Shown here: positions 1 to 64,000 of the stretch, piece after piece
Numbering within the stretch: position 1 is the stretch's first letter
How the letters are laid out: each line of letters begins with the position of its first letter
NCBI GenBank assembly: GCA_963666275.2
Contig: CAXXOA010000001.1
Coordinates: 1,600,001 to 1,664,000 of the forward strand
Length of the DNA stretch: 64,000 nucleotides
Direction: 5' to 3'
Source of the DNA: Oceanispirochaeta sp.
GTDB lineage: Bacteria > Spirochaetota > Spirochaetia > DSM-2461
Translations under genes and position numbers: made by a program
The notes under the pieces: model-generated
The model's database searches: none
The model's input: only the letters and a program-made list of their open reading frames with translations
What the model was told of the DNA's origin: nothing

Positions 1-246
1 TACGAAGTCAGTTTCACAGGTCAGTTCAACTAAAGCCGCTGTACTTCCTTTGATTGCACTGAAAACAGCACCGGCATTGGTTGCTCTTCCGCTTCTTTTA
101 TCGGCCGAAGCCAGTCCCTGTTCTTTCAGGTATTTTTCTGCTGCAGCAAAGTCTCCGTCACAAGCCTGAAGAGCTTTTTTACAGTCGAGCATTCCCGCAA
201 GAGTTTTATCTCTCAGTTTTTTTACGTCAGCTGGTGTTACTGCCAC
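1..246 (-). CDS. tsf: Elongation factor Ts, N-terminal part (runs off window)
   Basis: Manual translation from GTG at 246 gives MAVTPADVKKLRDKTLAGMLDCKKAL...ELTCETDFV; directly downstream of rpsB; GAGGAG SD. Confidence 0.95.
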   Translation of the reverse strand, partial: MAVTPADVKKLRDKTLAGMLDCKKALQACDGDFAAAEKYLKEQGLASADKRSGRATNAGAVFSAIKGSTAALVELTCETDFV

Positions 247-308
247 GATATTCTCCTCTATCTCTGTCAGGATTTTTCCTTTATGAAAGTCCTGTCGTAT
301 TTTATAAA

Positions 309-341
309 TAAGGGAAGGGGATGCATAACATCCCTCCCTAT
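309..341 (-). terminator. Hairpin between rpsB and tsf
   Basis: Imperfect inverted repeat TAGGGAAGGGGATG-CATAA-CATCCCTCCCTA just past the rpsB stop. Confidence 0.5.
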
Positions 342-359
342 CGAATTTTATATTGAATC

Positions 360-1172
360 TTATTCGGTTGTATAAACAACATCGCTGTCGCCAGCTTCTG
401 CAGATTCATCGTCTGCGCTGTCTTCAGCCACTTCTGCTTCAGCTGTTTCTTCTTCATCATCCTGGAGGTTTTCAATAACTTCCAGTCCGATTTCGTTGTC
501 AGCTTCAACAACAGCGTTGGCAATGATCTGAGTAAACAGGCTGATCGCTCTGATGGCGTCATCATTACCGGGGATGGGATAATCGATACCATCGGGGTTA
601 CAGTTTGTATCTACAACTGCAATGATGGGAATGCCCATTCTTCTTGCTTCTGCTACTGCAATAGCTTCTTTTTTGGTATCGATAACGAACATAACGCCGG
701 GAAGATCGGCCATATTCTTAATACCGCCAAGGTTCTTTTCCAGTCTTCCTTTTTCTTTCAGGAGTTTGGAAACTTCCTTTTTGGTCATCTGTTCGAAAGT
801 TCCGTCAACTTCCATTTTTTCAATCTTTTTCAGCTGGTGAAGAGATTTTTTGATGGTTGTAAAGTTGGTGAGCATACCGCCGAGCCATCTGTTGTTCACG
901 TAGAACATATCACAGCGTTCCGCCTCTTTGGCGATGGCAGCCTGAGCCTGTTTTTTTGTTCCTACAAACAGAACTGATTTTCCGGCCAGAACATTAGCTC
1001 TGACAACATCGTATGCTTCTTTGATGGCAACGATTGTTTTCTGCAGGTCGATAATGTGAATCCCGTTTCTCTGTGAAAAAATAAATTTTTTCATTCTGGG
1101 ATCCCAGCGCTTGGTCTGATGTCCGAAATGTACACCTGATTCAAGCAGGTTTTTCATTGTTACTACAGCCAT
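360..1172 (-). CDS. rpsB: 30S ribosomal protein S2
   Basis: [17 protein letters not shown] and [11 protein letters not shown] motifs. Confidence 0.99.
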
Positions 1173-1269
1173 GTAGCCTCCTAAATCCGCTCCTTTTCTG
1201 AGCGGTCCTTCTCTTAGTCTCAGCGGCTTTTTTTTATATGAATATTCTAAGTATTCAAGCCACCGGAAA

Positions 1270-1851
1270 TTATATGCTGAATTTCAGCTGTCTTAACATG
1301 CCATATAATAGATTTATTGGCAAGCCCATTACATTAAAGTAGGTTCCATTTATACGGCTTATATAAATGCCGCCTTTTTCCTGGATCCGGTAGGCTCCGG
1401 CAACGCCCTTCCACTCTTCCGTATCCAGATAGTTCTGTATCTCCCGGCTGCTCATGGGGGCGAATTCAACATCTGTCCGATCCCATCCTGTCAGCCGTTC
1501 TCCCCCGGGAGAGGCCAGACAGACTCCTGTAAAAACCTGATGACTCCTGCCCTGAATCCTGTTCAGCATCTCTTCCGCTTCCTCTCTGTGGCGGGGCTTT
1601 CCTATTTTGTGGTTATCCAGACCGATGAGCGTATCGGCTGTGACAATCCATCGGCTAGTGCCGTATAGGGACAGGCAGACATCCATTTTCTGGTCGGCCA
1701 GATCTGTGCAGAGCTGCTCCGGAGGAAGATCCTGGTCCATGACTTCTTCCATTTCGTATCTGAGGACTTCACAGGGAATTCCCATCTGAGTGATCAGTTC
1801 CAGTCTTCTGGGAGACGCGGATCCCAGGTAGAGGGTTGAATTTTTCTGCAT
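1270..1851 (-). CDS. maf: Maf family nucleotide pyrophosphatase
   Basis: [25 protein letters not shown] and NVMGLP motifs. Confidence 0.95.
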
Positions 1852-2063
1852 CTGCCCATTATAGGGATAAAAACGCCGGGGAGAAAAGAGGCTGATATAT
1901 CATCTTATAATTGTTGGCGTTAGGGAGCGGATGGTCTTAGAATTTAAGGAAGAAGATGAAACAGGGGGATTCAGAGACCTGTCAGTCGGATTCTCCTGTT
2001 TTTTACAGTTATTATCACAGATCTGTCTGACAGCGGACTGTGATGCCCATCAGGAGGATGTTT

Positions 2064-2834
2064 ATGATAAATAGAGTTCTAATTCAGTTCACCAGTGCCG
2101 GAGATGTGCCGGTTCTTTCCCGATTCATAACATCTCTGAAAAAAATGTATCCGGACATGGATATAGACGGATTGTATGTAAAGAACATGGATGAGTATCT
2201 GAGGTTCAATTCGGCTCTCTACAGCGAGGCATACTACCAGGATTTCATGGCTTCCTGGCGGGATGTGGAGGAGAAGAAGGAGCAGGAGATACGTGATGCC
2301 GTGGAGGAGTATTTTCCCGGTATGGTTCTTGTCATCCGTGATGGTTACAGCGAGGAGATCGTTATCAGTGAAATGAGGGTCTATGATCTTCTGGTTCTGG
2401 CCAAGTCCAACTATCTGACCCGGGATCTGAAAGCTCTTCTGACGATCCATCATAAACCTATTATTATTGTCCCGGAAAAAGAGAGCTATTCTCTAGAAAA
2501 GGTTCTTTTTGCTGATGATGAAAGGGCTGTCTCCAATAGAGCATTCTTCTCTTTTCTTACCCTTTTCGACAGCATCAAATCCTTTAAAGCCCTGGGGGTC
2601 AATATCAGAAAGGAGACATTCAGAGATCTGAATCCCTATCTTGAGAAAGCCGGAAAAAGTATTAATTATCATTTTCAGGAAGGTCATGCTGATGAACTGA
2701 TCCTGGAGTACTCCCGTAATTTCGACTGTCTTATAATGGGAGATCTGAAGCACTCATTCCTTGTGGAAAGGATAGGGGGGAAAGACGGCCTTAAGATCCT
2801 TGAAAAGGCAGAAATACCCATTTTTATAGGTTAA
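2064..2834 (+). CDS. Universal stress protein (tandem USP-like domains)
   Basis: C-terminal EG...ILEYSRNFDCLIMG...ILEKAEIPIFIG pattern; AGGAGG SD before ATG 2064. Confidence 0.7.
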   Translation: MINRVLIQFTSAGDVPVLSRFITSLKKMYPDMDIDGLYVKNMDEYLRFNSALYSEAYYQDFMASWRDVEEKKEQEIRDAVEEYFPGMVLVIRDGYSEEIVISEMRVYDLLVLAKSNYLTRDLKALLTIHHKPIIIVPEKESYSLEKVLFADDERAVSNRAFFSFLTLFDSIKSFKALGVNIRKETFRDLNPYLEKAGKSINYHFQEGHADELILEYSRNFDCLIMGDLKHSFLVERIGGKDGLKILEKAEIPIFIG

Positions 2835-2845
2835 GTCTTTTCTGA

Positions 2846-3934
2846 TCAGTTTTCAGCGGCAAAGAGGTCCAGTTCCATCTGCGGTTCGGGAGGTTTATAG
2901 AGATTGCCTCCCAGTTTGCCCAGGCTGAGGCCCAGCAGCCTCACCGGAATCTTACCGGCCTTTGTTTTTTCAAGAAGTTCCGGCACCAGTTTCATTATCT
3001 GATCGGATCTGCTGAGTCTTTCTGAAGACCCTGTACAGCGGGTACAGACTTTAAAATCATGGTATTTTACTTTCAGTGTCAGCTGCCCTCCGGAAAGACC
3101 GGTTTTACGGCAGTCCTCTTCCACCCGGTCCGCAATCTTTTTGAGCTGACTGTAGATCTCGTCCATTCCCTGAATATCCCTGGAAAAGGTATTCTCTCTT
3201 CCCAGGGATTTTCGTGTCCTTTTCGGTTCTACAGGCCGATTGTCAATGCCTCGAACCGCATAATAGTAGTAGCTTCCGGATTTGCCGAAGAGTTCTAGGA
3301 GTTCATACAGTTCCAGTTTCTTGAGATCCCTGCCTTTAAGGATTCCCATGGCTTTCATACGCTCTTCTGTTCTTTTTCCGATACCGAAAAAACGTCCGAT
3401 AGGCAGTTCCTCCAGAAAGTGCTCTGCCAGATCCGGAGTAATCACGGTCATTCCATCGGGTTTGTTCACATCAGAAGCGATTTTTGCAATGAATTTGTTA
3501 TAGGAAACCCCGGCGGAGGCTGTCAAACCGGTTACCTGTCTGATACGCTGACGAATCTCAGCGGCTATGACGGTAGCCGAAGGGTTTCCGGTTTTGTTTT
3601 CGGTAACATCCAGATAGGCTTCATCCAGACTGAGAGGTTCCACAAGGTCTGTATAGCTGAAGAATATCTCCCTGATCTGATGGGAGACCTTTTTGTACTC
3701 CGAGAAGTTATGGTGTGAAATAAATACGGCATGGGGACAGAGTTTATAGGCTCTGGATGCGGGCATGGCTGAATGGATACCGTACTTTCTCGCTTCATAG
3801 GAACAGGTGGAAACAACACCCCTGCTGTCGGGTCTCCCGCCGACAACAACGGGTTTACCCCTGAGACTGGGATTGTTCCGCTGTTCAACAGATGCGTAAA
3901 AAGCATCCATATCGATATGAATGATCTTTCTCAT
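2846..3934 (-). CDS. dinB: DNA polymerase IV
   Basis: IIHIDMDAFYASVEQ, SYEARKYG and SLDEAYLD motifs; C-terminal QMELDLF clamp-binding-like motif. Confidence 0.97.
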   Translation of the reverse strand: MRKIIHIDMDAFYASVEQRNNPSLRGKPVVVGGRPDSRGVVSTCSYEARKYGIHSAMPASRAYKLCPHAVFISHHNFSEYKKVSHQIREIFFSYTDLVEPLSLDEAYLDVTENKTGNPSATVIAAEIRQRIRQVTGLTASAGVSYNKFIAKIASDVNKPDGMTVITPDLAEHFLEELPIGRFFGIGKRTEERMKAMGILKGRDLKKLELYELLELFGKSGSYYYYAVRGIDNRPVEPKRTRKSLGRENTFSRDIQGMDEIYSQLKKIADRVEEDCRKTGLSGGQLTLKVKYHDFKVCTRCTGSSERLSRSDQIMKLVPELLEKTKAGKIPVRLLGLSLGKLGGNLYKPPEPQMELDLFAAEN

Positions 3935-4083
3935 ACTTTTTATACTATACATCCATGTAGTATTTTCTGCAAGATTTCCCTGAAGAAAAACTGGAAAGAA
4001 TCTCCTCCTTTGAGACGTTTCCGGTTTGGTAAAAACAAAGGGACCGGTATATATTGAAGGAAGACTTCACGGGGAGGTAATTA

Positions 4084-4401
4084 ATGATTCTGACCAATAC
4101 GGATTATATTTCAGGCAGAGATCTGGAAACACTGGGGATCGTTAAGGGCAGCACTGTTCAGTCCCGCCATGTGGGAAGGGATATTATGAGCGGACTGAAA
4201 ACTCTTGTTGGCGGTGAAATCCGCTCCTATACGGAAATGCTGGACCGGGCGAGAGATCTGGCAACAGAGCGGATGGTGACAGAAGCCGAGGCCCTGGGAG
4301 CCCAGGGAATTGTGAATATACGCTATGCTTCCAGCGCAGTTATGCAGGGGGCCGCGGAAGTCATCGTCTACGGGACTGCGGTAAAATTTCTTTCCCCCTA
4401 G
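4084..4401 (+). CDS. YbjQ/UPF0145 family protein
   Basis: GRDIMSGLKTLVGGEI.SYTEML...YGTAV signature. Confidence 0.92.
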   Translation: MILTNTDYISGRDLETLGIVKGSTVQSRHVGRDIMSGLKTLVGGEIRSYTEMLDRARDLATERMVTEAEALGAQGIVNIRYASSAVMQGAAEVIVYGTAVKFLSP

Positions 4402-4466
4402 AGTTTTCATTTTAATGATCCGCTGATTCTTGCGGGTTCGGGAAATTCTGGCTAGTATGGGTAGCT

Positions 4467-7400
4467 ATGCAGAAGGGAAACAGGTCCGGAAAAAACCGTA
4501 AAAATATAAGTAGAATCGACTATGGGAAACTCACAGGTCCCTGGAGGGAGGCCTATGACAAGCTCAGGCAGGTCAGGGGCTGTGACTACCATTCTCTGAA
4601 GAGAGAGTTTGACAGAGCTGCCGCATCAGCAGGGCAGTCCTATCCGGAAGAGTCGGAAATCCTGAAAATAACAGCTCATAAAATTTCCCGTTCGGTGGAG
4701 GAAAAGCAGCGACGCCAACTGAGAAAGTTCCGGTACAACTGGAATGAATCGCTTCCCATCACCGAAAGAAAGGATGAAATCATCCAGACCATAAGGGATA
4801 ACCAGGTGGTTGTTCTGGCGGGAGAAACCGGAAGCGGTAAAACAACGCAGATTCCCAAGTTCTGTCTGGCCGCAGGCCGGGGGATCAACGGCAAAATCGG
4901 CTGTACCCAGCCCCGCCGGATTGCGGCTCTATCTGTTGCCGAGCGGATTGCCGAAGAGATGGGTGAGAAACCGGGAAAAACGGTGGGATATAAAATCCGC
5001 TTTCAGGATAAGGATGATCCCCTCGGATTCATCAAGATCATGACCGACGGTATCCTCCTGGCGGAAACCCAGGGCGATCACTGGCTCAATGAATATGACA
5101 CCCTGATCATTGACGAGGCTCATGAACGGAGCCTGAATATAGATTTTATTCTGGGAATCCTCCGGAACCTGATCCGAAAGCGGAAAGATCTCAAAATTAT
5201 AATCACCTCCGCAACAATTGATACAAAGAAATTTTCCGAAGCCTTTGATAATGCACCGGTGATCGAAGTTTCAGGCCGGACCTTTCCTGTGGAGGTAAGA
5301 TACAGGGAAGATGATGAGGATGAAGAGACCTCTCTGGCGGAAAGAGCCTGTGAAGCGGCGGAGGAGCTGATAAAATCGGATCCCAAAGGGGATATCCTGA
5401 TTTTCATGCCGGCCGAACAGGAGATACGGGATGCCTGCGATATCCTTTCGGGGAGGCATAAACAGGCTCTGGTTCTGCCTCTCTATGCCAGGCTGTCCTC
5501 TTCGGACCAGCAGAGAGTTTTTCAGCACTCCTCCCAGCGTAAGATCATTGTTTCCACCAATGTGGCTGAAACCTCTCTGACCATTCCCGGAATCAAATAT
5601 GTCATAGACAGCGGTATGGCCAGGGTGGCCCAGTACTATCCCAATACCGGTACCTTTGCTCTGCCGATAGTTCCCGTTTCCCGGAGCAGTGCGGATCAGC
5701 GGAAAGGGCGCTGCGGTCGTATTGAGAACGGTATCTGCGTCCGTCTCTATTCGGAAGAGAACTATCTGTCCCGTCAGGAATTTACCCCCGCCGAAGTCCT
5801 CCGGACCAATCTGGCGGAAGTTATCCTCAGGATGCTCTCCCTGCGGCTGGATGATCCTTCCCGCTTTCCCTTTATCGATGCCCCCTCATCGGCGGGGATC
5901 GCCGACGGCTATAAGACTCTGCTGGAGCTGGGGGCAGTGGAACAGACAGGTAAAGGCAAATCCAGACACTACAGACTCACGGGCATAGGCAGAACCATGG
6001 CTTACCTCCCTCTGGATCCGCGTCTGGCCCGTATGATCCTGCAGGCGGATGAGGAACAGTGTCTTGAGGATGTTCTGATCATAGCGGCCTCTCTGAATGT
6101 TCATGATCCCCGGGAGAGGCCTTCGGAGAAAGCCGGGACCGCCGATCAGGCTCATGCCAAATTCCGCCATGAAGAGTCGGATTTTCTCACCAGGCTGAAT
6201 ATCTGGCGCTACTACGGGGCCCATTATGAAACAGGAAAAACCAGTCAGCTGAGAAAATTCTGTAAAGAGAACTACATCTCCTTCCGCCGGATGCGGGAGT
6301 GGCAGGATATCTACAGACAGATCCGACTCCAGCTTGAAGAGAAGGGATATAAAGTCAGACCCTATCAGGGCAATACGGAAAATTTCTATCCCGCCGTGCA
6401 CAGGGCTATTCTGAGCGGGTTCCTCTCTCATATCGCCCTGAAAAAAGAGAAAGTTTTCTACAGGGCCACCAAGAACCGGGAGATGATGATCTTTCCCGGG
6501 TCCGGGCTTTTCCAGGGAAAGCGGGGCGGCGAATGGATTGTGGCTGGAGAGATTGTTAAGACCTCCCGGCTCTTTGCCCGGATTGTGGCCAATATCGACA
6601 GCGCCTGGCTGCTGGACCTGGGTTCCCATCTGATGACATCAACCTATCATGCTCCCGTGTGGTCCCAGGATCAGGGCCAGGTGACCGCGGTAGAGCAGAA
6701 ACGGCTTTTCGGGTTTATAGTGGCCGAGGGTTCAGTCCCCTACGGGCCTGTGAATCCCGATGAGGCAACGGATATTTTTATCCGTTCCTGTCTGATCGAG
6801 GGGATGGTGAAGGATCCGTCGGAGTATCCCTTTCTTGAGAAAAACAGGGAGCTCATCGATACGATTGTTTCCATGGAAAACAAAGTCCGGAAACGGAATC
6901 TGATGGTTTCGGAAGAGGAACTCTTTCTTATCTATAAGAGCCGGCTTAAAAATATTTTTGATCTGGGACTCCTTCAGGAGTACATCAAAAAGAACGGAGA
7001 GGAATCCCTGCTGATTCAGCAGGAGGATCTTCTGGCAGGGAATACGGACAATCTCAATCTGGAGCAATTTCCCGACCAGCTCTCTTTCGGCAATGTGGAT
7101 GTTTCGGTGGAGTATAACTTTGAACCCGGCCGGGAAGAGGACGGCGTGACCCTTCAGGTTCCCTCCCGGGAAGCGGGGAATGTGGATGCTGCCAGTCTGG
7201 ACTGGGCGATTCCGGGGCTTCACAGGGACAGGATCGCCGCCCTGATAAAAGGGCTGCCCAAAGAGTACCGCAAAAGGCTGACTCCCATTAATGCCACGGT
7301 GGAGGATATTGTAAAAAATATGCCTCATCAGGAGGACACCCGTCTGACCCGGGCTCTGAGCGAATACATCTATACCTCCTGGGGAATGGCGGTGCCTCTG

Positions 7401-8450
7401 GATGAATGGAATGAGGAAGCCCTGCCGGAACATCTGCGGATCCGTATTGCTGTTACAGACGAGAAAGGCCAGGTCATCGAAGCCGCCAGGGATGCGGAAG
7501 TGCTCTATAAAAAGTACAAAGCCAATATTGACAGGAGCCTGCTGAAACGGACCAGGAAAGAGTGGGAAAGAACGGGGATTGATTCCTGGGACCTGGGAGA
7601 TCTCCCCCGGGAACTCTCTCTGAAAGGGAAGGATCAGATTGTATTCAAGGTCTATCCGGTTCTTAAAGACTGCGGGGAAGAGGGGGTGTCCCTGATTCTG
7701 ATGGAAAACCGGGAGGAAGCCGGGGAAACCCATCGAACCGGTCTTGTCCGCCTGATCCGGGGAGAGTTTGTCAAAGAGGTCAGAAATTTTAAAAAGGAAC
7801 TGTCCCGGACCTATCCCTTCGGAGAGGGGGCTACCTACTTCGGCGGGGCTGCCAAAGTGGAACAGATGATCTGGGAGAGACTTTTCTGGGAGTCCGCTTC
7901 AAATCCTGTTTGGAAGGAGGAGGAATTCCGCTCTCTTGTCAGGGATCTGGCTCCCCGGCTTTTCAATCTGGCTTCCTTCTCCTATGAACAGGCGGCCCGG
8001 ATTATTCAGGAGTTTCTGGAAACCCGGATGTTCCTTTCCCAGGCGGAAAAGAAAAGGGGGGCAAGCGGTTCTTCCTATATTGAAAACCGGAGAGACGACC
8101 TGTTGGAGATCGTCCCCCCCAATTTTCTGAATATCTACCCCTCCGACAGAATCATTCAGCTGCCCCGGTATATGAAGCTGATCCGCATACGGGCCGAGAA
8201 GGGGAATCTGGACCCCGGAAAAGACAGGGAACGGGAAGCCCTTTACGAACGTTACTGGAACAGGTATCAGAAAATCATTGAAGCTCTGCCGGAATGGATC
8301 AGTCAGAAACGCAAAGAAGCGGTGGAAGATATGTGGTGGTATCTTCAGGAGTACAAGATTCATCTGTTTGCCCAGGAAATGAAAACGAAAGAGAAAGTCT
8401 CTACAGAAAGGGTGGAAAAACGGCTTGATAAGCTGAAGACCATGCTTTGA
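4467..8450 (+). CDS. hrpA: ATP-dependent RNA helicase HrpA
   Basis: GETGSGKTTQ, DEAHERS, SAT and QRKGRCGR motifs; long HrpA-type C-terminus. Confidence 0.95.
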   Translation: MQKGNRSGKNRKNISRIDYGKLTGPWREAYDKLRQVRGCDYHSLKREFDRAAASAGQSYPEESEILKITAHKISRSVEEKQRRQLRKFRYNWNESLPITERKDEIIQTIRDNQVVVLAGETGSGKTTQIPKFCLAAGRGINGKIGCTQPRRIAALSVAERIAEEMGEKPGKTVGYKIRFQDKDDPLGFIKIMTDGILLAETQGDHWLNEYDTLIIDEAHERSLNIDFILGILRNLIRKRKDLKIIITSATIDTKKFSEAFDNAPVIEVSGRTFPVEVRYREDDEDEETSLAERACEAAEELIKSDPKGDILIFMPAEQEIRDACDILSGRHKQALVLPLYARLSSSDQQRVFQHSSQRKIIVSTNVAETSLTIPGIKYVIDSGMARVAQYYPNTGTFALPIVPVSRSSADQRKGRCGRIENGICVRLYSEENYLSRQEFTPAEVLRTNLAEVILRMLSLRLDDPSRFPFIDAPSSAGIADGYKTLLELGAVEQTGKGKSRHYRLTGIGRTMAYLPLDPRLARMILQADEEQCLEDVLIIAASLNVHDPRERPSEKAGTADQAHAKFRHEESDFLTRLNIWRYYGAHYETGKTSQLRKFCKENYISFRRMREWQDIYRQIRLQLEEKGYKVRPYQGNTENFYPAVHRAILSGFLSHIALKKEKVFYRATKNREMMIFPGSGLFQGKRGGEWIVAGEIVKTSRLFARIVANIDSAWLLDLGSHLMTSTYHAPVWSQDQGQVTAVEQKRLFGFIVAEGSVPYGPVNPDEATDIFIRSCLIEGMVKDPSEYPFLEKNRELIDTIVSMENKVRKRNLMVSEEELFLIYKSRLKNIFDLGLLQEYIKKNGEESLLIQQEDLLAGNTDNLNLEQFPDQLSFGNVDVSVEYNFEPGREEDGVTLQVPSREAGNVDAASLDWAIPGLHRDRIAALIKGLPKEYRKRLTPINATVEDIVKNMPHQEDTRLTRALSEYIYTSWGMAVPLDEWNEEALPEHLRIRIAVTDEKGQVIEAARDAEVLYKKYKANIDRSLLKRTRKEWERTGIDSWDLGDLPRELSLKGKDQIVFKVYPVLKDCGEEGVSLILMENREEAGETHRTGLVRLIRGEFVKEVRNFKKELSRTYPFGEGATYFGGAAKVEQMIWERLFWESASNPVWKEEEFRSLVRDLAPRLFNLASFSYEQAARIIQEFLETRMFLSQAEKKRGASGSSYIENRRDDLLEIVPPNFLNIYPSDRIIQLPRYMKLIRIRAEKGNLDPGKDREREALYERYWNRYQKIIEALPEWISQKRKEAVEDMWWYLQEYKIHLFAQEMKTKEKVSTERVEKRLDKLKTML

Positions 8451-8488
8451 CTTTCCAGTTTATATAGACAGCTGTCGATAATAATCCT

Positions 8489-9502
8489 ATGAATCCTCTT
8501 AAAAGATTTATTCTGGCTGTATTTCTCATCCTTTTTATCATCGGCTTCGGATCCTATGGTTTTATGGCAATTGAGGACTGGAGCTGGGATGACAGCCTCT
8601 ATATGACCTTTCTCACCATCTCAACTGTGGGGTTCAGCGAAGTACACCCTCTCAGTTCTCAGGGCCGGCATTTTATGATCCTTCTGATCATCATCAGCCT
8701 GCTCACAATAGGTTATGTTATCACGACTATGATCTCATTTCTTTTTGAGGGACATTTTCTGCAGACAATGAAGGAGCGGCGTATGAAGCTATTTCTGGGA
8801 CAGATCAAAGATCACTATATCATCTGCGGTTTCGGTGAGGTGGGTAAAGAGGCGGCGGATGAACTGATGCGTTTAAAAGTCTCTTTTCTTGTGATTGACC
8901 GGAACGTGGAAACCATAGATAAAACCCGGTATCCCGATATTCTGTTTGTGGAGGGGGATGCCTCGGAAGAGGAGATCCTGGAGAAAGCCCGGATTCATAA
9001 AGCCAGAGGCTTTATCTCCTGTCTTCCCGAAGACCCGCAGAACGTGTTTACCGTCCTGACAGCCCGTCAGATGAACAGTTCTCTTCATATCGTTTCCAAG
9101 GCCTCGGACAATAGAACCGTCAAAAAACTGGAGAAAGCCGGTGCCGACAGGGTGATCTCTCCCAATCAGATCGCCGGAAGAAGGCTCGCCTCGGCCAGTG
9201 TGAACCCCACGATCGTCAACTTTCTGGAAGTCCTCTCCTCCGGCGGGGGAGACGAGCATATCCGTCTGGAAGCGGTCAGGATCGGTTCGGGCTCCGAGCT
9301 GATCGGGAAGTCCCTGAAAGAGAGCAATATAGGTCAGTACACGGGAGCCATCATTATCGGCATACTCAACTCTGTGGGAGAAGCCAGAATCAACGAGGGA
9401 GCCATGGCGTCACTGTCTTCCATAGAACTGCAGGAGTCGGATCAGCTGATCGCCCTGGGCAATGAAGAACAGATCGATCATCTGCAGAAGTTTGCCCGTT
9501 AG
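8489..9502 (+). CDS. Potassium channel with TrkA-N/TrkA-C (RCK) domains
   Basis: TVGF selectivity filter between two TM helices; GFGEVG Rossmann motif. Confidence 0.9.
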   Translation: MNPLKRFILAVFLILFIIGFGSYGFMAIEDWSWDDSLYMTFLTISTVGFSEVHPLSSQGRHFMILLIIISLLTIGYVITTMISFLFEGHFLQTMKERRMKLFLGQIKDHYIICGFGEVGKEAADELMRLKVSFLVIDRNVETIDKTRYPDILFVEGDASEEEILEKARIHKARGFISCLPEDPQNVFTVLTARQMNSSLHIVSKASDNRTVKKLEKAGADRVISPNQIAGRRLASASVNPTIVNFLEVLSSGGGDEHIRLEAVRIGSGSELIGKSLKESNIGQYTGAIIIGILNSVGEARINEGAMASLSSIELQESDQLIALGNEEQIDHLQKFAR

Positions 9503-9518
9503 GGGCAATTCGGAATGA

Positions 9519-11117
9519 TCAATCATCCCATTCTGAGGAAATCTTTCTGAACTCCTCCTCCCTTTTGAGAAAAGCATCCACCAGGAGAGGCTGAAAGTGA
9601 TAACCCGATCCCTTTTTAATAATTTGAAGGGATTCTTCATGGGTGAAGGCTTCTTTATAGGGACGTTTTGTTCTCAGAGCATCGTAAACATCTGCAATGG
9701 CCATAATCCTGGCGGACAGAGGTATATGTTTTCCCGCCAAACCGTCAGGATAGCCTGAACCGTCCCATTTCTCATGATGATGCCGCACAAGCTGGACGCC
9801 TATGGTCAGGAATGATGTGACATCCAGCTGATCCATGGCAGACTGCAGAACCCGGGCTCCCATAACAGGGTGAGTCTTTATCACCTCAAATTCCTCTTCG
9901 GTGAGTTTTCCCGGTTTTAACAGAATACTATCGGGAATTCCCACCTTTCCTATGTCGTGAAGGGGCGCCGACCGTTCCAGATCCGCTATATAGCTGTCAG
10001 TGAGGTATTCACTATACTCTCTGTGGCTTTTCAGTTCCTCCGCCAGGAGGCGGCAGTACTTTTTTGTCCGGTTGATATGGTTTCCCGTTTCCTGATCTTT
10101 CAGTTCCGCCAGCAGGGACATGGAGAGGATTGTTACCTCCTGACTCTTATTCTGCCGGATGATCGTATTACGGAGTTTCATGATGATCCTGACAAAAAAG
10201 AGGGCCTGTATGAAAATCAGGAGAAAATTCAAAAGTGTTGATAACCGGGTAATTTTCATAAAAGGAGAGAGAAAATCCTCGACCTGGGCCATGATCACCA
10301 CAGTCAGGCCAAGATCGGACATGCGGGAGCGGGTATAGACCGTATGGTTTCTATTGAAATTTACCGAATCTCTTTCTGTAAGACTGATCTCGATGACAGA
10401 GGGAGGCTCAAGGATTTCATCCAGGTCGGCATGGACATAATCGATGGGATAGGCAAGCTTTATTTTCCCTGTTTCATCTGCAAAAAGAATCGTTCCTGTC
10501 CTGCCGGGAACCAGTTTTTTCAGCTTTTCCTGAATACTGTCAATATTCATGCCTATTCCGGCAATGCCGATCACCTCTCCCCGGTCATTTTTGATTTGCG
10601 CGTTGATCCAGAGCAGTGTCTTGTTCAGTTCCCTGTTGTGATCCACATTGAGAGTTATAGGCTCCTTCATCGACAGGGATTCATAAAACCAGGAATCATC
10701 CGGATCATGGATGGAAAGTTTTTCTATCAGCCTGGAACCCACGTAGAACTCTTCCGTATCCTTCCGGGCGGCAAAACTTGTATCAAACCTGTCCGGTCCT
10801 ATGAGAGCCCCCAGTTCATCCAGGGCCAGTTCCTTTAAAAGGGGATTCGTGTCTCCCGAAAACCAGCGGATGAGCTCCTCTTCATGCACCAGATTGACAG
10901 AGGCTTCAAAGGCTCTGGCTATGACAAGCTGCAGTTCCAGCCTCGCGGTGACATCCATGGAACTCAGGTATTTCTGAATGTTGTTTCGTTCCAGACGATT
11001 GGAACTGATAAACGAGGAGATGGCGAAAAAAACAGTAATGGTTCCAATGATAAGCAACGGAGTCAGATAGGATGAAAATGAGACTTTTGATGATCCGTTT
11101 TGATGTGATACCCGCAT
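9519..11117 (-). CDS. Membrane-bound HD-GYP c-di-GMP phosphodiesterase with Cache-like sensor
   Basis: HDIGK and HHEKWDGSGYP motifs; two TM helices flanking a periplasmic domain; likely start ATG 11117 (the ORF track extends to 11273). Confidence 0.88.
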   Translation of the reverse strand: MRVSHQNGSSKVSFSSYLTPLLIIGTITVFFAISSFISSNRLERNNIQKYLSSMDVTARLELQLVIARAFEASVNLVHEEELIRWFSGDTNPLLKELALDELGALIGPDRFDTSFAARKDTEEFYVGSRLIEKLSIHDPDDSWFYESLSMKEPITLNVDHNRELNKTLLWINAQIKNDRGEVIGIAGIGMNIDSIQEKLKKLVPGRTGTILFADETGKIKLAYPIDYVHADLDEILEPPSVIEISLTERDSVNFNRNHTVYTRSRMSDLGLTVVIMAQVEDFLSPFMKITRLSTLLNFLLIFIQALFFVRIIMKLRNTIIRQNKSQEVTILSMSLLAELKDQETGNHINRTKKYCRLLAEELKSHREYSEYLTDSYIADLERSAPLHDIGKVGIPDSILLKPGKLTEEEFEVIKTHPVMGARVLQSAMDQLDVTSFLTIGVQLVRHHHEKWDGSGYPDGLAGKHIPLSARIMAIADVYDALRTKRPYKEAFTHEESLQIIKKGSGYHFQPLLVDAFLKREEEFRKISSEWDD

Positions 11118-11362
11118 AATTTCAGTATAAAAGAACCTGCATGCCTTTACCATTATTAACTGATGTCCCGGGATCCCTGTACATACACCATAGGCTCCAT
11201 CTGAATAGACAGAACCTTTATGGTTTTGAAGCGGCATCAGGATGTAAAAGGGGAGGAGTTCAGGAGAATCCATCCCTGCTGCAGAGCTTTCAGTTGAGGT
11301 CTCCCCCCTCTCTCTGTTTAATCCGGACGTCTGCTGATTGACTCAAAGGACAGGCCGGGTCT

Positions 11363-11450
11363 AGAATCAGAGTCAGCCGGGTCGATTCGTATGAACGGTA
11401 CCGGCGGTAAAAACTAATCACAATCAATTCAGACTTGATTCTGCAGGAGG
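11363..11450 (+). promoter_or_regulatory. Structured coaX leader, possibly pan-motif-like RNA
   Basis: Hairpin 11376-11405 with two bulged A's on opposite strands; outer stem pairs 11363-11374 with 11432-11442, next to the SD. Confidence 0.35.
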
Positions 11451-11460
11451 ACAGGTTCTG

Positions 11461-12234
11461 ATGACATTGACTCTGGATGCGGGCAGTGCCCGGATATTCG
11501 GCGGAGTTCTGCAGGACGGCGGAATTCTCGCTACTTTTCATAAAGATACCTCTAAAGGCTTAACCGAAGACGAACTCGGTCTTTTTCTGCTCCAGTGGCT
11601 GAGCGCCAAAAATCTGGACAGCAGGATGATAGACTCCGTTGTTTTCTGTTCGGTAGTACCCGAACTGAACGGAGTGATCGAGAGATGCAGCAGAAACTAT
11701 TTTGCTCTGGAAGCTCTGACCCTCAGGGCGGGAGTGAAAAGCGGGCTGCAGGTCAAGTATACCAACCATCAGGAACTGGGTGCGGACCTGATCGCCAATG
11801 CGGTGGCGGCTGTGAAACTCTACCCGGGAAGGGACATTATCATTGTCGACTTCGGCACGGCGACAAGCCTCTGTGCTGTGAGCTCCCGGTCCGAGTATCT
11901 GGGGGGAACCCTCATTCCCGGTCTGGATATTGCCATGGAAGCCCTGGCGGAACGGACGGCCCGACTGCCTGTGGTGGAAATCCAGCCGGTTGGCAGGGTC
12001 TGCGGACGTGATGCTGTCAGCGGGATACAGGGGGGACTCTTTTTCGGAACCCTGGGGATGCTCAAAGAGCTGATCCGCAGGATGAACAGAGAGTGTTTCT
12101 CCTCGGAAAATGCCCTCGTGGTGGCCACCGGAGCCCACGCCTCTCTTTTTGAAAAATATTCCATCTTTGATCATATCGTTAACGAACTTGTCCTCCTCGG
12201 GCTGGATCAGATCCGGCGTCTCAATCCGGATTGA
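11461..12234 (+). CDS. coaX: Type III pantothenate kinase
   Basis: CSVVP, LGAD, VDFGTAT, YLGG..PG and ATG motifs. Confidence 0.88.
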
Positions 12235-12289
12235 TTGCCGGGGGATATTCTCTTACATGCGGGAGTATTCCACCGAAGGAGAACAGAAT

Positions 12290-13195
12290 ATGCATACTCA
12301 GAACTGGTCGGAAAGACAGAAATCCACCTGGAAGAGCAAGGTGGGCCTGGCGGAAATGCTCAAAGGGGGCGTTATCATGGACGTGGTGACCCCCGAGCAG
12401 GCAAAAATCGCCGAAGAGGCAGGAGCCGCCGCGGTCATGGCTCTGGAAAGGGTTCCTGCGGATATCAGGAGAGACGGCGGTGTGGCCAGGATGTCCGATC
12501 CCGATCTTATCCTGTCCATTCAGGAGGCCGTGACCATTCCAGTCATGGCCAAATGCCGGATCGGTCATGTAACGGAAGCCCGGATACTGGAGGCCATGGC
12601 TGTGGACTTTATCGATGAATCGGAAGTGCTCACACCGGCGGATGACAGGTATCATATCTTCAAAGACAATTTCAGGGTGCCCTTTGTCTGCGGCTGCCGG
12701 AATCTGGGAGAAGCCCTCAGGCGGATCGGAGAAGGGGCTGCCATGATCCGGACCAAAGGAGAGGCCGGAACGGGAGACATTGTGGAAGCCGTTCGGCATA
12801 TGAGAACTCTCAAGGAGGATATCGCCCGGATTCAGGGACTGCCAGAAGAGACCCTGATGACCGTGGCCAAAGACATGGGGGCTCCCTATGATCTGATCCT
12901 GGAGGTAGCCCGGACCGGAGCCCTGCCGGTACCCAACTTTTCCGCCGGCGGAGTGGCGACTCCCGCCGATGCGGCCCTGATGGTCACTCTGGGTGCGGAA
13001 GCTGTTTTTGTCGGGTCCGGGGTATTCAAGTCGGAAGATCCCCGGAAAAGAGCCCGGGCCATTGTGGAGGCCGTGACCTTTTATGATGACCCGGCAAAGC
13101 TTGTTGAAATTTCCCGCAGTCTGGGAGCTCCCATGACCGGGATCGGCATGGACGAGCTGGCTCCGGAGCAGAGAATTGCCGGCCGGGGATGGTAG
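12290..13195 (+). CDS. pdxS: Pyridoxal 5'-phosphate synthase lyase subunit
   Basis: [21 protein letters not shown] and RTKGEAGTG motifs; AAGGAG SD before 12290. Confidence 0.98.
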
Positions 13196-13198
13196 GGA

Positions 13199-13753
13199 AT
13201 GACGGGAATACTGGCTCTGCAGGGGGGCTATGAGGCTCATAGAAAAATGGTCCTGTCTCTGAATGAGTCCTGCGCTCTGGTAAGGACTGAGCAGGACCTT
13301 TCGGGGATGGACCGGCTGATTCTGCCGGGGGGAGAGAGTACTGTCATGATCAGGCTCCTGACCCGGTACGGTCTTCTGGAAGGGCTCCGGAAGCGTATAG
13401 AAGGGGGGATGCCCGTCTTCGGAACCTGTGCGGGACTGATTCTGCTTTCCCGGCAGGTGGAGGATTCTGAGCTGACCGGTCCCGGAGGACTGGATCTCCG
13501 GGTCAGGCGGAACGCCTACGGAAGGCAGATAGAGAGTTTTGAAACCGACCTGACCTGGGAACAGGGACAGATAAGAGCTCTTTTTATAAGAGCTCCTGAA
13601 ATCATCCATACAGGGGGAGGGGTTGAAATCCTTTCCTCCCTGAAGGAGACTCCCGTTCTTGTGAGGCAGAAAAACTGTCTGGCCGCCAGCTTCCATCCGG
13701 AACTGACAGGTTATAGGGAAATCCACCGGTACTTCCTGAAAGAAATCGGGTAA
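13199..13753 (+). CDS. pdxT: Pyridoxal 5'-phosphate synthase glutaminase subunit
   Basis: GILALQG, PGGEST, GTCAG and FHPEL motifs. Confidence 0.97.
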   Translation: MTGILALQGGYEAHRKMVLSLNESCALVRTEQDLSGMDRLILPGGESTVMIRLLTRYGLLEGLRKRIEGGMPVFGTCAGLILLSRQVEDSELTGPGGLDLRVRRNAYGRQIESFETDLTWEQGQIRALFIRAPEIIHTGGGVEILSSLKETPVLVRQKNCLAASFHPELTGYREIHRYFLKEIG

Positions 13754-13759
13754 TACACA

Positions 13760-13808
13760 GGGCTGCTGTTTTCTCAGAATTGGGAAAACTGCAGCCCCTT
13801 CCTTTTTT
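13760..13808 (+). terminator. Intrinsic terminator after pdxT
   Basis: GGGCTGC..TTTTCTCA/TGGGAAAA..GCAGCCC stem followed by a T-run. Confidence 0.6.
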
Positions 13809-13865
13809 ATCCCTACGGGATATCCTATAATCCTGTAAAAGACGAGAAAAAGCAGGATTGTAACA

Positions 13866-14960
13866 ATGGGATTAAAAAGTGTTGTAAGCGATGTGGACCG
13901 GGTATTCAAGGTCATAGGATTGCTTTTTACTTTCGGCGGGCTTTATTTGGGAACTCTCATGTTTCTGCAGGCTCCGGATGTTCTGGAGCTTCGCGGAACG
14001 ATCGAATCTGTCAAAGTGGAAAAGTCCCGGCCTCTGGGATTCGAGGATATCCCGGTGGACTCCACCGATCCGGAACATCAGAATATCCCATTGAATGTGA
14101 TTACCTATGCTACGGTCTCCTATGAGGTGAACGGCCGGACCTATGAAGGGCTGATCAACTCCTGGGAGGAAGAGAGCTCCTGGGAGGAAGGCAGGGAGAT
14201 TGTTCTCTATTATGTGGAAGGGGAGGAAGATGTTCCTATGAATCACTTCCCCTCGGAAGCGGCGGGGAGGAAGAAGTCCTCTCTTATAGCCGGCGGAGCC
14301 ATGACGGTAATGGGGCTGATTCTGCTGACAGCAGGACTGGCCTCGGGAATCGGCCGGAAAAAGCAGGGCCGGATTCTTATGGAAAAGATCAGGCGCATAA
14401 AGAAACAGAACTGGCAGCCCCGATTGTTATACTCATCAGAGGTGCTGTATGAAAACCTGGACCGGGGCAATCCCTTTTCAGGAATCATCCTGACAGTAAT
14501 AGGTATAGGGTTTCTGGGAGGTGGTCTGGCGGGAATCCTGTCTGCCGGAACTCTGGCAGACAGGGCCTATCCTGTTTTTCCGGTTCTCCTGGGTCTGGGG
14601 GTTATCTTTCTGGGGACCAAAGAGTTTTACAGGGAAGAGGTTAAGGTAAACAACAAAGATGTTTATGTGAAATATACCTCTCTCTGGACCCGGTATGAGG
14701 AAAAAGTTCCTCTCAGCCAATTCGGAGGAATCAAAGATATTCTGCTTATCAAACAGCATGGAAATCTGCGGACAAGGAGATATCTCAGATATCTGGTTCT
14801 GATTCATGAAGATTTCAGATTTCATGAGCTGCCTCTTGTCTTTTTAAAGGACGATGAAGAGAGTGAAGAAAAAATCAGAGAGGTTTCCGGGAAACTGGGA
14901 CTGCCTCTTGTAGAAATCAATGGGGAGGACCTCAGGCTGATCTATCCCGAACAGCTGTAA
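13866..14960 (+). CDS. Membrane protein with DUF3592-like N-terminal domain
   Basis: TM helix, then a beta-rich domain (VSYEVNGRTY...GREIVLYY), then TM, plus two further TM helices. Confidence 0.55.
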   Translation: MGLKSVVSDVDRVFKVIGLLFTFGGLYLGTLMFLQAPDVLELRGTIESVKVEKSRPLGFEDIPVDSTDPEHQNIPLNVITYATVSYEVNGRTYEGLINSWEEESSWEEGREIVLYYVEGEEDVPMNHFPSEAAGRKKSSLIAGGAMTVMGLILLTAGLASGIGRKKQGRILMEKIRRIKKQNWQPRLLYSSEVLYENLDRGNPFSGIILTVIGIGFLGGGLAGILSAGTLADRAYPVFPVLLGLGVIFLGTKEFYREEVKVNNKDVYVKYTSLWTRYEEKVPLSQFGGIKDILLIKQHGNLRTRRYLRYLVLIHEDFRFHELPLVFLKDDEESEEKIREVSGKLGLPLVEINGEDLRLIYPEQL

Positions 14961-14990
14961 TTTCCTCTCCTGAACAGAAGAGGACACAGT

Positions 14991-15632
14991 ATGTTAAAGC
15001 AAATGAAAAGAGCCATTCTAATGATCATCCTGACAGGAACAGGTCTCCTGGGAGCAGAATCGAGCGAACCCTGGTCCCTGGAAATCCTGCCGGGAGAGAA
15101 CTATATCCACACAAAATGGTTCGGAATCATTCCTGTTAAACTGACTCCCCAGATAGCAGTCTGGGCAGAAACAGAAAGGGGAGAGTATATAGAGACCCTT
15201 TATATCACCGAACAGTCAGCCCGGAACAGGTGGAAAGGCGCTGAAAGCCGGCCGGAAGCCCTGCCTGTCTATTTTCATCTTTCCCGCCCGGAACAGAATG
15301 GTTCTGTCGATGCAGTCTCTGCCGCCACATCCCGTGAGGGTGTAGATAAATGGAGTGTTTCATTCCCCTCATCCGGAACGCCGCTGGTTATTAAAGCAGA
15401 AGTGAATGCTTCCTTTGACTATAACAGCAGGTATGCAAAAAAGAATTCCGGAGTGAACGGCCAGCCTTCCCTTATCTATTCCGGCTTATGGACGGGGACT
15501 GAAAATACAATCATTCTGACAGCTGTGGGAACCGGCGATTTGACAGGTCAGGGCGGAACCATCTCTGAGGATCTGTCCGGTCTGACTACAGCTTTCACGA
15601 TTCTCAGAGAAATAAAACTGAAAAAGGAATAA
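14991..15632 (+). CDS. Exported protein, DUF2271-like
   Basis: Signal peptide; PQIAVWAE..G.YIETLY, RPEALP, DAVSAAT and GQPSLIY motifs. Confidence 0.65.
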   Translation: MLKQMKRAILMIILTGTGLLGAESSEPWSLEILPGENYIHTKWFGIIPVKLTPQIAVWAETERGEYIETLYITEQSARNRWKGAESRPEALPVYFHLSRPEQNGSVDAVSAATSREGVDKWSVSFPSSGTPLVIKAEVNASFDYNSRYAKKNSGVNGQPSLIYSGLWTGTENTIILTAVGTGDLTGQGGTISEDLSGLTTAFTILREIKLKKE

Positions 15633-15656
15633 TCCTTCTGAACGAAAGATCAGAAA

Positions 15657-15692
15657 GCAGGTGAGACCGGGATGAAACATCGGCTCACCTGC
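15657..15692. terminator. Hairpin between convergent host genes (DUF2271-like gene and original msrBA 3' end)
   Basis: GCAGGTGAG...CTCACCTGC inverted repeat with inner pairing. Confidence 0.6.
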
Positions 15693-15702
15693 CAGTATGA
15701 GA

Positions 15703-15733
15703 TTACATTTTTTCTGCGACAAGATCCGGGTAG
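15703..15733 (-). pseudogene. Detached original 3' end of msrBA (YPDLVAEKM*)
   Basis: Joining across the GGGTAG duplication restores GCC TAC CCG GAT CTT GTC GCA GAA AAA ATG TAA in the msrBA frame. Confidence 0.85.
15728..15733 (+). repeat. Left copy of 6-bp target-site duplication GGGTAG
   Basis: Identical to 49935-49940; abuts the TG end. Confidence 0.9.
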
Positions 15734-15860
15734 TGTAGGATGATGCGATAATACTAACAGAAACCTGCGATAATTCCGGGATTTTCAGGTTTTTAACGGG
15801 ATATATCGGAAGACCGATTTAGAAAAGCTTTCATAATATGAGAAAAAACGCGGTGGGGAA
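15734..15860 (+). repeat. Left end (attL) with putative transposase-binding sites
   Basis: TGCGATAAT at 15744 and 15766 (22-bp spacing); third related site TATGAGAAAAAACGCGGTG near 15837. Confidence 0.8.
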
Positions 15861-15873
15861 ATCTGCCGGATCC

Positions 15874-15935
15874 TTTCAGTAATTTGAATTACTAACCACC
15901 ATTACATTACGATTTCAGCCTCTTCCATTTACTCT
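15874..15935 (+). promoter_or_regulatory. Putative activator-dependent late promoter 1 (lysis/packaging block)
   Basis: AGTAATTTGAATTACT-N8-TTACATTACGATTT-N14-TACTCT; same layout at 35280-35337. Confidence 0.75.
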
Positions 15936-15965
15936 GATTTCAGATATGAAAGATGAGGTGGAATC

Positions 15966-16379
15966 GTGATCCTACAGACAAGCCCTGAGCTGGATCGGCA
16001 AATTAAAAAGAATGGATGCTATTTTATGAGCATCCTCTTTCTGGCAGGCCAGAAATCCTGTCAAAGCTATCACACTGAAGATATCACGCGGATTAAGAAT
16101 GAAGCAATAAAAAAAGGATACCTTAGAAAAGATTGTTTTGTAAAAGATCCTGAAGGGATATTTCTTCTTGCCGGACTTCCTGTCCAATATACGAATACTC
16201 ACGAACCACCCTCAAGAAAAGTTGAATCCGATGAGCTTGAAATTCTCTATTACCGCTGGAAAGATGCCGGTCATTTTGTCGCAGGGGAAAACGGGGAAGT
16301 AGCTTACGACCCGATGGGAATGTCCAATTCTGTACAGTTGGGAGAGCTTCAGTCAAAGCGGATCTTTAAAGTTTTATGA
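15966..16379 (+). CDS. DUF261-like papain-fold protein, candidate endolysin
   Basis: GCYF...GHFV...YDP (Cys-His-Asp); first gene of the lysis cassette. Confidence 0.55.
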   Translation: MILQTSPELDRQIKKNGCYFMSILFLAGQKSCQSYHTEDITRIKNEAIKKGYLRKDCFVKDPEGIFLLAGLPVQYTNTHEPPSRKVESDELEILYYRWKDAGHFVAGENGEVAYDPMGMSNSVQLGELQSKRIFKVL

Positions 16380-16420
16380 ATCTCCGAGAGTTTCTCTGAG
16401 AAATAAATCATTAGGAGTAA

Positions 16421-16747
16421 ATGGTGAAAAATCTTACATCAATTATTGGGCTGATTTTAATTGTACTGGCAGTTCTGTGTGGGTATTTTATGGACTTCCC
16501 ACAGACTTGGATGCTTCAGGTTGTATCGGCCTCTGCTGGTCTGGCCATGGTCTTTCTGGATCAGGTTAAAAAGCGGGATAAAAAGGATTATTGGAAGGTC
16601 TATGTGATCGGTTTTATTTTATCCATAGGAACCATACTTGCGATATTCGGTGGAGTAAGTGATGCCACAATAACAACTATTATCGGAGCTGTGCTTATTG
16701 TTGCTGGAGCGGCTGTTGGAGTTTTGGCCGGTGTCAAAAATGGCTGA
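16421..16747 (+). CDS. Holin-like 4-TM membrane protein
   Basis: Four hydrophobic segments; lysis-cassette position. Confidence 0.5.
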   Translation: MVKNLTSIIGLILIVLAVLCGYFMDFPQTWMLQVVSASAGLAMVFLDQVKKRDKKDYWKVYVIGFILSIGTILAIFGGVSDATITTIIGAVLIVAGAAVGVLAGVKNG

Positions 16748-16949
16748 AATTAAACCCTGGTATCGATCCACAAAGAAGATGACTGGAATAATCTTCCTGG
16801 CCAATGGATTAGGAATGAGCTGGTTCTCATTTTTTCAGCAGAATCCAAATGATCCGGTAGCAATTATCGGGATGTTGCTGGGAACAGGGATAACTCTTCT
16901 AGGCATAAAAACAGCTGGCGGCGTGATGGCTGCAAAGTTTGGATTATGA
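16740..16949 (+). CDS. Small 2-TM holin/antiholin-like protein
   Basis: N-terminal KPWYRSTK followed by two TM segments; overlaps both neighbours. Confidence 0.5.
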   Translation: MAEIKPWYRSTKKMTGIIFLANGLGMSWFSFFQQNPNDPVAIIGMLLGTGITLLGIKTAGGVMAAKFGL

Positions 16950-17212
16950 GCTGGATCACTACGGCAAAAGTAGTTTTGATTCTCAGCCTGGTAGGTATTA
17001 CTGCTTACCAGGCTTTACGGATTAAGGCTCTTAAAAAGGACAACAAACAGAAGGACAAGGATGTTGAAACAGCCGAACAAAAAAACAAAGAAGCTGTCAC
17101 TACTCACAATGAACAGCAGCGGATCAGAGAAGAAGCTCAGAAGGAGAAAAAAGAGCTTGAAAATACCGATGATGACGATCTTGCCGATCGTGCTGACAAT
17201 CTTTTTCCTTAG
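16946..17212 (+). CDS. i-spanin (Rz)-like protein
   Basis: Single N-terminal TM followed by a charged coiled coil. Confidence 0.55.
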   Translation: MSWITTAKVVLILSLVGITAYQALRIKALKKDNKQKDKDVETAEQKNKEAVTTHNEQQRIREEAQKEKKELENTDDDDLADRADNLFP

Positions 17213-17444
17213 TTGCCAGACCTCTTCTTCAGAACCTTATAAGGGAGGTTACTCTGATTTTGACATCCCGATTCAGCCGGAAATTAGATCCGTTGATTTT
17301 ATGCGACTGGAGGATAAATCAGGGTTCTTCCTGATCAACCAAGAGTACAGAAATTTAGAGCACAATATTATCGAGTACCGTCGGTATATCGGAGAGCTGG
17401 AATCACAGCTTGGAATACCTCCTGAAGGTAGGTTTAATGGATAA
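17169..17444 (+). CDS. Lipoprotein, o-spanin (Rz1)-like
   Basis: MMTILPIVLTIFFLS-C lipobox; overlaps the 3' end of the i-spanin-like gene; Pro-containing mature region. Confidence 0.55.
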   Translation: MMTILPIVLTIFFLSCQTSSSEPYKGGYSDFDIPIQPEIRSVDFMRLEDKSGFFLINQEYRNLEHNIIEYRRYIGELESQLGIPPEGRFNG

Positions 17445-17826
17445 ATATATTCTACCTCTTGCTATCCAGGCTATCGGTACTACCGGGTCGGTAATTGGTG
17501 TGGTTTGGAGGATACAGAAAGCTCAATCAGACAAACATAAAGCAGAGCTGGAAAACCTCTCTAAAAAACATGATATAGAGATGAAAGCTTTACAGGAATC
17601 CTTCAAGGAAGAGCTTATTTCAATCAGAGAAATCATGTCTGAATGGGAGAAGCAGCGGAGGAATGGAGATCACGCTCTACATGAAAGAATCAATCAAATT
17701 GAAAGTAATGCTTATAAGGAAATAAACACCCGTCTTTCTCATATAGAAGGCCAGTTGAAAGGTCTTAATAATGTCACTCGGGTGATGGAAGAATGGCTTA
17801 TTAGAAATGGAGGAAAAGTCGAATGA
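17437..17826 (+). CDS. Phage protein with TM and coiled coil (Mu gp25/DUF2730-like position)
   Basis: N-terminal TM, coiled coil ending RLSHIEGQL; precedes the gp26-like gene. Confidence 0.5.
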   Translation: MDKYILPLAIQAIGTTGSVIGVVWRIQKAQSDKHKAELENLSKKHDIEMKALQESFKEELISIREIMSEWEKQRRNGDHALHERINQIESNAYKEINTRLSHIEGQLKGLNNVTRVMEEWLIRNGGKVE

Positions 17827-18116
17827 AAACTGATGTATTCAGCCCTAACCAGAGACGGATCATCCTGGAAGCTCTCGAAGGGGATAATGACTACTCATTG
17901 AACAATGGAATCCTGCAGAAAATCCTGGTTGAATTCGGTCATGGAGTCGGCAGAGAAAAGACGGATAAAGAAATTGCCTGGCTTGAAGAAAAAGGTCTTG
18001 TAACTGTGGAAGAGCTGACCGATAGCCTTAACGTCGTAAAGTTGACATCCAAGGGTTTGGATGTAGCTCACGGGCATGACAGAATTGAAGGTGTTGAACG
18101 CCCCGGCGTGGAGTAA
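17823..18116 (+). CDS. Mu gp26-like winged-helix protein
   Basis: RRIILEAL...IAWLEEKGLV...LTSKGLDVAHG..IEGVERP pattern. Confidence 0.8.
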   Translation: MKTDVFSPNQRRIILEALEGDNDYSLNNGILQKILVEFGHGVGREKTDKEIAWLEEKGLVTVEELTDSLNVVKLTSKGLDVAHGHDRIEGVERPGVE

Positions 18117-18118
18117 AT

Positions 18119-18673
18119 ATGGGGCGAAAATCCAATATAGACAAGCTCCCGGATGAGCTGAGAGAGAAGCTCCGTGAGCTGCTTAATAATTCTTCTGTAA
18201 CCCAGGCTGAAATCGTTGAAGTCATCAATGAAAAAGCAGGGGAACCTGTCCTCAGTACCAGTTCGGTAAACCGCTATGCCCTGCGGATGCAGAAACAGAT
18301 TGAGAAGACCAAACAAGCTCGGGAAGTAGCTGAAGCCTACATGAATAAAATGGGTGGAAATACCAGAAATCAGCTTGGAAAAGTTGTGAACGAGCAGATC
18401 CGTCTGATGAGCTTTGAGCTGATGACGGACATAGAGGAATTGAAGGAGAACGGAGAGACCGATCCAGGCCTAGTAATAGACCTGATATACAAAGTCAGCC
18501 GGGGGCTCAAAGAGCTGGAACAAGCTGAAAAACTTAACGCAGAAAGGGAATCCGATATCAGAAAAGAAGCCCTGAATGAAGCTGCTGCAACGGCAGAAAA
18601 ACAGCTAAAAAAAGAAGGTCTTTCCAATGATTCGATAATCCGTATAAAGAAGGAGATTCTGGGTATATCATGA
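18119..18673 (+). CDS. Terminase small subunit (DUF3486/Mu gp27-like)
   Basis: MGRKSNIDKLP...SSVNRY pattern; upstream of the large terminase. Confidence 0.85.
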   Translation: MGRKSNIDKLPDELREKLRELLNNSSVTQAEIVEVINEKAGEPVLSTSSVNRYALRMQKQIEKTKQAREVAEAYMNKMGGNTRNQLGKVVNEQIRLMSFELMTDIEELKENGETDPGLVIDLIYKVSRGLKELEQAEKLNAERESDIRKEALNEAAATAEKQLKKEGLSNDSIIRIKKEILGIS

Positions 18674-20172
18674 CCGACCAGGAACTGCTGAATATTGAGA
18701 TCCTTTTGCCCTATCAGGCTGCATGGTCAAAAGACCACTCCAAGGTCAAAGTCTGGGAAAAATCCAGGCGTATCGGGGCCAGTTACGGAGAAGCCTGCGA
18801 GACCGTTTTGGAAGCTGCAAAATCCAAAACTGAAGGCGGCCAGGATACTTTCTATCTTTCCTACAATAAAGAGATGACCCAGCAGTTCATAAGTGACTGT
18901 GCTATGTGGGCCAAAATCCTTAATAAAGCAGCTTCGGAAATTGAAGAAGTTGTCATCAATCATGAGGATAAGGATATCACAGTTTACCGCCTGACCATGG
19001 CCTCCGGATTTCAGATTTGGGGTCTCCCGTCAGAGCCCCGTTCTCTCCGTTCAAAACAGGGCCGGGTTATTATCGATGAGGCCGCTTTTGTAGAGAATCT
19101 CAGAGAGCTTTTGAAGGCGGCTATGGCTCTTACCATGTGGGGTGGAGTTGTTCGGATCATGTCTACTCATAACGGAGAAGACAACCCCTTCAATGAGCTG
19201 ATCAAAGAGATCAAAGAGGGTAAAAAAAACTACTCTCTTCATAGAACTACAATCCAGAATGCTCTGGATAAGGGCCTTTATAAAAGGATATGCCTGGTAA
19301 GCGACAGGGAGTGGTCTGAAGAAGCTGAAAAGGAGTGGCTTGATGAGCTGCTTGATGACTACGGAGACGGAGCAGCAGAGGAGTTGTACTGCATCCCCAC
19401 CAAAGGCGGAACCAGGTATATTTCCCGCTCACTGGTGGAATCCTGTATGGACAAGGATATTCCGGTTCTAAGCTACGAATGCACTGATGATTTTACCTTT
19501 GAATCAGACTTTGTTAGAGAAAGAAAAACCAATGATTGGCTGGAGGACAATCTCCTTCCTATCCTGAAGAACCTGCCCAATGATCCGGGCTTCATCGGGA
19601 TGGACTTTGCAAGGAGCGGAGACCTTTCTGAAATAGCTCTTTTTAATGAAACAGAAGGCCTCCGTTTGAGAGCTATCTGCTACCTTGAATTGAGGAATGT
19701 TCCCTTCTCCCAGCAGTTCCAGATTTTCTGCTATGTATGGGACAAGCATCCCCGGTTATTTGCAGCATCTCTTGATGCCAGGGGAAACGGCCAACACCTG
19801 GCGGAGCTTGCCGCTCAGAAGTACGGCCCGGCCTATGTGAATCAGGTGATGATCTCCAGGGCTTTTTATATGGAGTACATGCCAAAGTACAAAGCCAAGC
19901 TGGAAGACAGGGAGATGACCCTGCCCGGCTCTCCCGACATTATCGATGATCACAGAACAGTTGTTCTGGATAAGGGTGTTCCCACCATCTCGGAGAGGAC
20001 TTCCCAGGGCGGCGACAAGAATAAAAAGAGGCATGGAGACTCTGTCATTGCCGGTGTAATGGCCAACCATGCTTACGAGAATGACGACAGCTCTCACCAG
20101 AGCTATAAATACGAAGCGGTGAAAGCTTCAAACCCCTGGAGAGGAGGAACCAGCCGTGGCCGATGGAGATAA
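18670..20172 (+). CDS. Terminase large subunit (Mu gp28-like)
   Basis: LLPYQ, EKSRRIG, IIDEAAF, STHNG, GMDFARSGD and RHGD motifs. Confidence 0.95.
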   Translation: MTDQELLNIEILLPYQAAWSKDHSKVKVWEKSRRIGASYGEACETVLEAAKSKTEGGQDTFYLSYNKEMTQQFISDCAMWAKILNKAASEIEEVVINHEDKDITVYRLTMASGFQIWGLPSEPRSLRSKQGRVIIDEAAFVENLRELLKAAMALTMWGGVVRIMSTHNGEDNPFNELIKEIKEGKKNYSLHRTTIQNALDKGLYKRICLVSDREWSEEAEKEWLDELLDDYGDGAAEELYCIPTKGGTRYISRSLVESCMDKDIPVLSYECTDDFTFESDFVRERKTNDWLEDNLLPILKNLPNDPGFIGMDFARSGDLSEIALFNETEGLRLRAICYLELRNVPFSQQFQIFCYVWDKHPRLFAASLDARGNGQHLAELAAQKYGPAYVNQVMISRAFYMEYMPKYKAKLEDREMTLPGSPDIIDDHRTVVLDKGVPTISERTSQGGDKNKKRHGDSVIAGVMANHAYENDDSSHQSYKYEAVKASNPWRGGTSRGRWR

Positions 20173-21670
20173 AACCAAGAAGAAAGATCTGAAAAATGAG
20201 GTAGCAGCAGCTCAAACTATCGGTGTTCGCCAGGCTATCCAGTGGCCGGATATAACCTCCGGACTGGATCCGGTCAGACTGGCTGAAATTCTTAGGGCTG
20301 CCAGAGAAGGCAAAGCAGATGAATACCTGACTTTAGCTGAAGAGATTGAAGAGAGGGACCTTCACTACAGGTCTGTACTATCCACAAGGAAGCAGGCTGT
20401 TGAGGGTCTTGTTCCTACTATCATACCGGCTAGTGAAGAGAAAAAGGATCTGGATCTGGCCAAAGCTGTAGAAACGGATATTCTGGGCAGAGACGATTTT
20501 CCCGACCTAATAAAAGATGCCCTTGACGCTCTTGGCAAAGGGTATTCGGTTCATGAAATTCTCTGGAATACGAAAAGAACTCCCTGGAAACCCGATCGGA
20601 TCCTTTTCAGGGATCCCCGATGGTTTGAATATGATGAGCTTACAGGTAAAAAGCTCCATATGAAAGAAGATTATGGAACGACCCTTATTCCCCTGGCGGA
20701 AAGGAAGTTTATAGTCCATGAACCGCACCTGAAAACAGGGCTGCCGATACGGGGAGGATTAGCTCTCCCGATGGCTCTCTATTTTCTGATCAAATACTAC
20801 GATATTACAGCCTGGACCGCATTTATAGACCGCTACGGCCTGCCGATCCGGGTGGGAAAGTACGGTAGGAACGCTTCCGATAAAGACATTACCACTCTGA
20901 AGAGTGCCATAGCTCATTTGGGTGAAGATGTGGGAGCTGTTATTCCTGATTCAATGCTGATTGATATTATTGAGTCAAAAACATCCGGAAAAATTGAGCT
21001 GTATAAAGAGATGGCCGACTGGGTGGACAAGCAGGTAAGCAAGCTGGTACTGGGTCAAACCATGACAGCCGATGACGGGTCCAGCAGGAGTCAGGCGGAA
21101 GTTCATGACGATGTCCGCCAGGATATCCTGGAAGCCGATGCCAGGCAGCTGGAAAAAACCCTTAACCGGGATCTGATCAGGCCTTATATTGATTTGAACT
21201 GGGGTCCTCAGGAAAAATACCCAAGATTAAGAATCCCCTGTCCTGATACTGACGATATTACCGCTTGGGTGGATAATATTGAAAAGCTTGTTCCTCTCGG
21301 TTTGACTGTTAAGGCTGATGAAGTCAGAAGTAAATTGGGATTGTCCAGACCAGATGAAGGAGATGAGATCCTTCAACAAGCTCCAGCGACAGTTCCTGCT
21401 GAAAAGGATATGGGAACCGCTCTCAATGCCGAGCAGGATAAGGATATATCTGAGCTGGATCTTCTGCAGGAGGACAGTGATTATTCCGAGCTGTCGGATG
21501 ACATATTAAAAGCTGTTAACAAGCTGGCCGGGAAGTGCAGCACTCTGGAAGAGTTTCGCGACCGGTTGCCCGAGCTGCTCTCCCTATGGGATATGGAAAA
21601 AGCCGCCGACATCCTGACTCTCGAAACCTGGAAAGCCAGAGCCTTGGGAGATGCTGATTTTGCCGACTGA
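20156..21670 (+). CDS. Portal protein (DUF935/Mu gp29-like)
   Basis: LDALGKGYS, YGLPIRVGKY and SKLVLGQTMT..GS..QAEVH motifs. Confidence 0.95.
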   Translation: MADGDKTKKKDLKNEVAAAQTIGVRQAIQWPDITSGLDPVRLAEILRAAREGKADEYLTLAEEIEERDLHYRSVLSTRKQAVEGLVPTIIPASEEKKDLDLAKAVETDILGRDDFPDLIKDALDALGKGYSVHEILWNTKRTPWKPDRILFRDPRWFEYDELTGKKLHMKEDYGTTLIPLAERKFIVHEPHLKTGLPIRGGLALPMALYFLIKYYDITAWTAFIDRYGLPIRVGKYGRNASDKDITTLKSAIAHLGEDVGAVIPDSMLIDIIESKTSGKIELYKEMADWVDKQVSKLVLGQTMTADDGSSRSQAEVHDDVRQDILEADARQLEKTLNRDLIRPYIDLNWGPQEKYPRLRIPCPDTDDITAWVDNIEKLVPLGLTVKADEVRSKLGLSRPDEGDEILQQAPATVPAEKDMGTALNAEQDKDISELDLLQEDSDYSELSDDILKAVNKLAGKCSTLEEFRDRLPELLSLWDMEKAADILTLETWKARALGDADFAD

Positions 21671-23084
21671 TACCATTGTTCCGGAAGAAGCTCTGAATTT
21701 CCTGAGAGCAAAGCAGCTGAAACCGGCTTTCAGCTATGAAGATGTCTGGCTGGAAGAACACGCCAATAATTTTACCGTTGCGAAAGCCATGCAGTTGGAT
21801 GTTCTGCAGGACTTTAAGGATGCCATAGACCTGGCAATTGAGAATGGCCAAACTCTGGATCAATTCCAAAAAGAGATAACTCCTACCCTGATGAGAAAAG
21901 GCTGGTGGGGTAAAAAAACAATGGTAGACCCGGCTGACGGCAAGGAAAAGGCTGTCCGTCTGGGTTCTGACCGCCGGTTGAAAACTATTTACAATGTAAA
22001 TACCCGCCAAGCATACAATGCCGGAAGATGGGAACGTGGCCAGCGATCCGCAGCGCATACCCATATAATGTACCTGGTCGGCCCCAGTACACACCACAGG
22101 AAAGAGCATTTGTCTTGGAATGGTTTGGTTCTCCCCAAGGATCATCCTTTTTGGAATACCCATACCCCAATGAACGGATGGGGCTGCAAATGTTATTTCA
22201 GATATTTAACAAAGCAGAGGCTGGAGAAGCTTCGGAATGAGGGAATGCCGGATAATACGCATATTGTGGAAGGAAGGCCTTCCGGAACCATTCAAATTAA
22301 GGAAAATGCTCAGGATATTCAGTACAGGCAGTATATCAATAAGCGGTCCGGAAGAGTTTATACAGCTCCTGCAGGTATTGATCCGGGGTTTGAATGGAAT
22401 CCTGGATCCGCTAGAGGTACAGCAGTTTCTTCTTCCCTGCAGGGTAAGGTAAAATCTTTACAGCAAAGCTACCCGGCAACTCCGAAAGGGGTTCCCGTAT
22501 CAGAAGCTTTTTCAAAGATCACTCCCACCTATAAAACCAGTGTGAACCGGGCTCTTACAGCTATTAATAAGGTTCATGGAGACGGCAATCTCCCGAAGAT
22601 CCCAATTCAAGCAAGCAGGTCAAAGCAGTTTTATGGGGCTTTTGAATACAGTAGATACTCACGGGAAGCATCTGCCATTAAACTGGCCAGTAAAGATCAT
22701 CCGGAATTGACGCTGATACATGAAATAGGTCATTTTCTGGATAACAACGGGCTCCCAGGTAAAGGGTTCTGTTCGGAATTGAACCTTTCGGAGATTATAC
22801 CTTTGATGAAGGCCATTGATAATTCCAACGAAATTCAAGTTCTTAAAGCACTGCCATCCAATAAGAGTATTAGCTATCTGCTGAACCCTGCCGAACAGTT
22901 TGCCAGGGCTTACGCCCAGTACATTGCCTGGAAAACGCAGGATCCAACTTTAATTTTGCAGCTGAAGGGTATACAATTGAATTCAGGGAATCCTGTAAAC
23001 CGGTGCAAGCAATGGAATGAAGAAAACTTCCTTCCCATTGCCGCCGAGTTTGATATTCTGTTTAAAAAGATGGGATGGTTATGA
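21651..23084 (+). CDS. MuF (gp30) head protein with C-terminal HExxH metallopeptidase-like extension
   Basis: FTVAKAM..DVL, RRLKTIY..N and PMNGWGCKC MuF motifs; C-terminal IHEIGH...EQFARAYAQY. Confidence 0.85.
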   Translation: MLILPTDTIVPEEALNFLRAKQLKPAFSYEDVWLEEHANNFTVAKAMQLDVLQDFKDAIDLAIENGQTLDQFQKEITPTLMRKGWWGKKTMVDPADGKEKAVRLGSDRRLKTIYNVNTRQAYNAGRWERGQRSAAHTHIMYLVGPSTHHRKEHLSWNGLVLPKDHPFWNTHTPMNGWGCKCYFRYLTKQRLEKLRNEGMPDNTHIVEGRPSGTIQIKENAQDIQYRQYINKRSGRVYTAPAGIDPGFEWNPGSARGTAVSSSLQGKVKSLQQSYPATPKGVPVSEAFSKITPTYKTSVNRALTAINKVHGDGNLPKIPIQASRSKQFYGAFEYSRYSREASAIKLASKDHPELTLIHEIGHFLDNNGLPGKGFCSELNLSEIIPLMKAIDNSNEIQVLKALPSNKSISYLLNPAEQFARAYAQYIAWKTQDPTLILQLKGIQLNSGNPVNRCKQWNEENFLPIAAEFDILFKKMGWL

Positions 23085-23365
23085 TACTGAAAGGAACAGC
23101 AGCAGACGGAACTCCATACTCAATAGACTCAGACGCTATTACCCAGGAAGATATTGATTCTTTCGGTAAAGAAAATGATTGTGTCTGTTGTGTCAGATGT
23201 CTTATACCTGTTACTGATGAAACAAAACAGTATGAAGATCCGGAAAGTCCCGGCATGATAGCAGCCTATCCTTTCGACGAAGAAAATGAGCTATATCACC
23301 CCTATGGAAAAGATGGTTGGCCAGTTGAAAAAGTTCTCATCGATAAAAATGGAAGCCTTGTCTAA
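23081..23365 (+). CDS. Small acidic protein, candidate immunity partner of the MuF extension
   Basis: ATGA overlap with the MuF stop; very acidic; CVCCVRC. Confidence 0.5.
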   Translation: MILKGTAADGTPYSIDSDAITQEDIDSFGKENDCVCCVRCLIPVTDETKQYEDPESPGMIAAYPFDEENELYHPYGKDGWPVEKVLIDKNGSLV

Positions 23366-23407
23366 TTTACTTTACAAATACCCGCCTTTGTTGTAATTAA
23401 CTTAACT

Positions 23408-23857
23408 TCAATTCATCAACTCAGAATCTTCTTTAAACCTTCTGACTTCATCTTCAATATTTTCTTTTAGGTGATGCATTGAAACAAAGTTTTCAATGAA
23501 ATAAATTAAGCAAAAAATCAGATATACAGAAAAAAGAATATAAGTATCAAATTTGATGATTTTCCATTCAAACTGATATTGATAGTCTTTTAGCAGAAAC
23601 AGCACAGTCGAGATAGCAAATAAGACGATAAAAGTAATCTGAATGGAATGGAGCTGAGGACGGAATCTCTGAACAAATTTCTCATTTGGGATATCTGCAA
23701 ATGAAAAAGACATTATTTGACTTAATCCCAACGAGAACATGATTCCCAAAATAGTAAAAATTACAGTTAATGATTGTTCTGTAAAACAAACAGGGACATA
23801 GGATAGAAAAAAAGAGATTAATAATATTATTGAACTTCTAATTAACCACCTTGCCAT
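23408..23857 (-). CDS. 4-TM membrane protein, RexB-like candidate
   Basis: About 150 aa with four TM segments; overlaps the upstream 308-aa gene. Confidence 0.5.
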   Translation of the reverse strand: MARWLIRSSIILLISFFLSYVPVCFTEQSLTVIFTILGIMFSLGLSQIMSFSFADIPNEKFVQRFRPQLHSIQITFIVLFAISTVLFLLKDYQYQFEWKIIKFDTYILFSVYLIFCLIYFIENFVSMHHLKENIEDEVRRFKEDSELMN

Positions 23858-24764
23858 TATCAATATCCTTTAAGATCTTTCTCATCTCTGTTTCAATTTC
23901 CGGTTCATTGAAACTTTTCCCTATATGTTCAAACTGACGTTCTATTTTAATCAGATAATCAGTTCCTTTAAGGGTTTTAGCACCTTTCCCTTTAATTATA
24001 ACATCTTCACTATCGACAATTCTAAGCAAGGTGTCTAGGGCCTTCCCATCCTTTTTCTTGAGTTCTTTTTTGTTAATTTTCAGATGAATAGTAGCTGTGA
24101 GTACATCTTCAAGCTCTAGAGCTTTCAGATCCTTAATATCTTTCAGCATATTTTGAAGGACTGCCCTTTTTACCTGTAGAATCTTTGTTTCTTCTTTTGA
24201 TAATTTATTCTGGAAATATCCCTCTGCGATTTGAATTTTCTGAATGTCTCCCATTGGGATAGTGTTCTCTGTTTTATGTTTTGGAGTTATTGAACACTCA
24301 TATTGTCCTTTTTTATTCTCCCTGAGGAGCCAATTAAAATAAGTTTCCAATGCTTTCCTATTATTTTTTGCTGATGTCATGATCAGATAACCTTCATATA
24401 TGCAGAAGAATATATAATCTTTGATAGAACCTGCAGATTCCTCATCAGATAATTTTACCATTTCATTCATGGAAACAGTCTTCTGGGTCAGATGAATATT
24501 TGATACGTTTGTACCTTCTCCCGGTCGCAGGCGAACAAAAGAACCAAACAAAAATCCATTAGAATGGTTGAAATATGGAATAAAGTCACCTTCATCCTGA
24601 TTGCTGATTACACCATCTTCCTGATGGTACTCCATAAATCGGTCCTTGATGGTTAATGAACTGTTCAGAATATTAAAAATCAATTTCGCAAACTTCGGTT
24701 CTTTTACCTGAGTTGTCCTGGATTCAATTTCATGGACCTGAAGTGTTAACTTTCTCTTTGCCAT
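23838..24764 (-). CDS. Soluble 308-aa cargo protein, RexA-like candidate
   Basis: AT-rich; order of short motifs resembles lambda RexA as recalled (see findings). Confidence 0.45.
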   Translation of the reverse strand: MAKRKLTLQVHEIESRTTQVKEPKFAKLIFNILNSSLTIKDRFMEYHQEDGVISNQDEGDFIPYFNHSNGFLFGSFVRLRPGEGTNVSNIHLTQKTVSMNEMVKLSDEESAGSIKDYIFFCIYEGYLIMTSAKNNRKALETYFNWLLRENKKGQYECSITPKHKTENTIPMGDIQKIQIAEGYFQNKLSKEETKILQVKRAVLQNMLKDIKDLKALELEDVLTATIHLKINKKELKKKDGKALDTLLRIVDSEDVIIKGKGAKTLKGTDYLIKIERQFEHIGKSFNEPEIETEMRKILKDIDNGKVVN

Positions 24765-24802
24765 TAATGATTCTCCTCACCTTTAATTTGATTGCTATAA
24801 AT

Positions 24803-25702
24803 TCAATTCGTCACAGACTCTGTGTTGTCTCTAATTTGTTTTATATGAGTTCTGATAGAATCCAGTTTCTTATAGTCAGGAAATAACTGAGAAGATTCTT
24901 CAGGGGCTGAGAGAGATGGATGAAACTCTGTACCTTTATTAATCATCTCTGATATTTTTTCTATGGAGTACATCAATCTCTTTATATATTCAGGATCTTT
25001 TTCAATACCGTTATTATCTATGAGATAATTTGCTTCAGCTTCAATCAGCTGATCTAAGAGCTTTTTCTGAGCAGCAACCAAATCTTTAACAGACTCATTT
25101 TTCATTTCAAGATTTTTGATTTGGCCAGTAAGATGATCGCCTTCAAGTTTCTTTTTTCTGATAACACAGCCTGACCAAATTAATCCAGCTATTAGTTTTA
25201 ATGCTGCAGAAGTTCCAAATGTAAGAATTAACCAATTTGTACCAAGGTCTACTCCAGTAAATTTCACTGAAGGAGTTCCTTTTAACCCAGAAAGCGTCTG
25301 GTCAAATATTTTTCCATATTCTGTAACCTCATTTACGAAACCATGGTAATCGTGAAAATCTGGAAGGAGAATAAAAAGAGAGTTTTCATCAGCTTCAGTA
25401 CTAACGGCTTTGAGAACTTTCAGGACACTATTCATTTCAGCTCTAAGTTGTCCCATGAAAGCCTCAAACTGTTTTGCATCATTTTGGGCAAGAGTTATAG
25501 ATTCACCATGAAAGTCCTCAGGAAGATATTTGCGAATGTTAACTAACTTTTCTGTAAAATGAGGCATCTCTGATATTACCCGTAATGTTTTATTTAACGA
25601 ACTAACCTTCTGGTATATCTTTGTCGAACCTTGAACTGTTGGTGTTAAACTCAGTTTTGCATTAGAGGAAGAAATAATTTGGATTTGCTGGTTTATTCGC
25701 AT
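24803..25702 (-). CDS. Hypothetical cargo protein (299 aa)
   Basis: Long AT-rich ORF co-oriented with the repressor; central hydrophobic stretch. Confidence 0.75.
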   Translation of the reverse strand: MRINQQIQIISSSNAKLSLTPTVQGSTKIYQKVSSLNKTLRVISEMPHFTEKLVNIRKYLPEDFHGESITLAQNDAKQFEAFMGQLRAEMNSVLKVLKAVSTEADENSLFILLPDFHDYHGFVNEVTEYGKIFDQTLSGLKGTPSVKFTGVDLGTNWLILTFGTSAALKLIAGLIWSGCVIRKKKLEGDHLTGQIKNLEMKNESVKDLVAAQKKLLDQLIEAEANYLIDNNGIEKDPEYIKRLMYSIEKISEMINKGTEFHPSLSAPEESSQLFPDYKKLDSIRTHIKQIRDNTESVTN

Positions 25703-25742
25703 AAGTTTTGGTCCTATTGAGATACATTATTTTTTAAAAAGT

Positions 25743-26006
25743 TCAGCCTCTTTTCTTAGAATACGCAGCTTCTACCTTTTTCCGGCCAGCATCTGTAATC
25801 TGGATGACTTTTGACTTATCGTCGTACTCCATATATCCCTGGGCTATGTAGGACGTGGAGTTTGTTCTGTTGCTGATTACATTATTCGTCAGCTGTGGGT
25901 CAATGCTGTCAAAAAGGGGTTCCATCTCTTCAGTATTGAATGAATCCTTTTTATAAAGGAAGTTCAAAAAGAAATCTTCATAATACGCCTGATTGTTAAA
26001 TGCCAT
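25743..26006 (-). CDS. Small winged-helix-like protein
   Basis: AGGAG SD; ends with a GYMEY....IQITDAGRK wing motif. Confidence 0.6.
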   Translation of the reverse strand: MAFNNQAYYEDFFLNFLYKKDSFNTEEMEPLFDSIDPQLTNNVISNRTNSTSYIAQGYMEYDDKSKVIQITDAGRKKVEAAYSKKRG

Positions 26007-26084
26007 ATTTTATTCTCCTTTTGATCCATCATATGCGGGTCTTATTTCTTCCATGAAATTAACCCCATCTAATAGATTCTTATT

Positions 26085-26264
26085 CTAAGAATCATTCCCC
26101 AACCGGTTTAAAATCAGCTGAGAAAAGTTTTCCAAATACTCCAGCCTTTTTACATCTTCATAATTGCTTTCGTACTCTTCTGTTTTATCAACTATATCCA
26201 GGGACAAACGGAGCAGCTCAATTTTCCGCCAGGTCTTATCATCGATGTCATCTATTGCACTCAT
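26085..26264 (-). CDS. 59-aa acidic protein missed by the ORF track
   Basis: MSAIDDIDDKTWRKIELLRLSLDIV...LGNDS*; TAATG coupling to the upstream gene; GAGGG SD. Confidence 0.6.
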   Translation of the reverse strand: MSAIDDIDDKTWRKIELLRLSLDIVDKTEEYESNYEDVKRLEYLENFSQLILNRLGNDS

Positions 26265-26674
26265 TAGTATCCCTCATTCCAGCCAGGTTTCTCTACCAAT
26301 AACTCTTTTGAAATATTATCATTATCCCAAGATGGTCTTTCACACAGGGTCATATTTCTAAAATTACCCTGCTGCTTATGGCCGTCATCATCAAACCAGA
26401 CACAGAGAGACTCACGATTTCCGCTATCAATCACTGTCATATCAGTCAATGAAGGGATGAAGCTTACAACAGTCCCAGGTCTGAGAGCATGGTTTTTAAA
26501 ACCTGATAAAGCAGGGGTCAATTCATTCAGAACTTTGAAAGGAAACTCAGCTTCTTTATACCGTTTCTTTTTATCTAGCCAGCAGCATAAGAAAAGCCCG
26601 CCATCCTCTTCAGCAAGCACAGCCATTTCCGGACCGCCTGAATTGAGCCTGACAATACTATCTATACCAAACAT
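26264..26674 (-). CDS. Tandem DUF2158 (YodC-like) domain protein
   Basis: Two repeats of the VxLxSGGPxMxV...CxW(F/L)D pattern. Confidence 0.75.
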   Translation of the reverse strand: MFGIDSIVRLNSGGPEMAVLAEEDGGLFLCCWLDKKKRYKEAEFPFKVLNELTPALSGFKNHALRPGTVVSFIPSLTDMTVIDSGNRESLCVWFDDDGHKQQGNFRNMTLCERPSWDNDNISKELLVEKPGWNEGY

Positions 26675-26709
26675 GTTTCCCTCCGATTTAATCTATGCTG
26701 TTCCATTTC

Positions 26710-27111
26710 TCAGAAACTAACCGGGTCCAGGATTTCTGATCCACCCTCACTCCAGAATATTTCTAATTTCCCATCAGGGCGTATATAAAATGTTTCATCA
26801 TCGTCGCCAACTCTTTTGAAATGATTCTCATCAAGAAACTCGATTTCTTCCTTTTTCCATTGAAACCATAGTGGGTACGTTGTAGCTAAATAACTCTTAT
26901 CAGCTGGAATGTAATGAATGAATCTGCCAGAACCATATTGCTCTGGAGAAACCCAAAGGTTGTCTACATCGGTTATATCTATATCGATGTCTCCATATTG
27001 GCCACCTTCATGGCCAGGACCTTTATTCTGAAGTTCTGTAAAGGTTATATCCTGGGCAAAAGCGGCAACAATGAAAAATGACAATATGAGGCTGCTGATA
27101 ACTTTCTTCAC
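26710..27111 (-). CDS. Exported protein next to the repressor (possible superinfection exclusion)
   Basis: Signal peptide MKKVISSLILSFFIVAAFA; AAGGAG SD. Confidence 0.65.
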   Translation of the reverse strand: MKKVISSLILSFFIVAAFAQDITFTELQNKGPGHEGGQYGDIDIDITDVDNLWVSPEQYGSGRFIHYIPADKSYLATTYPLWFQWKKEEIEFLDENHFKRVGDDDETFYIRPDGKLEIFWSEGGSEILDPVSF

Positions 27112-27122
27112 TCAATACTCCT

Positions 27123-27806
27123 TTAATACGGATGCCTGTGAATCCATCCGATTACCTTCCCTTCAACCCGTACCACATCAGAATCCGCATCCACTACTTT
27201 TTTTTCATAGCTGGGATTTTCCGAAATAATGGTGAGTTTTCTCTCAATCGGGTCAAACTCCAAACGCTTTACAAATAAATCCGAACCGATGCTGATTACG
27301 TAGATCCCGTCGGCCCGGAGTTCTCCCTGGGAAAAGATGACATAGTCCCCATCGAATATTTCCACCCCTGTCATTGAATCTCCCCGGACCTCTACAACTT
27401 TAATCGAGTGCCTGGGGTATGGGTGTATGATCTTATCTAAAATGGGGATCGTTACATCTGAGCTGTACTCTTCAATATAGTCCTGCCCAGCCCCGGCAGA
27501 TATTTTTTGTTCCAGCACCGGAACCATGACAACATCATCCCGATCTGAAAGTACAATTTCTTTTTTCTCTGTTTGAATACTAACTGCACGATTATTATCT
27601 GAAAGCAACATTTTCCCTTGGCCTGTTATCAACCAATGCAGATTTATGCCGATATGAGATATTTTTTCTTTTATCTCATCTGGAACAGAACGCTTCTCTG
27701 TCTCATAACCAGCATATGTAGACTGCCCGAGGCCTAACTTTGCTGCAAAGTCAGACTGATTTAGCTCAAAATGAGATCTTATTTCTTTTAAACGACGACC
27801 AATCAT
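27123..27806 (-). CDS. CI/LexA-type prophage repressor (XRE HTH plus S24 peptidase)
   Basis: N-terminal HTH; SAGAG cleavage site; GDSM catalytic Ser and VKRL catalytic Lys. Confidence 0.95.
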   Translation of the reverse strand: MIGRRLKEIRSHFELNQSDFAAKLGLGQSTYAGYETEKRSVPDEIKEKISHIGINLHWLITGQGKMLLSDNNRAVSIQTEKKEIVLSDRDDVVMVPVLEQKISAGAGQDYIEEYSSDVTIPILDKIIHPYPRHSIKVVEVRGDSMTGVEIFDGDYVIFSQGELRADGIYVISIGSDLFVKRLEFDPIERKLTIISENPSYEKKVVDADSDVVRVEGKVIGWIHRHPY

Positions 27807-27836
27807 TAAAAATATGCCACCATGCGATTATTATTG

Positions 27837-27865
27837 TTGACTTATAACGCGTATTGCGATATTCT
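27837..27865 (+). promoter_or_regulatory. Early lytic sigma70 promoter with candidate operators
   Basis: TTGACT-N17-TATTCT; TGCGAT boxes at 27823 and 27855. Confidence 0.7.
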
Positions 27866-27960
27866 TTAATCAGGTTAAGAAATTAACCACAAAACCCCCA
27901 AAAAATGGGAAGCGGTTACGCCCTGCAAAGCTAATCCACTTCCCGTATAGGAGTATTACT

Positions 27961-28050
27961 ATGTTACAGCGGAGAAAAACAGACCGCAAGTGCAAAACAG
28001 CATTTTTTTTTGGAAGGCGGAAAAAACTCCTTCGGCAGGAGGATTGCTGA
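27961..28050 (+). CDS. 29-aa basic peptide, first early ORF
   Basis: AGGAG SD; MLQRRKTDRKCKTAFFFGRRKKLLRQEDC*; TGATG overlap with the next gene. Confidence 0.45.
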   Translation: MLQRRKTDRKCKTAFFFGRRKKLLRQEDC

Positions 28051-28283
28051 TGAAGTTTGACAGAAAAGAAGTTGAGAAATTATGCAAATCCTGTGTTAAC
28101 GACCCTATGGATCCAGACATCGACAACGATTGCGATGATTGCATAAATGGCTGTGAATACCTGGAAACCAGGATCCACCAGTTGGAAAGGGAAAATCAGG
28201 AGCTTGTTGATCAAATTGCAGAATCCAGAAAAGGATTCATCAATGCGGAAACAAGAAATGCCAGGGAGGTTTTCTGTGGATAA
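28050..28283 (+). CDS. Early Cys-rich and coiled-coil protein
   Basis: GGAGG SD; CKSC...CDDC...C. Confidence 0.6.
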   Translation: MKFDRKEVEKLCKSCVNDPMDPDIDNDCDDCINGCEYLETRIHQLERENQELVDQIAESRKGFINAETRNAREVFCG

Positions 28284-28671
28284 TAAAAAGATTTGTGCCT
28301 GTTGCGGAAAGCCGGCGGAAGGCCCCGGCAGTGTTGAGATCGGCGTCAAAGGTAATTTCACCCCTTTTTGCTCCTTAAGCTGTTTTAATAAACATATGAA
28401 AGAGAATGCAAAACTGGTCAAAACTTTGGCTGACAGGAAGGAGCTCCTTGCCAGAAAAAGAAATTATAAGAAAGAACGAATCAAACAAGTTCTTTCCCTG
28501 GATAAGGTAGAGACCAGTGATGATTTCTATTTCCTCTATGAAAGCCTTACTGCAAAACAGAGGGAAACATTAGCCACGAAGTTTTTCAGCCATTTGATTG
28601 CTAAAAATAACTGTGTTGTTTCGGACATTCTTAATGAAGTTGAATCAATAGCCCCTAGGGTAAAAGAGTAA
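28276..28671 (+). CDS. Early zinc-finger protein
   Basis: GGAGG SD before GTG; CACCG...FCSLSC treble-clef pattern. Confidence 0.6.
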   Translation: MDNKKICACCGKPAEGPGSVEIGVKGNFTPFCSLSCFNKHMKENAKLVKTLADRKELLARKRNYKKERIKQVLSLDKVETSDDFYFLYESLTAKQRETLATKFFSHLIAKNNCVVSDILNEVESIAPRVKE

Positions 28672-28673
28672 GT

Positions 28674-28889
28674 ATGCAGGAACCGAAGCATTTGAGGAGA
28701 GGACGAAACGACTATGCCGCTGTTTGCCAGGGAAAGGAAGCTTTTGAAACCTACCGGCTGGCAGAGAAAGTGAAAAAGTCCATGTGCCGGAGAACAACCG
28801 GCGGACTTGACGTTTATCACTGTCCCCATTGCCGGAAGTTCCATATCGGACGGAATAAGTTCAAAGGGAAATATTATGGTTGTAAATAA
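28674..28889 (+). CDS. Small phage zinc-binding protein
   Basis: C.GK...YHCPHCRKFHIG motif. Confidence 0.6.
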   Translation: MQEPKHLRRGRNDYAAVCQGKEAFETYRLAEKVKKSMCRRTTGGLDVYHCPHCRKFHIGRNKFKGKYYGCK

Positions 28890-29106
28890 TATCGTTATAC
28901 GAAATAGAAAAAGTTCAAGATACGAGCTTGCCATGCAGATCCGCCAGTGTCTGACAGACGGAAGGGTCTGGACCGTGGGAGAAGTGGCCAGGGAGCTGGG
29001 ATCCAGTTATCAGCAGATCCAGAATGCTCTGACCTCTCTGACCAACCTGGAGCCGACCCTGGCGGAAGAAGATGACGGAGCCGTATTCATGGTGATAGGA
29101 GGATAA
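28876..29106 (+). CDS. Small HTH protein
   Basis: WTVGEVARELGSSYQQI. Confidence 0.6.
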   Translation: MVVNNIVIRNRKSSRYELAMQIRQCLTDGRVWTVGEVARELGSSYQQIQNALTSLTNLEPTLAEEDDGAVFMVIGG

Positions 29107-29129
29107 AACTGATGGGAGGGGTAGTAGCA

Positions 29130-29360
29130 ATGGAAGCAAAACCGACTAGAGATGTAAACACTGCCGTAAAAATCCAGTGCGTTATGACCAGAATGGGAAT
29201 AAGCCAGACCCAGCTGGCAAGGAATATCGGGGCGACCCTGCCCATGGTAAACCAGGTTATCTGGGGAACCAAGCAGAGCCGCCGGGTACAGAGTGATATT
29301 GCCAGATCCTTGGGCTTCAAGTCCTGGAACGAACTGAAAAAGCATAAGGAGGTTGTATGA
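29130..29360 (+). CDS. Ner/Cro-like HTH regulator
   Basis: GISQTQLARNIG.T...VNQVIWG...IARSLG. Confidence 0.75.
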   Translation: MEAKPTRDVNTAVKIQCVMTRMGISQTQLARNIGATLPMVNQVIWGTKQSRRVQSDIARSLGFKSWNELKKHKEVV

Positions 29361-29647
29361 TCAATGTAGATCCTGAAATAATCGCTGCCAAGGTGACCGA
29401 TCAACTTGGAAATCCCAGCCAAAGCAAAGACCTGGAACTCCTTGCTCTGGACATTGCAAACGCCGCTTCTGTGGAGTTCCTTCAATGGCGGGGCTATGAA
29501 GGGTTGTGGGAGGTAGTCTCAATAATACGGCTTTCTCCAAAGCAGCGGCATCAACTGAAAGAGCACATCAAGCTTATCAAAATTGAGGATATTCTCAGAG
29601 CCAAGACAGCCAAAGTCGGGCCTATGCAGCAGGAGATGTTTGTATGA
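29357..29647 (+). CDS. Hypothetical early protein
   Basis: GGAGG SD; ATGA overlaps at both ends. Confidence 0.6.
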   Translation: MINVDPEIIAAKVTDQLGNPSQSKDLELLALDIANAASVEFLQWRGYEGLWEVVSIIRLSPKQRHQLKEHIKLIKIEDILRAKTAKVGPMQQEMFV

Positions 29648-29940
29648 GTACCTACACCAACAATGCACAACAGAGGATATGTCGTCTGGTGGAAGAGCTG
29701 GCCGGGAATGAAGACAAAGGGCTGAGCCTGACCGAACTGGCCGAGAAACTCGGGATTTCCACCAGTGCGGTATTCCGGGACTTGAAGAACCTGGAAGAAG
29801 CCGAATGGGCCAGACAGATCGGATCCAACTGGGCGATGGCCCCCCGCGCCGCCGTACCGGCAGTGAAAATCAGAAGAAACCTGGACTCCCTGTTAGGGAA
29901 AGTCAACAAAATCAACAAAGATTACCTGGGAGGTGAATGA
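29644..29940 (+). CDS. IclR-like HTH protein of transposable phages
   Basis: AQQRICRLVE.LAGNE..GLS..ELA..LG.STS.VFRDL.NL. Confidence 0.75.
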   Translation: MSTYTNNAQQRICRLVEELAGNEDKGLSLTELAEKLGISTSAVFRDLKNLEEAEWARQIGSNWAMAPRAAVPAVKIRRNLDSLLGKVNKINKDYLGGE

Positions 29941-30893
29941 TTATGGGAAAAAAGAAGATTGCTCCTGAAAACAACATTGAAGTGACAGAGGTGGATATTC
30001 CTGCAGCACCGACCCCTGAAGAGCTGGATATGCTTCAGGTTCATCTGGCGGATGTTGATTTGAAATTTGGAGCTGGTAAGGATTACAACAGAGAGAGAAT
30101 TGAGGGAGAAATCTGTACTTATGCTGAGCAGTATAAGAAATCAATTCTTGAAACAGGAAAACGGTTAATCCTCCTGAAAGAGCATGAAGGGCATGGTGGT
30201 TTTCTAGAGAGTCTGAAACGCCTTGACATTGATCCAAGAACTGCCCAGAACATGATGAGCGTGGCTCGTAAGTTTATTGATGAATCAGGAAATGCGAAAG
30301 CGCTTGCGTATTTGCCTCCAACCAAGCTTTACATGCTGGCATCATTGGAAGATGAAGAATTAGATGCTCTTGAAGAAGGAGAAGGTGTTGCGGGTCTAAC
30401 GATTGAGGACGCTGAAAAGTTGTCTTCCAGAGCTCTGAAAAAGAAACTTCAGGAAGTAAGAGCTGAGAAAAAGAGGCTTGAAGAACAGCATCAGCAGGAA
30501 ATTGAGATCAAGGACCAGCTTCTGGAGGATAAGAATAAGAAAATTGATGAGCTGGACGGGAAGCTCCGAATCAGCACTGATCCTTCCAGGTGGAACGAAA
30601 AAGCCGAAGAATACCTGGACCGTCTTCACAGGATTATCCCACAGTCCAGCAGGATTATGGGAGAGATGGCGGAAATTATCGAAGGGATCCAGGCAGTTGA
30701 GACAAAAGACTGGGAACAGTCCCAGAGGATCGTGCTGGAACAGTTCCGGTTCACCTTTGATCAGATCAACGATGACCTGGATAAAATCGACAACATGCTT
30801 CGGTTTGCCGCCCCTGAAGGAAACTCTGTTTTCCACTCTATGAATGCCCTGAGACCTTTATCGACCTCTGAGGAGGAGGCTCTTGATGTTTGA
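29937..30893 (+). CDS. DUF3102-domain protein
   Basis: ETGKRLILLKEHEGHG.F...RTAQNMM..ARKF; precedes the transposase. Confidence 0.8.
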   Translation: MIMGKKKIAPENNIEVTEVDIPAAPTPEELDMLQVHLADVDLKFGAGKDYNRERIEGEICTYAEQYKKSILETGKRLILLKEHEGHGGFLESLKRLDIDPRTAQNMMSVARKFIDESGNAKALAYLPPTKLYMLASLEDEELDALEEGEGVAGLTIEDAEKLSSRALKKKLQEVRAEKKRLEEQHQQEIEIKDQLLEDKNKKIDELDGKLRISTDPSRWNEKAEEYLDRLHRIIPQSSRIMGEMAEIIEGIQAVETKDWEQSQRIVLEQFRFTFDQINDDLDKIDNMLRFAAPEGNSVFHSMNALRPLSTSEEEALDV

Positions 30894-32583
30894 AGAATAT
30901 ATTCCTGACCTGCAGGGCGCTGGTCGGGGTGACAGGGGTCAAATCATCGATAACATCACCAACCTTTACGGCTGTTCCAAAGATAAGGTCTACCGGGAAT
31001 TGAAAAAAGCCGGATGGACATCCGGACGGAAACGCCGGAGCGATGCGGGAGAGGTTACTGTTTCCAATGAAGCCCTGGAAGCCTTAGGGGCGCGTCTGCT
31101 GGTTGGTGTGCGGAAAAATGGGAAGTGTACAACCGATATTCCTACGGCCAGGCATGAACTGGAGTTGTCCGGGTATCATTTCGGCGTGAGCAATGGACGG
31201 CTGGCAAGCTTGCTCAAAGAGCGTCATCTGGACCTTAAAACCCAGCTGATTCCTACTCCCCATACCAGGTTGAAGTCGCTGCATCCCAACCATGTTCACC
31301 AGGTGGATCCATCCATGTGTCTACTTTACTATCTTCCCAGAGGCGGCCAGAAGATTATCGAGGATGATGAAGCTTACAAAAATAAGCCTTTCCTGGAAGG
31401 GAAAGCCCACTTGAAGATTTGGAGGTATGTGCTGACCGACCACTACTCCTCCAGTATCTGTGTCCGCTATTTCCAGAGAGCCGGTGAGCGGATGGATACC
31501 CTGTGGGAGTTCCTGCTTTATGCCTGGAGTGTTAAGGACGATCCTGCCTATTGTTTTCATGGTGTACCATCGATCCTTCTGATGGACAAAGGATCTGCCA
31601 ACCTGGGAGGCGGTGTTGTAAACGGTCTTAACTCTCTGAGAGTCAGACAGCTTACCCATGCCCCCGGAAAGCCCAGGGTAAAAGGCCAGGTTGAGAATGC
31701 CAATAATCTGGTGGAAAAGCTTTTTGAAAGCCGGTTGAAAACCGACCCGGTGAAGGGCGTTGAAGAGCTGAATGTAAGAGCCAGTTGGTGGTGTGCTTCC
31801 TACAATGCCAATTTGATCGACAGTTATGATTCTACCCTTCGCAGGTCAAAGACATCCCGTCTTGAGCTGTGGAGCCGGATTACCACCAGCCAGCTGAAGG
31901 AACTTCCGGAAGAGGCCAAAGGCCTGCTGGTTGCCAATAGCGAGACCCGTAAGGTAGCCGGGGATCTGACAGTCAGCTTTGTACACCCCAAGTTGAAAGA
32001 GAGCCGGTTTTACCATGTGGGTGGTCTGGAAGGGATCCGGCCCGGAATGAAAGTACAAGTTCAGCCTGTCTTGATGGATTCAGAAGGAACAGTCCGGGTG
32101 GCCTGGAAGTATCAGGGCGAAGAGTTTGTCCATGAAGTTGAACCTATCCTGATGGATGAAGCTGGTTTCTGGGCTGATGCCGCTGTGATCGGAGAGTCCT
32201 ACAGGTCCCAGCCTCATACGGTTGTGGACAAGGCCAATCAGAGGCTGGCAGAGGTTATCGGTGATGAAAAGAAGCCCTTTGCCCATCTGAACAATGGCCA
32301 GGGGCTGAAATCCATCAGCGGTATGACCAGGACGGAATCCAGTGTGATCCATATGCCCAGAACCGGGAATGTGATCGATCCATCCAAAGCTTCCGCAGCG
32401 GTTATCAACTATGTGGAAGCGGCGAACCGACTAAAGAAAAAAATGTCCCACTGGGACAAAGCCTATTTGAAGGTGATCAGGGATAACTTCCCTAATGGGG
32501 TCCCCGAGCGGGACCTGGATTCACTTGCTGAGGCGTTAAGCGGCCTGGGAGGGGCAGATGATATTAAGGAGTGCATTGGATAG
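30886..32583 (+). CDS. DDE transposase (MuA analogue, B3/BcepMu-type)
   Basis: HPNHVHQVDPS (D), LMDKGSAN (D), PRVKGQVENAN (E). Confidence 0.92.
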   Translation: MFEEYIPDLQGAGRGDRGQIIDNITNLYGCSKDKVYRELKKAGWTSGRKRRSDAGEVTVSNEALEALGARLLVGVRKNGKCTTDIPTARHELELSGYHFGVSNGRLASLLKERHLDLKTQLIPTPHTRLKSLHPNHVHQVDPSMCLLYYLPRGGQKIIEDDEAYKNKPFLEGKAHLKIWRYVLTDHYSSSICVRYFQRAGERMDTLWEFLLYAWSVKDDPAYCFHGVPSILLMDKGSANLGGGVVNGLNSLRVRQLTHAPGKPRVKGQVENANNLVEKLFESRLKTDPVKGVEELNVRASWWCASYNANLIDSYDSTLRRSKTSRLELWSRITTSQLKELPEEAKGLLVANSETRKVAGDLTVSFVHPKLKESRFYHVGGLEGIRPGMKVQVQPVLMDSEGTVRVAWKYQGEEFVHEVEPILMDEAGFWADAAVIGESYRSQPHTVVDKANQRLAEVIGDEKKPFAHLNNGQGLKSISGMTRTESSVIHMPRTGNVIDPSKASAAVINYVEAANRLKKKMSHWDKAYLKVIRDNFPNGVPERDLDSLAEALSGLGGADDIKECIG

Positions 32584-33661
32584 AGCCGGAGCGACCCAGA
32601 GTGAGCTTGCCGGATATTTGGGGCTTGCCAAGAGTACGGTCAGCCAGATTGTGAACAGGGGGCAATTCCCCGTAGGCCGGGAGCAGAAAACCCGGCAGCA
32701 GATCAATGATTTTTTACAGGACAGGGGTGTTACCCCTTCGGGGCTCTGGAAAAACGCGGAGCCCGATACAGAAGAAGCCGAAGAGATCGGCCAGGAGTGT
32801 GTGATGATAACAGCAGAAGCAAAAAGACAGTTCAAGCTTTTTAGAGATCCTTTTCTGGATGATGTAAACGGAAAAGAGGATGTGTATATGAGCCGGGATT
32901 CCCGTTTTGCCGCCGAATATATGTACACCACCGCCAAACTGGGGGGAATGCTGGCAGTGATCGGAGAGTCCGGATCGGGTAAAACAACCCTGCGGCGCCT
33001 TCTGATCGACCGGATCAATACGGAAGACCTTAAGATCAAAGTCATCTTCCCCAGGATCATCGACAAGGAGCGTTTAACCGCCACCAGCATTTGTGATGCC
33101 ATTATCCGGGACTGTTCCACCGAAAGACCCCGGAGAACCCTGGAAGCTAAGGCCCACCAGATTGAACGGATCCTGACCGATTCACTGAAATCCGGGTGGA
33201 AACATGTTCTGATGATTGAAGAAGCCCATGACCTGACCATACAGACCCTGAAATATCTGAAACGGTTTTGGGAGCTGGAAGCCGGGTTTGATAAGCTCCT
33301 TTCTATCATCCTAATAGCTCAGCCCGAGCTGAAGGAAAAGCTGGACGAGAGCCGGAACTACGAAGCCAGGGAAATTATAAGAAGGATGGAAGTGGCTGAG
33401 ATCCGCGCCCTGGATACAGAGGCGGAGCTGAAAGGATACCTGGCCCTGAAATTCAAGCGGATCAATTTGAATGTTGAATCCCTCATGGCTCAAGATTCCT
33501 ATAAAGCCATTCTGGATAAGATGTCCCGCAAAACCAGGGGCGGCGGAGAGATCTGTCTGGCCTACCCCCTGACGGTGAACAACATGATCAAACGGGCCAT
33601 GAACACGGCTGCCGACATAGGGCAGGAACAGATCACGGCAGAAACTATCCAGGCCGTATAA
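32558..33661 (+). CDS. Transposition AAA+ ATPase (MuB/ExeA-like) with N-terminal HTH
   Basis: GESGSGKTT, IEEAHDL and YPLTVNN motifs. Confidence 0.92.
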   Translation: MILRSALDRAGATQSELAGYLGLAKSTVSQIVNRGQFPVGREQKTRQQINDFLQDRGVTPSGLWKNAEPDTEEAEEIGQECVMITAEAKRQFKLFRDPFLDDVNGKEDVYMSRDSRFAAEYMYTTAKLGGMLAVIGESGSGKTTLRRLLIDRINTEDLKIKVIFPRIIDKERLTATSICDAIIRDCSTERPRRTLEAKAHQIERILTDSLKSGWKHVLMIEEAHDLTIQTLKYLKRFWELEAGFDKLLSIILIAQPELKEKLDESRNYEAREIIRRMEVAEIRALDTEAELKGYLALKFKRINLNVESLMAQDSYKAILDKMSRKTRGGGEICLAYPLTVNNMIKRAMNTAADIGQEQITAETIQAV

Positions 33662-33680
33662 ACACAAACCGGGAGGGGTT

Positions 33681-33821
33681 ATGGAACAAATACTTACAAA
33701 AGCGGCTTTGGCAGTGATTGTTCTGCTGCTTATTGCCTTTTCATACGGAGCAGTTCGATTGAACTTGAATAGAGGGAACGGCGGGTTTCCTGTTACCCGC
33801 AGACGGAGGGGAAAAAAATGA
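33681..33821 (+). CDS. 46-aa single-TM peptide missed by the ORF track
   Basis: GGAGGGG SD; MEQILTKAALAVIVLLLIAFSYGAV...RRRRGKK*; ATGA overlap with the next gene. Confidence 0.55.
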   Translation: MEQILTKAALAVIVLLLIAFSYGAVRLNLNRGNGGFPVTRRRRGKK

Positions 33822-34432
33822 TAAAAATAGAAGGAACCGAGTATATGAAAAATCCCAGGGGAGACCTTGTCCCTTTGGAAAATGTCAAACCTGTGGATGT
33901 CCTGAGGGACCAGACGGTAAAGAGTATCATCAGTAAAGCCATGGAGATGTCGGGGATACTGGGAGAGTTCAAAAAGGATGTCTTTGAAGAGGCTGAAGAA
34001 TTTGTAAACTTGAGCTTTGAAGAGTACGGTCAAAAGTACGGCGGGAAAAAAGGGAATATTACCCTGACCAGCTATGACGGAGAGTTTAAGGTATCTATTG
34101 AAATGCAGGATGTTATTTCCTTTGATGAGCAGCTGCAGGTTGCCAAGTCCCTAATTAATCAGTGCATTCATAAATGGTCCGGCGGAGCCAATGCCAACCT
34201 GCGGGTACTGGTGAACGATGCCTTTCAGGTGGATAAGGCGGGAAATGTAAATACACGCCGGATTCTGGAACTCCGTAGATTGGAGATTGAAGATGATGAT
34301 TGGCAGGCTGCCATGGATGCCATCTCTTCTTCCATCAAAGTCCTTATGAGCCGCCGGTATATGAGAATCTACCGGAAAAACTCACAGGGAGACGGATACT
34401 CCATGATCCCCCTGGATTTCGCGTCTATATGA
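33818..34432 (+). CDS. DUF3164 family protein
   Basis: GG.KGNITLTSYDG, FDEQLQVAK.LI..C and AFQVDK.G motifs. Confidence 0.88.
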   Translation: MIKIEGTEYMKNPRGDLVPLENVKPVDVLRDQTVKSIISKAMEMSGILGEFKKDVFEEAEEFVNLSFEEYGQKYGGKKGNITLTSYDGEFKVSIEMQDVISFDEQLQVAKSLINQCIHKWSGGANANLRVLVNDAFQVDKAGNVNTRRILELRRLEIEDDDWQAAMDAISSSIKVLMSRRYMRIYRKNSQGDGYSMIPLDFASI

Positions 34433-34851
34433 CCGATAGGAAGAGAAAGCTAGCATTGATTCATGTTGCCCAAAAGCAGCTGGCCCTGACTGATGAACAG
34501 TACAGGGCGCTGCTTTTCGGCGCTGCCGGAATCCAGAGCGCCGGAGAGCTGAAAACGGAAGTTCAATTTCGGTATATAATGAAAGCATTCGAGAACGCCG
34601 GTTTTAAAAATACATCGGGCAGGCGGAAGATGACCGACCGGAAGCTTGCCAAGTGTTACGCCATCTGGTGTGAACTGCATAAGATGGGTGTTGTTAAAAG
34701 CAAAGAATATGCTTTCATGATGAAATGGATTGCCGGGCGGACCGGAGGAACCGATGAGAGGTTTCTCCGGGAAGTTCAAAAATCCAAAATGATTGAGGAG
34801 CTGAAATCCTGGCGGGCACGTGTGGAGGGGACGGATGACCGAAACGGTTGA
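34429..34851 (+). CDS. GemA/gp16 (DUF1018)-like regulator
   Basis: LALIHVAQKQLAL.DEQYRALL....G..SA..L...IEELKSW. Confidence 0.85.
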   Translation: MTDRKRKLALIHVAQKQLALTDEQYRALLFGAAGIQSAGELKTEVQFRYIMKAFENAGFKNTSGRRKMTDRKLAKCYAIWCELHKMGVVKSKEYAFMMKWIAGRTGGTDERFLREVQKSKMIEELKSWRARVEGTDDRNG

Positions 34852-35152
34852 AGAAATGGTAATGAGTGTTGAAGCAGTGCTGGACGATCGGGAACTTTCC
34901 AAACAGGTCGTCCGGCAGATACTGAAAGACTTCGGGGGCATGCAGGTTTATCTGCCCCGTCCTGAATCGGCTTTCCGGAAAGATGATTATGCCGCGATCA
35001 ACGAAGCCTTCGACGGTACCAATGCCAGAGAACTCTGCCGGGAGTATAATATAACATTTAATACCCTCTACAAGATAATCCGTCAGGAGAGAGATCGAAA
35101 AAAAGAGGACCTTGCAAAAAAGGCCGCCAGAGAGCTTCCCTTTGAAGATTGA
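34835..35152 (+). CDS. Mor/C family late transcription activator
   Basis: FGGMQVYLP...I..AFDGTNARELCREYNIT...YKII. Confidence 0.92.
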   Translation: MTETVEEMVMSVEAVLDDRELSKQVVRQILKDFGGMQVYLPRPESAFRKDDYAAINEAFDGTNARELCREYNITFNTLYKIIRQERDRKKEDLAKKAARELPFED

Positions 35153-35275
35153 CACCATATACCTTTTTTTGTAGAAAATCGCCTGAAGGAGTTCATGAAC
35201 CGTTCATGAACTAAATCTGTCTCCTGTCTACGGTCTCTATTGGCAATTCTCTATTCCTTTCTCTTTATTTCCATA

Positions 35276-35337
35276 TTTCAGTAATTCAAATTACTAATTT
35301 CTGTTACATTACGATTTTCTCTGTTGCCCTTTAATCT
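35276..35337 (+). promoter_or_regulatory. Putative activator-dependent late promoter 2 (head/tail block)
   Basis: AGTAATTCAAATTACT-N8-TTACATTACGATTT-N14-TAATCT; same spacing as 15878-15935. Confidence 0.75.
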
Positions 35338-35344
35338 GTGAACC

Positions 35345-36301
35345 ATGAAACGGATTATGCGCCTGGCAGTTGCCTTGAATTTTACCACTACAGAAGGGGC
35401 TTCTCTCCCCGATGAGATAGACTTGCTTCCTTCGGGAAAGACCGTTAAAGGATTGGACGGCAGAAGCTGGACCAACCCGGGAAACGACAAGATCATCGAC
35501 TTCTTCAAATCCAGGGGAACCCAGCTTCCCGTCGATATCAACCACTCAACAGAAATCAAAGCTCTTTCGGGCGATCCCAGCCCCGCCCAGGGATGGATCA
35601 CCGAACTCTATGAAAAAGACGGAAGCCTCAAGGGAAAGGTCGCCTGGAACGCCAGTGCGGAAAGTGAAGTCGGCGGAGGCCGGTATAAGTATATATCCCC
35701 CGCGTTCGTCTACAACAAACAGGGAATTATCCGGGGGATTAAATCCGCCGGTCTGGTCAATCACCCGAACCTTTCGGAGTTGGCCGCATTAAACAACGAA
35801 TCATCCGGTCAAGATGAGGGAGGAAATATGAAGAAGATTGCGGAAGCCCTGGGGCTGCCGGAGGATGCCACGGAAGACCAGATCCTGACGGCTTTGAACT
35901 CTATGAAAGAGAAAAACAAAGTCGCTCTGAATATGGCCGATTACATACCCCGTGCGGATTATGATCTGGCCCTGAACCGGGCACAGGATGCAGAGCAGAA
36001 ACTCAAAACCAGAGATGAAGAAGAGTTTAAAACTGCTTTGAATGCGGAAATCGATAAAGCTGTGGAAGCCGGAAAAATTGCACCGGCCAGCCGCTCTTTT
36101 TACGAAGAGACGGTTATCGATTCCGAAGGGCTTGAGAAGTTCAAAAAGTTTGCCGAATCGGCTCCCCAGGTTGTAGCTGCCAACAGCGAACATACCGACA
36201 AAAAGCCTTCGGGTGAAAAAGTGGCATTGAATGCCGAGGAAAAAGCCCTGGCCGATCAGTTCGGATTCACGGAAGAAGAGGCCCTTGCGGTCTACAAGTA
36301 A
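35345..36301 (+). CDS. Prohead protease/scaffold (Mu gpI/gp32-like)
   Basis: G.DGR.W, LPVDINH, APAQGWI-like segment, YKYISP.F and GLVNHPNL motifs. Confidence 0.93.
   Translation: MKRIMRLAVALNFTTTEGASLPDEIDLLPSGKTVKGLDGRSWTNPGNDKIIDFFKSRGTQLPVDINHSTEIKALSGDPSPAQGWITELYEKDGSLKGKVAWNASAESEVGGGRYKYISPAFVYNKQGIIRGIKSAGLVNHPNLSELAALNNESSGQDEGGNMKKIAEALGLPEDATEDQILTALNSMKEKNKVALNMADYIPRADYDLALNRAQDAEQKLKTRDEEEFKTALNAEIDKAVEAGKIAPASRSFYEETVIDSEGLEKFKKFAESAPQVVAANSEHTDKKPSGEKVALNAEEKALADQFGFTEEEALAVYK
35828..36301 (+). CDS. Internal in-frame scaffold (Mu gpZ-like)
   Basis: GAGGGAGG SD before in-frame ATG 35828 (MKKIAEALGLPEDA). Confidence 0.65.
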   Translation: MKKIAEALGLPEDATEDQILTALNSMKEKNKVALNMADYIPRADYDLALNRAQDAEQKLKTRDEEEFKTALNAEIDKAVEAGKIAPASRSFYEETVIDSEGLEKFKKFAESAPQVVAANSEHTDKKPSGEKVALNAEEKALADQFGFTEEEALAVYK

Positions 36302-36317
36302 TTAAGGAGAAATTGCA

Positions 36318-37229
36318 GTGATTATTACAGCAACAGTTCTTGAGAATCTCAGAAAGACATTTGTCAAACTGTTTCAGGATTCCCTGGCAAAAGCCCCCAG
36401 CCAGTGGAAAAAAGTAGCGACTAAAATTCAGTCGTCTTCAAAAGAAAATGCCTATGGCTGGCTGTCCAAATTTCCCATGCTCAGGGAATGGGTCGGTGAC
36501 CGTGTTTTGGGAAGCATGAAGGAGTCGGGGTATGTGATCCCCAATAAAAAGTATGAGGGAACCCTGGCCGTAGACCGGGCGGATATTGAGGATGACAACC
36601 TTGGTATTTACAGCACCATAGCCTCTTCCATGGGGCAGGAATCGGAAGACCATATCGACAGGAATATTTTTAAGCTCCTGACGGATGGTTTCGCCACCCT
36701 CTGTTATGACGGGCAGAACTTTTTTGACACCGACCACCCTGTTAATGCGGAAGTGGACGGTTCCGGAGCGGATTCATCTGTTGCCAATATTATCAACCCG
36801 GCAACAACCACGGAAACACCCTGGTTTCTGTTGGACACTTCCCGGCCTTTGAAACCCCTGATTTACCAGGAAAGGACCAAGGCTGAAATGGACGCAATTA
36901 CCGATCCCAAGCAGGATACTGTTTTTACAACAGATAACTACCTGTACGGCGTGAGAGCCCGCCGGGCCTTCGGTTACGGTTTCTGGCAGCAGGCTGTAGC
37001 CTGTCGGGATGCTTTGAACGAAGCCAATTTCAATGCGGCCTTTAAGGCCATGGCCGAGTTTAAACGGGATGGAGGAGATCCTTTGGGTTGTATGCCCACT
37101 CTGCTGGTTGTTCCTCCCGCTCTCAGAGCCTCTGCCAATGAGGTAATTGAAGTGATGAACAAAGACGGCGGAGCTTCCAACCCCAATTACAAGGCTGTAG
37201 AAGTGATGGTCTGCCCCTGGCTGGCATAA
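36318..37229 (+). CDS. Major capsid protein (Mu gpT-like)
   Basis: YGWL..FP.LREWVGDR, DIEDDNLG.Y, CYDGQNFFDTDHP and GYGFWQ motifs. Confidence 0.96.
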   Translation: MIITATVLENLRKTFVKLFQDSLAKAPSQWKKVATKIQSSSKENAYGWLSKFPMLREWVGDRVLGSMKESGYVIPNKKYEGTLAVDRADIEDDNLGIYSTIASSMGQESEDHIDRNIFKLLTDGFATLCYDGQNFFDTDHPVNAEVDGSGADSSVANIINPATTTETPWFLLDTSRPLKPLIYQERTKAEMDAITDPKQDTVFTTDNYLYGVRARRAFGYGFWQQAVACRDALNEANFNAAFKAMAEFKRDGGDPLGCMPTLLVVPPALRASANEVIEVMNKDGGASNPNYKAVEVMVCPWLA

Positions 37230-37240
37230 GGAGTTGAGTC

Positions 37241-37693
37241 GTGACTGAAGAAGATAAAAAAAAGCTGGAAGAGCTGTATCAGAAAAAAGCCGACCTGGAA
37301 AAAGCTCTGGCGGAAGAGACAAACGGCCAGAAAAAAGGCGGGATTACCCGTAGTCTGAACTCGGTGAAAAAGGAAATTGAAGTACTTGAGTATTCAGGCT
37401 CTGACAATGAATCTGGTGATTCAGGTTCTGCTGATGCGGATCAGGATAATAGAGGGGCTGATACTGAGTCCGGCAAATCCGAAGAAGAAGAGGATGATGA
37501 GAGGGTGTCTTCCGAAGAAAATCTCATCTCGGTTACTGTCCAGAGTAAAACCGGTCAGAAGTACCGCCGCCTGGGGCTGGTGTTCACAAAGAATGTTGTC
37601 CCTTTCAAAGTGACCGCCGAGCAGCTTGAAGCTCTGAAAAAAGATCCCTGGCTGAAGGTCGTTGAACCTGAAGCAAGAGAGACAGCTGAATAA
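37241..37693 (+). CDS. HI1506/gp35-like head protein
   Basis: C-terminal YRRLGLVFT...T.EQLEALK.DP.L.V. Confidence 0.7.
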   Translation: MTEEDKKKLEELYQKKADLEKALAEETNGQKKGGITRSLNSVKKEIEVLEYSGSDNESGDSGSADADQDNRGADTESGKSEEEEDDERVSSEENLISVTVQSKTGQKYRRLGLVFTKNVVPFKVTAEQLEALKKDPWLKVVEPEARETAE

Positions 37694-38115
37694 TGTCTCT
37701 TTTGACCTCCCAGGAGTTCATCAACCGGAAGGATCAGAATGCTCTCCCCCTGGATGAACTGGGGGAGATTGATCTGGATCAGGTAACACGGGCCCTGGAT
37801 GAAGCCTCCGGCATTATCCGGGGATACCTTCCTTTTCTGGTGGATGATGAGGGAGCGGAAGTTGCTCCCCCGGCCAGATTGCTTCCGGCTCTGCAGAGCA
37901 TCGAGGCGGACATTGCTTTTTACAGGCTGACCGATCGGGTCTCCAGTACGGAAGATGACCGCAACCATTACAAGGATGCCATCAGCCTGCTGGAGAAATT
38001 CAGCAAGCAGGAGCAGGAAGGATTGGAAGGGCCGGGAACACAGGAAGCGTCCCTGGTGGAAGCGGATGCCGAAGGTGTAGATCCCCGGTTCTTTAAAAAG
38101 GGTTACATGGTATGA
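37693..38115 (+). CDS. Head-tail adaptor (gp36/DUF1320-like)
   Basis: ALDEAS.II.GYL...DIAFYRL...YKDAI.LL. Confidence 0.85.
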   Translation: MSLLTSQEFINRKDQNALPLDELGEIDLDQVTRALDEASGIIRGYLPFLVDDEGAEVAPPARLLPALQSIEADIAFYRLTDRVSSTEDDRNHYKDAISLLEKFSKQEQEGLEGPGTQEASLVEADAEGVDPRFFKKGYMV

Positions 38116-38564
38116 GTCAGGCTGTCCTTAGCTGGGATTTGAGGGAGTTGGAAACGATCCAGACCGCATTGAACAAAGCGGGGGGCCGCTCTTTCAAACC
38201 TATGATGGAAAGCCTGGCTCTTGAAATTGAAGAACAAACCAGGGAGCGTTTCGAGACGAAAGAAGGACCGGACGGTCCATGGGATGACTGGTCGGAGAAA
38301 TATGCGGAGAAAAAAGCCGGATCCGGTCAGTCTCTTCTTCGGCAGGAAAACTATCTGGAAGAGTCGATCACTCACAATTTTTCAGGGTCCAATGGGGGAA
38401 ACGCTCAAGTAGCGATCGGAAGTCCGATGATTTATGCTGCTACCCATCAGTACGGAGATGATGACAGGGGAATTCATGCCAGGGCATATCTGGGGATCAC
38501 TGCGGAAGACGAGGATGATCTGGTTTTGATCATAAATGACTATATCAATGGATTGTTTGAATAG
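38112..38564 (+). CDS. Virion morphogenesis protein (Mu gpG-like)
   Basis: TRERFE...PDG.W...YAATHQYG...I.AR.YLG. Confidence 0.85.
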   Translation: MSQAVLSWDLRELETIQTALNKAGGRSFKPMMESLALEIEEQTRERFETKEGPDGPWDDWSEKYAEKKAGSGQSLLRQENYLEESITHNFSGSNGGNAQVAIGSPMIYAATHQYGDDDRGIHARAYLGITAEDEDDLVLIINDYINGLFE

Positions 38565-38571
38565 GAGAAGT

Positions 38572-39441
38572 ATGAAAAAGAAATTGTTGTTTCTGTGTCT
38601 GTTGCTGATCTCCTGCTTTTTACTGCCCGCCGGGGAATCCAGGGCTCATGTATCAGCAGAAAAAACCAACGCCGAGTTGAAAGAACTTGAGGAGGAATTG
38701 TTCGATGTTGAAGTGTATCAAAAACGGGACCTGGTGGATCTGTCTGCTTATCCTCATTTTCTGCTCTACAGCAGCTGGTATTTGGCTGACCCCAGTTTTT
38801 TTGTGGATAAAGATAGCAGTCTCAATCCTGATGGCTCAGTTCTCTTTATTTGTTCTGTGGTTGAAGAAAAACCTACCGGGGCCTCAATAGAAAGCGGGGG
38901 AAATATGGGTGTTTTGTACAACCAGATGCTGGATGAAATTGTTCAGAATATAAAAACATTTTTTACAAATGCAGGTCAGCCGAGGATAACTCATGACCGG
39001 CATATAGGGCCTTTTACCAGGGATGATGTGAAACGGTTGGCCAACCGCTGCCCTCAGGTGTTAACAGCCCTTCATGGGTTGGACCCTTATGAACAGTCGG
39101 ACAATCAGCTTCTGATATTTACCTCTTTTGTAATGACCAGAGGATCAAATACAAACAGGGACGGCAGGCAGATGCTGGATATGCTGAATATTCTATTGGC
39201 CTGTCTGAATCAAATGGATTTGGAGTGGGCCGATGACGGCCCGGAAGATGTCAGAGCCAGAAGTTTATATTCCGGAGCCCTGGGCGATTTGAATACAAAC
39301 CTGTGGGCCTGCCACTGGAAAATGAGAATATCGGGAATTACGGAAGCCGGAGTTGACTTGTTTCAGGATTTGCCGGTTTTTGATGAGTATCACGGCACTC
39401 TGGAAGTGGGTGATAACACGGTTGAAGAATCGTACACATAA
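38572..39441 (+). CDS. Signal-peptide domain fused in frame to a gp37-like tail terminator (likely second start at 38905)
   Basis: AGGAG SD before 38572 (MKKKLLFLCLLLISC); from 38905 a gp37-type H.GPF..DDVKR...P pattern; directly before the sheath gene. Confidence 0.65.
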   Translation: MKKKLLFLCLLLISCFLLPAGESRAHVSAEKTNAELKELEEELFDVEVYQKRDLVDLSAYPHFLLYSSWYLADPSFFVDKDSSLNPDGSVLFICSVVEEKPTGASIESGGNMGVLYNQMLDEIVQNIKTFFTNAGQPRITHDRHIGPFTRDDVKRLANRCPQVLTALHGLDPYEQSDNQLLIFTSFVMTRGSNTNRDGRQMLDMLNILLACLNQMDLEWADDGPEDVRARSLYSGALGDLNTNLWACHWKMRISGITEAGVDLFQDLPVFDEYHGTLEVGDNTVEESYT

Positions 39442-39453
39442 CGGAGGATAAAG

Positions 39454-40914
39454 ATGGGTATACCATTTACACAGATCCCTGAAGGGTTGTTAGTCCCTGG
39501 TTCGTACCAGGAAGTGGATATGTCACTGGCCGGTGGGGGATCCAATAAAAAAATAGTACTGCTGATAGGCCAGATGCTGAGTACAGGTGTTGCAGTGGAA
39601 GGACAGGAATATGTTCTGACTTCCGAAGGCCGATGCAGAGAGCTTTTCGGAGAAGGCGCAGATCTGACAATAACTGGTTTGAGCTTCCTGGAACAGAACA
39701 AATACGAAGAAGTCCGGGCAATAGGATTGGCCGATAAGTCCGATGGGGTTCAGGCCGTTTATACGGTAACCCTGACAGCGGTCAGCCAGGAAACCGGTAC
39801 GGTCCCCTTATACATAGATGGAAGATCTGCCGCCTTTGGCATTAAAGAGACTGACGATCAGGTCACCATCCGGAATAACGCCCTGGCAGCCCTCAATTCC
39901 CTGAAGGACGGTCCGGTAGATGCCGCCGCCGGTGTGGAAGATGATGAAATGGTTCTGACCTTTAATCATAAGGGAGAAATCGGAAATACCCTGGATCTGA
40001 GGCTTTCCCTTTACGGAGAGAAAGTTCCTGCCGGTTTGACCTTTGATGTGGCTGCGACTACTCCGGGAAGCGGGAACCCTGATGTACAGACCGCCATCGA
40101 TGGGATGCAGGAGATCCGGTACAGCTATATGCTCAGCTCCATCCATGATGCGGCCAATATGGTAAAGCTGGAAACTGAGCTTGATAGAAGATATACAGCC
40201 CTTGTCCAGAAAGGATGCCGTTTGTTTATCACTCTCTCTGGAGATGCTGCCGCTCTGACCGCTTATGCCGCTGCCAACAGGAACAATCCCCATGTCACTG
40301 TATTGGCAAAGGGAAACAATCCCGAATCTGAAGCTGCCTGGTTGGGTCGGGGCGCCGCTATCATTATCCGCCGTCTGGCCGATGACCCTGCAGCTAACAT
40401 CAACGGGGTAAGTCTGAAGCTGGTTGCTTCGGTCAGTTATGACTTTGACACCCGCCAGAGCCTTCTGGAAAAAGGGATCGCCACGTATACAGTGGGGGCC
40501 GACGGAATGGCCTATGTGGAACGTCAGGTCACCATGTACACCGAAAACAAGGATGGCGACAGGGACACAGCTTATCTGGATATTCAGATTCCCGAGACAA
40601 TCGATGCCATCAGGGAACATATAAGAACTGAATGTACCCGGATTTATGCAGGATACAAACTGGCCAAAACATCGGAAAACTTCGGTGCCGGATCCAAGGT
40701 AATGACTCCCTCTCTGTTCAAGAGCTTTCTGCTTTCTACATACAGACAGGATTTTATCCAGGGAAAACAGTGGTGTCAGGACTTTGAAACCTACAAAGCC
40801 ACTTTGATCGTTGAAGCTTCGACTGTTAACGAGAAGACCCGGATTGATTACCGTCACAGGCCCCAGCTAATTGGTCAGTTTCTGATTGCAGCAGGTGTCC
40901 TGCAGGCTCAGTGA
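39454..40914 (+). CDS. Tail sheath (Mu gpL-like)
   Basis: F.QIP....PG.Y.E.D, HKGEIGN.LDLR, RQ.LL..GIAT and ERQVT.Y motifs. Confidence 0.93.
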   Translation: MGIPFTQIPEGLLVPGSYQEVDMSLAGGGSNKKIVLLIGQMLSTGVAVEGQEYVLTSEGRCRELFGEGADLTITGLSFLEQNKYEEVRAIGLADKSDGVQAVYTVTLTAVSQETGTVPLYIDGRSAAFGIKETDDQVTIRNNALAALNSLKDGPVDAAAGVEDDEMVLTFNHKGEIGNTLDLRLSLYGEKVPAGLTFDVAATTPGSGNPDVQTAIDGMQEIRYSYMLSSIHDAANMVKLETELDRRYTALVQKGCRLFITLSGDAAALTAYAAANRNNPHVTVLAKGNNPESEAAWLGRGAAIIIRRLADDPAANINGVSLKLVASVSYDFDTRQSLLEKGIATYTVGADGMAYVERQVTMYTENKDGDRDTAYLDIQIPETIDAIREHIRTECTRIYAGYKLAKTSENFGAGSKVMTPSLFKSFLLSTYRQDFIQGKQWCQDFETYKATLIVEASTVNEKTRIDYRHRPQLIGQFLIAAGVLQAQ

Positions 40915-40933
40915 TAAATAAGGAGAAAAACAA

Positions 40934-41290
40934 ATGAAACTGGATTATGTAAAACGGATCAATGTTCCTTCTATTGGAGATATACCATTAAAGGAAGGAA
41001 CGGGGACTTTCCGCCCCTCTTCGGTACAGCGGGAAGACCATGATGCCGAACAGCCCGAAGACTCGGGGTATACCGAAAAAAATGTTAAAGCCGAGCTGAA
41101 AGGAACGGTCCTTTCCAACCCGATCCTTTCTGTGGAAGACATGAATTTTGCCGGTGAGAATGTCACGGTCGTTCTGGCTTCCGGCAAAGAGTATATGATG
41201 CCTGCGGCCTATGCTTCCGAACCGGTTGAACTGAGTAAAGGGGAGATGTCCCTGCAGATCAATAGTGCAATCAGCGAGAGGATAAGCTGA
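40934..41290 (+). CDS. Tail tube (Mu gpM-like)
   Basis: 118 aa directly after the sheath; GY.EK...AELK...GK.Y.M..AY. Confidence 0.8.
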   Translation: MKLDYVKRINVPSIGDIPLKEGTGTFRPSSVQREDHDAEQPEDSGYTEKNVKAELKGTVLSNPILSVEDMNFAGENVTVVLASGKEYMMPAAYASEPVELSKGEMSLQINSAISERIS

Positions 41291-41631
41291 TGAAGAAACT
41301 GACACTGAACACGCCTGTTTCAAAGGGGGAACGGACCATATCGGAGCTGAAGTTTTCCGATGCCAAGGTCCGCCACATGACAGCTATTGACGGCTTTGAA
41401 GATAAAAACGGTTACGGAGCGGATCTTGCTTTGGCATCCTCTCTAACAGGGGAACCTGTTTCTATACTGGGAGAGGTTGAGCCGGAAGATTGGGTAAAGG
41501 TCAGAGAGATCCTGACGGAAGTTTATGCCCGGTTTATGGGCCTTTCCCTGGAAGAACTTCAGGAGGCCTCTGACCCCCCGGCCCAGCCGGAGGACAGCGA
41601 AGCCTCCGGAGAGTCATCGACGAAACCATAG
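41290..41631 (+). CDS. Tail assembly chaperone (gp41/gpE-like)
   Basis: L.L.TPV..G..TISEL...LTG.P...L.E..PEDW; between tube and tape measure. Confidence 0.85.
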   Translation: MKKLTLNTPVSKGERTISELKFSDAKVRHMTAIDGFEDKNGYGADLALASSLTGEPVSILGEVEPEDWVKVREILTEVYARFMGLSLEELQEASDPPAQPEDSEASGESSTKP

Positions 41632-41759
41632 CCGAGATAATGCTGATTCTTCCGGGAATGGGATACGAGACTCTGATGGACATGACAGGGCCCCGTTTTT
41701 GGGAGTGGCATGAAATAGCCTTGCAAAAATATGGAGAGATAAGAGGAGTTAACGGTTAA
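41574..41759 (+). CDS. -1 frameshift extension of the tail chaperone (gpE'-like)
   Basis: C CCC CCG slippery heptamer; the -1 frame is open to a TAA overlapping the tape-measure ATG and encodes IAEIMLILPGMGYETLMDM...FWEWHEIA. Confidence 0.75.
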   Translation, partial: PPGPAGGQRSLRRVIDETIAEIMLILPGMGYETLMDMTGPRFWEWHEIALQKYGEIRGVNG

Positions 41760-43783
41760 TGGCCGATTTAAAAGCCAAAGTACAACTTGGTTTAAACAAC
41801 AAACTATCCGGCGGAATAAAAACAGCCGGGCGCGACATGGCATCTTTTGCCAGCGGAGCGTCCGGCGCTTTGTCCAGAGTGGACAGAGCAATATCCGGTA
41901 CTGCCGGAAAACTCCTCTCCCTGGGGGGCGGTCTCGGCCTGGCCGCCGCAGCCAAACAGACCATAGACCTTGAAAAGCAGATGACCAGGCTGGGAACCCA
42001 GGCCGGTGTTTCTGCGGCGGAAATGGACAAGCTGAAAGCCAATATTTTCGCTGTTTCCCGAAATAATAAAATAAAAGTTGATCCTTCTCAGCTACTGGGA
42101 GCTGTGGATTCCATCATTGAAAGAACCGGTGATATGGATTTTGCCAGGGAAAACCTAGAAAGCATCGCCATGGCCATTCAGGCCTCCGGAGCGGAGGGAA
42201 ATGCTATCGGCGGGCTCTATGCGGAGTTCCAGAAAATGGGTCTGGGCGCTGATACGGCTATGCAGGCAATCGATACACTGACCCTCCAGGGAAAAAACGG
42301 AGCATTTACCCTGGAAAACCTGGCAGCCCTGGGGCCCAGAGTTATAAATGCCTATACCGCCACCGGCAGGAACGGAGCGGCCGCGTTAACGGAAATGGGA
42401 GCGGCTCTGCAGGTAATCCGGAGAGGTACAGGGAGTTCTGAACAGGCTGCCACCAGCTTTGAAGCTCTAATGCGGAACCTGGTTGATCCGACTAAGCAGA
42501 AAAAACTCAAGGATATGGGAGTATCTGTTTACGACACGGCAGGGAAATTCCGCTCTGTTACCAGTCTCATTGAAGAAATCGTCACCAAATCAAAAGGAGA
42601 TCTCAGCAGCCTGGGAACAATCTTCGATAGCGAAGCCATGAGAGCTTTCAACTCGGCTATTTCCGAGTTTCAAAGATCCGGAACAGTCGGAAGCCTGGAA
42701 GAGTTTTTGAAAATGCAGGGAGACGGTTCTACGGTAATGAAAGATTCCGCCAGGAATGCTTCAACCATGGCAGCCAATCTTACCAATCTGAAAACCAGCT
42801 TCCAGGATTTTGCGGATGATAATCTGGCCGCCCCCATTGAGAAGGTCGCGAATGTACTGAACTCAGTTTCTCCCGAGCAGTTTGATACATGGATGAACGG
42901 AGCCAAAAATGTGGCTATCGGACTGGCAGCTCTGAAAGGTGTAACCATGACAGCTTCTGCCTTAACGTCTGTTGCAGGGCTGGTAAAGGCTGTACCTGGC
43001 AGAAGTGGAGCAGCTTCAATGGCTTCCGGCATGGGCGGAGGGTCTCCTGTTTTTGTAACAAACTGGCCTGCCGGTATGGGAGGAATCACCGGTGGAGCTG
43101 GAGCTTCTGCCAGTGGAGTCGTGGCGAGCGGCGGCGCAAGAAGTACAGCTGCGATCCTGAAGGCAACTGCCAGGCAAGGCGGGATACGAGGGGCTGTCGC
43201 AAGAGGATTGTTTAAGCCCTTTGTGAGGTTAAGTGCCGCTGCCGGTAGATCCGGAGCTCTTGGTTCTGTTTTGCGAATGGGCGGGAGAATCGCCAGTAAA
43301 GCAAATGTGGCCATCCCGGTTGCTCTTTCTGCTGTTGAGATTGCCAAAATTGCCGGTTCAAGGAATCTCAATAAAGAAGAAAAAACAAAGGAGATAAGCG
43401 GAGCAGCCGGAGGTCTGGGGGGTATTCTGGCCGGAGCTGCAGCAGGAGCTGCTTTGGGATCCGTTATTCCAGGAGCAGGAACTGCAGTCGGTGCTCTCCT
43501 TGGTATCGGCGGCTCTCTATTGGGCGGGTATCTCGGACGGAAAGGCGGAGAAAAAATCGGTGACGGAATCAATTCCATATCCTCCATGGCTAACAATTCC
43601 GCTTCAGGAATGAATATTCCCACAGCCACCTCATATATGCCTGGTGCTCCAGGGGTAAATATAAGAAATGAAATGAATATTGAAGAACTGGCCGAAGGGT
43701 ATGCTTACCGGAACAATACCTATATTAATGACATGCTGGTCAATGTTGAAACCGGTGCTCAGTCCAGGAGTATTCAGGGATGA
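41759..43783 (+). CDS. Tape measure protein
   Basis: Ala/Gly-rich 674 aa; QGK.GAFTLENLA motif. Confidence 0.9.
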   Translation: MADLKAKVQLGLNNKLSGGIKTAGRDMASFASGASGALSRVDRAISGTAGKLLSLGGGLGLAAAAKQTIDLEKQMTRLGTQAGVSAAEMDKLKANIFAVSRNNKIKVDPSQLLGAVDSIIERTGDMDFARENLESIAMAIQASGAEGNAIGGLYAEFQKMGLGADTAMQAIDTLTLQGKNGAFTLENLAALGPRVINAYTATGRNGAAALTEMGAALQVIRRGTGSSEQAATSFEALMRNLVDPTKQKKLKDMGVSVYDTAGKFRSVTSLIEEIVTKSKGDLSSLGTIFDSEAMRAFNSAISEFQRSGTVGSLEEFLKMQGDGSTVMKDSARNASTMAANLTNLKTSFQDFADDNLAAPIEKVANVLNSVSPEQFDTWMNGAKNVAIGLAALKGVTMTASALTSVAGLVKAVPGRSGAASMASGMGGGSPVFVTNWPAGMGGITGGAGASASGVVASGGARSTAAILKATARQGGIRGAVARGLFKPFVRLSAAAGRSGALGSVLRMGGRIASKANVAIPVALSAVEIAKIAGSRNLNKEEKTKEISGAAGGLGGILAGAAAGAALGSVIPGAGTAVGALLGIGGSLLGGYLGRKGGEKIGDGINSISSMANNSASGMNIPTATSYMPGAPGVNIRNEMNIEELAEGYAYRNNTYINDMLVNVETGAQSRSIQG

Positions 43784-44979
43784 GTGATTGGAGAGAGGAA
43801 CTGAAAAAAACTCCCCTGTCCTTCCGGGGAGTCCGGATCATCTGGACCGATACCAAGGAATCCGGCGGTTTCAATAATGATAAGAAGGTCTATCCCTCCC
43901 TGGGAGGATGGGATATTGACCAGATCAGTCAGATCCCAAACAGCTTTAGCATTAACGGCAAACTGCTGGGAGACGATTACCTGGATAAAAAGAAGATCCT
44001 GAAGGAAGCTCTGCTGACTCCCGGCAAGGGAACTCTTGTTCTCCCCGGCTTAGGATCTGTGGATGTCCTGGTAGCCAAATGGAATATCCAGGAGAGACTT
44101 GATGCCAAGGGTATGGCTGTAGTCAGCATCGACTTCGATAAATACCAGCCCGATGAAATCAACTTTGCCGAGCCGGACCCGGTACAAATCCTGGTGGATT
44201 ATTCCGAGCAACAGCAAGCAGCCACTCTGGCCGTGGTGGAAGAGAATATGGACCTCTCCTCAGATACTCTGCTCCTGGAGGCGAAGAAAGCTTTTGGCTC
44301 TGTCTTTGATGAGATCCTGAACATCACAGCCATGCTGCAGGGAAAAACCGGACCGCTGGCTGATGTCTTGTATGAGATTGAGCAGGCCCAGGGCAAACTC
44401 GATACCCTTGTAACATTGCCTGGTGAGATGCTGTCCTCTCTATTTTCTATTATGGACAGCCTGGTCTCTTTCGTGGCTACGGGGGAACAGGTCTTCGCCC
44501 TGGTTGATCCGATCCGCTCCTGCCTACAGGACTTCAAACGGGCTTTAAAGTTCCAGATTTATCCAGGAACAAATGACCAGAACGAAGAGATCCCGAAGAC
44601 CCAGAACTCCCGGATGGCAGAGCATACCTACACGGTCCTGGCATTTTACGGAACAGCCAAGCTGATGGAGAGTTTTGAGCCCTGGTCCCAGGAAGATGCA
44701 GAGCAGCAGGCCGCGGTACTGGTGGATCTCTCAATTGCGGCAGAATCGAACTCCTCAGATGAAAATGAGGTGATACGGAACTTAAGAACCCAGGGCACCG
44801 CTGTCCTTTATAAAACGGTCCAGTCTCTGGGGCTCGTTAACCAGAAGGAGATCTTTCTGACCAGTCCGGTAAATGCTCTTTTCCTTGCGGCGCAGCTGGG
44901 AACAACAGTGGAAGTACTGCAGAAATTCAACAGACCCGAAAACCTGTTTCAAATGAAAGGGAGAATCCTCTATGTCTGA
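43780..44979 (+). CDS. DNA circularization protein (Mu gpN-like)
   Basis: W...L...SFRGV...G.DY......L..AL..PG.GTL..P..G. Confidence 0.85.
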   Translation: MSDWREELKKTPLSFRGVRIIWTDTKESGGFNNDKKVYPSLGGWDIDQISQIPNSFSINGKLLGDDYLDKKKILKEALLTPGKGTLVLPGLGSVDVLVAKWNIQERLDAKGMAVVSIDFDKYQPDEINFAEPDPVQILVDYSEQQQAATLAVVEENMDLSSDTLLLEAKKAFGSVFDEILNITAMLQGKTGPLADVLYEIEQAQGKLDTLVTLPGEMLSSLFSIMDSLVSFVATGEQVFALVDPIRSCLQDFKRALKFQIYPGTNDQNEEIPKTQNSRMAEHTYTVLAFYGTAKLMESFEPWSQEDAEQQAAVLVDLSIAAESNSSDENEVIRNLRTQGTAVLYKTVQSLGLVNQKEIFLTSPVNALFLAAQLGTTVEVLQKFNRPENLFQMKGRILYV

Positions 44980-45913
44980 CTTACTTATCAAGATCGAAGG
45001 AAAGGAATATCTCACCTGGACTACCTTCTATTTAAAGAAAAGCCTGGAAGAAGTGGCACACTCCTTCAACTTCTCAGTGAAGGCGGGAGCAGGAATCCAT
45101 AAGATCCAGAAACATGATGATGTAAAGATCCTCTTTGGAGGGAAATCCTATACAGCTGGTCGGATTGATAAGACCATACATACTCTCAGCAAAGACAGCA
45201 ACGTTTATTCCTATGCTGGACGCAGTTATGTGCGGGATCTGATTGATAGCTCAGCAACAGCCCATTATGAGGGTTGGTATTTGACTGCGATATTTGATCA
45301 TCTTTGTGCTATATATCATGTCCCCTATGATAAGCCTGATGATGTTAAGACCTCAATCGTTAAAAAGTTTGCACTTACAGCAGAATCCCCTTGGCAGAAA
45401 ATGGTTGCCGAGGCTTTGAACCAGGGGCTGATTTTTACTAGTGATCTGGTTGGTGGGGTTATCCTTGGAAAAGCCAGTTCGGAAAAGCTTCCGGCTGTAC
45501 TGGAAGAAGGTGTGAACTTTCAGCAAATGGAAGAAGAAGCTGATGGGTCTTCGCAATTCTCTGCTTACACAGTACGATCCGGAGACCGACAGGGACAAGT
45601 TCTTGATCCAGACATAGGAACAAAGTTCCAACGCCCCCTGGATATCTATATCGATAGAGAGACTATGACCGGCGAGCTGAAGAAACGGGCCGAAATGGAG
45701 ATGAAGAGGGGTCAGTCCAAGAAGTACCGAATAACCCTGGGCAGCTGGAAGTATGCGGAAGGCAAGTACTGGGATGTGAACTACCAGGTGAAAGTGAAAA
45801 GCCCCACCTTTGAGCTGGATAAATACTTGTTGATTACGCAGGTTGAGTTCTTCCTGAGGGAAAGAAGGAAGCATGTAGTTCTGACCCTGGAGGAGAAAGA
45901 ACTCTATGAGTAA
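44972..45913 (+). CDS. Baseplate hub (Mu gpP/gp44-like)
   Basis: GRS..RDLIDSS, L.EG.N and W.VN..V.V motifs. Confidence 0.85.
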   Translation: MSDLLIKIEGKEYLTWTTFYLKKSLEEVAHSFNFSVKAGAGIHKIQKHDDVKILFGGKSYTAGRIDKTIHTLSKDSNVYSYAGRSYVRDLIDSSATAHYEGWYLTAIFDHLCAIYHVPYDKPDDVKTSIVKKFALTAESPWQKMVAEALNQGLIFTSDLVGGVILGKASSEKLPAVLEEGVNFQQMEEEADGSSQFSAYTVRSGDRQGQVLDPDIGTKFQRPLDIYIDRETMTGELKKRAEMEMKRGQSKKYRITLGSWKYAEGKYWDVNYQVKVKSPTFELDKYLLITQVEFFLRERRKHVVLTLEEKELYE

Positions 45914-46403
45914 TCAGGTTAAACAGCTTTTTGAAAGGATAAGAAAGCTCTTCGCCACAGGAGAAATCACCAATCCCGACTTCAAAGCTCCCCAAATAAA
46001 AACCCAGCAGGGGCAGATCGTAAAAGAGACCATCCGTTGGCCTTACGGATTCACCTCCTGGCCAGAGGAAGGAACCGTTCTGGTGATGTTCAAAGGAGGT
46101 GATCAGGGAGCTGCAGAGGTGCTGTATGTGAGCAGTCGAAACGGCGAACCGTCTCTTGAAAAAGGGGACGCTGCACTTTGGAGCAAAGCCGGTGCGGCAG
46201 CTATCGCAAAGCAGTCCGGGAAGCTAGCCATTTACAGCAATACCATAACCTTGAAAGCCTGGCTGGATGAGCTGATAACGATCTGTTCGGGGATAAATAC
46301 AGTTCCAACTTCCGGAACAAATCCTCCTCAGACATTAAATCCTCTAGTAGTTACCCAACTGGAAGCTCTGAAATTGAAAACAGCTCAGCTACTGGAGGAT
46401 TGA
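45906..46403 (+). CDS. Baseplate spike (Mu gp45-like)
   Basis: PYGFTS.P..G...F.GGD...L.KGD.AL. Confidence 0.8.
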   Translation: MSNQVKQLFERIRKLFATGEITNPDFKAPQIKTQQGQIVKETIRWPYGFTSWPEEGTVLVMFKGGDQGAAEVLYVSSRNGEPSLEKGDAALWSKAGAAAIAKQSGKLAIYSNTITLKAWLDELITICSGINTVPTSGTNPPQTLNPLVVTQLEALKLKTAQLLED

Positions 46404-46407
46404 AGCA

Positions 46408-46719
46408 GTGTTTGAATGGACTGATGACCCTGTAGAGATCGCCTGGATCTGCATCGGGACTGATAAAGGAAAATGGTGGGCTGACCTAGAGTTCGGGACG
46501 ATCCTCTGGCAACTGAAAAAAGAGAAGGTCACAGCGGAGACTCCCCGTAAGGTGGAAGAGACCCTGACCGAAGCAGTCGGCTGGATGGTTCCGGCGGAGA
46601 TGATCACCAGTTTTGAGGTCATCGTTGAAGTATTGAAAAACAGGGTGAACTGGAAGGTTTCACTCATCCTGCCGGATAAGACTCCGGCTGATATTACCGG
46701 AGGTTACAATGGGGTTTAA
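46408..46719 (+). CDS. Baseplate protein (Mu gp46-like)
   Basis: G.WWAD..FG..LW.L..EK...EA..W. Confidence 0.85.
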   Translation: MFEWTDDPVEIAWICIGTDKGKWWADLEFGTILWQLKKEKVTAETPRKVEETLTEAVGWMVPAEMITSFEVIVEVLKNRVNWKVSLILPDKTPADITGGYNGV

Positions 46720-47752
46720 TACACCGACCTTGGAGGAACTCCAGGAGCAGCACTGGAACGATTTTAACAGCCGGTTGAGTCCGGTCAAATCCTCCCCTAA
46801 ATACAGCACTCTGAAGATCAACAGCATGGTCAATGCAGGGATGTTTCACCTGCTCCATGAGAACTTGAAATTCCTGGCTCTGCAGCTCTTTCCGGACACC
46901 GCTGAAGGCGTTTATCTGGATGCTCACTGGAGCTGGAGAAGCGACAAGAGAAAGCTGGAAACTTTCTCAGTCGGTCCCATGACTGTGACCGGTGTCCCCG
47001 GTACTTCAATCCTTGCCGGAGACAGCTGGGTTGTCGGCGATATTTACTACGTTGCTCAAGAAGAAACAGTAGTCGGCGGAGACGGGACTGCAGTAGTACA
47101 GATCAGAGCCCTGGTAGCTGGTGACGAAGCTGATCTTGATGAAGGAAAAACCTTAGAAGTCAGCAGGCCTAAAGCCGGTCTGGATGATGAAGCTGTCAGT
47201 GGTGGAATCGCCGGGGGAACCGACCGGGAAGAAGACACTGATTACAAGAACAGAATGCTCCTGAATCTCCGGATCGGAACCAAGTACGGAAAGCCTGGCG
47301 ACTGGGCTTCATGGGCTCTGGATTCCAGTGCTGAAGTGGTCAAAGCCTGGGAGTATCCGCTCTCAGATTCTTACGGAACACTGCTCATCCAGGTGCTGGC
47401 TGATAACTACTCACAGGTAGCGGATCTGGCTACTGTGAAAGCTTATATTCAGAGTGTTGCACCGCCGCTCCTTTGGACTGTCGAGACTCCTGAAATCAAA
47501 TCCTTCGACATGTTCCTTCATGTGAATAATGCCTCAGAGGATACAGCTGAAAACAGAGCTGCAGCAGAAGCTGCTCTCTCCCTCTGGATGAGTGAAAACG
47601 CCAAGCCGAATCTGGAGATTTCCGCCGGTCTTCTCAGCACCATTGCATCATCCCCTGCAGGGCTCACTTATGTGGTTGTTACCTTCCCCGGAGACACCCC
47701 TACATTCACCATCAGAGAGTTCCCTGTAATAGGAAATAAAACATGGTATTGA
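46709..47752 (+). CDS. Baseplate J-like wedge protein (Mu gp47)
   Basis: PTLEEL, Q.FPDTA.G.YL..H, GG.D.E.D..Y..R and G...D...WA motifs. Confidence 0.9.
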   Translation: MGFNTPTLEELQEQHWNDFNSRLSPVKSSPKYSTLKINSMVNAGMFHLLHENLKFLALQLFPDTAEGVYLDAHWSWRSDKRKLETFSVGPMTVTGVPGTSILAGDSWVVGDIYYVAQEETVVGGDGTAVVQIRALVAGDEADLDEGKTLEVSRPKAGLDDEAVSGGIAGGTDREEDTDYKNRMLLNLRIGTKYGKPGDWASWALDSSAEVVKAWEYPLSDSYGTLLIQVLADNYSQVADLATVKAYIQSVAPPLLWTVETPEIKSFDMFLHVNNASEDTAENRAAAEAALSLWMSENAKPNLEISAGLLSTIASSPAGLTYVVVTFPGDTPTFTIREFPVIGNKTWY

Positions 47753-48543
47753 TGCCCCTTCTGAGTCATGAAGACTACGTCCAATCAATCAAGCAGCTCT
47801 ATCCGGTTGGTGAGTACTGGGATGCCGTTTTCTCTGATTCTGAGAGTGAATTATCCCTTTATGTGGATGGGCTGGCAGCCTCTGCAAAAAGGGCTCAAGA
47901 CCGCTTTGTTGACCTCCTTATGGAAGCCTTTCCGAACACTGCAAATGAGCTGATCACAGACTATGAAAGAGTCTTTGAAGTAACTCCTGAAGGAGAGCTG
48001 AGCGACCGTCAGAATCATGTCATTACTGAGTGGATCGGTAGCTTGTTCAGACCTACTGACTGGGATGCCATTGCAGCTGAATATTCCTTCACTCTGACAC
48101 TGGAAAGACAGAAGATGTTCTGCTGTGGACTCAGCTCCTTCGGGGATCAATTGTGGGACGTTTCTGCCAGGTCATTTCTGGACTTTTCAGTCACTATGCC
48201 CATAGGCACAGAAGACGAAACGAAGGTAGCATTTGAAGCCAAAATGTGGGCTTTGTCACCTCCAAATTACTACCTGAATTTCAACTATCCCAGGGGCTGG
48301 TATGACATAGCTGAAGAGTTTGGATTCACCCTTACGGACTCAGCTGAAGAGACGTATTCCCTGGATGGTGCGCGGCTTGAGGATCTCCTCTGGGGCAGTG
48401 ATGCTAAGTACTATCTCACTCTTGAAATGGTAGTTCCTGCAGGCACTACTTCAGAAGAAAAAGAAAACTTCGAAACGGAAATCAGCAGTGTCACAGCAGC
48501 TGATTATTTTATTGAATTTAACTATACGGAGGAAAGCGTATGA
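47743..48543 (+). CDS. Baseplate wedge (Mu gp48/DUF2313-like) with duplicated C-terminal domain
   Basis: L.P.G.YW...EA.P.TA.ELI.DYER; internal repeat of about 78 aa. Confidence 0.75.
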   Translation: MVLMPLLSHEDYVQSIKQLYPVGEYWDAVFSDSESELSLYVDGLAASAKRAQDRFVDLLMEAFPNTANELITDYERVFEVTPEGELSDRQNHVITEWIGSLFRPTDWDAIAAEYSFTLTLERQKMFCCGLSSFGDQLWDVSARSFLDFSVTMPIGTEDETKVAFEAKMWALSPPNYYLNFNYPRGWYDIAEEFGFTLTDSAEETYSLDGARLEDLLWGSDAKYYLTLEMVVPAGTTSEEKENFETEISSVTAADYFIEFNYTEESV

Positions 48544-49313
48544 GTCTATATCCTGTAGACGAAGTCCTTCCTGATGGCAGCATTTATCCGGGAATGGACA
48601 CAGATACCAAGAAGTTTACTTCTGGTGATGCCCAGCAAGGAATCAAGGCATCTGCATTACCTGCAGATACGATCAATTTTATCCTGGACAACCTGGGAGA
48701 GTTGGCTGATTTCGGAAATGGCAGCTCAAACCCTGCTGACACTGATCAGATCAAGAAAGCTGTCAGGAACCTGGTTGCCCCGGTTGGAAAGCTGTATACA
48801 CAGTATCCTTTTATGCCTACGCCTGATGTTTTTTATGGAGGGCTGGGGACCTGGGAGAATATCTCTACAAGAGCTGTCGGGTATGGGATTTCTGATGTGA
48901 ACAATGGTGATCCTGCTAGCTATATCAGCCGTGGGGATGCCGGGCAGGGGCTGGACTTTGCAGATGCGGATCTGGCTGTAGATGATCAGATTGCTGGCGG
49001 GTCATATGATGGGAAGTATGTTCGGTCGGTAGAGAGTTATGAAGGAGTCTTTTTTGCTGTTGAAGGAGGAAATCGGAATTCATTTGATGATGCTTTACAG
49101 GAATCACAAAATAAACAGCATGGCCACTCAATCACTGTTGGTAATGATACAGTTGCTTTTGGTAAGCCTGGATCTTATAACTCTACACCATATTATACAG
49201 GGCTAGGAGACACTGGTATTACTAGTGGAACAGATGGTGGTATCACATTAAGCGGAGGAATCGAAGCACAACCTGTAAATAGATCATTTCGTATATGGAT
49301 GAGGAAGGTATAA
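48540..49313 (+). CDS. Short tail fibre/baseplate tip protein
   Basis: FT.GD...GI.AS..PA N-terminus; PVG.LYTQ...P...YG..GTW and terminal P.N...RIW.R motifs. Confidence 0.7.
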   Translation: MSLYPVDEVLPDGSIYPGMDTDTKKFTSGDAQQGIKASALPADTINFILDNLGELADFGNGSSNPADTDQIKKAVRNLVAPVGKLYTQYPFMPTPDVFYGGLGTWENISTRAVGYGISDVNNGDPASYISRGDAGQGLDFADADLAVDDQIAGGSYDGKYVRSVESYEGVFFAVEGGNRNSFDDALQESQNKQHGHSITVGNDTVAFGKPGSYNSTPYYTGLGDTGITSGTDGGITLSGGIEAQPVNRSFRIWMRKV

Positions 49314-49840
49314 TGGAATACGTATACAATAACAATGGACAGATTCATCATAGCTGTGGTTCATCTCTCCCCGAGGGAGCAATTAAGGTCACTGGTTGGA
49401 AAGGAACTCCTGGAGAACCTTGGGAGTGGTATAAGAACGGTAGTCGAATCTCTGATGATGACCTGGTAGCTACCGGACTCCGGAAGGATTACCGAGGAAA
49501 ATATTATGACAAGGATAAACTGGAACACAAGATCTCTGTCCTAGACAAGGAACCTGAATCCACCTGGACAAAAGATATCTGGTCCCATCACACCGATGTT
49601 CTTAATCAGGAAACAATGACCTGGATAGAAGACACTGACGCAAAAGCTGAATATGAGGAAGCCATACTCAGAGGCAAAAGAACTACCGAGTTCTCCCTGT
49701 TTGACAAATACCAGCTACCACTTCTCTGGGCTGATCTGACAGAAGCTCAACAGACAGAATATACCGAGTGGAGGACCTCCTGGTTAAATGCTCCTGAAAC
49801 AAAGATCCAGCCTGAGCGGCCCGAATGGTTCCAGGCCTAA
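49313..49840 (+). CDS. Tail fibre assembly-like protein
   Basis: Last late gene; C-terminal LR.KR...W..LTEAQQ.E..EWR..WL.APE...P.RP.W. Confidence 0.6.
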   Translation: MEYVYNNNGQIHHSCGSSLPEGAIKVTGWKGTPGEPWEWYKNGSRISDDDLVATGLRKDYRGKYYDKDKLEHKISVLDKEPESTWTKDIWSHHTDVLNQETMTWIEDTDAKAEYEEAILRGKRTTEFSLFDKYQLPLLWADLTEAQQTEYTEWRTSWLNAPETKIQPERPEWFQA

Positions 49841-49871
49841 AATACTTCCTACCTGAAATAAGTTTTTATAT

Positions 49872-49934
49872 TATGAGAAATACTGCGGTGAGAATTATCG
49901 CAGTATTTCTTTATTTTTTTCGCGGGGTGCTACA
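49872..49934 (-). repeat. Right end (attR) with putative transposase-binding sites
   Basis: Reverse complement TGTAGCACCCCGCGAAAAAAATAAAGAAATACTGCGATAATTC matches the left end at 30/43 positions; third site is inverted. Confidence 0.85.
49876..49920 (+). terminator. Late-operon terminator formed by inverted end sites
   Basis: AGAAATACTGCG-N11-CGCAGTATTTCT followed by TTATTTTTTT. Confidence 0.6.
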
Positions 49935-51070
49935 GGGTAGGCCTGATTCAAATGCTCAATTTTAGGAACATCCCAGTACTGAATATAGGGATGATCCGGA
50001 TTGAGCCGCATAAAATCCTGATGGTACTCTTCGGCAGGGTAGAAGGCTTCCAGTTCTGTCACCTGGGTGACAATGTCATCGGCATAGACCTTTCTGTTCT
50101 CAAGCTGGGCAATCATTTCCCTGGCCGTTTTTTCCTGCTCCGGGCTGTTGTAGAAAACGGCGGAACGGTACTGGGGACCATGATCCGGGCCCTGATAGTT
50201 CAGCTGGGTGGGATCGTGGGCTACCAGAAAGAACACCTCAAGAAGAGTTCTGTACTGAATCTTCCGGGGATCAAAAACAATTTCCACCGACTCGGCATGT
50301 TTTGTCGTTCCGGAGGAAACCCTGTTGTATTTCGCTGTTTCCTCCCTACCGCCGGAATAGCCGGACCGAACATCGATGACTCCTTTCAGAGATTCGTACA
50401 CAGCTTCCACTCCCCAGAAGCATCCTCCTGCCAGGACTGCGGTTTCCATGGAATCCGAAAAGAGGCTCAGATATTCGCCGTAGCCTTCCCGGGCCATCTC
50501 CTCCAGAGGAATGAACCGGAGAGACGCCGAATTGATACAGTAGCGAAGTCCCGTGGGGGCCGGGCCATCGGGAAAGACATGACCCAGGTGGGAGTCTCCG
50601 TAGAAACTCCGTACCTCAATCCTTGTCATGCCGAATGAGTCATCGCTGAGGTTTTTCACATTTCCTTCGTGGATAGGCCGTGTGAAACTGGGCCATCCGG
50701 TTCCCGAATCGTATTTATCGGTAGAGCTGAAGAGGGGTTCTCCCGAGACAATATCCACATAGATTCCCTCTTCATGATTCTCCCAGTATTCATTCATAAA
50801 GGGCCTTTCGGTTCCTTCCTCCTGAGTAATGTAGTACTGATCTTCACTGAGAGCCTTTTTCAGTTCCGCTTCGGAAGGTTTTATGTACTCACCCGGTTCC
50901 ACCCCCGGGGGGAGTGCCGGCAGAACCGGGCCTGTCCCCGATCCGGATGACTCCATTGTCCCGCTGTTCTGATTTTCCTGTGTTCCTCCCGCATGAATGG
51001 GAAGGGACGTTAACATAAGAAAGCCTCCGGTCATTAAAAGGCTTAATATAATAGGATACATCTTTTTCAT
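49895..51070 (-). CDS. msrAB: Exported bifunctional methionine sulfoxide reductase MsrB-MsrA (last 12 aa are phage-derived)
   Basis: Signal peptide; GWPSF and RYCINS (MsrB); GGCFWG and AEEYHQ (MsrA). Confidence 0.95.
49935..49940 (+). repeat. Right copy of 6-bp target-site duplication GGGTAG
   Basis: Follows the terminal CA; identical to 15728-15733. Confidence 0.9.
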
Positions 51071-51084
51071 TACGACCTCCTTGA

Positions 51085-52773
51085 TCAGCCGAATGTAAAG
51101 GCATAGAACCTCATGGTTCCCTCTATTTCCAGTTTCAGAATATGATCTCCCGGTGAACCCATATCCACCAGCTGATACATCCTGCTCTCATCAATTTCTA
51201 TAGTCTTCTGTTTTACTCCATCCAGATACACTGTGATCTTTCCGTCCTTACTGACCGGTTCAATAACAAGGAACACATCTTTCGCTTCAAATCCGAGAGT
51301 CAGATTTCCGGTTCCCGAAGATTCGATGGAATTCCTCTGTATGGACCAGACTCCTTCCAGACCCCATTCCCCGTTTTCCGGCTCCCGGGAGAGGGAGAAC
51401 TCTCTCTGCTCCGGTCCATTGCTGTCTTCTGTTAGAAATCCTGTTCTCCGGCCGTATCCAAGATAGGTTTCCGGGGTACTGCTGCTGATTCCCTCCCACT
51501 CTTTGCCGGCGCTTTTCAGGGTCAGGGTTTGTCCGGATTCGATAAGAAGCATACGGATGACCTGTTCTGCCGTCTGATACTCTCCTTCCCCGAACTGGAA
51601 GTACCGTATATTTCCCCGGGCATCGATAAAAAAGTGGGCCGGCCAGAACAGATTGTTATAGGCACTCCATTGGGCGAAACTGTTGTCCTGGACCACAGGC
51701 CAGGTGACTCCCAGATCCTCTATGGCCCGCTGCAGATTTTCGGGATCCCTTTCAAAGGCGAACTCGGGGGAATGGACTCCCAGGATGACAAGGCCCTGGT
51801 CTTTATAGCTTTCATACCAGCTCTTCAGATAGGGAAGAGTTCTGACGCAGTTCACACAGCTGTAGGTCCAGAAATCTATCAGAACGACTTTTCCTTTCAG
51901 TTCCTCCATTGTGAGAGGGGAGGAATTGAACCATTGCCCTTCTGTCAGAATAGGCGGCGCCGGTCCGAAATCTCCCAATTGGCCCTTTTCCGGAGGATTC
52001 CGGGGATCCAGTCCCTTTTCTCCTGTCTCTTCCCCCTTCCTGTCCTGAAGGGCTTTCTGTACACTCTCTGTCTGCTCCAGAGCTGTCAGACCGCTTCCGT
52101 AGCGGGGAAATATTTCCAGTACCGCCTGCTGGAATTTTCGATCCAGACCGAATCCGATGGAGAGAGCCGCTGCGATCATAACCACACCGAAGCCCCGCTG
52201 GATTCGCTCCGTATTGGCCGAAAGTTTCGGAAATCGGGAAATCAGCTTTCTGCCGCCCGTCATAAGGGCCAGCATGGGGATAGCCGTTCCGGCGGCATAG
52301 GCAAGGATAATGACAACAGCTCCGCCGTCTATCTGACGGCTCACCGCCAGGGTTATGACCGAAGCTATGATAGGGCCCACACAGGGCGTCCATACCACAC
52401 CCAGGCCTGCTCCGACCAGGAGCCCTCCGGAAAAGCCTGTATTTGTCCGTGTTTTTCCTGTCTTTATAAATCCCGAAACCAGTATCTCAAATTTCTGCTG
52501 AATCAGGGGAAATACAAGGACTGAACCGAAGAGGACCATTATGAGAACAGCGGCGATCCTCAGGGAATCCGGGGGTATCCCCAGCCACTGTACCAGTGAG
52601 GACAGCAGCAGGGTAAAGAGGGCGAAACTTCCTGTAAAACCCGTAATGATTCCCAGGGGTCTCCTTCTTCCGCCGATGCTGCCCGAAAGGACTATCGGCA
52701 GTACAGGCAGGATACAGGGAGAGAGTATGGTCACAATACCGGCCAGAAAGGCGAAAAAAGGAAGAATTACCAT
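51085..52773 (-). CDS. dipZ: CcdA-thioredoxin fusion (DipZ-like)
   Basis: SPCILP and WTPCVGP TM cysteines; [16 protein letters not shown]. Confidence 0.9.
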
Positions 52774-52774
52774 G

Positions 52775-53254
52775 TTACATCTCCTGCTTTTCCGTATTGA
52801 TCAGGATCTCATCGACTCCGCCGCCATTCCATATCGTCACGGCTTCTCCCGTTGGAGAGATCTGGACAAAGGTATGCTGGTAGGTGACCCCGTATTTCAT
52901 CTTAAGATCATCCGAGTTGTCGTAATCGACAATGAGAAGATTCATACCGGCCAGCTTTCCCGGTTCCGCTTCAATCTCCTTCATTGCGGCCTGACAGGTG
53001 GGACACCAGGAAGCATAGAAGAAGAGCACTGTGGGTTTTTCCTCCGCCAGCATCATGGCGTCTTCCATGCCGTGAAAATCCAGAACGGGAGAGGCCGCCA
53101 TCATCATGGACCCCCGGGGGGCTTCTTTTTCCATAGAGTCATCCTTCTCCATAGATCCGGAAGGACTGTTCTGCTCTGTCATATCCTTCTGTCCCCCTGC
53201 GGTGAGTGAGAGGGAAAGGAATAGAAATATCAGTACTGTTGTAAACATTTTCAT
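52775..53254 (-). CDS. Exported thioredoxin with Met-rich N-terminus
   Basis: Signal peptide; ASWCPTC; YGVTYQHTFV. Confidence 0.88.
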   Translation of the reverse strand: MKMFTTVLIFLFLSLSLTAGGQKDMTEQNSPSGSMEKDDSMEKEAPRGSMMMAASPVLDFHGMEDAMMLAEEKPTVLFFYASWCPTCQAAMKEIEAEPGKLAGMNLLIVDYDNSDDLKMKYGVTYQHTFVQISPTGEAVTIWNGGGVDEILINTEKQEM

Positions 53255-53290
53255 ATGCTTACCTCCTGATTTAAAAAGTAAGCGTTAAAA

Positions 53291-53320
53291 GTCACGAAAC
53301 TGTCACAGAAGCTGTAACAA
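53291..53320 (-). promoter_or_regulatory. Putative OmpR-family binding repeats upstream of trx-dipZ-msrBA
   Basis: GTCAC/GTCAC/GTAAC at 53291, 53302 and 53314 (11-12-bp period). Confidence 0.55.
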
Positions 53321-53323
53321 TTG

Positions 53324-54787
53324 TTAAACTTCTTTGGGAAGGGTCATAGAAAACACGGCACCGCCGTCTCTGCCATTGGAGGCCCTGAGCGTTCCTTTGT
53401 GAAGGGTTACAATTTCTCTGGCAATGGCCAGTCCCAGTCCAGTCCCGCTGCCAGTACGGTTACGGCTTTTATCTGCCCGGTAGAATCTGTCGAAAATCCG
53501 GGGAAGATCTTCGGCGGGGATGCCGGGGCCCGAGTCCTGAATCCTCCATTCCACTGAATCATTTTTTTCTGTGAGCGAGATGTCAATCTTCCCCTGTTCG
53601 GGTGTGTGGGTAATACTGTTGATAAGGATATTGGTAATAACCCTTTCGAGGAGACTGATATCTCCGGACAGAGGAATCAGACCCGGGGGAGCAAAGTTTA
53701 TTTCAATTTTTTTACTCTCCCCCAGAGGCCGGAGTTTTATGATGACATCCTGCACGAGTTCCGCCAGGGAGAAGGTTTCTTTTTTGATTCTGTACTGTCT
53801 GGATTCCAGACGGGCCAGATCAAAGAGTTCCTCCACGAGGTTCTGAAAGGCCGAAACATTTTTCAGGGTTATTTCAAGGAACTGTTTTTTCTCCTCCCGG
53901 GAGAGGTCAGGTTCTTTCAGAAAAAGAGTTTCCAGATGCCCCCGGATAGAGGTCAGGGGACTTCTGAGATCATGGGATATATTGGCTATCAGATCGGTTC
54001 TCTCTTTCTTGGCTTTTTTAAGATCCTCCATGCCTTTCTGAATGGTCCGGGCCATATCGTTGAAGGTACTGCCCAGCTCTCCCAGTTCATCTCTACCGCT
54101 TATATTGACCCTGTATTCCAGATTGCCCTGTTCAAAGGCCCTGACGCCCCGGGCGAGAAGTCTGAGTCTTCTTGTGAGAAGGAAGAACAGAATCAGCCCC
54201 GTTATGATCGTAAAGAGGAGGGCTCCCGAAAAAATGTAAAGCCCGGTCCTGAAGTAGTAGTTGTTTCCCGCCGAAGCCAGGGACTTATCGTAGCTCTGCC
54301 CCCTGAGGATCACATAGACAAACCCCGTGCTGTCTCCCATGGGAAGGGCCGCTGCCGAGAAGGGCTTTTCCTCCTTCTCTGTCCGGGGGTCATCTCCCTG
54401 GATGATTTCCCATCCATCCGAGGCAATGAATCTCCTGAGGGGTTCAACGGCGATGCTGTTCCTTTCCAGTGATTCTTCAGGGTGGGTAAAGTAGGAGAGG
54501 ATCCTGCCCTGTTCATTGAGTAGATAGATTTCTACCATGGGGTTCAGAACCATCATGTAGTGGATGGCTTCTTTGATTTTCTCTTCGGAAAATCCGTCTT
54601 TCAGTATGGGCTGCAGCTCACCGGCTATGCTGGAGGCATACTCTCTGTTGAGGAGCTGTTCCACCTCGTCAAAGAGATGGCGGGAGGCATTGAAGGCTGT
54701 GATGAGACTGGCGGAACCCAGCAGGAGGATCAGTAGAAGAAAAAGCAGGGATATCCGGGCGTAAAAGGAACGCAGAGGGTGCTTCAT
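53324..54787 (-). CDS. Sensor histidine kinase (HAMP, HisKA, HATPase)
   Basis: SHDLRSPL, DSGPGI, FYRAD and GTGLGLAI motifs. Confidence 0.95.
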   Translation of the reverse strand: MKHPLRSFYARISLLFLLLILLLGSASLITAFNASRHLFDEVEQLLNREYASSIAGELQPILKDGFSEEKIKEAIHYMMVLNPMVEIYLLNEQGRILSYFTHPEESLERNSIAVEPLRRFIASDGWEIIQGDDPRTEKEEKPFSAAALPMGDSTGFVYVILRGQSYDKSLASAGNNYYFRTGLYIFSGALLFTIITGLILFFLLTRRLRLLARGVRAFEQGNLEYRVNISGRDELGELGSTFNDMARTIQKGMEDLKKAKKERTDLIANISHDLRSPLTSIRGHLETLFLKEPDLSREEKKQFLEITLKNVSAFQNLVEELFDLARLESRQYRIKKETFSLAELVQDVIIKLRPLGESKKIEINFAPPGLIPLSGDISLLERVITNILINSITHTPEQGKIDISLTEKNDSVEWRIQDSGPGIPAEDLPRIFDRFYRADKSRNRTGSGTGLGLAIAREIVTLHKGTLRASNGRDGGAVFSMTLPKEV

Positions 54788-55500
54788 GGCTCCTCCGGAT
54801 GGTCGGAAAACTTATAGCCCACACCCCAGAGGGTTTTCAGATACCGGGGAGAGGAGGGGTCGGGTTCAATTTTATTCCTCAGGCGGTTGATATGGGTATT
54901 TACAGTGTGTTCGTACCCTTCGAACTGGTAGCCCCAGATGCTGTTCAGCAGATCCGCCCTGGAATAGGCTCTTCCGGGATTGTTCATAAACAGACTCAGA
55001 AGATCGTACTCCTTGGCTGTCAGGTCCAGTTCCTTCCTGTCCAGCAGGACCTTTCTGCCCGCCGGTTCCATGGAGAGCCTGCCTATCCTTATATTTCTGT
55101 TTTCCTCCTCCCGGGACTCCCTGTTTGTCTGGGATCGTCTTATCAGAGCTTTGATCCGGGCGGTCAGTTCCCTGAGACTGAAGGGTTTTGTCATATAGTC
55201 ATCGGCGCCGATCTCCAGACCGAGAACCCTGTCAATCTCCTCTGTTCTGGCGGTAAGCATCATAACCGGAGTCAGTGGATCCTTCTCGCGGATCTTCCGG
55301 CAGACCTCCATTCCTTCCAGTCCTGGCAGCATAATATCCAGAATAACAAGGGCAAAAGGCTCATCCAGAGCTGTTCTGAGCCCTTCGGGGCCGGAGTGTC
55401 TGATCACAGGCGCATAACCGAGATCCTTCACATTCATGGCAACAACGCTGGCAATCTCACTGTCATCTTCTACGATCAGAATGTTCTGTTCATTCACCAT
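54784..55500 (-). CDS. OmpR-family response regulator
   Basis: VEDD, LDIMLP, GADDY.TKPF and HINRLR.KIE...WGVGY motifs. Confidence 0.96.
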   Translation of the reverse strand: MVNEQNILIVEDDSEIASVVAMNVKDLGYAPVIRHSGPEGLRTALDEPFALVILDIMLPGLEGMEVCRKIREKDPLTPVMMLTARTEEIDRVLGLEIGADDYMTKPFSLRELTARIKALIRRSQTNRESREEENRNIRIGRLSMEPAGRKVLLDRKELDLTAKEYDLLSLFMNNPGRAYSRADLLNSIWGYQFEGYEHTVNTHINRLRNKIEPDPSSPRYLKTLWGVGYKFSDHPEEP

Positions 55501-55689
55501 GGAATACGCCTCCGTCCTATATATATTACCATATATATCATATATATAAGTATACTACCGAAAGGAGGGGGATACAAAAAGTTATTGAAATGAAATTATC
55601 TGCCCCCTCCGGGACGGAGAGGGCAATTGGTGATCTGATGGATTTGTAAGATCCCCTGTATCGGGTCTCACTCCATTCAGAAAAGAAAT

Positions 55690-55713
55690 CCTCTCTTCGT
55701 TGAAGAAGAGAGG
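55690..55713 (-). terminator. Hairpin after the aconitase gene
   Basis: CCTCTCTTC-GTTGAA-GAAGAGAGG followed by T-rich sequence on the minus strand. Confidence 0.5.
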
Positions 55714-55720
55714 GGGGTGA

Positions 55721-58003
55721 TCAGCCCTCTTCCCGCAGAAGGTTCAGAGCCGAACCGTATTTGAACCAGCGGATCTGTTCCTCATTCAGGGTATGGACTG
55801 CCTGAATGGTTTCTTCCGTACCGTCCGCATGGGAGAGAACAATGTCCAGAGTACTGCCGGGAGCCAGTGCAGTCAGCCCCGTGACAGAGAGTCTGTCCTC
55901 TTCCTGAATCTTTTCATAATCCGATGGATTTTTGAAAGTCAGAGCCAGGATGCCCTGTTTTTTCAGGTTGGTTTCGTGGATACGGGCAAAACTTTTAGTC
56001 AGAACCGCCGCACAGCCCAGAAGTCGGGGGCTCATGGCTGCGTGTTCCCGGCTGCTTCCCTCACCGTAGTTTTCATCTCCCACGATGATCCATCTGCGGC
56101 CATTGGCCTTGTAGTCTCTGGCTACATCTGAAAAGTTCATATTTTCTTTTCCGGAGAGGATATTCTTTCCCGTACCTGTTTCGCCGGTAAAGGCATTGGT
56201 AGCACCGGTGAGCATATTGTCGGAAATATTATCCAGATGACCCCGGAAACGGAGCCAGGGACCGGCAGGGCTTATGTGGTCGGTGGTACACTTTCCTTTC
56301 GCCTTGCACAGCAGAGGCATGTCGGTAAAGTCTTTTCCGTCCCAGGGGGTGAAAGGGGTGAGGAGCTGAAGCCTTTCGGAGGTTTCACTGACCTTCACCT
56401 GAACTCCTGCTCCCTGGGGCTCCTGATAGCCTTCTTTGTTGTCGAGAAATCCCAGAACGGGCAGCTCATCTCCCCGGGGCAGATCAAATTTCACTTCCTC
56501 TCCGGATTCGGTTTTTACAGTATCCGTATAGGGGTTGAAATCCAGCTTCCCTGTAATACCGATGATGGTAACCATTTCGGGGCTTCCGATGAACGAGAGA
56601 GTTTCGGGGTTTCCGTCGTTCCTTGCCCGGAAGTTTCTGTTGAAGCTGTTGACGATGCTGTTCTTTACCCCTTTGGGGATATCTTCTCTCTGCCACTGGC
56701 CGATACAGGGGCCGCAGGCATTGGAAAGGATGGATGCGCCGCCTTTTTCAAGGATCGCCATCTGTCCGTCCCGCTGGATCGTATCTTTCACAAGAAGGGA
56801 TCCGGGCGAAATCTGAAGTTTCAGGGCAGGTTTGATCCCTTTTTCCAGGGCCTGTTTCATTATGGATGCCGAACGGTCGATATCCTCGTAGGAGGAATTG
56901 GTGCAGCTTCCGATCAGAGCGGCTGTCACGTCTGTGGGCCAGCCCTCTTTTTCCGCTTTCTCTTTCATATCCGACAGAGACGTTACAGCGTCGGGAGAGT
57001 GGGGACCGGTCAGCTGGGGTTCCAGTTCGGAGAGGTTGATCTCAATCACCTCGTCATAATAGGCCGGGGGATTGGAAAGGACTTCATCATCGGCCCTGAG
57101 AATTTCAGAAGCACCGTCAGCCAGTGCGGCCAGTTCGCTGCGGCCGGTTCTTCCCAGATAGGCCTGCATCTTCTCATCATAGGGGAAGAGCGAGCAGGTG
57201 GCTCCCAGTTCGGCTCCCATGTTGGTAATGGTGGCTTTTCCGGTACAGCTGATAGAGGAACATCCCTCACCGAAGTATTCAATGATCCTGTTGGTACCGC
57301 CCTTTACAGTCAGTATTTCAAGGAGTTTTATTATCACATCTTTGGGGGAGGACCAGCCTTTCAGGCTGCCTGTGAGTTTCACACCCACAATACCGGGGTT
57401 TTTGACTTCCCAGGGGAGTCCCGCCATGACATCCGAGGCATCGGCGCCGCCCACACCGGAGGCAATCATTCCCAGACCCCCCGCATTGGGAGTATGGGAG
57501 TCGGTTCCGATCATCATTCCCCCAGGAAAGGCGTAGTTTTCCAGAACAATCTGGTGGATAATACCCGCACCGGGTTCCCAGAACCCGATATTGTAGCGGC
57601 TGGCTGCAGAGGAAAGGAAATCGTAAACCTCTTTGTTCTCTTCCAGAGCTTTGGGAAGATCTTCTTCGTTGCCGTGGTAGGCCCGGATCAGGTGATCGCA
57701 GTGAACCGTGGAAGGAACTGCGGCTTCATCCTTGCCGGAGAGCATAAACTGGAGGATCGCCATCTGGGCGGTGGCATCCTGCATGGCGACTCTGTCGGGC
57801 TGAAGAAGAAGAAAACTCTCTCCTCTGGTAAGATCCTGGTTCTGCGGATCTCTGAGATGACCGAAAAGAACTTTTTCCGCCAGAGTCAGAGGTCTGTTCA
57901 ATCTTTTCCGGACGATTTCCAGATTAGCCCGGGTCGTTTTATAGGTTTTTTCTACGAGTTTTGATGTTGTCGCTATTTCAGACATATCTATTTCCTCCGT
58001 CAT
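55721..58003 (-). CDS. acnA: Aconitate hydratase (mitochondrial-type)
   Basis: DRVAMQDATAQMA, DSHT, GSCTNSS, CGPCIG, TTDHIS and GSSREHAA motifs. Confidence 0.95.
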   Translation of the reverse strand: MTEEIDMSEIATTSKLVEKTYKTTRANLEIVRKRLNRPLTLAEKVLFGHLRDPQNQDLTRGESFLLLQPDRVAMQDATAQMAILQFMLSGKDEAAVPSTVHCDHLIRAYHGNEEDLPKALEENKEVYDFLSSAASRYNIGFWEPGAGIIHQIVLENYAFPGGMMIGTDSHTPNAGGLGMIASGVGGADASDVMAGLPWEVKNPGIVGVKLTGSLKGWSSPKDVIIKLLEILTVKGGTNRIIEYFGEGCSSISCTGKATITNMGAELGATCSLFPYDEKMQAYLGRTGRSELAALADGASEILRADDEVLSNPPAYYDEVIEINLSELEPQLTGPHSPDAVTSLSDMKEKAEKEGWPTDVTAALIGSCTNSSYEDIDRSASIMKQALEKGIKPALKLQISPGSLLVKDTIQRDGQMAILEKGGASILSNACGPCIGQWQREDIPKGVKNSIVNSFNRNFRARNDGNPETLSFIGSPEMVTIIGITGKLDFNPYTDTVKTESGEEVKFDLPRGDELPVLGFLDNKEGYQEPQGAGVQVKVSETSERLQLLTPFTPWDGKDFTDMPLLCKAKGKCTTDHISPAGPWLRFRGHLDNISDNMLTGATNAFTGETGTGKNILSGKENMNFSDVARDYKANGRRWIIVGDENYGEGSSREHAAMSPRLLGCAAVLTKSFARIHETNLKKQGILALTFKNPSDYEKIQEEDRLSVTGLTALAPGSTLDIVLSHADGTEETIQAVHTLNEEQIRWFKYGSALNLLREEG

Positions 58004-58184
58004 GGGTTTTTTTCAATTCATTCAAGCTGCATTTTCCGGATTTGAGGGTATTATTCACTAAAAAATAAATAAAATCAATTTGTCAGACTATTTCTTCCCG
58101 GGAATAGCATTTCAGAAGGACCTGTTTGCCCGGAAAGGCAATCTCTTTTATAATAGTATCATCATTCCCCACGCAGGAGCAGCC

Positions 58185-60023
58185 ATGAAGAAACACAGTG
58201 ATAAACCGAAAAGAGGATTTTTCAGGATTTTCGGTAAGACTCTGGATGTGGTCCGGAAAATTATACTCAATCTTATCTTCTGGTCACTCCTTGTTTTTAT
58301 AGCGCTGGCTCTCATTCCCGGGAGGGTGAAAGTGAAGGAGGATTCTCTTCTCTACATTCAGCCTCAGGGCCAGATTGTGGACGCTTTGTCCCTGTCTGAC
58401 TATCCCGCCAGGCTTTCCCCGTTGCTCAGCAGTGTCAGTGAGACTTCGTCCATCGATATGGGTCTTGCCATAAGGAGGGCGGCTCAGGATGACAGAATCA
58501 TAGGACTGGTCCTGGACTGTTCCGGGCTGAGCTATGCCTCTCTGGCTGTGCTTCAGGATCTGGAAAAGGATCTGAATCACTTCAGGGAATCGGGCAAAAG
58601 AATTTATGCCTGGTCTCCTTCGTACAATCAGTATGCCTACTATCTGGCTTCCACTGCCAGTCTGATCTATCTGGATGAGATGGGCAGTGTCACCCTTTCG
58701 GGATTCGGAGTATTTCAGACCTATTTTAAAAAGGGCATGGATAAATGGGATCTGGGAATGGCTGTTTTTCAGGCCGGAGACTACAAGTCCTTTGTGGAAC
58801 CCTATATGTATGAAAAAATGTCTCAGGGGGTGAAAGAGGACAACCGTCGCTGGACGGGAAATCTGTGGCATCAGGTCCTCTCCGCTCTGGCTGAAAACCG
58901 CTCTTTAACGGAAACAGATCTGACTAAGTGGATCGAAGATTATCCGGCAGCGCTCTCTGGTACCGGGAAGTCCGGGGCCGAACTCGCCCTGGAGGGAAAA
59001 CTGATCGATGTCAGGGGAACCTGGGAGACCTTTTCTTCTGAGATGACCAAGGTGACAGGGTATGAAAACGACAGCCGCTCCTTTCGATCAGTCCACTGGT
59101 TGGACTATCTGGAGGAGACCGAAAAGAGAGTGAAACTCCCCTCAGGAAAATCCGTGGCTGTTATTACAGCATCCGGCGAGATCCATTCGGGCAGCGGAAG
59201 CGGCTGGACCATCGCTTCCCGGGATCTGATTGACCGGCTTGAGTCTGCCGAAAATAACAGGTCCGTCAGGGCAATCGTGCTGCGCCTGGATACGGGAGGC
59301 GGAAGCGCCTATGCCTCGGAAGAGGTCAGAAGGACCCTGGAACGACTGCGATCTAGGGGCATCACCGTGCTGGTTTCCATGGGGGGGATCACGGCCTCCG
59401 GCGGCTACTGGATTGCCAGCGAATCCGATGAATTATGGTGTTCCCCCGGTACCATCACAGGATCGATCGGTGTTTTTTCCATGGTTCCCGAAACGGACCG
59501 TTTTCTGGAGGAACACCTGGGTATTACAGGAGACGGAGTCGGAACAACCTGGATGTCAGGGCAGGGCAGGCCGGATCAGCCGCTCAACCGTTCCTCCCGT
59601 CAGGTGCTTCAGGCGGGAGTGGACAGTACCTACAGTCAGTTCCTCCGTATTGTTTCCGAAAACCGGAATATTCCAGTGGATGCTCTGGAACCCCTGGCCC
59701 GGGGACGGATCTGGACGGGAGAAGAGGCGGTCAGTGCGGGTTTGGCAGACAGGATCGGCAGTTTGACCGAAGCCGTCGAAAGGGCCGCTGAACTGGCGCA
59801 TCTGGAAGAGTATCATCTCTATTATGTTCCCAGGGCCGGACAGGATATGCAGGGCCTTCTCAGTCAGCTCCTCGGAGGGATAATGAGTCTAATATCAAAA
59901 CAGACACTGGTGGGGATTCCCGATTTACCCTCTTCGCAGCTGACCCCTGGAAAAATCTACGCCCTTTCTCCTATTTCAGATAAAAATATCTTTTTTCACG
60001 TGGATAATAGACTGGTAAGGTAG
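58185..60023 (+). CDS. sppA: Signal peptide peptidase SppA (67K type)
   Basis: G.YKS..EP, LR.D.GGGS, ASGGYWI and TITGSIGV motifs; AGGAG SD. Confidence 0.93.
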   Translation: MKKHSDKPKRGFFRIFGKTLDVVRKIILNLIFWSLLVFIALALIPGRVKVKEDSLLYIQPQGQIVDALSLSDYPARLSPLLSSVSETSSIDMGLAIRRAAQDDRIIGLVLDCSGLSYASLAVLQDLEKDLNHFRESGKRIYAWSPSYNQYAYYLASTASLIYLDEMGSVTLSGFGVFQTYFKKGMDKWDLGMAVFQAGDYKSFVEPYMYEKMSQGVKEDNRRWTGNLWHQVLSALAENRSLTETDLTKWIEDYPAALSGTGKSGAELALEGKLIDVRGTWETFSSEMTKVTGYENDSRSFRSVHWLDYLEETEKRVKLPSGKSVAVITASGEIHSGSGSGWTIASRDLIDRLESAENNRSVRAIVLRLDTGGGSAYASEEVRRTLERLRSRGITVLVSMGGITASGGYWIASESDELWCSPGTITGSIGVFSMVPETDRFLEEHLGITGDGVGTTWMSGQGRPDQPLNRSSRQVLQAGVDSTYSQFLRIVSENRNIPVDALEPLARGRIWTGEEAVSAGLADRIGSLTEAVERAAELAHLEEYHLYYVPRAGQDMQGLLSQLLGGIMSLISKQTLVGIPDLPSSQLTPGKIYALSPISDKNIFFHVDNRLVR

Positions 60024-60036
60024 TAATATAAAAGCT

Positions 60037-60507
60037 ATGAATAGTGCATTACTTCTTGTATTTCTCAATAATATGCCATGGGTTTGGCTGGGTTTTGCTG
60101 TGCTCATGACAATCATTGAGGGACTGACAATGGGGCTCACCACGATCTGGCTGGCCATAGCCGCTCTGGTTTCCATGATCCTTGCTTTTTTCATTCCCTC
60201 CGTGACAGCCCAGATCATTGTATTTCTCATCCTCTCGATCATCCTTTTTGTCTTTACACGGCCCCTGGCAGTCAAAAGGATGAAGCTTGGAAAGGAAAAA
60301 ACCAATTCGGACCGCCTTGTGGGTATGAAGGGGCATGTGACAGTTCCCGTCGGAGTGGATGATCCCGGTCAGGTGAAAGTGAGCGGACAGATCTGGACAG
60401 CCCGTCTTGATCAGGCATCGGAAACCCTGGGAGAGGGGGAGTCCTGTCTTATTAAAAGGATTGAGGGGGTCACTCTCTATGTCAGCCCTCTTCCTGACGA
60501 AAGCTGA
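60037..60507 (+). CDS. NfeD-like membrane protein
   Basis: TM helices plus an OB fold (GQVKVSGQIWTA...IEGVTL.V); upstream of the SPFH gene. Confidence 0.88.
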   Translation: MNSALLLVFLNNMPWVWLGFAVLMTIIEGLTMGLTTIWLAIAALVSMILAFFIPSVTAQIIVFLILSIILFVFTRPLAVKRMKLGKEKTNSDRLVGMKGHVTVPVGVDDPGQVKVSGQIWTARLDQASETLGEGESCLIKRIEGVTLYVSPLPDES

Positions 60508-60650
60508 GTGTAAATTGCCGGAGAAGGTTCTCCGGTAGAAATAGATTATTCAGGCTCGTAAAAAATGAAATCTGAAACCGGCAGGCAGACGTCCTCTGAT
60601 CCGGACGGTGATGTTTCATATGGACAAGAGCTGATTTTTAGGAGAAAAAA

Positions 60651-61580
60651 ATGATTGGACAGTCCTGGCTATTGATAGCTCTGCTGGTATTTATTCTGAT
60701 TATTCTGATTAAAAATATCAGAATCGTGCCTCAGGCACAGTGTTTTATCCTGGAAAGGCTGGGTGCTTTTCAGACAACCTGGGAAGTGGGACTTCATGTA
60801 AAGATCCCTCTGATTGATAAAGTTTCCAACAAGGTTTCCATTAAGGAGAATGTGATCGATTTTGATCCTCAGCCTGTGATCACCAAAGATAATGTTACCA
60901 TGCAGATCGATACCGTGGTGTATTATCAGATTACCGATGCCAAACTCTTTACCTACGGAGTGGACAGACCTATCAGTGCCATCGAAAACCTGACTGCCAC
61001 AACTCTGAGAAATATTATCGGTGAACTGGAGCTGGATGAAACCCTGACTTCCCGGGATCTGATCAATACAAAAATGCGCAGTATCCTCGATGAAGCCACC
61101 GATCCCTGGGGGATCAAGGTCAACCGCGTGGAAGTGAAAAACATCCTTCCTCCTCCGGATATACAGGATGCCATGGAAAAACAGATGCGGGCGGAACGGG
61201 AGAGACGGGAGTCTATCCTCCGGGCCGAGGGAGAAAAACGGTCTGCCATTCTCGTGGCGGAAGGAAATAAAGAGTCGGCGATCCTGACGGCGGAAGCGGA
61301 AAAGCAGGCGGCGATTCTCAGGGCGGAAGCCAAGAAAGAAGCTGCTGTCCGGGAGGCGGAAGGAGAAGCGGAAGCCATTCTGAAAATACAGCAGGCCACG
61401 GCCAAAGGCCTTTCCATGCTGAAAGCCGCTCAGGTGGACAGTTCTGTTATACAGCTGAAAAGTCTGGATACTCTGGCAAAGGTTGCAGACGGTCAGGCTA
61501 CCAAGATCATTGTTCCTTCCAATATTCAGGATCTTGCCGGACTGGTTACCTCTATCAAGGAAGTAGGATCCAACAGCTGA
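60651..61580 (+). CDS. SPFH/stomatin-like protein
   Basis: ERLG, Q.VITKDNV, WGIKV.RVE and QMRAERERR motifs. Confidence 0.95.
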   Translation: MIGQSWLLIALLVFILIILIKNIRIVPQAQCFILERLGAFQTTWEVGLHVKIPLIDKVSNKVSIKENVIDFDPQPVITKDNVTMQIDTVVYYQITDAKLFTYGVDRPISAIENLTATTLRNIIGELELDETLTSRDLINTKMRSILDEATDPWGIKVNRVEVKNILPPPDIQDAMEKQMRAERERRESILRAEGEKRSAILVAEGNKESAILTAEAEKQAAILRAEAKKEAAVREAEGEAEAILKIQQATAKGLSMLKAAQVDSSVIQLKSLDTLAKVADGQATKIIVPSNIQDLAGLVTSIKEVGSNS

Positions 61581-61602
61581 TACTTCTGTAACAATTATTC
61601 TG

Positions 61603-61630
61603 AAACCCGCCTTGATAAGGCGGGTTTTTT
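61603..61630 (+). terminator. Intrinsic terminator after the SPFH gene
   Basis: AAACCCGCCTT-GAT-AAGGCGGGTTT followed by T's. Confidence 0.8.
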
Positions 61631-61647
61631 CAGGCCATAGTACGGTC

Positions 61648-62607
61648 ATGAGTAAGTGGAAAGAACTGGAAACATATTTGAGTCAGAGGCCTCTGACTGA
61701 TCCGGAAAGCTGTCAGAAACTTCTGCAGGGCCCTGCGGGAGAACTCCCCGGGCTGGAGCATCTGATCATTGACAGAATGGCCCATCTGATTTTTGTCATA
61801 TCCTATAAACCCCTGTCCGATGAGGAGCGCTCTCAGCTCGTCTCCATTCTGGACAGCGCCTATCCCGGGCATTTCCTGAGGATTCAGGTTCGGGGAAACG
61901 GCCTTTCAGAAGATATCTATTTGTCCGGTGAGATCCCCGAAGAAGTTAAAATCAGAGAGGGCGACAACTGGTATGCCATTCATCCCCGGCGGGGGCAGAA
62001 TATCGGTTTTTTTCCGGATATGGTGAACGGTCGCAGACGGGTTCGGGAGTATCTGGAAGGACCCGGCCGGGAAGGGAAAGTGCTGAACCTTTTTGCCTAT
62101 ACCTGCTCTTTTTCCGTCACAGCCCTGAAAGCAGGAGCTTCCCGGGTGGACAACTGGGATATGAACCGGAACTCACTGAATATAGGCAAAGAGAACCATT
62201 CTCTGAACAGTATAGAAATGAGTGATCAGAACGCCAGATTCTATTCTCATGACATTTTCCGGTCCTTCGGGAAGATCCGACAGAACAGCCCCTACGACCT
62301 GATTATCATGGATCCTCCTCCTTTTCAGGGCAGAAGTTTCAGTTTTAAACGGGACTATCCCAAACTGATCAGGCGCACGGGGAACTGGCTAAGGCCGGGA
62401 GGAGCCGCATTCTTCTGTCTCAACGCTCCTACCTTTGACTGGGCGGAATTCGAAGTCATGCTGAAAGAAAATCTGGATGGTAAATTTGAGAATTGGGAGA
62501 AGGTCCCGTCCCCGGCGGAGTTCCTGGGAAAATTTCCTGACAGAGGATTAAAAGCCTTTTTTCTGACAGGGTGGGAAGTTATACCGGAAAGTAAAAAAAA
62601 CTCATAA
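61648..62607 (+). CDS. Class I SAM-dependent methyltransferase (RlmI/RlmK-like)
   Basis: GFFPDM..GR, VLNLFAYTCSFS and DPPPF motifs. Confidence 0.85.
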   Translation: MSKWKELETYLSQRPLTDPESCQKLLQGPAGELPGLEHLIIDRMAHLIFVISYKPLSDEERSQLVSILDSAYPGHFLRIQVRGNGLSEDIYLSGEIPEEVKIREGDNWYAIHPRRGQNIGFFPDMVNGRRRVREYLEGPGREGKVLNLFAYTCSFSVTALKAGASRVDNWDMNRNSLNIGKENHSLNSIEMSDQNARFYSHDIFRSFGKIRQNSPYDLIIMDPPPFQGRSFSFKRDYPKLIRRTGNWLRPGGAAFFCLNAPTFDWAEFEVMLKENLDGKFENWEKVPSPAEFLGKFPDRGLKAFFLTGWEVIPESKKNS

Positions 62608-62626
62608 AAAACAGGGGTTTTTTATT

Positions 62627-62655
62627 TCAAGTTTATCAGGGTAGCCCCCCGATAG
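62627..62655 (+). promoter_or_regulatory. Putative sigma-28 promoter of the flagellin gene
   Basis: TCAAG...CCCGATAG upstream of flagellin. Confidence 0.6.
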
Positions 62656-62678
62656 TCCCAATGTAGCGTAAGCTATTT

Positions 62679-62720
62679 TCCGGCACGGATGCCGGATTAT
62701 TTCAAAATTCATGGAGGAAT
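62679..62720 (+). promoter_or_regulatory. Putative CsrA sites in the flagellin leader
   Basis: TCCGGCA-CGGA-TGCCGGA hairpin with GGA in the loop; ATGGAGGA over the SD. Confidence 0.6.
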
Positions 62721-62725
62721 AATCG

Positions 62726-63586
62726 ATGATTATTAATCACAACCTGAGTGCTATGACAGCACAGAGACAGAACGGAATGGCTGGGGCGAACTCTGCAAAC
62801 AACATGGCGAAACTGAGTTCCGGTATGAGAATCAATAAAGCGGGAGACGATGCGTCCGGTCTGGCAGTATCTGAAAAGATGCGATCCCAGATCCGCGGTC
62901 TGCAGCAGGCTTCCCGTAATGCTTCCGACGGTATTTCTTTTATCCAGACTGCAGAAGGTTTTCTTCAGGAAACCACAGATATCGTACAGAGAATCAGGGA
63001 GCTGGCTGTTCAGTCTTCCAACGGTATCTACACCTCAGAAGACCGTATGCAGATTCAGGTGGAAGTTTCCCAGCTGGTGGACGAACTGGACAGAGTGGCA
63101 TCTCACGCCCAGTTCAACGGTATGAACATGCTGACCGGAAGGTTTGCTGCAGATACCGGAACCAATACGGTAACAGCTTCCATGTGGATTCATGTTGGAG
63201 CCAATATGGATCAGAGAGAACAGATTCATATCGGAACCATGACTTCCGATGCTCTGGGAATGCGTCAGCTGGGTACGGGAGAGATCATGTCTCTTTCCAC
63301 TCCCGAGCAGTCCAACAGGAACATCGGAGTTCTGGATCAGGCTCTGAAAACCATCAACAAACAGAGAGCCGACCTGGGTGCCTACCAGAACAGAATGGAA
63401 ATGGCTATCCGCGGTATCGATGTGGGTGCTGAGAACCTGCAGGCTTCCGAATCCAGAATCCGGGACCTGGACATGGCGAAAGAATCTGTTGATTTTACCA
63501 AAAACCAGATCCTCAGCCAGGCAAGCAATGCCATGCTGGCTCAGGCTAACCAGAGAGGTCAGAGCGTTCTGCAGCTTCTGCAGTAA
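62726..63586 (+). CDS. flaB: Flagellin (spirochaete FlaB core protein)
   Basis: [21 protein letters not shown] and ESRIRD.DMA motifs; 286 aa. Confidence 0.97.
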
Positions 63587-63605
63587 GGTTCATCTGAACT
63601 TTCTT

Positions 63606-63635
63606 AAAAACCGTCCGCAAGGGCGGTTTTTTTTT
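63606..63635 (+). terminator. Intrinsic terminator after flagellin
   Basis: AAAAACCGTCC-GCAA-GGGCGGTTTTT plus a T-run. Confidence 0.85.
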
Positions 63636-63796
63636 ATGGGACTTATCAGACTCATTGAGCACTTGCCATTTCAGAAATCAGACAGGAGCTGTCTTGAAAT
63701 GCCTCTATGACCTTAATATGTAATAATAAACAGCAATAATGAAGAATTAGGTAATGTATATGATACATTATGAACTACAAAGAGTTCCTTTAGTAT

Positions 63797-64000
63797 TCAT
63801 GACTGGTCCCCAAATAGTTCTATTGGCTTCCCGAATGAAGTCTCCGGATCTGTCACAAAATCCGAAGACTTTTCCCTTTCCATCAGGGCAAGCCTTGCTT
63901 CATTAAACGGGACATTCCCATCCAGCCAGAACCGGGCGGATTCGGGACCGATAACCACAGGCTGCCGCAGGGCGCTGTTATGGATATAGCGCATCACATT
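63797..64000 (-). CDS. C-terminal part of a probable SOS response-associated peptidase (SRAP), running off the window
   Basis: M..IHN...RQPVVI......WLD resembles the SRAP IH.RMPVIL...WL motif. Confidence 0.5.
   Translation of the reverse strand, partial: NVMRYIHNSALRQPVVIGPESARFWLDGNVPFNEARLALMEREKSSDFVTDPETSFGKPIELFGDQS

Follow-up and report, generated by a model that had tools for sequence, protein, structure and literature searches.

A split transposable prophage with an inverted left arm

The window, a 64,000-nucleotide stretch of an Oceanispirochaeta sp. contig, carries a 34,201-bp prophage at positions 15734-49934 that is very probably an intact-looking transposable myovirus of the B3/Tn552 type. 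It has the split layout of Burkholderia phage KS10 with the lysis-packaging arm in the opposite orientation, likely forming a self-contained late operon under a single Mor-like activator. As an element the prophage is of a known kind. An earlier note on this DNA had left the novelty of the layout to be checked; the split is already known from KS10, and what remains new is the inward left arm and its apparent repeated flipping.

Ends and gene order

The element runs from TGTAG at 15734 to CTACA ending at 49934, giving TG…CA ends, and is flanked by a 6-bp direct repeat, GGGTAG, as a target site duplication (TSD). The left copy occupies 15728-15733 and the right copy 49935-49940, within the final codons of host msrAB. 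At the left end (15734-15774, plus strand) the terminal TG is followed by two TGCGATAAT boxes, putative transposase sites, which lie at offsets 11 and 33; the right end (49894-49934, minus strand) has the terminal CA, a TGCGATAAT box at offset 33 and a degenerate box at offset 11. Compared as inverted sequences, the chosen ends match at 27 of 40 positions; the sole other TSD-flanked TGT/ACA pair reaches 11. Both ends and the TSD are intact, as the earlier note had it, and the first 60 nt of the left end are identical in a copy from a sister species (G002). The length is slightly short of the ~35-39 kb of transposable phages (the proposed Saltoviridae); bounded relatives span 33.1-38.1 kb. The Saltoviridae markers GemA (PF06252), Mor/C (PF08765, E 7.9e-16) and the Mu-type portal (PF06074) all score over cut-off.

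Gene annotation bore out the order previously read from the DNA, with the early module in mid-element: lysis-terS-terL-portal-F, cargo and repressor, early-A-B-gemA-mor, and protease-capsid-gp36-G-tail. The separation of F from the protease (I) by immunity and early genes, put earlier at about 12 kb, measures 12,260 bp from the end of MuF to the protease start, and gpG (38112) does follow gp36 (37693).

The left arm, all on the plus strand, opens with a putative lysis block (15966-17826) comprising a DUF261 protein, two hydrophobic ORFs, an Rz-like spanin with an overlapping ORF, and a 138-aa gene. The name 'lysis', also taken from the earlier note, holds in part: it draws on one Rz-like match (the gene at 16946, E 1.6e-7), the hydrophobic ORFs, which are candidate holins, and the DUF261 gene, whereas a library search of the prophage genes identified no endolysin. 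The DUF261 protein, which has no match among solved structures, would be the candidate for that role. Packaging and head genes follow at 17823-23084, namely a gp26-like gene (start 17823), terS (Mu gp27; 18119), terL (18670), the Mu-type portal (20156) and MuF (21651), and a 96-aa ORF with a counterpart in G002 closes the arm (23075-23365).

This last ORF stops 42 bp from the nearest cargo gene, that of the membrane partner, and a scan for a terminator-like site between left arm and cargo found none. The cargo lies on the minus strand and includes a pair (23408-24764) of a 308-aa protein, with a predicted RexA/RdgC-like fold, and a 151-aa hydrophobic protein, its membrane partner. The top Foldseek match of the 308-aa model is lambda RexA (8twq; E 2.1e-4, prob 1.00), at a TM of 0.34, 13% identity and a model pLDDT of 70; searches of Pfam, PADLOC and PDB sequences returned zero matches for this protein. 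In lambda, a protein of the RexA fold and its small membrane partner are encoded downstream of the repressor. On this structural modelling the pair is likely to be a RexAB-like module, with a putative role in exclusion. Further low-GC cargo ORFs of 299, 87, 136 and 133 aa (24803-27111, minus) lead to a CI-like repressor with HTH and S24 peptidase domains (27123-27806, minus). Beyond it, the divergent control region (27807-27990) has a sigma70-like promoter for the early genes at 27837-27865, along with two close matches to the end box.

The B3-like early module (29112-34432, plus) consists of HTH genes, a phrog_1748 gene, a DDE transposase, a TnpB ATPase and a DUF3164 gene. The transposase (30883-32583) has the triad D142, D235 and E271, invariant with B3, BcepMu and Komp_PAO1_1; it and TnpB (start 32558) match phrog_310 and phrog_296. 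A search matched 69 phage records, with B3-type transposases best at 29-39%, and at the level of sequence its assignment to the B3/Tn552 DDE type is confirmed; a scan across viral contigs gave no transposase matches. The module is followed by gemA (34300) and the sole Mor/C-family activator (34820), together at 34300-35152 on the plus strand. The activator is closer to Mu Mor (42% identity) than to Mu C (29%). The right arm, also on the plus strand, encodes the protease (35345), the major capsid protein gpT (36318), gp35, gp36, G and a gp37-like protein (35345-39441), with a possible scaffold start inside the protease gene at 35828. A Mu-like contractile tail then occupies 39454-49840, with sheath, tube, chaperone, tape measure, gp43-gp48, a short fibre and assembly genes.

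Predicted late promoters

The longest direct repeat within 15600-36000 is formed by two regions 63 nt long and 75% identical, which correspond to the two matched late promoters of the earlier note, predicted from sequence there and here. Promoter 1 (15874-15936, plus) has tandem TAA-N6-TTA boxes (25 nt) and a -10 of TACTCT, and resembles Mu Pm; promoter 2 (35276-35338, plus) is built like it, with a -10 of TAATCT, 7 nt upstream of the protease ATG. The Mor target has been described as inverted repeats of 5 bp separated by a 6-bp spacer in the accessible text of PMC4390567. The promoter motif falls on Mu Pm, at 9175, and occurs in the window at 15893 and 35295; a third window match, at 16579, is probably chance, the host background being 0.0014 per 100 bp per strand. 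Because this motif was defined by eye from mor-protease spacers, hits in those spacers are not independent; upstream of the protease it was missed in 3 of 18 members. The motif occurs on the arm's own strand in seven of eight outward members. Of the 12 inward members, 5 have a strict match at the left arm and three more have one allowing a single mismatch. Both late operons are predicted to begin at a motif like Mu's Mor-activated Pm, and this motif flips together with the arm.

Comparison with known phages

The closest described layout is that of KS10 (EU822883; Goudie et al. 2008, PMC2628397), and this settles the earlier note's caution that phages with such a layout may already exist. In KS10 the head genes are likewise split by the repressor and transposition module, over ~11 kb according to PMC2628397 (12.7 kb from terS to the protease, against 12.3 kb from F to the protease here). 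KS10 also shares lysis-terS-terL-portal-F at the left, cargo next to a leftward repressor, gemA-mor immediately upstream of the protease, MuG behind the capsid genes and a Mu-like contractile tail. The left arm of KS10, however, points outward, opposite to capsid and tail, whereas that of the window prophage points inward on the plus strand. The KS10 capsid is B3-like and that of the window Mu gpT-like, and neither TG…CA ends nor flanking repeats are reported in PMC2628397. Of 36 window queries, 8 match KS10, at 22-44%, short of genus-level kinship. Because the KS10 transposase has no detectable similarity to that of the window (E 5.0), convergence or mosaicism, and not common descent, may account for the shared layout. 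The Ralstonia record YO002_1 has the KS10 layout as well.

The earlier note had compared the early genes with the order in Mu; by transposase family and early run, the proper comparators are Pseudomonas phage B3 and Burkholderia phage BcepMu. These share the Tn552-related transposase with invariant DDE, a single Mor/C gene and the run HTH, ORF13-like, A, B, DUF3164, gemA, mor, and the B3 TSD is also 6 bp in the accessible text of PMC8705779. They differ in having two divergent arms, the early arm outward at the left end and the late genes all contiguous, an order two inversions away from that of the window. Escherichia phage Mu shares the capsid, protease, portal, sheath and baseplate families and, in Pm, the promoter motif. 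It differs by c-ner-A-B at the left end, contiguous F-G-I, a 5-bp TSD, the MuA transposase, a Mor/C cascade of two steps and the presence of gin/mom; the window prophage shows none of these. As far as the accessible text of PMC8705779 goes, the Leptospira transposable prophages share spirochaete hosts, a B3-type TnpA and a 6-bp TSD, and their TG1 group separates terS-terL-portal from other structural genes, but all have two divergent arms and lack Mor/C. Pseudomonas phage Bise (OR683401) is also split, between F/G and the protease, but its early genes run leftward along with the packaging arm. POA1180, Komp_PAO1_1, MMP7, YO107_2 and one Helicobacter prophage record were compared with the inward order as candidate matches, and none has it. 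Mae-JY22 could be mapped in part only. No description of the inward form or of this spirochaete lineage turned up in the literature searched, a survey of incomplete coverage; the accessible text of a study of 38 Treponema prophages contains neither 'transposable' nor 'socranskii'.

Orientation of the left arm among relatives

Among 20 distinct members mapped, the window included, 12 have the inward, window-like arm and eight the outward, KS10-like arm. Two duplicate pairs (G073 with G061, G391 with G065) were counted once each, and G104 and G095 were left out because they lack the family layout. In the relatives, most pairs returned by a blind TGT…ACA/TSD scan were due to chance, and the ends were therefore set by cross-genome alignment. 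Of 13 relatives tested, 8 (three inward, five outward) have TG…CA ends with a 6-bp TSD, and a TSD was sought and not found in G062, G064, G068, G352 and G087.

In trees built under LG+G4 with 1-5 outgroups, the spirochaete set forms a single starred clade for both terL and TnpA, and the trees require at least two changes of orientation. These comparisons suggest two or more flips of the left-arm stretch inside the spirochaete lineage. Exchange of modules between phages could look like repeated flipping, and the same intact family might have undergone a single left-arm flip, with the scattered orientations left by arm or module exchange between co-resident phages. Transposable phages are mosaic (accessible text of PMC8705779), G075 and G068 differ in position between the terL and TnpA trees, and several forks are unresolved. 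Yet terL sits inside the arm, and the outward arms fall in two separate starred terL clades, a single outward clade being rejected by the AU test (p = 7e-6); moreover, close inward/outward pairs retain the left end, with the inversion beginning ~0.1-0.25 kb inside it. We consider a single flip quite improbable. A search of G000 and G075 for genes of the resolvase family gave none, and the arm of the window prophage lacks convincing inverted repeats on its flanks; on these results a programmed, invertase-driven arm switch in the window prophage was rejected.

Integrity of the element

That the order reflects misassembly, or fusion of two prophages, has a practically negligible chance, its only support being the departure from Mu order. 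The whole element lies within one TSD, 11 further members are inward, and in run X2 one 52,550-base contig covers the entire element with 0 differences, although X1-X3 may equal the sample behind the window assembly. In a second study, contigs of a close relative (X4) bridge both junctions, at 21153-26006 and 34360-35797, and its matches end exactly at 15734 and 49934 before passing into other DNA. The G002 copy (33,061 bp) has identical order at 70-83% nucleotide identity and lies at another site, with the TSD GTATAT. Misassembly is rejected on the G002 copy and the X2 and X4 contigs, and the earlier note's view of a stable design stands. It is also very improbable that the layout is as described but the prophage is defective in this host and the rearrangement a relic. 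The prophage is single copy in the window genome, in X1 and X2 a single contig covers it together with its host flanks and its ends show no joints, and its tail-fibre gene is short (257 aa); against this, every core ORF is open and of a length typical of the family, the order recurs in the window, G002 and X4, each time at an independent site, and the left arm of X4 is ~99% alike.

Model and implications

For the intact transposable prophage that we favour, the CI-like repressor would block the rightward early promoter in the lysogen and would probably be co-expressed with the leftward cargo, including the RexAB-like pair. On induction, TnpA and TnpB would copy the genome by replicative transposition, and the Mor-like protein, product of the last early gene, would then bind the TAA-N6-TTA boxes and open both late promoters. 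Promoter 1, 160 bp inside the left end, would drive lysis, terminase, portal and F, and promoter 2, upstream of the protease, capsid, neck and tail. With its own promoter on each arm, arm position and direction would be largely free, and the split of the head genes therefore tolerated. The layouts of B3/BcepMu, KS10 and the window are likely related by one inversion each: the left half of a B3/BcepMu genome would have inverted to give the KS10 order, and the stretch from the left-end sites to the repressor would then have inverted to give that of the window.

A broader reading is doubtful: spirochaete transposable phages would form an undescribed lineage spanning the phylum, their lysis-packaging arm being a free-standing, Mor-switched cassette, repeatedly flipped, and the inward orientation would serve regulation. 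The inward late transcript would then collide with the repressor/RexAB-like operon, silencing the phage's own exclusion and immunity in lytic growth.

With the window prophage, the B3-KS10 series gains a third arrangement, and a Mor-box promoter for each arm offers a testable reason for the split head module. Close relatives with opposite arms constitute a natural experiment on gene-order constraint in transposable phages. For Treponema and other spirochaetes, organisms poor in phages and genetic tools, the finding also suggests a family of complete transposable prophages, which could supply tools of the mini-Mu type.

Prophage structure and assembly

The transposable prophage extends from 15734 (TGTAG) to 49934 (CTACA), 34,201 bp at 46% GC, with GGGTAG flanking both sides. 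TGCGATAAT-type boxes lie at offsets 11 and 33 of either end, and all three perfect copies of TGCGATAAT in the window fall at these ends. An earlier note on this DNA had described intact ends with a target duplication and a gene order of left arm (lysis, terS, terL, portal and MuF, or F), cargo and repressor, early and transposition genes, mor, then protease, capsid and tail genes. The termini and their GGGTAG flanks agree with this description, and the order is borne out by PHROG (51 ORFs) and Pfam (53 ORFs) scans; MuG (G) does lie downstream of gp36, and the gap of about 12 kb said to split the head genes measures 12,260 bp from F to protease. The 5.27-Mb genome carries one copy of this prophage, which is genuine and intact-looking, its design being stable and common to one spirochaete lineage. 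Host msrAB (49895-51070, minus strand) has the insertion within its final codons, and its reading frame continues unbroken into the end of the prophage (391 aa versus 386 aa at the empty site), so that the gene is probably still functional. Elsewhere in the same genome, tail-fibre and fibre-assembly homologues (52% and 76% aa) stand alone at G000:C1:1788470-1789632, with no other phage matches.

Among 60 relatives searched, one, a sister species of the same genus (G002), has a 93% identical transposase, in a 33,061 bp copy with identical order, 70-83% nucleotide identity, matching end sequences and a target duplication of GTATAT, unlike the GGGTAG of the window. A 52,550-base contig from sequencing run X2, possibly the source sample, covers the whole region with no differences. 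In run X4, from another study, alignments to a close relative stop exactly at 15734 and 49934, beyond which other sequence continues for 486 and 570 bases, and 21153-26006 and 34360-35797 are both bridged. The G002 copy, X2 spanning contig and X4 bridging together exclude a misassembly at the contig level, as the earlier note had contended.

Precedents for the layout

The novelty that this layout might have had is largely lost, a head-gene split having been published for Burkholderia phage KS10 (EU822883) in 2008. In its record and the available portion of its description (PMC2628397), the KS10 left side reads F, portal, terL, terS, lysis on the minus strand, followed by cargo, repressor, transposition genes, gemA, mor, protease, capsid, MuG and a Mu-like tail. 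Those who described the phage place its capsid genes about 11 kb apart and regard the first 17 kb as inverted. The KS10 layout also occurs in an unannotated Ralstonia record. As to the suggestion that Leptospira prophages may share such a layout, according to the accessible text of PMC8705779 group TG1 keeps terS-terL-portal apart from other structural genes, but Leptospira prophages invariably have two divergent arms, without Mor. Pseudomonas phage Bise is split at the same point as the window, with its early genes reversed. Given KS10, TG1 and Bise, the head-gene split and central transposition module were already known, and only the inward (plus strand) left arm sets the window layout apart. 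This inward order was absent from the 12 phage records compared, a small part of the 120-449 matched per query, and was not found in a literature search that did not take in two key surveys.

Family survey and arm orientation

With the capsid protein as query, 160 loci were retrieved, 80 of them viral and 80 from genomes; of these, 37 (23 viral, 14 genome) have the mor-to-protease junction, 96 the contiguous Mu/B3 order and four an opposite-strand arm upstream, with 23 undecided. By title, 13 of the 14 junction-bearing genome loci come from Treponema, Treponemataceae or Spirochaetales, the other being a Ruminococcus MAG. The host of the window's prophage is a spirochaete: a scan of its phylum gives a Treponema genome as belonging to its class, and the nearest named carriers are Treponema and Spirochaetales records. 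Fourteen junction loci (nine genome, five viral), picked for longer contigs, were extended, and G002 and five members from a scan of 401 genomes of the phylum (portal in 40, Mu capsid in 16) were added. Removal of one duplicate and two non-members left 20 distinct members including the window, two of them (G087 and G316) truncated by contig ends. The arm is inward in 12 members, including T. socranskii (G065) and two genomes from other classes of the phylum (G225, G087), and outward in eight, whose layout is that of KS10. Of 13 relatives examined for them, 8 showed TG…CA ends with 6-bp duplications, at lengths of 33.7-38.1 kb and with the arm in either orientation.

One 34,198 bp phage (G352:C18) fills its entire contig, beginning at the left end, as expected if flanks are heterogeneous. 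The terL frame of G225 stops after 222 aa and G068, another relative, has an additional stretch of about 1 kb separating terL from portal, either of which may be a frameshift or insertion. Near the tail-fibre end, some Treponema members have a gene of the resolvase family (G065:C67:36465-36887, G066:C17:60360-60785, G061:C24:69008-69202), possibly a Gin-like invertase; a search of the window's own genome found none.

In an inward/outward pair, both members have the left end in one direction; the inversion begins about 0.1-0.25 kb within it and reaches nearly to the repressor gene. Each gene of the window's early module has its counterpart in B3 and BcepMu, and the DDE triad is invariant. Gene maps suggest that inversion of the left half of B3, between its end and the F/protease boundary, would yield the KS10 order, and that a second inversion, from the left-end sites to the repressor, would yield that of the window. 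In terL and TnpA (transposase) trees, 15 members make up one starred clade (support 100/98 and 100/99), in which basal members are inward and orientation changes twice; the capsid tree, with Mu as sole outgroup, also needs two changes, and a partly resolved 20-member tree has three. A single outward clade is rejected by the AU test (p = 7e-6). Within the spirochaete lineage, and in trees with few outgroups, inward looks older and outward appears to have arisen more than once. As outgroups are few and the KS10 transposase is unrelated to that of the window by BLASTP, the resemblance to KS10 may have arisen by convergence.

Cargo and a candidate lysis gene

The cargo block downstream of the repressor has 36% GC and variable content among relatives. 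It includes a 308-aa protein and an adjacent 151-aa hydrophobic protein (23408-24764, minus strand). The former has no Pfam or PADLOC match and belongs to an unnamed family of 415 representatives, 20 of which gave no meaningful match in a Pfam scan. DUF4747, DUF6731 and RexA clusters are among its neighbours in a language-model comparison, at a recognition score that falls short of the tool's cut-off, and the top structural match of its model is lambda RexA (E 2.1e-4, TM 0.34), followed by CENP-N and RdgC. In lambda, the partner of RexA is RexB, a small membrane protein whose gene follows cI. On the modelled fold, the two proteins are likely a RexAB-like exclusion pair. At the endolysin position, a DUF261 gene (15966-16379), of a family mostly from spirochaetes, has conserved Cys18 and His103 and is a candidate cysteine-peptidase endolysin.

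Predicted late promoters and Mor

Two matched predicted late promoters, as the earlier note had it, are present: within the left 20 kb, no direct repeat is longer than the one linking the starts of both late operons, each with TAA-N6-TTA, then 25 bases, then a -10 box. This motif, derived from the mor-protease spacers of relatives, then matched the Mu middle promoter region at 9175. The available part of PMC4390567 reports that Mor binds there to a pair of 5-bp inverted repeats spaced 6 bp apart. The window has a single activator, nearer Mor than C. Against a background of 0.0014 per 100 bp per strand, the motif precedes protease in 15 of 18 members having that region. Upstream of the packaging genes, on the same strand as the arm, it occurs in 7 of the 8 outward members and 5 of the 12 inward ones; three further inward members have a one-mismatch motif at the position that it takes in the window, 156-159 bases in from the left end.

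At 35332-35347 and equivalent Treponema sites, the protease ATG lies 6-7 nt past the predicted -10 box, which suggests a leaderless late mRNA conserved family-wide. An imperfect inverted repeat between mor and the second predicted late promoter (35171-35231), kept in G002, is a possible terminator or operator. Two one-mismatch TGCGATAAT copies, of a kind common by chance, overlap a predicted early promoter (27823-27863) and are possible repressor operators resembling transposase sites.

From these motifs, each arm is likely an independent Mor-activated operon, which would explain why splitting and flipping of the arms are tolerated. Set against the KS10 precedent, what is added is modest: the inward arm, its repeated flipping and the Mor-box logic.

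Follow-up and report, generated by a model that had tools for sequence, protein, structure and literature searches.

The window, i.e. the whole analysed stretch of 64,000 nt of DNA, contains a transposable prophage that carries two overlapping genes, here called A and B. They lie on the strand of a CI-like repressor gene, which is divergent from the early genes. The features are the following:

16946..49840, unstranded: Mu-like (transposable) prophage carrying the pair, based on PHROG matches, ends approximate
27123..27806, minus strand: CI-like repressor (HTH and S24 peptidase; PF00717 1.8e-17, PF12844 5.8e-8, phrog_4 5.4e-40)
24803..27111, minus strand: five accessory ORFs of 299, 87, 59, 136, and 133 aa, outside the pair
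23838..24764, minus strand: gene A, 308 aa, predicted RexA/RdgC-type split two-domain fold
23408..23857, minus strand: gene B, 149 aa, four predicted membrane helices

The PHROG matches in the prophage comprised an Rz-like spanin, terminases, portal, MuF, transposase A/B, protease, capsid, sheath, tape measure, and baseplate, and the transposase, the transposition protein B, the Mu-type portal, and MuF mark it as Mu-like. It was the only Mu-like prophage found in the host genome (G000). Three matches of this genome to FlaA, a spirochaete mark, exceeded the cut-off, compared to none in 14 control genomes, and the host is therefore a spirochaete. Thus, the PHROG and FlaA matches bear out the view of a preliminary description that a Mu-like phage resides in a spirochaete. 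The layout of the region 16946-36301 is unusual in that MuF and the head protease flank the immunity, early, and transposase block. As a result, the genes for lysis, terminase, and portal converge with those on the repressor strand. At four of the homologous loci from other genomes described below (L002, L004, L006, and L007), the repressor and the pair are co-directional with late genes. A sister prophage was present on one contig (depth 4.3) of run X4 from a second study, and this contig covers 21153-29749 in the gene order of the window. MuF (21651-23084) is extended at its C-terminus by about 170 aa that include a HEIGH motif, which by eye resembles a metallopeptidase site; a weak LPD1 match was also obtained.

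Gene A starts with an ATG at 24764 and encodes 308 aa according to the ORF list and the translation. A hydropathy scan revealed no hydrophobic stretch, and as the peak 19-residue hydropathy is just 0.91, the product is taken to be soluble. For gene B the ORF list gives a TTG start at 23863 (151 aa). However, the ATG at 23857 is preceded by a purine-rich stretch resembling a ribosome-binding site and agrees with the starts of the homologues, and is most plausibly the start of a 149 aa protein. The hydropathy of B has four peaks of 1.9-2.4, beginning at about residues 8, 30, 71, and 107. The two genes overlap by 20 nt, and their GC contents are 34.8% (A) and 29.6% (B), compared to 45-52% for the prophage core genes. 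Hydropathy, overlap, and GC content thus confirmed what had been described beforehand, namely a soluble 308-aa ORF that overlaps an ORF of about 150 aa with four transmembrane segments, both being AT-rich. Given the local base composition, a frame of 308 codons would be open by chance with a probability of 6e-12 per start, and one of 149 codons with a probability of 4e-6.

The pair had also been described as lying downstream of the repressor. The location on the same strand held true, but "downstream" means a distance of 2.4 kb, because five ORFs lie between the repressor gene and A. A tblastn search of the other loci fetched retrieved none of these five ORFs. The gaps between the genes on the repressor strand range from -20 to 78 nt, which is compatible with a single transcript, and the repressor gene is possibly the head of a transcript carrying the pair. 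The 78-nt gap contains a predicted hairpin of -19.9 kcal/mol (26000-26090) that lacks a U run and might interrupt such a transcript between the repressor and the pair. With this hairpin and five ORFs in between, the pair may or may not belong to a repressor operon, in which the preliminary description had placed it. The AT-rich 299-aa ORF next upstream of A (24803-25702) has no family match; it is kept with the pair in the X4 prophage and is absent from the other loci, and it is a candidate for a separate accessory or defence gene. The 136-aa ORF (26264-26674) contains two tandem DUF2158 repeats.

Comparisons at the sequence level did not link the pair to known Rex proteins. Neither A nor B matched a Rex model in Pfam, NCBIfam, PADLOC, or PHROGs, and neither matched the Pfam RexA (PF15969) and RexB HMMs at E ≤ 1. 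A PADLOC run had been suggested in the preliminary description, and it yielded no match of A or B to a Rex or Kiwa model. Profile comparisons of A with RexA and of B with RexB gave nothing, and HMM comparisons of A with CarolAnn gp44 and Butters gp30, and of B with gp43 and gp31, gave no sequence link. Homologues of A were numerous: one search returned 11 close entries, and another returned 187 cluster representatives at E ≤ 0.001, so that, with clusters counted at 50% identity, the A family comprises at least 187 clusters. An alignment was built from 132 near-full-length homologues, from which fragments and one long fused form were excluded, and none of the 132 matched a Rex, DUF4747 (PF15931), DUF6731 (PF20505), or Kiwa model at E ≤ 0.01. 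The pair is therefore outside the Pfam RexA, RexB, DUF4747, and DUF6731 sequence families. The ESM Atlas placed A beside DUF6731, DUF4747, and RexA clusters (0.93-0.95), a placement that is weak because the recognition value was below the threshold of the tool. Short segments of RexA had been put forward as lining up with A. These segments are real and occur in GenBank lambda RexA at 73, 93, 133, and 248 in the same order as in A (96, 119, 158, and 286), but the best alignment of the two proteins was at shuffle level, with 161 of 500 shuffles scoring equally high or higher.

The predicted structures yielded a different picture. An AlphaFold2 model of A was obtained with a pLDDT of 87.5 and a pTM of 0.85, and lambda RexA (8TWQ) was the top match in fold searches with this model; the structural similarity to RexA on which the preliminary Rex-like reading was to be judged is thus present at the level of the predicted fold. 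RdgC was also among the fold matches. The VIA alignment to RexA covers half of A, and the whole-chain fit was poor (TM 0.31, rmsd 17.6 Å), which a differing angle between the two domains might explain. For B, the AlphaFold2 monomer model (pLDDT 88.3) has helices at residues 2-20, 27-49, 59-91, and 105-148 and a hairpin at 95-104, and its fold matches were generic helical bundles only. As predicted by these models, A has the split two-domain RexA/RdgC fold of RexAB-type systems, and directly downstream a small membrane protein with four helices is encoded, as is typical for such systems. The RexA fold alone does not prove function, because RdgC and kinetochore proteins have the same fold. That fold, common to RdgC and the A model, would also suit an RdgC-like DNA-handling protein accompanied by an unrelated membrane passenger and without any defence function, and RdgC has been described in lambdoid early-left regions (PMC12315714). 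We regard this explanation as highly improbable.

Basic residues that are conserved among the A homologues (R42, R78, K115, K229, K232, R248, and K260) are suggestive of DNA binding by A. Such residues would also fit a Kiwa-like mechanism, in which B would tether A dimers to the membrane and sense injection and A would grip incoming phage DNA and stall its replication, with survival of the cell; in Kiwa, too, a membrane protein with four helices is paired with a dimer that binds DNA (bioRxiv 10.1101/2023.02.26.530102). However, KwaB is described as Rossmann-like with a DUF4868 and KwaA as containing a six-stranded barrel (same source), whereas the A model is RexA-like and the B model has only a hairpin. 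In addition, no Kiwa model was among the PADLOC matches of A, B, and the 132 A homologues. A Kiwa-like mechanism thus seems quite improbable. KwaB did not figure among the fold-search matches listed for A, a listing from which related folds may be missing. A is likely a DNA-binding sensor and B likely a membrane effector.

To analyse the linkage of the two genes, 25 distinct loci outside the window that contain a homologue of A were compared, after one false match and three duplicates had been dropped. Four of these loci end too early to show a B. At all 21 loci with room, a B homologue begins -32 to +4 nt from the end of A, although these do not represent 21 independent events, because many are kin or from related samples. 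Sixteen of the 21 B homologues were outside the profile training set and scored E values of 1e-9 to 4e-57, compared to 0.18 for the best other frame. A few members are imperfect: one B is truncated where its contig ends, the B of L022 is short, and the A of L012 contains a stop. The pairwise identities of A and of B correlate (Spearman 0.81, 19 loci). The main groups of the A tree recur in the B tree, with weak support. Joint inheritance, a further mark of RexAB-type systems, was thus observed at every testable locus, and the co-occurrence asked about at the outset is real. The Rex-like reading is therefore supported by predicted fold and co-occurrence, and not by sequence alone.

The fact that A was never seen without B at testable loci would also be expected if A alone were harmful. 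This is the basis for a reversal of the roles, in which A would be antiviral or toxic and B would hold it in check at the membrane until an infection releases it, as has been described for gp30/gp31 of Butters, which have the same anatomy (PMC7542560, PMC12894663). However, B is the effector in four of the five Rex-type systems described (PMC12894663), and neither A nor B could be linked by sequence to gp30 or gp31, so that we consider such a reversal distinctly unlikely.

Some of the loci have additional peculiarities. At L004 (429-1625), the frame of the A homologue remains open for about 95 codons further upstream, and a stretch of this extension resembles a Sel1 repeat by eye, possibly representing a fusion. 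At L002 (7463-8891), the pair is followed by a 359-aa ORF that matched no Pfam family and by an ORF with an ASCH domain, which may together be a second accessory system, and at L007 (4735-5214) B is followed by a second, unrelated protein of 159 aa with four predicted membrane helices.

The clearest genomic context was found in the E. coli phage PhiR68_2, in which the genes are ordered P, O, cII, cro, and then cI, the A homologue (341 aa), and the B homologue (149 aa). The pair thus occupies the rexA-rexB slot of lambda, directly behind cI. It is present in 42 of 5,426 E. coli genomes, and all 42 matches cover at least 80% of the pair. In the Acinetobacter phage TCUAN1, the pair lies one gene behind the repressor; its B homologue (L017 4914-5369) has 151 aa, of which only the last 72 are annotated in GenBank. 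The overall distribution is patchy: none of 60 relatives has the pair, and among 400 further genomes from the phylum it was found in 4.

At 12 of the 25 homologous loci, the pair is preceded by a repressor-like gene in the same orientation. This arrangement would fit a pair that chiefly tunes the lysis-lysogeny switch of its own prophage, with A committing the phage to lytic growth through binding to DNA and to the repressor, B damping this effect, and exclusion being a side effect or absent. Lambda RexA has been reported to act in this way, with exclusion possibly a by-product (PMC11077077). No upstream repressor was found at the other 13 loci, six of which have less than 800 nt of flank; one of the 13 has an HTH-looking ORF by eye, and one has no match over 1.4 kb. 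Two observations argue against switch tuning. First, 26007-26093, 26251-27104, and 27582-27871 are replaced in the X4 sister prophage, and the last of these segments, which comprises the N-terminal part of the repressor gene and its upstream region, consists of 316 other letters and likely reflects a switch of immunity type; nevertheless, no difference from the window is listed over the pair. Second, no repressor was found within 1.5 kb at five loci of an AT-rich family from the same phylum. Three of them adjoin an integrase, two of these among prophage genes, and the remaining two are located beside or inside restriction-modification clusters. Tuning of the switch as the chief function therefore appears unlikely. 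At L037 (509-12767), the pair is flanked on either side by a fragment with a match to type IIG restriction-modification domains. The surrounding cluster includes RES, Mrr+M78, and AIPR genes, and the pair may have inserted into a type IIG restriction-modification gene.

Taken together, A and B show the predicted fold, the adjacent four-helix partner, and the joint inheritance that characterise RexAB-type systems, and their assignment as a divergent RexAB-type pair is well supported. Considering the weights of the explanations discussed above, some anti-phage role of the pair is very probable, and it is probable that this role is phage exclusion of the RexAB type, with sensing by A and membrane damage by B. 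From lambda, RexABpp, CarolAnn, and Sbash we infer that both proteins would be made in the lysogen, where the genes of RexAB-type systems are often expressed as part of the repressor transcript. As in known Rex systems, A dimers would clamp DNA without sequence preference, and A would be triggered by DNA-protein complexes of the invading phage or by a phage protein. Active A would then open B, which would form an oligomeric channel, and the membrane leak and loss of the potential would lead to growth arrest and abort the infection; in a RexAB-type system, blocking a heterologous phage would require both genes.

Only five RexAB-like systems had been described by a count of January 2026, and the trigger of Rex is given in the same source as unknown (PMC12894663). 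DUF4747/CarolAnn operons have been given as immune operons in bacterial genomes (PMC13373217), so that Rex-like pairs outside lambdoid phages are already known. In a literature search with subscription journals largely outside its coverage, no Rex-type pair was found described in a spirochaete or a transposable phage; members of the A family might be listed in Dataset EV2 of PMC13373217 and in the RexA alignment of PMC11077077. The A/B pair adds a family, of the size given above, that is missed by Pfam, NCBIfam, and PADLOC, and it extends Rex-type pairs to spirochaetes and Mu-like phages. The pair of the E. coli lambdoid phage, together with its occurrence in E. coli genomes, represents a readily testable form. 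It broadens a known kind of system and is not a new kind. A bolder reading, which we offer tentatively, is that the pairs form a distinct, unannotated Rex branch. It would be a mobile defence module, equipped with a membrane effector family of its own, that originated in lambdoid phages of E. coli and Acinetobacter and from there reached spirochaetes, in both their transposable phages and their restriction islands. If this were true, the module would need a different trigger or a shut-off on a Mu-like phage, because the replicative transposition of such a phage makes branched DNA-protein complexes of the kind proposed as the RexA trigger. The PhiR68_2 pair in the rex slot of lambda would then make the question of Rex activation directly testable.

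In Kiwa, the gene for the membrane protein comes first. KwaA/KwaB resembles the pair in its four-helix membrane protein and DNA-binding dimer and differs in the folds described (bioRxiv 10.1101/2023.02.26.530102) as well as in the PADLOC result for A and B. The DUF4747-type pairs of temperate phages, CarolAnn gp44/gp43, Sbash gp30/gp31, and Butters gp30/gp31, also combine a soluble with a four-helix protein (PMC6426606, PMC7542560), and the gp44 and gp43 genes overlap and lie behind the repressor (PMC6426606). However, these proteins are described as larger, with 370-403 and 178-187 aa, and those of CarolAnn and Butters have no HMM match to A or B. Lambda RexA/RexB (8TWQ; PMC11077077) resembles the pair in that a soluble protein, for A with the RexA fold by prediction, is encoded ahead of a membrane protein with four helices and about 145 aa, both genes being on the repressor strand. 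In contrast, A and B are 8-13% identical to RexA and RexB, without an HMM or profile match, A has 308 aa compared to 279 aa for RexA, the genes overlap by 20 nt whereas lambda rexA and rexB are separated by a 15-nt gap, and the pair lies five genes from the repressor in a Mu-like prophage of a spirochaete. RexABpp of the P. putida prophage P1 (PP_5643/PP_5644; PMC12894663) is described as a RexA-fold protein of similar size with a four-helix partner lacking detectable RexB homology, and its CI-like gene is likewise separated from the pair by other genes. RexApp was tied to RexA by HHpred (98%), whereas single-sequence hhalign gave nothing for A, and A and RexApp are set side by side here by description. 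RexABpp was assigned on similar evidence, and for this pair defence has been demonstrated (PMC12894663).
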